A DNA stretch of 36,284 nt, from NCBI GenBank assembly GCA_048213135.1, contig PS015096.1:132165-168448 (forward strand). The letters are read 5' to 3'. Shown one piece after another: positions 1 to 36,284 of this stretch; position 1 is the stretch's first letter; the number at the start of each line of letters is the position of its first letter. Made by a program: the position numbers and the translations under genes. Source of the stretch: Reclinomonas americana ATCC 50394 (taxonomy: Eukaryota). The notes beneath the pieces were generated by a model. That model searched no databases. It was not told the DNA's origin and saw only the letters and a list, made by a program, of their open reading frames with translations.

Positions 1-38
1 CTTCTTCTTTGCTTACCGCTCACACCTCGCGCCTGCAG

Positions 39-1835
39 CCAACGTGTACCGCCAGGATGCGCCCGTGGCGTCGCCGGAGGATTGGGAGAATGAGTTGAAT
101 GCGTGGAAGGCACTGGACAGTGCTTGCCGCAATGAGCACAGACTGGTGGCGGTGCAGGGCTACAGTCTGGAGGAGTGGATACCGAGTCTGTGGGTGTGTC
201 GACGGGACTTGGAGAACTGGTGGCGTCGGCATCGATGCACAGTGGAGGCTCTGCGCGCTGCTGGTGTGTGTGTGTGTGTGTGTGTGTGTTCGTTGGTGTT
301 TCCGTGTCTCACAAGATCACTTCCTCCTCAAGCGGTCGAGTATGCGGTGAGGAAGCTGTCCATGTCGCCCGGCGTTCGACAGCAGGAGGAGGCTCGCTTC
401 CGCCGCCTGGCCGCGGAGATTGGCTTTGCCGAGATTGACACAGTGATGGCCGGTTTCGATGCACCATCGATTCCGGAGCCTGCGCCGCCGCGCGCACCCC
501 CGGCTGCGTCCGGTCCACCACCAGGCTTTACTCCTGTGTTTCACACCGCCGCCACCACCGCCACCACTGCTGCTTCTGCTGCGGCTTCTGCGGCTTCTGC
601 GGCTGCCAGGGCTCCTCCCGCAGTGGTTGCGAGCCACGGCGGCTTCAGTTCATCGGCGTTTGAGGATGACGCAGGCCCCAGTGTCCATCCAGTGGTGGAA
701 CGAGGTCCAGAGGTGACCCCCGGTGCGAATCCGTTCCAGTCGCAGAGCCTTGCATCAAGTTGCGTCCCTGCGCCCATGATGTGTGCATGTGTGAGCCGCT
801 CTCAATCGTCGATGGGTAGGTGCGACGGAGCGGCCGCTCACGGGTGTGCCGCAGCCTACACGTAAGCGGTCTCTTGCGGAAACCGCGGCGCAAATCGAGC
901 AGTGCGGGTTCCGCGCACAAATGTGCCCCACATTGCCGTTCCCTGATCGCGAGGAGCGCATCAAGAACTCGTGGGATATCGACCCGGCCTGGGCCAACAC
1001 GCCGAAACGAAAGCTGAAGGTCCCCTCGTGTATTCTCTTCCTTCATTGCGTGTTGTTTGTTCATCCGCCGTGCACATGCAGCTGGTCCGCATTGTGCCGG
1101 TGGTGTGCAGTACGACCACCGAAGCGGAGTTCGCTGCAGGTCCGAGCTGTCATGCAGACTGCGCGTGTGTTTCGAGTTGTCGCTCACCTGCTGACTGACA
1201 CCACAGTGGAGGAGGAGCTGCGGAGACGACTCGGGGCGCAGCCGTCGCGTGTCATTGCCTGGCACGGCACTGCGTTGCAAAACGTGGAGCCACTGATTGA
1301 GAGCGGCTTTGATCCGACTCGTCGCAAGCGTGCCGTATTCGGAGAGGGGTACGACATTTATTTTTTCTTGATGCTGTGCACGCGCAGTGTCTCACAGGCG
1401 TATCCTTGCAGCGATTACTTTGCCTACAGCCCATCGGTGTCTGCCGATTTCTGTGACGAAAATTGCACGTTGATTGCATTCGACTGTTTGGTCGAAGGTG
1501 TGTACTCCCAACCAGCGTCACTGGCGATATCACTTTCGTGTGTAACTGACAATGTCGCTGTGTGCAGGTGACTCGGTGAGATTTATCGACCGGCAGCAGT
1601 ACTTTGTGGTTTGTCGCCAGTGCATCTTGTCAAGACAATGTCCGTGAGCGCGTGTTTCACATTTTTGGTGTGCTTGGCAGGTCACGGACAGCAATCGTTT
1701 CATGCGACCCATTGCTGGTACGTGTATGGACGTGCGCTTCGTATTGCCGCACGCCCTTGTCGCTAACGAGTGTGTCACGGGTGCGCAGTTGTTGAGTTCG
1801 AGAGACCACCGAAAAAAGAGAAGGGATGCAGTGTT
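39..1835 (+). CDS. PARP-fold (ADP-ribosyltransferase-like) protein, multi-exon, 5'-partial and ending at a gap; probable mono-ART
   Basis: Exons approx. 39-263 (donor uncertain), 332-758, 820-1019, 1082-1139, 1207-1348, 1412-1497, 1568-1608, 1681-1717, 1789-1835, joined by GT-AG introns. Spliced product contains AWHGT, FGEGDYFAYSPSVSADF and QQYFVVTDSNRFMRPIAVVEF, matching the PARP catalytic-domain motif order. Ends KKEKGCSV at the gap. Confidence 0.75.
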
Positions 1836-3583
1836 NNNNNNNNNNNNNNNNNNNNNNNNNNNNNNNNNNNNNNNNNNNNNNNNNNNNNNNNNNNNNNNNN
1901 NNNNNNNNNNNNNNNNNNNNNNNNNNNNNNNNNNNNNNNNNNNNNNNNNNNNNNNNNNNNNNNNNNNNNNNNNNNNNNNNNNNNNNNNNNNNNNNNNNNN
2001 NNNNNNNNNNNGACACTGCATCCGCCCTTCTCTTTTTTCGGTGGTCTCTCGAACTCAACAACTGCGTCCCCGTGGCACACTCGTTAGCGACAAGGGCGTG
2101 CGGCAATACGAAGTGCACGTCCACACACGTACCAGCAATGGGTCGCATGAAACGATTGCTGTCCGTGACCTGCCAAGCACACCGAAAATGTGAAACACGC
2201 GCTCACGGACATTGTCTTGACAAGATGCACTGGCGACAAACCACGAAGTACTGCTGCCGGTCGATAAATCTCACCGAGTCACCTGCACGCAGCGACATTG
2301 TCAGTTACACACGAAAGTGATATCGCCAGTGACGCTGGTTCGGAGTACACACCTTCGACCAAACAGTCGAATGCAATCAACGTGCAATTTTCGTCACAGA
2401 AATCGGCAGACACCGATGGGCTGTAGGCAAAGTAATCGCTGCAAGGATACGCCTGTGAGACACTGCGCGTACACAGCATCAAGAAAAAATAAATGTCGCA
2501 CCCCTCTCCGAATACGGCACGCTTGCGACGAGTCGGATCAAAGCCGCTCTCAATCAGTGGCTCCACGTTTTGCAACGCAGTGCCGTGCCAGGCAATGACA
2601 CGCGACGGCTGCGCCCCGAGTCGTCTCCGCAGCTCCTCCTCCACTGTGGTGTCAGTCAGTAGGTGAGCGACAACTCGAAACACACGCGCAGTCTGCATGA
2701 CAGCTCGGACCTGCAGCGAACTCCGCTTCAGTGGTCGTACTGCACACCACCGGCACAATGCGGACCAGCTGCATGTGCACGGCGGATGAACAAACAACAC
2801 GCAATGAAGGAAGAGAATACACGAGGGGACCTTCAGCTTTCGTTTCGGCGTGTTGGCCCAGGCCGGGTCAATATCCCACGAGTTCTTGATGCGCTCCTCG
2901 CGGTCAGGGAACGGCAATGTGGGGCACATTTGTGCGCGGAACCCGCACTGCTCGATTTGCGCCGCGGTTTCCGCAAGAGACCGCTTCCGTGTAGGCTGCG
3001 GCACGCCCGTGAGCGGCCGCTCCGTCGCACCTACCCATCGACGATTGAGCGACTCACGCATGCACACATCATGGGCGCAGGGACGCAACTTGATGCAAAG
3101 CTCTGCGACTGGAACGGATTCGCACCGGGGGTCACCTCTGGACCTCGTTCCACTACTGGATGGACACTGGGGCCTGCGTCATCCTCAAACGCCGATGAGC
3201 TGAAGCCGCCGTGGCTCGCAGCCACTGCGGGAGGAGCCCTGGCAGCCGCAGAAGCCGCAGAAGCCGCAGCAGAAGCAGCAGTGGTGGCGGTGGTGGCGGC
3301 GGTGTGAAACACAGGAGTAAAGCCTGGTGGTGGACCGGACGCAGCCGGGGGTGCGCGCGGCGGCGCAGGCTCCGGAATCGATGGTGCATCGAAACCGGCC
3401 ATCACTGTGTCAATCTCGGCAAAGCCAATCTCCGCGGCCAGGCGGCGGAAGCGAGCCTCCTCCTGCTGTCGAACGCCGGGCGACATGGACAACTTCCTCA
3501 CCGCATACTCGACCGCTTGAGGAGGAAGTGATCTTGTGAGACACGGAAACACCAACGCACACACAAGCACACAAACACACACA

Positions 3584-3644
<61 letters not shown>

Positions 3645-3662
3645 GCACGCAGACGCCTCCAC
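242..3662. repeat. About 1.6 kb inverted repeat (arms 242-1835 and 2012-3662) around an N gap
   Basis: Direct comparison of arms; mirrored ORFs in the ORF track (846..1571+ and 2279..3088-). Confidence 0.9.
2012..3662 (-). CDS. Second, inverted near-identical copy of the PARP-like gene (allelic haplotig or recent duplicate)
   Basis: Reverse complement of about 242-1835 with scattered SNPs, a longer (TG)n and a 3-nt GGC insertion near the C-terminus (KKEKGGCSV). Same intron positions. Bounded by N gaps on both sides. Confidence 0.65.
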
Positions 3663-3809
3663 NNNNNNNNNNNNNNNNNNNNNNNNNNNNNNNNNATGTG
3701 AGACAGCAACTTTTGTGTGTTCAAGAAACCGTCATCGGCAATATACTGAACGGCGAGGCAACAAGGGAAGGGATAGGGAGAGGAGGGAGGGCATGTGGTG
3801 AGACACACA

Positions 3810-6800
3810 TTACTCGTCGTCGACCTCGGCCCAGGCTGCGCTCTCCGGGTTGAAATCCGTGTCAATGGCCTGGCAGTTGACAATGGCGAACAGAATGCGC
3901 TCGCGAGTGATCTCGTACGTGGGCCACATTGGCAGATCGAGCGAGAAGAAGCACGTGTGTGCCACCGGCAGTGTGCCGGTAATGTCACCCGAGCCGTGGA
4001 ACTTGTTGATGGTGAACGGCGAGTCCCATTCTTCGTCGGTGGAGGGCATGCGGTTGCGTCCCCACACGAAGCGCAGGAACAGGCAGCGCTCCGCCGGCGT
4101 GAACGACTCCAGCGCACGCCACATGAACTGCACTGTCGGCGTCGACGCAGCGAGGCCACTGTACTTGGTGTGCTTCTTCAGCACAGCAACATCCACATCC
4201 GGTTTGCCGCACTGCACCGCAACAAAAAAATGAGTATGCGCAGCCGAGGGTGGTCGCGTGGGTGGGTCAGTTTAAACGCAACAATCATCAACTCCATCTC
4301 CGACCAGGAGAACAGCTTGAGAACACGCATGGGAACCATCTGGGAGAGGCCGGCGCGGATGGCGGCAATCTGCAACACACTCTCGCGGAGGCGCGTGTGC
4401 AGCACCAGATCTGCGAACTCCTCCTTGTTCTCGAACCTGTGCAAGACACATTAGCGCACAAAAGAACGGACGAATCTCATGCACCCGCCCGGTGAAGCAA
4501 CGCACGTCACGTGGATGTTCTTGCCGTTCTTCTTCAGCTCGCGCTCCGAGCCGTCACTCAGCTGCGTGTTGAAGGTCTCCATGAACACATCGTCAAACGA
4601 CTCCTTGTCGGTCTTCTTGAGCTCCTCCAGCGCTTGCACGCAAAGCTTGTCGATGCTCTCCAGATCGTTGCGATCGACCTCTTGTTCGAGCTGCTCGAAA
4701 GAGTCAAAACACACGAATCATACTTTGACACACAACCTCGAACGCACCACTTGCTTCCACACAAACGGCGGCAGATCCAGCGACAGTGGGTGACGTGTGC
4801 GCAGCGAGATGCCCATCATCGTGCCCACGAACTTGAACATGTCGAGGGCCAGTGCCGACACGGCACTCGGATTCGGCACCCACTGCAACACGAGCAAACG
4901 CACTGGTGAGTATACAATCCCCCCTCCACACTTTGTGTGCAGCGCCAAGTCGCACCTTTTCGCGGTTGACGCCGAGGCTGTGGCGACCGTTCGGGCATTG
5001 CACGAACAGTGGCGTGGCGTTCGACATGAGGTCGCCGCAGGCCAGCGTGATTGACTGTTTCACACATGCACTCATCAGCAACAGCACACGGAAGCATTTG
5101 CACGGCAGCATTCTCACCTCACGGTACGGTCCACTATCAAGGCACAAGACAAAACACACACACAAACGAGAATGGCGGTGAGGAAAAAACAGTCAAACGC
5201 GACGATGACAAGCAGGCAACACGCACCCGACATCGACGGAGCCCTCGCCCTGGTCGAGAGACGAATCACATGAGACACACGCGATGGCAAAGCGGTCAGT
5301 ATGAGCACGGCAAGACGTACCACAAAGACAGCGTTCCAGAGCTGGTGATCGCCCTTCAGGTCGTCGACCTTGGCCTTTTGCAGACCCGTGTACAGCTGAC
5401 CGAAGATGGACTTGATGCCGGTTGGATCCTTGCCCGGCTCTGCGATGCCACTCACCATCAGCGACGTATGACACATGAAATATTCGTCGATTCGCATCAG
5501 CGCGCACCGTCGCGCATGCGCTGAGCGCGCATACGATTGATTTCGACACGGACTTGGTTGAATCCGATGCCAGTACGCGCGCTGCTCGCCATGGTGGCCT
5601 TGATGACTCCGTCCCAGAAGGATTTCTGTGCAGCGTGTGAACCATAAGCACTTGAACAAACTAGACAGCGAGCGTGTCACGCCACGCACCTTGGTCTTGA
5701 AGAAGAGGCCGGCTCGATTGCGCAGAATCATCTGACTGAGCGACAGGCTGTCGTCCGAGTCCACGCCCGACAGATCGCAGAACGAAGCAGCGGCGTCACC
5801 GACTTGTTGAGTTGCTTCACGAGAGCCATACGTGCACGAATCGTTTCGATGCGTTGGACGCGCTAGCGAGACGAGATACGAATGATGAGTGCAACGCACA
5901 GTCGACAACGACGTCAACTGCAAAATCGAACCTGCAACTGGCTGAAGCGCATGAGATCCTCACGCGACGGGCGCAGCATAAAGACATCAATGTCCTCCTG
6001 CGGCAGCGCCCAGCGCTCGGCAAACACCTCCGACTGCACGCAACTGTGAGCAGAGGCGAAACACGCAAAATAACAAGTGCTCTCCGTGATCTCACCAACT
6101 CGANNNNNNNNNNNNNNNNNNNNNNNNNNNNNNNNNNNNNNNNNNNNNNNNNNNNNNNNNNNNNNNNNNNNNNNNNNNNNNNNNNNNNNNNNNNNNNNNN
6201 NNNNNNNNNNNNNNNNNNNNNNNNNNNNNNNNNNNNNNNNNNNNNNNNNNNNNNNNNNNNNNNNNNNNNNNNNNNNNNNNNNNTTTTCCACAGGGACGCG
6301 TCGACGACTGTCGGCATGGCATTGGATCTGGACAACCGCAAGATGTACTTTACCATCAACGGCGAGAAGCGCGATCTCGACTTCACCAACGTGGATCCTG
6401 GCGACGGTGTGCACCCGGCAGTGTGCGGCAACGGCAGCGTGTCGTGCAAGATCAACTGGGGCGCTCGCAAGTTCAAGTTGCGTTTTTCGACGACTCTCGC
6501 TCTTGTGTCTCCTGGTCTGACGCACAATTGCCGATTCACGCCACAGGTACCCGATTCCTGACGGCTACCTGCCGATTGAGTGCGAGGCCGCACCGGGCGG
6601 TCTCAACTGGATCGACAAGCTGGTGACCTCGTACCGCACCATTCGCCTGATGAACGAAGAGGGCCAGTTGCCGGAGGAGCTGATCGACCTGGCGCTGCGT
6701 GCCGAGGGCACTCCGAAGGAGACGTCGCTGGTGTTGGAGGCTGTGTCCTCCGACAGTCCGGCCACCTCCGACGTGTACACGCTGGCGCAGCTGACAGAGG

Positions 6801-9800
6801 AAGGCAGTCAATGGTCGTGCTTCAAGACCAAGAACGTGCACGTGGTGTTCAAGATGGAGGAGGACCAAGAGTTCATCCTCACGCAGTTCACCGTCTCGGT
6901 GCCGGTGTACTGCTCGTCGCCCGTCAAGACCGGCATGGTGTTTGTCACTCCCGGTGAGTCCTTCTTTTCCTCCGCTCTCATAGGTCTGCTGGAGTTCCTC
7001 ACCCCTCTGTCTCGCGTCGCNNNNNNNNNNNNNNNNNNNNCACACGCCTCCTCGCGAAAACGCAACGCTCAAGCTCCTCCGGCGTCAGTTCCAAGATTTC
7101 GCGACGGCCAGACTCCTCCGCATCGGAGCCCGCAGCCTCCGACTCGTCGCTCGACTCGGACTCGTCGTCACTCTGCAAGGTACCCACCCGTGAGTCAATC
7201 AATCCCCGCCACAATATTCAGAGTGAGAAACGAAACTGGCATAATGTCGGCCATGGTCGGCAGAGGCGGACCAAACAACGGATTGTCGGGGTCATCGTCC
7301 ACCTCACCGTCCAGCCCAATGATGCCACCAGAGGGACCGGCGCCGGATTCGTCGTCCACGTCGGCCTCGTCGTCACCGTCGTCGGAGGGTGCATCATCCT
7401 CGTCCGAGGAAGCACCACCGCCACGCTTGCCACCTGTCCTCCCCCTTAGTCAGTGTCAGCGTCACAAGGCCAAGCGAGGGATGTGACGCAACCCTTGCCA
7501 CCAGCCGGCTTCTTGCTGCCGTGGCCGCTGCCATCCTTCTTGTCGCCCTTCTTCTTGGCTGACTTCTTGTCCTTCTTCGCCTTGTCGGTGGCGTTGCGCG
7601 ACTCCTCGTCGGGAATGTCAGAGTCGGCGCCGAGAACGTGACGTGCCACCAACAGCAGCTCCAGGGCACCGGCAAAGAGTGCCGGCGCAGCGCTGCTTGC
7701 ACCTCCAGTCCACTGCGATCGGTCCACACCGTGGTGCTTGTCCAGTTCTGTCGGCAGCTTGTCGAGAAGCTGGAGCAGCACTCCGTCAGTCACTGACAAA
7801 AAAGACAACGAAAGCGAAGACAGTGTAGAAAGAACCTTGACGATCTGCAGCTTGGTCGCCACAGCATCGGGGGCCGCCGAGTCGAACTCGCGCCACCGGT
7901 GGAACATCTGGATCAGGCGGCTGATGATGCGGCGCGGCGTCGTGCCACTCGCGTGCGGCAGCGCATTCAGCAGTCCCATGATCATCTGTCACGCCGCACA
8001 GTCAACAAAGGGGGGAGAAAAACACACTGGCAAGAGCACAGCAACGCACCGTGTACGGCAACAGCGGTCGCTCTGGGCGCATCAACAGCGCAGCGGTGGC
8101 CAGTGCCGACTCGAAACTCGACTCAATGTCGCCGCATCGAGTGCCGCCAGCAACAACAGCAGCCGCGGTGAACTTGTAGCCCCACGTGCAGTAGTTGTAT
8201 GCATCGACGCTGAAGTGAACCCTGCGTAATGCGGAAAAAAACGTCAGCAGTCACGCGTCATGAACCTGGCAACTGCGGGTGCAAACGCACCAGAGGTTGC
8301 TGCCATCGTAGGTAAAGTCGGAGAAGTTGGAGCCGGAGAACTGACGCACTTGCTCAGTGCGCGCCTCATCGCGGTAGAAGCGCATGTAGTGGTTCGGGTT
8401 GGTGGTCGTGCTCGGGTCGAACNNNNNNNNNNNNNNNNNNNNNNNNNNNNNNNNNNNNNNNNNNNNNNNNNNNNNNNNNNNNNNNNNNNNNNNNNNNNNN
8501 NNNNNNNNNNNNNNNNNNNNNNNNNNNNNNNNNNNNNNNNNNNNNNNNNNNNNNNNNNNNNNNNNNNNNNNNNNNNNNNNNNNNNNNNNNNNNNNNNNNN
8601 NNNNNNNNNNNNNNNNNNNNNNNNNNNNNNNNNNNNNNNNNNNNNNNNNNNNNNNNNNNNNNNNNNNNNNNNNNNNNNNNNNNNNNNNNNNNNNNNNNNN
8701 NNNNNNNNNNNNNNNNNNNNNNNNNNNNNNNNNNNNNNNNNNNNNNNNNNNNNNNNNNNNNNAACTGGCCAAAGTTGTCTGCACACGGGAAGGCACGACT
8801 TTAGCGCAGCCCGAAGATCAAACCAACTGAACATTAACAACAACTCACCAACAGACAAGAGGTTCGGCACGACCTCAGGCACACGCAACACGGCGGCCAG
8901 CAGGCGCAGCACGGTGGCGGAGAGGAGCGAAATCAGCGTTGTCGACAGGACGGCCTGGCGCGAGGCCGAAGACGGCGCAGCCTTGTCTTCTTGGATGGCG
9001 AAGCGCGTCAGCAGCGTCAGCGTGCCAACATCGCCAAACTTTTGCAGGGCATCGTGTGGCGGAGGGGCCTGTGGCAGGAATTGTCAGTATAGCACAAAAA
9101 AAAAAGAAAGAAAGCGGCAGGGATGGCATCAAACCTCCGGCAACGGGACCACGTCCGTCAACGGCGCACTCTCGATCTTGGACTCGCCGTCGCGCACAAT
9201 CGACACCTTCTTGTCGGCCATGTTGTACTCAACAATGGTGCCGACATAGTCGTCGGTCTTGCGGTAGGCACGGCCACCGACACGAATGACATTGTTATCG
9301 CCACCTGCACAAATGGGAGGCAGTGAGCGAGGCTTTCAAAGATGCAGTTGACGGCAAGTGCAAACCGAGAACGGCAGCGGCGGCCAATGCGGCCAAGTAG
9401 CGTCGCCACTTGCTGTCGTCCCACTCCGACACATCCACCGACTCGCTGCTCGCCACGGCGCTGAACTCATCCAGGGGTGCGAACGACGCATGCAAGGTCT
9501 CGCACGCGACCGGTGACTGACGCGGGGACACGTGAGTGACAAGAGGGAGAGAGGCAGACAGAGAGAAGAAATGTTGTGCAACGCACCCACAAATCACTGG
9601 AGAGCAGAGTGCGCAAAAAGGCAATCAACTCGGCCGAGGTGATGCTGTGCTCGCGAAGCACAAAGTTCTGCTCCGTCACCGCCATGCCCAGTCGCTTGCG
9701 TTTCACAAAGGCGGCCTCCGGGAACGCTGTGAACATACCACACAGTGTCAGCAGCTGCCAACCAGCCAGTACAGAGCATCGCCAGTACGCAACATGAGGC

Positions 9801-12800
9801 GTACGAGCACATGGCCAAGCCGGTGTACAGAAGCAGCAGCTGCACGAGGGCGCCACCGGGGATGGACGACTCCACCTCAAAGGTCGCTGTCAGAATCTCA
9901 CGCGCCGCAGCGTCAANNNNNNNNNNNNNNNNNNNNNNNNNNNNNNNNNNNNNNNNNNNNNNNNNNNNNNNNNNNNNNNNNNNNNNNNNNNNNNNNNNNN
10001 NNNNNNNNNNNNNNNNNNNNNNNNNNNNNNNNNNNNNNNNNNNNNNNNNNNNNNNNNNNNNNNNNNNNNNNNNNNNNNNNNNNNNNNNNNNNNNNNNNNN
10101 NNNNNNNNNNNNNNNNNNNNNNNNNNNNNNNNNNNNNNNNNNNNNNNNNNNNNNNNNNNNNNNNNNNNNNNNNNNNNNNNNNNNNNNNNNNNNNNNNNNN
10201 NNNNNNNNNNNNNNNNNNNNNNNNNNNNNNNNNNNNNNNNNNNNNNNNNNNNNNNNNNNNNNNNNNNNNNNNNNNNNNNNNNNNNNNNNNNNNNNNNNNN
10301 NNNNNNNNNNNNNNNNNNNNNNNNNNNNNNNNNNNNNNNNNNNNNNNNNNNNNNNNNNNNNNNNNNNNNNNNNNNNNNNNNNNNNNNNNNNNNNNNNNNN
10401 NNNNNNNNNNNNNNNNNNNNNNNNNNNNNNNNNNNNNNNNNNNNNNNNNNNNNNNNNNNNNNNNNNNNNNNNNNNNNNNNNNNNNNNNNNNNNNNNNNNN
10501 TCCCTTCCACACAGGTGCTCTACTTGCTGCACACGGCATGCCGCTGGGACGTGGCTCGCCAGATGGTCGGCACACCCGAATCGCTGACGCACCTGCTCAC
10601 TGTGCTCCGGTGCGCGCTGCATCCCCTCATTGTCCGCCCCCCCCCCCCCCCGTTTTTTGGTACCTTACCACGGTGTATGTTGTAGATTTGGCGCCCCGCG
10701 CCTCCAGCTGCTGGCTCTCCGCATTCTCCGCCGTGTCGTTCTTGGTCAAAAGTCGTTCGCGACCGNNNNNNNNNNNNNNNNNNNNNNNNNNNNNNNNNNN
10801 NNNNNNNNNNNNNNNNNNNNNNNNNNNNNNNNNNNNNNNNNNNNNNNNNNNNNNNNNNNNNNNNNNNNNNNNNNNNNNNNNNNNNNNNNNNNNNNNNNNN
10901 NNNNNNNNNNNNNNNNNNNNNNNNNNNNNNNNNNNNNNNNNNNNNNNNNNNNNNNNNNNNNNNNNNNNNNNNNNNNNNNNNNNNNNNNNNNNNNNNNNNN
11001 NNNNNNNNNNNNNNNNNNNNNNNNNNNNNNNNNNNNNNNNNNNNNNNNNNNNNNNNNNNNNNNNNNNNNNNNNNNNNNNNNNNNNNNNNNNNNNNNNNNN
11101 NNNNNNNNNNNNNNNNNNNNNNNNNNNNNNNNNNNNNNNNNNNNNNNNNNNNNNNNNNNNNNNNNNNNNNNNNNNNNNNNNNNNNNNNNNNNNNNNNNNN
11201 NNNNNNNNNNNNNNNNNNNNNNNNNNNNNNNNNNNNNNNNNNNNNNNNNNNNNNNNNNNNNNNNNNNNNNNNNNNNNNNNNNNNNNNNNNNNNNNNNNNN
11301 NNNNNNNNNNNNNNNNNNNNNNNNNNNNNNNNNNNNNNNNNNNNNNNNNNNNNNNNNNNNNNNNNNNNNNNNNNNNNNNNNNTGCATTCAGTCACCAACA
11401 AAACAGCGCGACGGCGACAAGAACGGATGCGCACCTTCATGCGGACGAATTCAGCGTTCAGCTTGCGCTCGTTCTCGCGCTTCTCCTGCAGACGGCGCTT
11501 CTTCTCGGCAGCCTGCTTGGCCTTGCGAGCGGCCTCCTTCTCCTTGCGGCTGCGCTTCTTCGGCTTCTTCTCGCCCTCTCCTTCGGCGGCTCCGTCTTCA
11601 CCCGCGACACCCGACGTTCCCTCTGGTGTCCATGAGAAACACGAGTCAGCATAATCACTCACACAATCTCTCTCCCTCATCGCCAGACAGTCACCATTCG
11701 CCTCGTCCGGGACTGGCGTGTCAGTGCCGTCAGTGTCTGCATGCAACAGACTCACTTTTAGTGTTGACCAGAAGAGAGTAGCATAGAGAGGGAGAGCACA
11801 CGCACCAGGCACTGGAGTCTCATCATCACTGTCGCCTTCCTCTGCGACACAGAAAAATAGAGTGGATACGATGAGATAAAAGCATGGATTCCGTCACCAA
11901 TCCGTCATTCTCACCATCGGCAGCAGCAGCAGCGGTGGCAGAGGCAGCCGCACTCTCGTCAGCGCTAGCCGGCTGGGGATTGCTCTCCTGCTCCTTGGCC
12001 GTCTCAAGATCCTGCGCCAGCTTCTCCAGCTGACCAAGCAGAATCTCAAACATCGGCTGCACCATGTCGATGGTGATGCTGCCTGAGTCGCCCTCGCCAG
12101 TCTGCTCGCTGATGAGCTTGCTCATGATCAGATCGAACAGCACCCACGCAGCCGTCTGGTAGTCTTGCGTGCCAAAGTCGCGCTGAATGAGGAGCTGGCG
12201 GAGAGTCGGGAAGACCTCCATCTGGATGAGAATGTCACTCTCGCCCTTGAAGTCGATGTTGAACGCTTGCAGCGCCGAGTGCACCAGATCGGTGCCCGAC
12301 GCATCGGCGTGACGCAGAACGTCCATCAGCTGCTCGTACAGCGCCACAAACGAATCCTTCACAGCACCGTACATGTCCTGACCGCAGCCCTGCACGTTGA
12401 CAACAGAGTGAGATAACTCACTCAAACCACCGACCGGCATGCAACATGATAGGGCTCGTACCTCCAGGTAATGCACCACTTTCGGTACATCAGCGGGCGA
12501 CTGATCGTCAATGTGCAGCGATGGCACCAGCGAGCGCAGCAATTCGCGCTTCACCACCACGAACGACACGGAGCGCAGAGCGTTTGCCAGGCCGGCCAGA
12601 CCCGTCGCGCGGAGCTTGGCTCGGCGACGGCGGGCGACCACAGCGGCGTGCAACTGAAGTAGTCAATCAGTTACGCAACAGCCACGCGGAATACAAACAA
12701 AACACACACATTCGAAAACAACCCAGTCACAAACCTTGCTCAACGACACATTGGAGGAGATGAAGCTGACGACGAACTTCCAGATCTGCGAGAAGCGATC

Positions 12801-15800
12801 CTCGCCGCCGACGTTGCCGACCTTGCGCAGATTCTTCCACGCCATGGCGACGCTACGGGCACGCTTCTGCTTCTCTGTCAGCTCGCGACGCACAACGCCT
12901 NNNNNNNNNNNNNNNNNNNNNNNNNNNNNNNNNNNNNNNNNNNNNNNNNNNNNNNNNNNNNNNNNNNNNNNNNNNNNNNNNNNNNNNNNNNNNNNNNNNN
13001 NNNNNNNNNNNNNNNNNNNNNNNNNNNNNNNNNNNNNNNNNNNNNNNNNNNNNNNNNNNNNNNNNNNNNNNNNNNNNNNNNNNNNNNNNNNNNNNNNNNN
13101 NNNNNNNNNNNNNNNNNNNNNNNNNNNNNNNNNNNNNNNNNNNNNNNNNNNNNNNNNNNNNNNNNNNNNNNNNNNNNNNNNNNNNNNNNNNNNNNNNNNN
13201 NNNNNNNNNNNNNNNNNNNNNNNNNNNNNNNNNNNNNGGAGGGGCACACAAGCTGCCCACTTGCAACGCAACTTGAATCCGCCGCCTTGACCTGCGGGCC
13301 GATCAGACTGACCGGCATCACATTCAACAACTTGGCCATGAACGACACGCCATTGGCGCGCAGCTCAATAATGTCCTCCAAGAAGGCGTCGGCCTGGATG
13401 TCGGGGCGATGCGCGTCGCCCATCTCCTCAATCAGCGCGGTCGGCAACCACTCCATACCCACATCCTCCTGCACGTGTGTCACCACGCGTCAGAGACCTG
13501 CAACAATGTGACTCTGCGGACACTGTGTGTACCTCGCCCGAGGACTCCATGCCCTCCGAGAAGAGCTCCGATGCCAGCCACTCGGCGGCAACCTTCTCCT
13601 CGTCGCCAACACGGTTGCCGGAGACAAGCTTGCCCGCGCACTGTAGAGGCGTTCACGAAATAGCGACGATTAGGTGGAGCAAACAGCATGCGTCACAGTC
13701 GCGAATCGCACCTTGCCGCACACAAGAGCAATGCTGCGCAACAAGTCCACCATGGTCGACAGCGCACTCCACTTTTCGTCCACGTCGGCCGTGACCGTGC
13801 AGCTGCGCGATATGCAATGAGCAATCTCTCGCTATCCGATGCATGCATACATGCTCAGAGTGCGACACGCAACTGGAATCCCCAAGAGACCTCAGTAGCG
13901 CCCCAAGCACTTCCGCCGTCCATGCTAAAGTACGCCGAGTTACCCGACACCGAGATCGGCTCGGTGGGCACACGGCGGGTCTCCGAGAAGGGACCAGCGA
14001 GAATCTTGGTGCACGAAGCGTCCGCGTACACCGTCAGAGTCATGCTGCAAGCGGAAAACCAATGAGTGTGAGCGAGCGAGAGAGGTAGAAAGACCTCACG
14101 ATCGCAGGAAGAACAAAGAGAAAGTACACGCACCCCATGGCAAACTCGGTGCGGTCGTCGAACTTGAGAAGCAGGCGACGCGCCTCGGTCAGCTGAACCA
14201 GTGTCTGGAAGGCCTGACCAGGGGTTCTGTAGCAAAATGTGAGCTTGTCGCGATCNNNNNNNNNNNNNNNNNNNNNNNNNNNNNNNNNNNNNNNNNNNNN
14301 NNNNNNNNNNNNNNNNNNNNNNNNNNNNNNNNNNNNNNNNNNNNNNNNNNNNNNNNNNNNNNNNNNNNNNNNNNNNNNNNNNNNNNNNNNNNNNNNNNNN
14401 NNNNNNNNNNNNNNNNNNNNNNNNNNNNNNNNNNNNNNNNNNNNNNNNNNNNNNNNNNNNNNNNNNNNNNNNNNNNNNNNNNNNNNNNNNNNNNNNNNNN
14501 NNNNNNNNNNNNNNNNNNNNNNNNNNNNNNNNNNNNNNNNNNNNNNNNNNNNNNNNNNNNNNNNNNNNNNNNNNNNNNNNNNNNNNNNNNNNNNNNNNNN
14601 NNNNNNNNNNNNNNNNNNNNNNNNNNNNNNNNNNNNNNNNNNNNNNNNNNNNNNNNNNNNNNNNNNNNNNNNNNNNNNNNNNNNNNNNNNNNNNNNNNNN
14701 NNNNNNNNNNNNNNNNNNNNNNNNNNNNNNNNNNNNNNNNNNNNNNNNNNNNNNNNNNNNNNNNNNNNNNNNNNNNNNNNNNNNNNNNNNNNNNNNNNNN
14801 NNNNNNNNNNNNNNNNNNNNNNNNNNNNNNNNNNNNNNNNNNNNNNNNNNNNNNNNNNNNNNNNNNNNNNNNNNNNNNNNNNNNNNNNNNNNNNNNNNNN
14901 NNNNNNNNNNNNNNNNNNNNNNNNNNNNNNNNNNNNNNNNNNNNNNNNNNNNNNNNNNNNNNNNNNNNNNNNNNNNNNNNNNNNNNNNNAGGCAAGTGGC
15001 GATCAACACACAAAAAAACACGCAACGGGTGAGGGCTCTCGGCAATCTTGAAACGTGCAATCTGGTCGACATCGTCGTCCGACTGCTTGATCAGGCGCTC
15101 CTGGCCTTGCAGCGTCGACGGGATCAGCGAACCCAGGCGATCGGCGCTTTGCAGCAGGCCAATGAGCGACATCAGCACACTGCCGCAGTAGGCAACGTCG
15201 ACCGGCAGCGCATAGATCGCCGTGCAGAACGACGGCAGCAGGGTGGCCGCCGTGGACGACGAGATGCGAGCCTCGACCTGGACGCATTGAGTGGTTGTGA
15301 GACAACGGGCGCAAGCAAAAAAAAAAAAACGACAACAAACAAACACGACGCACATGCTCGTGCTTGTCGGGGTTCTCGCCGAGGTAGGAAATGGCGTGAC
15401 GCATGAAACTCTCGGCGGCGCTAAACAGCTTCACCGAGTACTGAATCAAGAAGGCATCGTTGATCTCCGGCAGCGGCACATCCAGGTCCTTGCGCAGAAT
15501 AATGTCGCGCAGGTTATTCACGTTGGTGAGCAGCTGAGAGGCGAGGGGGAAAACAAAAGTGAGATCGATCATCGACCGAGCGAGTGGAGCCAAACAACTT
15601 CCCCGCCCACCTTGCTTGTCAGCGCCTTTTGCAGCGCAACAATCACACGGCGCACGGCGCCAAACATAATCACGCGCTTGTCGTCACCGAGGGAGGCCGC
15701 ATCCACTGTCAGTGTGCGCTGATCATCCTCGCAGCACAGCTGCAGCAACGTGCCAACAATGGCTGCACGGTGCGCGGAGGGAAAACGGGGCGAGTGAGGG

Positions 15801-17674
15801 GCACTCCACATGCAAAAACAGACCCTCGCTCACAAATCGGGGCGCGCAACGATGAATGGTCGCCGTGGCCTCGTCGTAGAGCGACGGCAGGAAGAAGATG
15901 CCAGAGGCCGGCTGTTGCAGCTTCTCCAGCAAGTGCATGAGCAGTGCAGCGCGCGGCGAGTCCTCAAACTCCACCGGCACGAGAATCTCTCGCACCAGCT
16001 CCTCGAGCAATTGACGCTGTGCATCGGCGGTGGGGTAGAACACCAGGAGACCAGACGCCAGCGCCTGCGNNNNNNNNNNNNNNNNNNNNNNNNNNNNNNN
16101 NNNNNNNNNNNNNNNNNNNNNNNNNNNNNNNNNNNNNNNNNNNNNNNNNNNNNNNNNNNNNNNNNNNNNNNNNNNNNNNNNNNNNNNNNNNNNNNNNNNN
16201 NNNNNNNNNNNNNNNNNNNNNNNNNNNNNNNNNNNNNNNNNNNNNNNNNNNNNNNNNNNNNNNNNNNNNNNNNNNNNNNNNNNNNNNNNNNNNNNNNNNN
16301 NNNNNNNNNNNNNNNNNNNNNNNNNNNNNNNNNNNNNNNNNNNNNNNNNNNNNNNNNNNNNNNNNNNNNNNNNNNNNNNNNNNNNNNNNNNNNNNNNNNN
16401 NNNNNNNNNNNNNNNNNNNNNNNNNNNNNNNNNNNNNNNNNNNNNNNNNNNNNNNNNNNNNNNNNNNNNNNNNNNNNNNNNNNNNNNNNNNNNNNNNNNN
16501 NNNNNNNNNNNNNNNNNNNNNCAGTTTACGTTTTACGCATTGGTGAGAGGGAGAAAAACAATGAATTGCGATCGACAAACCTCGCAGGCGCCGGTTTGCA
16601 CCAGAGAGCGGCAGCGGGCAGAGACACCGGCCGGCGTCTCACGCACCAAGTGAATCAGCTCCGTCTTCAGCGTCTTCAGCACCTCTGCAAATACGGAACA
16701 GACACGATTAGTGTCAAGACGGGAGCGGCAGCGGACGGCGAGACCACGCAACCGCTGTCGGGCTTCAAATCGCACTCGACCGCCGGATCCATCTTCCACT
16801 CGATCAAGTACGCCATGTTGGTACGCACAGCACGCAGCACGTACACCAAGGCGAACAACTCGACCAAATGGTCGTGGTCGTTGGTGGCAGTGGCGTACAC
16901 CTTGTGCAACTCGGTCAGCAGATGCGCCAGCGCGGCGAATGTGCCGGGGTTGAGGTCAACCACACACGGAATCGACAGTGTCGGGTTCGGCACAATGTCT
17001 TCCTGTGCAACCTCGTGTGCCGAGGCTGGGAGGGAACACGGCGGGTGAGCGGCTGAGGAGGAGAAAAAGGGGAGAAGAATGTGGTCGCCGCTCACCAAAG
17101 TTGTCCAGCTGGCCGACAATGTGAGCGAGCGCCACACGACGGCTGACAGGCTGATCGAGATCCTCCGGCAACGCCAACTCCGGACGAGACAGCAGGTGCT
17201 TGCCACGTGCCGGGAACTCGTCGAGATTGAGCTCGTTCCTGTCGCGAATCTCCGGAGCGCGACCCTTCATGCGGTACTTGGAGATCTTGCACAACTGCGG
17301 GCGCGCCGTCCAGANNNNNNNNNNNNNNNNNNNNGGAGTCAGAAGGCGGAGAAGAGAGGGAGACTTGTCTTTGCGCTTTTCCTCTTCATCGTGCATATAT
17401 TGTTCTTTCTTCCTGTGCACATCTCTCTCTGTCTCTCTGTCTCTCTCTCTCTCTCTCTCTCGCTCTGTGTGTGTGTGCGTGTGTGTGTGTGTGTGTGCGT
17501 GCGTGCGTGTGTGTGGATGCAGTTGTCGACAAACATTGATGAAAGTCGGAGAAAATAATGCATTGTGCACGTGTGCGCATTCTCACTCTCTCTTGTTCAA
17601 TGCTCGCTGTTCCCTTCAGTGTGGAGTCACTCACCGAGTTCCGAGAGCACCGCACTGGACTGATTCTGGCCCAT
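3810..17674 (-). CDS. Giant HECT-domain E3 ubiquitin ligase (HERC1/HERC2/HECTD4-like HECT), more than 30 exons, gapped
   Basis: Spliced C-terminus: GEGSVDVGGPYRESITLACGDL...PLFVQCPNGR...WVPNP...FKFVGTMMGISLR...LFSWSEMELMICGKPDVDV...LRFVWGRNRMP...LPVAHTCFFSLDLP, catalytic Cys codon 3951-3953, stop TAA 3810-3812. Upstream exons stay in frame across GT-AG introns to at least 17313. Putative first exon 17674-17635 (MGQNQSSAVLSEL, then GTGAGT). Two beta-sandwich-like repeats ending WG[FY] near 13870-15040 and 8170-8420. Confidence 0.85.
6284..6953 (+). CDS. SPRY/B30.2-domain exons, probably part of the HECT gene on a flipped contig
   Basis: TVGMALDLDNRKMYFTINGE...GVHPAVC...KINWGARKFK/YPIPDGYLPI is a SPRY C-terminal signature. 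Intron 6477-6546. Contig 6284-7020 is flanked by gaps inside the minus-strand HECT gene. Confidence 0.7.
17422..17513. repeat. Compound (CT)n/(TG)n microsatellite in the putative first intron of the HECT gene
   Basis: Visible dinucleotide runs. Confidence 0.85.
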
Positions 17675-18299
17675 GAGTGGTGGCTATTTCTGCACTTTTG
17701 TTTGCCAACGGCCTCCGACTGGCAACACGCAAGGGTGAGCAAGACGAGCAGTGGAGAGGAGGAGGAGACTGCATGCAAGAGGAGTCGGGGGAGGAATGGG
17801 GGGAAAGGGGGAGAGAGAACACGTGCGACATTGTCTGCACATGACGCACACAAACACAATGCACACGTGTGCGCGCACGCATTCTCACTTGTGCACAAAG
17901 GAGAGTGTGTGTGCGTGTGCGTGTGCAGCGTGAGGGAAGGTGCGAGGATGCGGGTGACAACTCTCATGACTGCGGAGAAATACGGACATGCGCACGACGA
18001 CAATCATTGCTCTTACCCACCTCCAAGTCGGTTTTTGGGTCGAGCTTGGAAATTCACGAGCCCTCAACTGTAAAAGCATATTGCCTTTGAGGAAACGCCG
18101 AGTACAGGGCATGAAGAGAAGGGTGCACTTCTGCATTCACAAGCTCCATTCCTTGCTGACCATTTGATCGTGGATGGAACATGTGCAAGTACTATCGCGT
18201 CTCCTCGCTGCATCTCTTGATCAGGAGGTGTGCACCGGCTTTCTCCATGTTCCTCTGTGCCTTTCCTCTTCAGCATCTCCTCATTCTTCGTGAACTTCA

Positions 18300-18565
18300 T
18301 CTCCTCTTGTTATTGTTCTTCTTCTCTTCTCCTTGTGCGTTTCTTGCTCTTCTTCTTCTTCTTCTTCTTCTTCTCTCCCTTCTTCTTCCCTCTTGTTCTT
18401 CCTAAACTACTTCTATTCCCTCCTCCTCCTCCTCCTCCCTCTTCTTCGTCTTCTCCTTCTTCTGCTTCTTCACCTCCTCCCTTCTCCTCCTCCTTCTTCT
18501 CCCTCTCCCCTCTCCTCCTCCCTCCTTCTCTCCCCCTCCCCCCTCACCCTCCTTCTCCTTCTCTA
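18300..18565. repeat. Polypyrimidine/polypurine low-complexity tract (CTT/CCT repeats)
   Basis: Almost entirely C/T on the + strand, downstream of the uL22 stop. Confidence 0.85.
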
Positions 18566-18636
18566 TTCACCATTCATTGCTACTGCCGTTCCCTGCACGC
18601 AGAACGACGACTCGCACGCACATTATCACGCAGCCA

Positions 18637-19479
18637 CTATTGCGGAGGTGATGCTGCCTGCTGCTGTTGTTGCTGCTCCTGCTGCTGCTTCCACGGACTG
18701 ATCCATCGACGCGGCGTTCTCCGCTCCTCGGCACGATGCTGACGACCGTACCGATCCACGCGCTTCCCGCTAAAGATGAGCTCACGATCCACGTCCTCCA
18801 CTTGCCGCAACACCACCGTCAGGTGCGCGTACTGGCGCAAACGGATGCCGTGTCGGCCGCGCGAGTGCGGCTGCATGCGCTTCTGGAAGGTGCCCTTGCC
18901 GACAAATGCCTGGTGCACCACCAAACGCTGCGGGTCGAGCTTGTGGTTGCGCTCGGCGTTGGCCATGGCCGAGCGCACTGCACGCCCCAGATCCTCCGCA
19001 CAGCGCTTCTCGCAAAAGTGCAGCTGTGCAAGCGCCTCATTGACCTGCAAAGCAATGAGTGAGCGAGTGAGACGCACAAAGAGATGTGTCACACACTCAT
19101 GCGCTTGCACACGCAACGTGCATGCCGCGAATCATCACACACGCCAAGTTGAGCTTCACGGGCGACACGTGAATGCCGCGCGCGTGTGCCACTGCCAGCG
19201 AGCCTCCCGCCTGCTGCTTGCCTTCTCTCGCTGCTGCAGGCTCCACTGCTGAAGGCACACTCAGTGTGTCAAGCAGACCACCACTGCCGCTGTTGGCGGT
19301 GGCGAAGAAGCGTTGTGATCCTGCGTGTGTGTGTGGAAGAGAGAGTGAGTGTGCGCGAGAGAGATGTGCAACTCGTTGTGAGCGACGAAACGAGCGACTG
19401 TTGCTGATGTGGCATTTGCTGCTAGTCTGCTGTAGCGCACGAGAAGCGCGGTTGTGATACCAGTGCGCGGCCACAACAT
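18637..19479 (-). CDS. MRPL22: Mitochondrial ribosomal protein uL22 (L22)
   Basis: Exons 19479-19392, 19320-19118, 19044-18637. Product has an Arg/Ser/Ala-rich, acid-free presequence (MLWPRTGITTALLVRYSRLAANATSATVARSQRFFATA), then AHARGIHVSPVKLNLACVMIRGMHVNEALAQL...SAMANAE...AFVGKG...RMQPHSRGRHGIRLRQYAHLTVVL, typical of bacterial-type L22. Confidence 0.9.
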
Positions 19480-19867
19480 CTGCTTTTGTGTTGTGAGTGG
19501 GTTGGTGCGACGTTGATGCGCAGGACACGTGGTGGACGATCAAATCACAACGACACGAAGCGGGCTGATGTGGTATAAAGGCAAGCAACGCGGATGCAGT
19601 GTATGCACCGGGCAACGCGATGCAGAAAAGATAAAAAACGCAACGAGGAGGACCGCTGTCGACGTTTCACGATGCCGCGTGTTCCCAGCTGCCTTCAGTC
19701 GCGCGCCACGCACACTTACAATCACACACAGATCATGCGCCGTCTCCACCATCCGCTCTGCTTCCCGCCCCGCGTCGTCCATTCCACATCCAACTCGACG
19801 TCGACCGGACAACTTTTTTCTCAAACCCGCCAGCTCGTGCGAGAGCAAGGCAGACGACACACCCACC

Positions 19868-22694
19868 ATGGAGGAACCCTCTGCTCCTACCCCACCCCCA
19901 CCACCACCCCCACCCCCACCAGCTCTTGCCACCTCAACAACGCAGAGACAACTCGACGTCGACAATCCACCTCCACAATCCATGGACGAAGACGCACCTC
20001 CAACAGCAGCATCCTCCTCACAACAACAACAACAACAACAGCAGCAGCCCGTAACACGTTCTGTAAACACCACTACTGTAATCGCCGCTGCAGCTGCCGC
20101 AGCCGCAGCAGCCGCCGCGGCTGCTGTCAGTGGCAACACTGATGAGGCACAGGTGTCGTGTTTTTTTCGCGCGCGCCTCTTTTTGTTCTTCCTCACACGC
20201 CGTCTATGAGTGTATGTGTGCTCACTGTGCTCACTATTGAACAGCTGAGTTCTCTGCTGGGCTCTGTTGTCAACGCGGCAGTGGCGGCCGCAGTCAACAA
20301 GGCGCCAGTGCGACAGAGTGAAGGTACGTGTGTGTATGTGCTTGTCAGAGAGAGAGCAGTGCGTGTGGGCACAGTGCGTCTTGTCTGTCGTCAGTGTCTC
20401 GATTCAGTCTGACCGCTGTGTGCGCGGGAATTGCAGATGCCGATGCGCCTTCGTTGGCGGCCGATGCTGTGACGGTGTGTTTTGTTTGTTTGTGTCTTGC
20501 TTGGTGCTTTGATGGCTGACTTGCGCTGTGTTGTGTGCAGCGTCGACGATTGTCCGAGTTGGTGCTTGGCTGTGCGATGATTGGTTGTGTGGCGCGTGTA
20601 ATTGCTTATCGTCTGTCTCTCTCTCCTTCTCCTATTGTGTGTGCTGCAGTCGGCTCTGTCGCGACAGGATCTGATGGCGGCGGCCATGGCGCGACGCGAG
20701 GGCGGTGCTGCCGCCGGTGGTGGTGGTGGTGCAAATCGATGGCGTCCGATCCGAACCGTTGAGGATGCAGAGGCCTGTGTTCGACAACTCATGCGATCGA
20801 CTCCTGCTGCTGCTTCTTCTGCTTCCAGTGCTGCTGCTGGTCAGCCGCCACCTCCGCCGCCGCCTCCTGCTCTCCCGTCCTCCTTGTCGTCTTCGCTGGA
20901 GGTGGGCGACAGTGGTTTGCCGGGCGACAATAGCAGCGGCGGCGGCGAGGGGCGACCGTGGGGTGTGCTGGTGCCGCAGTTTTCGCGTCCCACCGGCATT
21001 CCATCGGCATCGATTGTGCTACGCAACAGCAGTTTCTCTGTCGGGCGGGCGCGGCAGTGTGACCTGATGCTCCGCGATTCGCGCATGCCGATCAAGCCGC
21101 TCTGCTCCATCCATGTGTTGCACGGGCAGCCGCTGATGCGCTCCAACACCAATCGCACGCCTGTTCTGATCAACGGGCGCCAGCTGCGCAAGCAGCAGCA
21201 GTCGCCGCTGCACTCGGGCGACGAGATCAGTGTTCTGGGATCAACCGTCTATCAGTTTGTTGCGTGTTCATCTCTCACGCTTTCCTCCACTTCTTCTACT
21301 CTCCCTTGCCAAATGCATGCTTGTTGTAGATCTTTGTGCGCTACGACGACATACCCGCCTCCAAGCACACATCTCAGGCGACTGCCATCACTCCGCGAGT
21401 GACACCACTGGAGACCACCGAGGTGGCCACCGACACAACCATGTCTGCCGCACCAACTGCTGTCACCGTCGCCAGCGGCGAGGATACCGAGATGAGTGAG
21501 ACGACGACGGCATCAGAGAGTGTGCCAACTACAACACCACCAACAGCAGCAGCAGCACCTTCGACAAGCGTCGGGGAGCCGCTGACGCGCAAGCGTACCC
21601 TCGATGACATGCGTGGAGACATTGTCACCAAGGATGAGGTTTGGAGAGAATTCCACGCACCTCTTTCGACCGCACCCTCACTGTGACACTGTGCCCGGCA
21701 GTCGGAGTCGGCACTCAAACGCAGCAAGGCAGCAAGCACCGATTCACTGCTGGCCGACGACAAGGACGGTGAGTAGCCGCATCTTCATGAATGCACCCCT
21801 TTGCGGTTGTTAATTGACTGTTGCGTGTCGCAGAGAGTGGACTTGCCGGCAGTGGTGATGAGTTGTCGAGTGCTCTGGAGAGTGCCGTCGACGGCGGCGC
21901 TGTGGTGGAAGACGACGATTCTCGCCGCGAGGCTCTTGTTGCCGTGCGTACCATGCTTCACGAGGCCGTCACCCGTGCCACGGATCTCGGCGTGACACTC
22001 GACACCTTCCCGTATCATCTCTCGTTGCGTCGCTCCCACCAGAGCTTCGGCCTTGCTGAGGTAGGCAGAGAGGACTCACCGCACGTGCAGTCCGGCCGTT
22101 CGGGAAGAGCTTGTGCGATCCATGGGTCTGTACCTCGAGAACCCGCATGCAGCGCAGTACATCGAGCACCTGTCGTCAGTCAGTCAGCGCATTCTTCTGG
22201 TGTCGCCGAAAGGTTGAGTGTGACTGAGCGACGATAGATTGCGAAGGTTTCTCACTCTGTTGCTCGCTGCAGGAACCACACGCTACAACGAGCAGCTGTG
22301 CATGGCGCTGGCGCATCATTTTGGCGCCGACTTGTACCGGCTGGATGCTGTTTCCTCGCGCAGCATTGCCGATGAAATGGAGGAGCAGGAGGCCGGCGAG
22401 CGCCGAGGTTGGTGCACCAGCAATCGTCTGCACGCCAGCTCTACTGTTAATTAATGAGCTGCTCTTTGTCACCTCTTGCAGACGGCGGCTCCAACATCTC
22501 CGGCTCCCGCAGTGGCGCCAGCTGCCGCGTGGGCGCCAAGGTCGAGTTTGCTCGCACANNNNNNNNNNNNNNNNNNNNNNNNNNNNNNNNNNNNNNNNNN
22601 NNNNNNNNNNNNNNNNNNNNNNNNNNNNNNNNNNNNNNNNNNNNNNNNNNNNNNNNNNNNNNNNNNNNNNNNNNNNNNNNNNNNNNGGTGGTAC

Positions 22695-22770
<76 letters not shown>

Positions 22771-25700
22771 CTTTGCATATATATCGCTTCCTGCTTCTGA
22801 CACCTCGTCGTCGACACTGCAGTGGTGCGCATCCTGTTCCGCTTCAATGCCAACACGATTGGCGTGGAGTTTGACGAGCCGTTTGCGGGCGGTCACAACT
22901 TGGCTGGTCTCTGCGAACCTGGTCGCGGCTACTTTGTCAGCATGGCAGACCTCACGATTCTCGACCCCGGTCCAGAGCCCGCTGTCGGATCCAGCGCGGC
23001 TTCCGTCTCCGGCACATCGGACGATGAGGATGTGCCCATGATGAGTGGTGCCGGGTCGGAATCGACTGCTATCGGTCGTCTGGCGGCCAAGTTGCGAGAT
23101 GCTGTCCCCCCTGTTCACTGTATGTGTGTGTTTACTGACGATTATCGCGCAGGGTCGACGTGGAGAGTGGTGAGGCGTGGACGCGACCAGGAGATGGTCT
23201 ACCGACCGATCTCGCGGCATCGGATCGCTCGTCGGAGGTGCCAGGCGCGGGTATGTGGACGGCCGTCGTGATGCGGTCGGGTCCTCCGTCAACATCGCGT
23301 GCGTCATTTGGTTTGTTTGTTGTTTGCTCNNNNNNNNNNNNNNNNNNNNNNNNNNNNNNNNNNNNNNNNNNNNNNNNNNNNNNNNNNNNNNNNNNNNNNN
23401 NNNNNNNNNNNNNNNNNNNNNNNNNNNNNNNNNNNNNNNNNNNNNNNNNNNNNNNNNNNNNNNNNNNNNNNNNNNNNNNNNNNNNNNNNNNNNNTTCGCC
23501 CTCTTGGCGGTGTGCACTCCTCTGACTTGCGCGACAGACAAGAACATGCCACCGTCGCCGCCACGCCCGCCGCCAATGCCTCCATCTGCATCCTCCTCGT
23601 CCATGTCGGGCATGGGAGGCAGCGGCAGCAGCAACAGCAGTGCGCGACGCCGTGTGGTGATTAGTATGTACGACGCGTTGGCGGCAGCCGGTTCGCCAGT
23701 CATGCCACCACCGCCGCCGCCACCATCGATATCGTCGTCGTCTTCGTCGTCTTCGTCTGTGCATTCCGTTCGTATGATACCTGGTGCGTTGTTCTGTTCA
23801 TCGCACATGCTTGCCCTGTCGTCCACTCACCACTTGCGCAGCGTCTCGTTTGGCGATGCGTTCTTCGGGGAGCTCGAGTCGGTCGGAACTGGCATCGGCG
23901 GTGGCTTCCGACTCTGTCACCAAGACGGCGTTGCGGTAGTTGCGTACCTCTCCGACTGCATTGTCACGACCCAATTGGCTCACCTCCCTTGGCTGTACAC
24001 GCAGTCGTGCCTTCTTTGAGGAGATTGCGCGTCGACCAGCCGAGGAGAAGATTGTCGTGTACATACCGGCAGTGGACGAGATTCTGTCCACCACGCCGCA
24101 CTTCATGCGCGATCTCCGCGCTTTCATGTCCAAGATCCAAGGTCACCAAGTTTGCGTGATTGGTGAGTATGGGGTCGCGACTGCTGTGCCGTTCTTGTAT
24201 TCAGCGTCGCTCACGCTGTGTTGCAGCCTCCAAGGTGAACGACTTGGATCCGAGTTCTGCTCCGTCGTCGTCGCGGTCGCTGTCGTCGTTGCTTCTTGGC
24301 GGTCTCGGTGGTCCCGGTGGTCAATGTGCGTGATAATATGTGTGCCGCGTGCTTTGCTCTTCGCTCACTCCGCCGCAGTGTCGAGCGTCTTGGGCATTCC
24401 AGTTGAATCGTCGAGTTCGAGCAACGCTCTGGCAGTGACGGCATCTGTGGCAGGCGCGTACACGCTCCTCTTTCTGTTCAATCACCGTGTTACTAATATG
24501 GTGTCCATCTGTGTCGCAGTTCCGGAGCCACCTCGCGACGGTCGGCCGAGCAGTCGCATTGTGCAGCGCATTGCAGCCTCCAACGTGTCGTCCATGGTCA
24601 ACGATATGGAGTTGCGTGTGTTTGTGTCTGTGCGTGTACATTCCACTGTTGTGTCTGCCGCTCATCTGTTGCGGTCATCAGTGGCTTGATGCTGTTCGAG
24701 CGCAACACAATGGAGATGAAGCATTTGGTGGAGAATCTGTTCCCGCATCGCGTGGCCATCACCAAGCCAGCGCACTGGGCACAGGTTTGTGTGTCTTCTC
24801 ATATGCTTACTGCTGATGCAACTGTTGCTCAACGAATGACACTGGCACAGGCCGCCGAGTGGGACACACAGATGCAACGCGACACGGAGCTGGATCGGTG
24901 TCGTCGCAACGCAAATCTGTTCCAGTGGGTCATGGCACGCAATCGCATGCAGTGCATTTCGTTGCCGGAGGCACAGCTTCGAAAGGAGACCCTGAGCAAG
25001 TCCACAGTGGAAACCGTCTGCGCGTGGGCCCTCAGCACAGAGCTCTCCAAGTCCCACAAGGTTGAGGTGGCGACCGAGGAGCCTGCAAAGACAGTGGCGG
25101 AAGCAGAAGTCGCGCCCATGGAGACGGGTGACTCGGAGACTGCTGCAGTAACAACAACTACAACAACAACAACCACTGCAGCGGCAGGGGCGTCTGCCGA
25201 AGGGCCCGCGCCGGTGCGACAGCTGGTGCTGTCAGGCGAGAGTATGGTGGCCGCCATGAATCTGTACGACTCGTTGTTGCGCGAGCGCTCGCCACCAGTT
25301 TCGTGCACTGACCTTTCTCTCTTTATCTCAGTTGGTGTGAATGTTGTCTCGCCGCTCACGCCCTTTTTTGTGATGGCTTGCAGAAATCGCTGCAGGATGT
25401 GGAAACCTCGAACGAATTCGAGCAGCGGCTGCTGGCGGATGTGGTGATGGCTGACGACATTGGAGTGCACTTTGATGGTGTGTGGCGGGCATTCTGCTGA
25501 GATTCATGTCACTGCGCGCATTCTCACTTTGCTGTTGCAGACATTGGTGCTCTGGAGTCGACAAAGAATGCTCTGCGCGAGCTCGTCATGCTGCCACTGC
25601 AGCGACCGGAGCTCTTCCGGCGGTCGACACTGTCAAAGCCGGTGAAGGGTGTGCTGCTGTTTGGTCCGCCGGGTACGGGCAAGACCATGTTGGCCAAGGC

Positions 25701-26639
25701 TGTGGCCACAGAGAGTGGCGCCAACTTTCTCAGTTGCGCCCGCGCTCTCGCTCCCTCCCTCTTTTCTATACAGCGCTCACCCTCCACCCACCCTCCCACA
25801 GACGTCAACCTCGCCGCCATCACCAGCAAGTGGTTTGGCGAGGCGGAAAAGGCGGCTGCGGCAGTGTTCACTCTTGCTCGTAAGCTGGCACCGTGTGTGA
25901 TTTTCGTCGACGAGATCGACAGCATGCTCGGCAAGAGGGCGAGTCGCGGCGAGCACGAGGCGATGCGGAAGATGAAGAATGAGTTTATGATGGGCTGGGA
26001 CGGTCTGAAGAGCAAGGAGACTGGTACGAGTGCATGTCGAGAGATCGCTGTGTTTCTTGTCTGCGCACTCACACACCTCAATGAATGCAGAGCGCGTGCT
26101 GGTTCTCGGTGCCACCAATCGCCCGTTCGACCTGGACGAGGCCGTGCTGAGGAGAATGCCTCGTCGCATCCTCGTCGACTCGCCAAGCGAGGAGCAGCGA
26201 GTGCGCATCTTTGAGGTGATCCTGAAGGACGAACAGTTGGATCCGGCGCTGCGCATGCTCGACCTGGCTCGCATGACGCCGAGCTACTCGGGCAGCGACC
26301 TGCGCAACTTGTGTGTGTGCGCAGCCTATCAGGTACTGTTCCACCACCATCCATCCTGTCGCATTGTGTGTGCTCACCGTGCCACCTCAGCCTGTGCGCG
26401 AGTTCCTCGCCGACGAGGCCAAGCAGATCAGCAAGGGTGCATTTGTGGCCCCGCCAGATCCCACAGCACCGGCACCGGAGCTACGACCGCTGCGACTGTC
26501 GGACTTTGAGAAGGCACAAAAGGAGGTCAGTGCCAGTGTGTGCGAAGACGCACAGACCATGACGGAGCTGCGCCAGTGGAACGAGATGTACGGTGAAGGA
26601 GGCAACCGACGAAAAGAGACGCTGACGTACTTCATGTAG
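19868..26639 (+). CDS. FHA-domain AAA+ ATPase (ATAD1/Msp1-related C-terminal AAA module; architecture known from plant FHA-AAA proteins)
   Basis: Low-complexity N-terminus; FHA-like region (PWGVL...FSVGRARQCDLML...VLINGRQL...LHSGDEISVLG); FPYHLS...QRILLVSPKG...ALAHHFGA; IGVEFDEPFAGGHNLAGLCEPGRGYF; AAA core VHFDDIGALE...[30 protein letters not shown]...IFVDEIDSMLGKR...VLGATNRPFDLDEAVLRRMPRR...WNEMYGEGGNRRKETLTYFM, stop TAG. Confidence 0.9.
22696..22765. repeat. (TG)n microsatellite, intronic
   Basis: Perfect GT run inside an intron of the AAA gene. Confidence 0.9.
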
Positions 26640-26714
26640 AACCAGTGAAGTGTGCCATGTGCTATACACGTTTATAAGTACCCTTGGTTGGTTGTTTTTG
26701 CCATTGGCCCCCGA

Positions 26715-29284
26715 TCAACCCCTTCCCACGCGGCACATCTTCATGGCCCACCGCAACTCGTCGAGTGTGGCCTCCCTCAGTGGCTTCCCTGCATACGTGT
26801 ACACCTTGCGCTCCTCCGGATTCAAGTATCCCTCACCCACATCGAAGCAGCCGACCGGCAATGGATTCGTCTTCTTGTCGGTCAGTTGGGTGTCGCCTGC
26901 AGGAGGAGGATGGGTGATGAGAAGAGAGGGAGAAGGGAGGGAGGATGAGAGGAGAGGGAGAAGGGAGAGAGGGCGGAAGAGAGACAAAATGAGCAGTTCA
27001 CAGAGCGAGAGAGGGCAGGACAGTGGAGGCATGAGATGCGAGAGAGAGAGAGAGAGAGAGATAGAGAGAGAGCGAGGAAAGAATGAGACAGAGAGAGCAA
27101 ACGAGCAAGAGATGCATGTTCGCAGTGAGCAGGGGGAGAGTGTCTGCATGATGTCGTGACTTCCAAGACAGTCGAACTTCCACGACAGCGCATTTGTTCT
27201 CTTCTACAAGTCTCAGTCAACTGCTCTGAGACTCCCGTCTCTGTCACCTGCTTCCAATCACTGTCTCGCACGACGACTTGTCGAGCTTCCGCGACAGCGA
27301 ACTGTTCTCTCCTGCCTGCGGTCACTGTCTCCCCTCTTCTCTCCTCCTCTCTCCGGTTCTCCCTTAAACACGACGCAGTCCAGCTGACACGTCGAGTTCC
27401 CACGACAATGCACGGCTCTTAGCAGCCTCCAGTCACTNNNNNNNNNNNNNNNNNNNNNNNNNNNNNNNNNNNNNNNNNNNNNNNNNNNNNNNNNNNNNNN
27501 NNNNNNNNNNNNNNNNNNNNNNNNNNNNNNNNNNNNNNNNNNNNNNNNNNNNNNNNNNNNNNNNNNNNNNNNNNNNNNNNNNNNNNNNNNNNNNNNNNNN
27601 NNNNNNNNNNNNNNNNNNNNNNNNNNNNNNNNNNNNNNNNNNNNNNNNNNNNNNNNNNNNNNNNNNNNNNNNNNNNNNNNNNNNNNNNNNNNNNNNNNNN
27701 NNNNNNNNNNNNNNNNNNNNNNNNNNNNNNNNNNNNNNNNNNNNNNNNNNNNNNNNNNNNNNNNNNNNNNNNNNNNNNNNNNNNNNNNNNNNNNNNNNNN
27801 NNNNNNNNNNNNNNNNNNNNNNNNNNNNNNNNNNNNNNNNNNNNNNNNNNNNNNNNNNNNNNNNNNNNNNNNNNNNNNNNNNNNNNNNNNNNNNNNNNNN
27901 NNNNNNNNNNNNNNNNNNNNNNNNNNNNNNNNNNNNNNNNNNNNNNNNNNNNNNNNNNNNNNNNNNNNNNNNNNNNNNNNNNNNNNNNNNNNNNNNNNNN
28001 NNNNNNNNNNNNNNNNNNNNNNNNNNNNNNNNNNNNNNNNNNNNNNNNNNNNNNNNNNNNNNNNNNNNNNNNNNNNNNNNNNNNNNNNNNNNNNNNNNNN
28101 NNNNNNNNNNNNNNNNNGTGCGAGAGGGAGGAGAGAGGTGACTGCTGGCAGACGCGAATGAGAGAGACTGGTAGATGAGTACAGTGCGCTATCGTGGAAG
28201 CTCAACATGTCAGCTGAACTGCGTTGTGCGAGGAGGCGAGAAGAAGACGAGATGCTGTGGAGGCAGAAGGGTGGAAGCAGGCAACAGAGACCCTGACGAT
28301 GTCGAGAGAGAGACTGGTGGCAGATGAGAACAGTGCGCTTTTGTGGAAGATCGACAAGTCAGCTGAACTGTGTTGTGTGAGAGGGAGAAGAGGAGAAGAG
28401 AGAGGAAGGGGGAGAGAGGAGACNNNNNNNNNNNNNNNNNNNNNNNNNNNNNNNNNNNNNNNNNNNNNNNNNNNNNNNNNNNNNNNNNNNNNNNNNNNNN
28501 NNNNNNNNNNNNNNNNNNNNNNNNNNNNNNNNNNNNNNNNNNNNNNNNNNNNTCCAGTCACTGCCTCCCCCTTCCTCTCTCCGCTTCTCCCTTTCACACG
28601 ACAAAAACAAGTCCAGCTGACAAGTCGAGTTCCCACGACAACGCACTATTCTATCCTCTCTCAGTGTCTCTCCTGCTTCAAGTGCCACTCATCTTCCTCC
28701 AGTCACTGCCTCCCTCTCTCCCCCCTCCCTCCTCTCCTCCTTCCCTCTCTCCCCCTCACACACTCACCAGCAGGATAGATCTTGCCCAGGATCTCCGTGT
28801 AGAATCGCCGATCCACCTTGGTGCTGTAGCCCCACGACGACACATCCAAAACACGCCCGTGCTGGTTGGGGAACTCGCCATACTCCAGTCCATCGCCAAA
28901 GAAGAAGCGTCCACGCACTTCCTTGCTCTCATCCCACTCGGCCTCGTATCGCGCTCCGTCGGGAAACGTCAGCGTGCCCTTGCCGTGGAACCTGAGTGGG
29001 TGGTGTCAGTGGGAGAAAAAGAAGCAAGAGAGAGAGAGTGAGAGAGAAGGCAGAGGAAGAGTGTGTGTGTGTATGTGAGAGGAAGAGGAGAAGAGAGAAG
29101 GCACGCAACATGCCATCCTTGAATCCACCCTCGTACACACGCCCATCCGCGAGTGTGAACTTGCCATGGCCCTCCATTCTGCGTGATCGCGTGAGTCTTT
29201 CTGTGATGTGCACTATGCGGATGTACATAACACAGACCGGCCATTGACGATGCTGCCTTCATACTTGACGCCGATCACATCCAT
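26715..29284 (-). CDS. MORN5: MORN repeat-containing protein 5
   Basis: Exons 29284-29238, 29177-29110, 28991-28768, 26896-26715 give MDVIGVKYEGSIVNGRMEGHGKFTL...KDGMFHGKGTLTFPDG...FGDGLEY...VDRRFYTEILGKIYPAGDTQLTD...CFDVGEGYLNP...ELRWAMKMCRVGRG, matching recalled MORN5 hallmarks (GRMEG, KDGMFHG, DRRFYTEI, PAG-QLT). Confidence 0.9.
27151..28730. repeat. Degenerate tandem repeat array (about 110-150 nt unit, about 40 nt conserved core) in MORN5 intron 3
   Basis: Core CAGT(T/C)CAGCTGAC-nn-GTCGAG(C/T)T(T/C)CCACGACA-n-(C/T)GCAC at about 27171, 27275 and 27376 (+), 28182-28221 and 28331-28370 (-), and 28610 (+). Confidence 0.75.
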
Positions 29285-29451
29285 CGTTGCCCACACACAA
29301 ACAACGCACAATCACAGCGATGACGTGTCATTGTCCAAGGACAAACAAATTCTCGATATTTTGCCCTGCAGCTCTGACTGACGGCAGACGACGCCGCTGG
29401 GTGTGCTGATCACGCGGAGGGTGTGTGCATAGGAATCTGAAACCGTGCGCG

Positions 29452-30872
29452 ATGGATCCAGCTGCGGCCGCGGAGGAGCGCCGTCGCTCTAGATCTCTCC
29501 GCCCTCGACGGGCTCCAGTCCCTGCGCTTCGTGTCACGAGGCGCGTCACACGCACTCGTAACAAGCGCAACCACGAACCCTCCGCATCGGACACGTGTGA
29601 ACTATCATCTCCTCCGCGCAAGCAACAGAAAGTGGGCGCCGGCGCCTCTCATGATCAGTTGGTGCACCGATCGCGAGACAGCGGTACCGAGTACACGCTC
29701 ATCAGAAGCATTGGGCGAGGACTGGATGGAGATGTCTTCCTCGGTTCGTCACGTGCACATTGTCGAGTGCATGTGCGTGATGGTGGCCATTGTGATCATT
29801 GACGTCGACCGTTTTTTTGGGTTTACACAGCGACCTGGAACCGAGACGACCAACACGTTGCTGTGAAGCTCCACAAACTCGGTGCTGGGCCTGTCCGCAA
29901 CCAGCCCTGTCCACTGCTGACAGAGTACAATCGGTACAAGCAACTCGCCGACGCCGGCTATTGTGAGTGACCAACGTTGAGTTGGCGTGTCCACACCGTT
30001 GATCTGACCACGCTTGCCGCGCACGCAGCATGTATGCCCACAGTGTACGAGTACTTTGTGGACGATCAGACCGAGTGCCTCTCCATGGAGGCGTTTGACA
30101 CCTCGCTGCAAGATCTCTGCGGCACAGTCTCGTGGTCAGGTCCCGAGTTTTGTGCTCTCGCACTGGCTGTTTGCTCGGCAGTAGACTTGCTCCACGAATG
30201 CGGCGTGGTCCACCTGGACATCAAGCCTGCCAACATCCTTCTCAAGCGTGGAGAGGGTCACCACATCGACCGCCTGATACTGTGCGACATGGGCATGTCG
30301 ATTCCCGTGTCGTATCTGCACAGCTGGCACGGTCGAGGCACACCGTCGTACAAGAGTCTGAGAACGCACAACAAGAAGGGTGCGCTCCTATTCTGACGCC
30401 TGCCTCTGATGCCCCCGCACTCACTGCCTGCTGTAGCGGAGGATCAGCTGGATGACTTTGAAAGCATGCTGTACACGCTACTCTCGGTGCTGCTGAGAGG
30501 AACTCTGCCGTGGACGGGGTCAGACGACGTTGCGATCAAGGAGCAGAAGACTCACGTGTGTCGCGCAGTCATGGCTGGAGAGGCGATCCTTGACGCGCTG
30601 GGGATTCCGTCAGCCGATACGGCTCTTGTGGATGCAACAGGTTCGATGCATATCGCCGCCACTGAATGCACAATGGCGAAGCTGATTGCCATACCACAGA
30701 CGCAATGGGCGCCCTCGACACGTTTGCACGGTCGCTGTACACAATGTCAGCGAAGCGCAAACGGTGTGTCGACTCGACGGCACTTCTGGCTCCGTTTTGC
30801 GAATGCCTTGGCCTCGAGTGTGGTCGTCACACCGACGTGCGCTTGACCTACACACGTGTCAACGAGGAGTGA
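29452..30872 (+). CDS. Divergent casein kinase 1-group Ser/Thr protein kinase
   Basis: Spliced motifs IGRGLDGDVFLA, VAVK, VVHLDIKPANILL, LCDMGMS, GTPSYKSLRTH...DQLDDFESMLYTL...GTLPW (CK1 pattern GTxxYxSxxxH...DDxESxxY...LPW, no APE). Basic N-terminal extension. Confidence 0.8.
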
Positions 30873-30918
30873 AATCACCGTCGCACTCACTTTGTTTGCC
30901 TGCACATCATGGTCACTG

Positions 30919-33645
30919 TCAGGTGTACTGTTGAAGCTGCGCCACCACCGCCGCCTCCTCCTCTGTTAATGGTGGCTCCACCACCGGCTTCCACTCCGGA
31001 CGACGACAGACGATGCTACTGGGTGTGCTGCTCACGGAGAAGGCGTGTTGGCATGCAGCTGGAGACAGGCACAGCGCTTGCCAGGCTTCAATAGCGCCCG
31101 CGTGAGTCTGCGCGGCTTGTTGTGGTGTCGGCGATGCAGGCATGGTCTGCAGCACTCACTGCAATCAGCCACGGCAGCAATGGGAGGCAGACAATCACGG
31201 AAACGCAACCGGAAGAGTGAATTCAGTCACCCGCGGTGCATTGCTGCCCGCAGCCGGCGACGACGACGACGATGCCTCCACGTCCATCAGTGTCGGCAGC
31301 TGTAATATCGGCGCACCCAGAAGCGACGTGCGGGTGGCTAGTGCTTCTAACCACTGCACACACACACACCCATCGTGACGTCAGCAGGCGAAACGCACTC
31401 TGCGCTCTCACTCCCCATCAACCAGCCGGCGCAACTTCCGTGGCCACACTGTGTGAGACCTCGTCGGCCGGCAGCCGATTGACGAACGACACCAAATGCG
31501 CCACATCGAGCGTCCACTGCGAGTGACGACCGCGCGAGGGAAAGAAGCTCAGGTAGCGGCGGCACACGGACTGTGCTCCGACAGAGAGTCAGCTGGAGTG
31601 CAGCAAACTCGACACTCCTCACCAACGCTCTCACCTGAAACGACGGCCACAGCAGGGCGTCGAGAACAACACGACGTGTCGGCAGTGGCACGTGACTCAA
31701 CTCGTGACGGAAACGCGTCACCAGCACCATCCACAACGACAGACCGCGAGTGCACCGTGAGGTCTTTAGCAGCGCGTGGTAACTGTCCCAGTCTTGCTGC
31801 AGTCGTGCGCATTCAGTGCGCGCGGTGACGACTGCGGAGGAGCGAGCACGTGTCTCTCACCTTGTCGAGATCCGAGAACACAAAACTGGTCATGTTGGTG
31901 TCCACCCGCTCGCTGACAATGTGCACCATCGCCGCCGAGTGCTCCAACAGCATGGCCTCTAATTCAAACACTGTCGTCGACGGAGGGATAGAGAGAGATA
32001 CGACGTCACCACCTATCGCAGAAGACACACTGCCGACTGAATTCGCACACCTTCATCACCACCGGCGGCAGCGGCAACACGCAACGGTTGTAGAGCCACC
32101 ACTGTGCACACCATACCGAGAAGACGCAGTGCATCACGTGCCGTCAAGGACGAAAAGAGCGGACACGTAGACGGCGGCGTATCACATATGCACAAGAAGG
32201 ATATCTGCTTGTGAGAGTGGCCAGGCCGCCGCTGCATCCGTCTCCTCTCTGAATCGGTCACCGAGGACTCGCGTGACAGACGCCAATGCTCTGGACTGAA
32301 ACTCTGCTTACCACCATTAGTCACCCCCAACAGCTGCACAGGAGAGGCAGCTGCGTGTACACTCACCGGCGTCGGTGATGCCATGCGTGAGCAGAGCCAC
32401 CAGAATACTCAAGCAGTTGAAGAAGAGCGTGCTGTCCTGCAGCATGCTGTCGATGCACATGGTCGGCAGAAGCGAGGGATATAAACGCGCACAAAGTACG
32501 CAACTGGCGGAACGAGTCGCGACTCGCCGCGTGTTGCACACAGGACCGGTACGGTAATCTCATGAGAGCATAGTCCAGTTCCACTGCGCATTCTTATCTT
32601 CAGCACGAAGTGCGCGCAGGTCGGAAGACTGAAGCAACAGCCGCACCCTCCCATCCGGGCTCCAACACATGCTGCGCCATGTGCGTGACGGTGCTCTGCA
32701 GCACCTTCGGCACCACCTCCACCACAACAAACGGCACGCGGCCAGTCATTCGCATCGCCGTGTGGGCCAAATGCTGAGCTCCCTCTACCAGTGCCTTTTG
32801 TTGTGCATGCGTGTGCGCGAGTGATGAGGGCGCCGACACGGGAGCAATGAAAGACACGCGCTCGCTCCCGCACCAACATGCACACCAACAGCGCCGACAG
32901 CGGTGCCGATCCGGACTCGCCCTCGCCACACTGCTGTTCGTACACGAGACCCAGCAGCACCTGCAGCCAGTACGAGAACTGCGGACGCGGGTTGATGTTG
33001 CGTTGCTCCCAGTTCACCAACAGTCGCGGCAAGTACTCCTGCCTCGTACGAATGAGACAGCCGGAGGAGCGACAAAGAGCAAGTCAACGCAACATCCACC
33101 GCGGATCGAAACACTCGCACGTGATCAGTCTCCCCGCTCATCGCGGTGCGTCGGTGCGCCAGCAAGATCTGCACAAACTACGAGCAACTCAGCACAAGAA
33201 GCCCAACTCATGGCAAGGCCGAGAGAGAGAGAGAGAGGCATACCCACAGACATCGCGCCTCATCATCAAACAAGGTCGACAAGTCGCCCAGCTTCTCCGA
33301 CACCGGCACCAGCACACCAAACGAGTGCAGAATGGTCTCAAAGCGTTCACTACAACGCGCATACACACACGCACAGTGAGCAATGTCGGAAGAAGATGAG
33401 AATGCGATGGAATGCGCAACGATGTGGGCGAACTGCCACCGTCTCCCAGTGGTGCCACTGCCACCGCACCCTCATCCAACGCCGCAGCAGCCTCACGCAA
33501 CACGCGCTCTGCGTCTTCGCCACTGCCTTGCACACGCTGCACTCTCCCACACATGAGCACACTCTTCCTGTTGTCTCCCTCCCCCGCATCGCACCTCCAT
33601 CAGCTGCGCGAGGAACGCTTCGAGGCCTGCATCCGCAGCACTCAT
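30919..33645 (-). CDS. Hypothetical multi-exon protein, no recognised domain
   Basis: Chain of short GT-AG introns with phase-consistent exons from MSAADAGLEAFLAQLME to ...VVAQLQQYT (TGA at 30919). The structure around 32300-31970 is unresolved. Confidence 0.6.
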
Positions 33646-34020
33646 CTGATTGAAGTGGCGGAAGTAACGTTGGCTTGGTGGCACGAGGGTAAAGGGCGGC
33701 AATGGAAGAGAGAGGCGACAAGCACGCACCGAAACGGCCGTTCATTTCATCGCGACTTTTTCAACCTGCGCTCGAGCAAAGGCAACTTGCTTTCTAACCT
33801 CTTTCTTCCTTTCCCTTCCAGGTGCGTGCCACTCTTCTACTTCTCTTCTTCTTCTCGTCTTGCCTGCTTGCCTCTCTCTCGCGCTGTTTTGCTCACTGGC
33901 ACGCTGCACACACAGTTGGTGCTCACCAAACCTCGGCGCAACGCGTGCCATCTCTTCCCCCCTTCTCTTCCGCAATCAAGCACAGGTCTCGACAACAACA
34001 ACAACAACAACAACATCAAC

Positions 34021-34032
34021 ATGACAACTCGG
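34021..34032 (+). CDS. Putative first micro-exon (MTTR) of the cyclin gene
   Basis: (CAA)n-rich leader, AAC-ATG context, ATG ACA ACT CGG followed by a perfect GTGAGT donor and pyrimidine-rich intron-like sequence. Phase 0 matches the ag|TAC start of the flipped contig at 35614. Confidence 0.4.
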
Positions 34033-35177
34033 GTGAGTCTTGCACGCCTTCCTGCTTGCTGCTCTTTGTCGTCTTTCCTTTTCATGTTTTCGGGCAATCG
34101 GGCACGTGCCTCTGATTTCTGCTTGTTCTGTCTCTTGTTGTTCCTTCACTCATCATTCTCTCTTCTTTCGTGGCGCCCACTGCCTCTCTCTCTTTCTTTG
34201 TTTATATCTGTGAGCGTCTTGCGTCTGTTGGCATCTGCCCGTCTTGCGTTTATGTAGTTGGCAATGATTTGGCTATTATGCGAATCAGGTGGCATGCCGT
34301 TGACAACGCGTGCTTGCGGCGATGGTATCATGCCTCTTTTTTGCCCATCTCTGCCGTCTCTCTCTCTATTCCAATCATGCGCACGCGTGCCTCTCGCACC
34401 CTTCTCTCCCGTCGTATGCCTCTCTCTCTCTCTCTCACTCTTGTCTTCCCGCCCGACTTGTCGTGTTGCTGATTGATTTTTCCGATGGCGGCNNNNNNNN
34501 NNNNNNNNNNNNNNNNNNNNNNNNNNNNNNNNNNNNNNNNNNNNNNNNNNNNNNNNNNNNNNNNNNNNNNNNNNNNNNNNNNNNNNNNNNNNNNNNNNNN
34601 NNNNNNNNNNNNNNNNNNNNNNNNNNNNNNNNNNNNNNNNNNNNNNNNNNNNNNNNNNNNNNNNNNNNNNNNNNNNNNNNNNNNNNNNNNNNNNNNNNNN
34701 NNNNNNNNNNNNNNNNNNNNNNNNNNNNNNNNNNNNNNNNNNNNNNNNNNNNNNNNNNNNNNNNNNNNNNNNNNNNNNNNNNNNNNNNNNNNNNNNNNNN
34801 NNNNNNNNNNNNNNNNNNNNNNNNNNNNNNNNNNNNNNNNNNNNNNNNNNNNNNNNNNNNNNNNNNNNNNNNNNNNNNNNNNNNNNNNNNNNNNNNNNNN
34901 NNNNNNNNNNNNNNNNNNNNNNNNNNNNNNNNNNNNNNNNNNNNNNNNNNNNNNNNNNNNNNNNNNNNNNNNNNNNNNNNNNNNNNNNNNNNNNNNNNNN
35001 NNNNNNNNNNNNNNNNNNNNNNNNNNNNNNNNNNNNNNNNNNNNNNNNNNNNNNNNNNNNNNNNNNNNNNNNNNNNNNNNNNNNNNNNNNNNNNNNNNNN
35101 NNNNNNNNNNNNNNNNNNNNNNNNNNNNNNNNNNNNNNNNNNNNNNNNNNNNNNNNNNNNNNNNNNNNNNNNNNNNN

Positions 35178-35612
35178 CTTCATGTCGGCGGCCGCAGTCA
35201 TCGAGCGAGCACTGGGAGCCACAGAGCGAGCGGCTGTGGGACGTGCACTTGCGTCAGCCACACGTCCTCGAGCAGAAGCAACAGAAGCAGACGAGGCGCA
35301 ACTCGCAGCAGCAGAGGCGGAGGGGATGGAGGCGGCCGACGAAGCAGCGCTCAACGGCAGGCTGGGGACCACCGAGCCAGCACCGACCGTAGTGCGCGAC
35401 GACGGAGCGACCATGCGCGACGCCGGCACGGCCACGGCAGCCACAGACGGCTTGACCAGCGGCACTCGCGAGGCCGGGGCAATGTTGGAGAGGTTGCTGA
35501 GGGCGGAGCGCGAGGTCGGCACCGACGACAGCGACACGCCAGTCGATGACGTGGTCGAGGGCTTGGCCGAGATCAGCGCATTCTCATTGGTGACGAAGCG
35601 TCCAGCGTTGTA
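35178..35612 (-). CDS. Cyclin N-terminal disordered region with D-box (contig probably flipped)
   Basis: YNAGRFVTNENAL...RSALSNLSN (RxxLxxxxN destruction box, 35510-35484), Ser/Ala-rich. Confidence 0.6.
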
Positions 35613-36056
35613 CTNNNNNNNNNNNNNNNNNNNNNNNNNNNNNNNNNNNNNNNNNNNNNNNNNNNNNNNNNNNNNNNNNNNNNNNNNNNNNNNNNNNNNN
35701 NNNNNNNNNNNNNNNNNNNNNNNNNNNNNNNNNNNNNNNNNNNNNNNNNNNNNNNNNNNNNNNNNNNNNNNNNNNNNNNNNNNNNNNNNNNNNNNNNNNN
35801 NNNNNNNNNNNNNNNNNNNNNNNNNNNNNNNNNNNNNNNNNNNNNNNNNNNNNNNNNNNNNNNNNNNNNNNNNNNNNNNNNNNNNNNNNNNNNNNNNNNN
35901 NNNNNNNNNNNNNNNNNNNNNNNNNNNNNNNNNNNNNNNNNNNNNNNNNNNNNNNNNNNNNNNNNNNNNNNNNNNNNNNNNAGTTGTTGTCGTGGATGAG
36001 CAAACGAAGAAGGAATAACGAAGGCGAGCGATTCGTGTTTGTTGTGAGTGACTCAC

Positions 36057-36284
36057 CGTGAGGAAGAGGGTCTCCTCGCGGAGCTTGAACTTGTAGTGCA
36101 CCTCGACGAGCCAGTCGATGAGGATGCCGCGCATCTTCTCGTTGATCTCGGTCTGGCGCGACATGTAGTCGGCCGACGGCAGCTTCTTGCACTCGATGGA
36201 CTTCCAGAAGTTGCAAATGTCGTTGGCCAGATCGGGGACGTTCTGCGGGTTGTGGCGCACAGCGCGGTCCATGCGCGGCGACAA
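36057..36284 (-). CDS. Mitotic B-type cyclin, cyclin-box exon (partial)
   Basis: NPQNVPDLANDICNFW...DYMSRQTEINEKMRGILIDWLVEVHYKFKLREETLFLT followed by a GTGAGT donor. MRAIL-type helix with HxKF is typical of cyclin B. Confidence 0.9.

Follow-up and report, generated by a model that had tools for sequence, protein, structure and literature searches.

In models of 5' splice-site choice, as the sections drawn on here present them, two rules are treated as near-universal: cleavage occurs at a constant distance of five bases upstream of the G paired to U6, and the exon-final G and the G at +5 back each other up (PMC11162779, PMC8283771). Other registers have been described for human sites. The shifted register of Roca and Krainer (2009), as summarised in PMC4856993, is one of several alternative U1 registers at such sites, while the bulge +2/+3 registers account for 54-68 and the bulge +3 register for 36-51 of 201,541 human 5' splice sites, less than 0.1% in total (Tan et al., 2016; PMC4856993, Table 3). 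The first-pass annotation of the DNA studied here took shifted or bulged pairing to be confined, as far as is known, to rare atypical sites, which agrees with these counts as excerpted from Tan et al. On the U6 side, an alternative register was, by the account excerpted here, first proposed in 2024 for a single human site, the tandem donor of STAT3 exon 21 (PMC11162779). Among unusual donor sequences, excerpts of the accounts of Ostreococcus (PMC2483917) and Micromonas (PMC3879977) term the GTGCGT(G) donors of Mamiellophyceae an 'atypical consensus'. Our literature search found no paper describing introns starting with GTTGCG at the abundance reported below.

We analysed a 36,284-nucleotide stretch (the window) of the nuclear genome of the jakobid Reclinomonas americana. 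Jakobids are frequently positioned close to the base of the eukaryote tree. In this window GTTGCG(T) donors are real and abundant, form a GT-AG class of their own and start about a quarter of the introns. All 21 coordinates at which the first-pass annotation had placed GTTGCG carry it on the strand given, as does the mirrored copy at 3089(-) (Table 1). The motif occurs 55 times on the two strands against an expectation of 32.88 +/- 5.55, a count reached in none of 100 dinucleotide shuffles, and inside the gene-strand map it is oriented 42 times sense and 11 times antisense (p=2e-5); for GTTGCGT the corresponding figures are 26 and 3. The support for the 21 sites is graded: one is proven by an EST, six are fixed by homology, eight are supported by reading frame, three are ambiguous and three are blocked by gaps. 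As a side observation, GTTGCGT also occurs in exons (8889, 33501), and a GTTGCG at 25276, absent from the earlier list, is no donor.

The site proven at the transcript level lies in the MORN5 gene. The protein P0175, an ORF from the EST EC790585.1 (EukProt EP00694, Reclinomonas americana), is identical to the MORN5 exons of the window, which ties the window to this species or a very close relative. We listed every pair of exon borders that yields its first 110 residues. For intron 2 there are four equivalent placements, and GT..AG ends occur only in 29109..28992. The MORN spacing across the resulting exons is exact relative to PDB chain 6t4r (residues 13-34, then 35, then 36-73). Both donor classes alternate within this one gene, as GTCTGT, GTTGCG and GTGAGT.

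Homologues or Pfam coordinates give residue-exact borders at six further sites (4282, 6477, 19117, 21259, 22024 and 25733). In the HECT domain the tblastn pieces of P0125, P0127 and P0134 abut (1575 to 1576, 1683 to 1684 and 790 to 791, respectively) at window positions 4283 and 4211, the Pfam HECT profile segments 137-187 and 188-301 abut across both exons, and the GTTGCG border, with an HMM score of 158.0, surpasses a GC donor placed 3 nt downstream (152.3); the three ordinary donors of the same domain are likewise each the top HMM candidate. In uL22, segment 1-24 of the Pfam Ribosomal_L22 profile ends on the last residue of the upstream exon and segment 25-104 begins on the first residue of the downstream one. 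Using an HMM built from 76 full-length homologues, the 25733 site is the top of 30 in-frame candidates, with 220.6 against 211.5 for the GC donor at +3. Similarly, the 22024 site heads 66 candidates (41.9 against 35.5 for the GC donor at +3) and the 21259 site heads 14 (25.5 against 22.2), the margin at the latter being weaker. At 6477 the alignment to P0125 is ungapped across the junction, and the site leads 28 candidates with a summed blastp score to P0125, P0127 and P0134 of 94.8 against 90.9. Thus, the GT of GTTGCG beats all in-frame alternatives at 25733, 22024, 21259, 4282 and 6477. A minor sister form of the motif, GTTGAGT at 22213, is also the best of 39 candidates (52.0 against 40.1).

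Eight more sites (759 together with 3089, 7492, 9793, 13873, 16752, 31209, 31435 and 33420) show continuity of the open frame and a CAG or TAG acceptor, and lack any in-phase donor with G at +5 close by. At 759 there are more than 240 open codons on either side, and the sole in-phase GT with G at +5 is 36 nt upstream. Reading through the intron meets a stop at +16 at 13873, where an alternative GT is absent, at +12 at 31209 and at +15 at 31435; in-phase GTs with G at +5 are also absent at 7492 and 31209. A CTGAC branch motif and a CAG acceptor are present at 7492 and 31435. For the latter intron the gene parse had wrongly picked an acceptor giving 36 nt. The trio 15850, 24611 and 32504 is ambiguous: each has, 9-27 nt downstream, a donor that is in phase and has G at +5, and the homologue HMM is uninformative at 24611. 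The three introns for which acceptors had been noted as missing (7066, 13272 and 15026) each have a gap after the GTTGCG.

Table 1. Introns and donor sites of the window; ^ marks the exon-intron border.
Feature	Coordinates	Strand	Donor	Remark
PARP-like gene copy 1 intron, 61 nt	759..819	+	caa^GTTGCGTC	frame continuity
PARP-like copy 2 counterpart of 759 intron	3031..3089	-		identical donor in both copies
HECT-domain intron, 71 nt	4212..4282	-	att^GTTGCGTT	
Comparators, three ordinary HECT-domain donors	4437..4955	-	4955 aag^GTGCGA; 4747 gtg^GTGCGT; 4505 gac^GTGCGT	homology-fixed
SPRY-domain-end intron, 70 nt	6477..6546	+	caa^GTTGCGTT	
GTTGCG 20 nt ahead of gap	7061..7066	-	GTTGCGTT	candidate donor
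Giant HECT-protein gene intron, 59 nt	7434..7492	-	agg^GTTGCGTC	donor-blind parse
Intron, 67 nt	9727..9793	-	cat^GTTGCGTA	donor-blind parse
GTTGCG ahead of gap	13267..13272	-	GTTGCGTT	candidate donor
Intron, 71 nt	13803..13873	-	cca^GTTGCGTG	donor-blind parse
GTTGCG ahead of gap	15021..15026	-	GTTGCGTG	candidate donor
Ambiguous candidate intron	15763..15850	-	GTTGCGCG	in-phase GTCTGTT 27 nt downstream, chosen by gene parse
Intron, 68 nt	16685..16752	-	gcg^GTTGCGTG	donor-blind parse
Mitochondrial-type uL22 intron, 73 nt	19045..19117	-	cac^GTTGCGTG	
FHA-domain-end intron, 71 nt	21259..21329	+	ttt^GTTGCGTG	
FHA-AAA gene intron, 67 nt	22024..22090	+	ctc^GTTGCGTC	
Sister-donor intron, 60 nt	22213..22272	+	aag^GTTGAGTG	GT + T + GAGT
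Ambiguous candidate intron	24611..24681	+	GTTGCGTG	in-phase GTTTGTG at +9, GTCTGTG at +15
AAA ATPase domain intron, 69 nt	25733..25801	+	tca^GTTGCGCC	
MORN5 intron, 118 nt	28992..29109	-	cat^GTTGCGTG	proven at transcript level
Comparator, ordinary-class MORN5 intron	29179..29237	-	ccg^GTCTGTG	sole GT..AG placement reproducing P0175
Intron, 63 nt, gene without family assignment	31147..31209	-	ccg^GTTGCGTT	
Intron, 82 nt	31354..31435	-	gaa^GTTGCGCC	
Ambiguous candidate intron	32447..32504	-	GTTGCGTA	in-phase GTGCGCG at +12, branch-like motif absent
Intron, 71 nt	33350..33420	-	atc^GTTGCGCA	donor-blind parse

These introns are excised exactly at the G of GTTGCG, with the borders established for one of 15 through the EST-derived protein and for six of 15 through residue-exact homology. 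The estimate that about a quarter of introns use the motif holds for our sample of this one 36-kb window: it begins 20 of the 86 introns in the final parse and 17 of the 72 (~24%) that are left after removal of 14 rows, although counts beyond the validated sites come from a gene parse of our own, and its mixture model, after learning the motif, favours it. In a donor-blind parse, where GT was the sole donor knowledge, GTTGCG was nevertheless the top-ranked donor (9 of 78). We compared the window's introns with what independent position frequencies predict: TGCG at +3 to +6 is observed in 17 of the 72 filtered introns against 0.91 expected, and none of 20,000 permutations reached 17. A two-component mixture started from the donor-blind parse separated G^GT[G/T]NG[T] (66%) from GTTG[C/A]GT (34%), the latter being the sharper, as five of its intron positions hardly vary (T.92, G.92, C.73, G.82 and T.70). 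Hence T+3 G+4 C/A+5 G+6 T+7 is a class of its own and no tail of the ordinary G^GT[G/T]NG[T/A]. The other common donor had been given as GTGCG(T/C/A); this proved too narrow for the ordinary class, which is G^GT[G/T][C/T/A]G[T/A], but GTGCG does make up 12 of its 45 members (15 of 31 in a hand-picked set).

A new result of this analysis is that the exon-final G, which ordinary donors retain, is missing from the GTTGCG class. It is present at none of seven validated GTTGCG sites against six of seven validated ordinary sites (p=0.0047), and in the filtered parse at three of 18 against 33 of 45 (p=5e-5). The base at +5 is C in all GTTGCG sites, so that the usual U2-type G is absent there. In other respects the two classes resemble each other. 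The 15 curated GTTGCG introns are all GT..AG, with CAG (12) or TAG (3) acceptors; a branch-like CT[C/G/A]A[C/T] is located 11-27 nt before the 3' splice site in 13 of 15, compared with 11-30 nt in 23 of 31 ordinary introns; and the median lengths are 70 and 67 nt, respectively. We sought a copied intron family by an all-against-all blastn of the 15 intron bodies, in which the best match was only 10 nt (E=0.025); an introner-like origin is rejected, with no similarity between introns beyond 8-10 nt. U12-type introns, with an RTATCCTT-type donor and a TCCTTAAC-type branch, likewise form a second donor class beside a main one. This assignment too is rejected: donors like RTATCCTT and branches like TCCTTAAC are absent, and the GTTGCG[T/C] donors go with CTGAC, CTCAC or CTCAT branches as in ordinary introns.

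The human and algal systems each share part of this picture, as far as the excerpted accounts describe them. Shifted-register sites also start with GU, have the rest of the consensus one base further in, so that every U1 pair moves by one position, and keep cleavage at the GU; however, their consensus is of the AAGU type, whereas here the core is GCGU and the register would serve about a quarter of introns (PMC4856993). The bulge +2/+3 and +3 registers let one U of GUU protrude from the duplex, with the other bases paired like those of an ordinary donor (Roca et al., 2012; PMC4856993), but these comprise less than 0.1% of human sites as against 17 of 72 introns here. Moreover, a bulge register would still profit from an exon-final G, which is depleted in the GTTGCG class. 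At STAT3 the ACAGAGA pairing is, as here proposed, displaced one base relative to cleavage, but in the opposite direction: cleavage there is 4 nt upstream of the G:C pair, while the distance in the present case would be 6 nt and apply to the whole class (PMC11162779). The Mamiellophyceae donors share the G-C-G core after GT, which is also found within the window's ordinary class, but the T-inserted form is not mentioned in the excerpted accounts of Ostreococcus (PMC2483917) or Micromonas (PMC3879977). The GTGCGT(G) introns of Ostreococcus are described there as 'intron-poor structures' (PMC2483917), whereas the window is intron-dense and its ordinary class far more varied.

The best explanation, which we regard as probable from the sequence patterns, is that GTTGCG(T) is a genuine, abundant donor class on which the major spliceosome of the ordinary introns also acts, reading the intron side displaced inward by one base. 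From +3 onward the consensus is displaced by one base (GTTG[C/A]GT versus GTG[C/A]GT), and the first-pass view of GTTGCG as GTGCG with an inserted T fits a motif that reads GT + T + GCGT and whose sister GTTGAGT is homology-best at 22213. The broader interpretation offered with that view stood in part: the class is distinct and not due to chance, and the loss of the exon-final G together with the similar branch, acceptor and length is compatible with a shift, while the tolerant or variant U1/U6 snRNA and the altered proofreading that it also proposed are conjecture. Under such a reading G+4 C+5 G+6 U+7 would stand in for G+3 C+4 G+5 U+6 of GUGCGU. U1 might pair either in a shifted register, with intron G+1 at the usual partner of the exon-final G, or with a bulged U at +2/+3; by register geometry, the former would make the exon-final G dispensable because G+1 takes its U1 partner. 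On the U6 side, G+6 and U+7 would pair with the ACAGAGA box, and the distance from the cleavage site to the G:C pair downstream would grow from 5 to 6 nt. The stronger form of this proposal is that two registers are co-dominant: at about a quarter of introns the pairing of U1 and of the ACAGAGA box of U6, or that of a second variant of U1/U6, would lie one base deeper in the intron, and cleavage would occur 6 nt instead of 5 nt ahead of the conserved G:C pair, with neither an exon-final G nor a G at +5 to assist; we hold this to be conceivable, at somewhat less than even chances. Duplex modelling with the canonical U1 5' end (PMC9311317), which may differ from the organism's own, gave -3.5 to +0.5 kcal/mol for GTTGCG sites against -1.4 to -11.8 kcal/mol for ordinary donors; with this U1, pairing of the GTTGCG sites is weak in every register and no single register is favoured. 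A general slip by one base is contradicted by the ordinary donors, which include GTTTGT and GTGTGT, yet none of 26 GTTGTG occurrences is a parsed donor; the core of the GTTGCG class is restricted to G[C/A]G.

That weak pairing to canonical U1 would also be expected if a dedicated snRNA variant were at work, namely a second U1 (perhaps also U6) whose 5' end complements GUUGCGU, giving two snRNP flavours that each act in the canonical register. The sharper definition of the class and its independence of the exon-final G favour this reading, and Irimia and Roy, as excerpted, raised a like idea for the GTGCGTG donors of Ostreococcus (PMC2483917). Nevertheless, the branch, acceptor and length features are alike in both classes, which alternate inside single genes such as MORN5, and a search of the window for U1, U6 and U5 genes found none; we judge a dedicated variant unlikely. 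Alternatively, GUUGCGU might be unrelated to a displaced GUGCGU and be read by a U1-C, LUC7 or Prp8-type contact or in late U5/U6 selection, its likeness to the ordinary donor being one of base composition. The C at +5, which mismatches U1 in all registers, and the lack of T-inserted forms of the ordinary cores TTGT and GTGT are in its favour. It leaves aside, however, the parallel pairs GTTGCGT/GTTGAGT and GTGCGT/GTGAGT, and the exon-side change is just that expected from a one-base shift, so that we find an independent motif less plausible still.

If the GTTGCG introns were GC-AG introns beginning 3 bases downstream (GTT^GCGT...), with an exonic GTT and one extra residue, the reading frame would be kept, and a single-matrix EM indeed drifted to GC donors at 13870, 19114 and 33417. 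This placement is, however, missing from the 24 boundary solutions that reproduce P0175; it scores lower at all five scored sites (by 3.3 to 9.1 bits at four HMM sites and, at 6477, by 3.9 bits of summed blastp score); and at 4282 and 19117 the profile coordinates would no longer abut exactly. Contradicted at seven sites by the EST-derived protein or homology, the GC-AG reading is very improbable. An over-called T that turned GTGCG into GTTGCG is the least credible of all, to the point of being negligible, even though the scaffold, a gappy draft, is interrupted by 17 runs of N: errors at that rate would leave exons riddled with frameshifts, whereas they align to homologues without them, the preceding exon base differs between GTTGCG sites and GTGCG donors, and the motif is present in both PARP copies.

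The GTTGCG class lacks both the exon-final G and the G at +5, and yet accounts for about one intron in four. This abundance hints that the jakobid splicing machinery routinely uses two registers for intron starts. Were the two-register reading true, it would supply the first example from nature of a +1 U6 register at genome scale. The class thus offers a natural system for studying the freedom of the U1 and U6 registers, whether snRNA variants or protein factors are its source, and whether it is old or derived within Discoba. It also bears on annotation: gene finders with one donor matrix will mis-call GTTGCG introns, as in our single-matrix run, which shifted three of them to false GC donors.

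Cleavage at the donors considered here takes place at the G of GTTGCG, and these donors form a separate, sharply defined class without a G at the last exon position (G-1) and without a G at intron position +5. The motif is present at every coordinate where the first-pass annotation had placed it. The two strands of the window hold 55 copies; 100 shuffles that preserve dinucleotides give 32.88 +/- 5.55 and never reach 55. Within the gene-strand map, sense copies outnumber antisense ones by 42 to 11 (p=2e-5), and the 7-mer GTTGCGT occurs 26 times in sense versus 3 times in antisense orientation. Because sense-strand copies of GTTGCGT are also found inside parsed exons (8889, 33501 and 32085, minus strand), the 7-mer alone is not sufficient for a donor.

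Genes were parsed with a Viterbi finder that scores codon log-odds and allows GT or GC at the donor, AG at the acceptor and intron lengths of 35-400 nt. Run without any donor or acceptor matrix, it returned GTTGCG as the top donor 6-mer (8/76 and 9/78 introns in two settings). EM training of a single matrix reduced the GTTGCG count from 8 to 6, with three sites shifting to a GC 3 bases downstream; this parse, which drifts off GTTGCG and invents GC donors, was dropped for a two-component donor mixture trained from random starts with intron length limited to 35-250 nt. The first component (66%) has G-1 at.65, G/T at +3, T/C/A at +4, G+5 at.90 and T+6 at.58, and the second (34%) has T+3 at.92, G+4 at.92, C+5 at.73 (A.17), G+6 at.82, T+7 at.70 and G-1 at only.18. 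The final mixture parse yields 86 introns, 20 of them with GTTGCG, and is biased toward GTTGCG once the motif has been learnt. Among its errors are a GTTGCG donor wrongly called at 25276, an incorrect acceptor for 31435, 26315 in place of 26333, two stop codons read through and a mis-parsed PARP region (1055-1129). Removal of 14 of the 86 rows (10 judged false or spurious, the rest duplicates from PARP copy 2; one of the 14, 28767, is a genuine GTGAGT donor whose acceptor lies far away) left 72 introns, namely 45 with G at +5 (hereafter ordinary), 17 GTTGCG, 1 GTTGAG and 9 others.

The earlier estimate that about a quarter of introns use GTTGCG agrees with 17/72 (~24%) in the filtered and 20/86 in the unfiltered set, shares that rest on our own parse of one window, as do all counts here on that window. 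The motif exceeds what independent positions predict: TGCG at +3 to +6 is seen 17 times in the 72 window introns against 0.91 expected, and the maximum in 20000 column permutations is 6. GTGCG, named by the first-pass annotation as the other common donor, is indeed the commonest ordinary core, but it is not the only one, the +3/+4 dinucleotides of the 45 ordinary introns being GC in 12, TT in 9, GT in 8 and GA in 7.

Seven sites are firmly fixed, one by a transcript and six by residue-exact homology. The MORN5 exons match P0175 (EukProt Reclinomonas americana), an ORF from the EST EC790585.1, exactly over its first 110 residues and at 60/62 of its last 62. The window is accordingly assigned to that jakobid flagellate or to a very near relative. 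We enumerated all intron border pairs, with any dinucleotides, for reproduction of P0175 residues 1-110 and obtained 24 solutions (6 equivalent placements of intron 1 x 4 of intron 2). Among these, the sole GT..AG placement for intron 2 is the proposed MORN5 boundary, 29109-28992 (cat/GTTGCGTG, exon/intron), and that for intron 1 is 29237-29179 (ccg/GTCTGTG). The MORN repeats align with PDB chain 6t4r to residues 13-34 in the upstream exon and from 36 in the downstream exon; therefore one residue is left for the split codon at 29109. For other junctions, HMMs were built from 76 full-length FHA-AAA homologues and 51 HECT homologues, and every in-frame, stop-free GT/GC..AG candidate around the predicted site was scored. 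The AAA and HECT boundaries from this scoring, and the uL22 and SPRY boundaries from profile coordinates and blastp, came out where the first-pass annotation had placed them.

Genes and GTTGCG donors of the window (gene identities from Pfam or homologues; scores are for GTTGCG versus the competing candidate)
Feature	Position	Strand	Basis or remark
PARP-like gene, copy 1	1-1835	+	inverted relative to copy 2
PARP-like gene, copy 2	2012-3662	-	inverted relative to copy 1
Giant HECT ligase gene	3696-17314	-	with SPRY block
uL22 gene, mitochondrial-type			Pfam Ribosomal_L22
FHA-AAA ATPase gene	about 20000-26640	+	
MORN5, protein kinase and cyclin genes			Pfam or homologues
Gene of no recognised family	30937-33760	-	
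GTTGCG donor, MORN5	29109		transcript
GTTGCG donor, AAA	25733		HMM, 220.6 vs 211.5 for GC at +3
GTTGCG donor	22024		HMM, 41.9 vs 35.5
GTTGCG donor	21259		HMM, 25.5 vs 22.2
GTTGCG donor, HECT	4282		HMM, 158.0 vs 152.3; three transcript-derived homologues give tblastn pieces that meet here, no residue gained or lost; Pfam HECT profile 137-187 then 188-301 over the two exons
GTTGCG donor, uL22	19117		Ribosomal_L22 1-24 ends exon 1, 25-104 starts at exon 2 residue 1
GTTGCG donor, SPRY	6477		summed blastp against three SPRY-HECT homologues, 94.8 vs 90.9; P0125 alignment passes junction gap-free
GTTGCG donors, indirect	759 (with 3089), 7492, 9793, 13873, 16752, 31209, 31435, 33420		indirect

The same homology scoring fixed the ordinary donors 4955, 4747, 4505, 25478 and 26024, and also a sister form, GTTGAGT, at 22213 (aag/GTTGAGTG; 52.0 vs 40.1). 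It further fixed a donor without G at +5, cag/GTACTGTT (GTACTG), of the intron 26333-26390 (+), with 104.5 vs 88.2. Donor tolerance may be broader than two classes. Two PARP donors read by eye also look atypical (aag/GTCCCC at ~1021 and cag/GTCCGA at 1139).

The earlier list of 21 donors holds for the seven fixed sites and finds indirect support at eight more, where both flanks stay open in frame, the intron ends in CAG or TAG, a branch-like motif is usually present and neither the intron nor the 27 nt upstream of it contains an in-phase GT with G at +5. It is less secure at 15850, 24611 and 32504, each of which has a rival donor, an in-phase GT with G at +5, 9-27 nt downstream. At 7066, 13272 and 15026 a sequence gap follows the donor, as had been reported. 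The main rival reading in the parse, to which single-matrix training moved three sites, is that the GTTGCG introns are GC-AG introns with the donor at +3. It is contradicted at the seven fixed sites, and the GC 3 bases downstream of 29109 with the same acceptor is absent from the 24 P0175 solutions; we consider it highly improbable. An over-called T, by which a sequencing or assembly error would have turned GTGCG into GTTGCG, is scarcely credible at all, given that the exons are intact and that the exon-final base differs between the classes.

In other respects the classes are alike in our hand-picked lists of 15 GTTGCG and 31 ordinary introns. Acceptors are 12 CAG and 3 TAG in the former and 29 CAG and 1 TAG in the latter, the branch-like motif CT[C/G/A]A[C/T] is common to both and lies 11-27 versus 11-30 nt from the 3' end, and median lengths are 70 and 67 nt. 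Introns of both classes occur side by side within single genes. The longest likeness among GTTGCG intron bodies is 8-10 nt, so they do not belong to a copied intron family. We also considered minor-spliceosome introns and rejected them, as no signal in the GTTGCG introns resembles theirs.

The depletion of the exon-final G in the GTTGCG class is a new observation. In the filtered parse, G-1 is found in 33/45 ordinary introns versus 3/18 GTTGCG introns (the corrected 31435 included; p=5e-5). Since the parse could favour G-1 for the ordinary class, the count was repeated for just those junctions that cDNA or homology fixes, with 6/7 ordinary (4955, 4747, 4505, 25478, 26024, 29237 and 28767, the last read by eye) versus 0/7 GTTGCG (p=0.0047). 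The hand-picked lists give 29/31 versus 3/15.

The arrangement of the motif suggests that the intron-side contacts are displaced by one base in the GTTGCG class. On the U1 5' end as printed in PMC9311317, GUGCGU would pair at G-1, G+1, U+2 and G+3 (wobble), skip C+4 and pair again at G+5 and U+6. With GUUGCGU, the last four contacts might be regained in either of two ways: one U might be looped out (the bulge +2/+3 register), or the whole helix might slide (the shifted register), G+1 taking the partner of G-1 and U+3 that of U+2. Tan et al. (2016; PMC4856993) describe human sites of either register. We lean towards the shifted register because it predicts loss of the exon-final G, which the bulge register does not. 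Duplex modelling with canonical U1, in place of the organism's own, makes all registers weak for the GTTGCG sites, and none stands out. Recognition could instead depend on an additional variant of U1 (or U6) that matches GUUGCGU, which we regard as unlikely, or on a motif read by protein and unrelated to GUGCGU, to which we give somewhat less credence still. Under displaced pairing, U6 would, after the departure of U1, pair with G+6 and U+7. By the account of PMC11162779, cleavage had been taken always to occur 5 nt upstream of the U6 G:C pair, the first proposed exception being a single human site cleaved 4 nt upstream of it. If the proposed pairing is true, a class cleaved 6 nt upstream of that pair would be new.

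That shifted or bulged pairing is rare elsewhere, as the first-pass annotation stated, accords with Table 3 of the same human survey (PMC4856993), in which bulge +2/+3 and +3 sites number 54-68 and 36-51 of 201,541, or <0.1% in total, against the ~24% of the window. We rate the GTTGCG class as a known rare register raised to a co-dominant donor class in the window. Ostreococcus (PMC2483917) and Micromonas (PMC3879977) are known to use GTGCGT(G) donors, and the parts of these papers drawn on here report no T-inserted form. Searches of article full texts yielded no paper on a GTTGCG, GTTGCGT or GUUGCG(U) donor or on Reclinomonas or jakobid nuclear splice sites.

The window of 36,284 bases is a gappy draft scaffold of 30,637 called bases and 17 N runs; it belongs to a compact, intron-dense nuclear genome of a eukaryote and has ~57% G+C in its gene-rich parts. 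Introns of 55-90 nt recur at very high density throughout, with roughly 150-300 coding bases to each. For another jakobid, Andalucia godoyi, PMC7050145 reports an intron-poor genome in which only 12% of 864 curated genes have introns, all GT..AG and presented in the consulted part without a donor analysis; the difference in intron load within jakobids is large. The N-terminal part of the giant gene and the gene at 30937-33760 have almost no relatives: Pfam recognised no family in 10 exons of the former or in 4 exons of the latter (one chance-level match only), and a representative-sequence search with the giant gene's longest exon gave 3 matches, none over another junction. Thirteen metagenome loci matching the AAA exon (37-72% identity, 34-61% G+C) were rejected as relatives, with 0-1 GTTGCG per strand. 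Rfam at gathering thresholds gave 0 matches in the window.

The PARP-like copies are near-identical, share the same introns and face each other over a 176-N gap; the arrangement is a genuine palindromic duplication or else an artefact of scaffolding. A 737-bp SPRY-coding contig between gaps (6284-7020, +) lies on the strand opposite to the surrounding HECT gene and is probably inverted within the scaffold, SPRY and HECT being joined in one protein in the transcript-derived homologues P0125 and P0127. Simple repeats of (TG)n, (CT)n and CTT/CCT type abound in the intergenic stretches 17335-18600, which separates the 5' end of the giant gene from the 3' end of the uL22 gene, and 33760-34492. The last MORN5 intron (26902-28767, -), fixed by the EST-derived protein, is ~1.87 kb long against a local norm of ~70 nt and contains two gaps as well as purine-rich or repeated blocks recurring in both orientations (e.g. 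~27140-27437 and 28118-28423). The last MORN5 exon (26718-26903, -) differs from P0175 at 2/62 residues (K for Q, G for R), which may reflect a strain difference or EST error.
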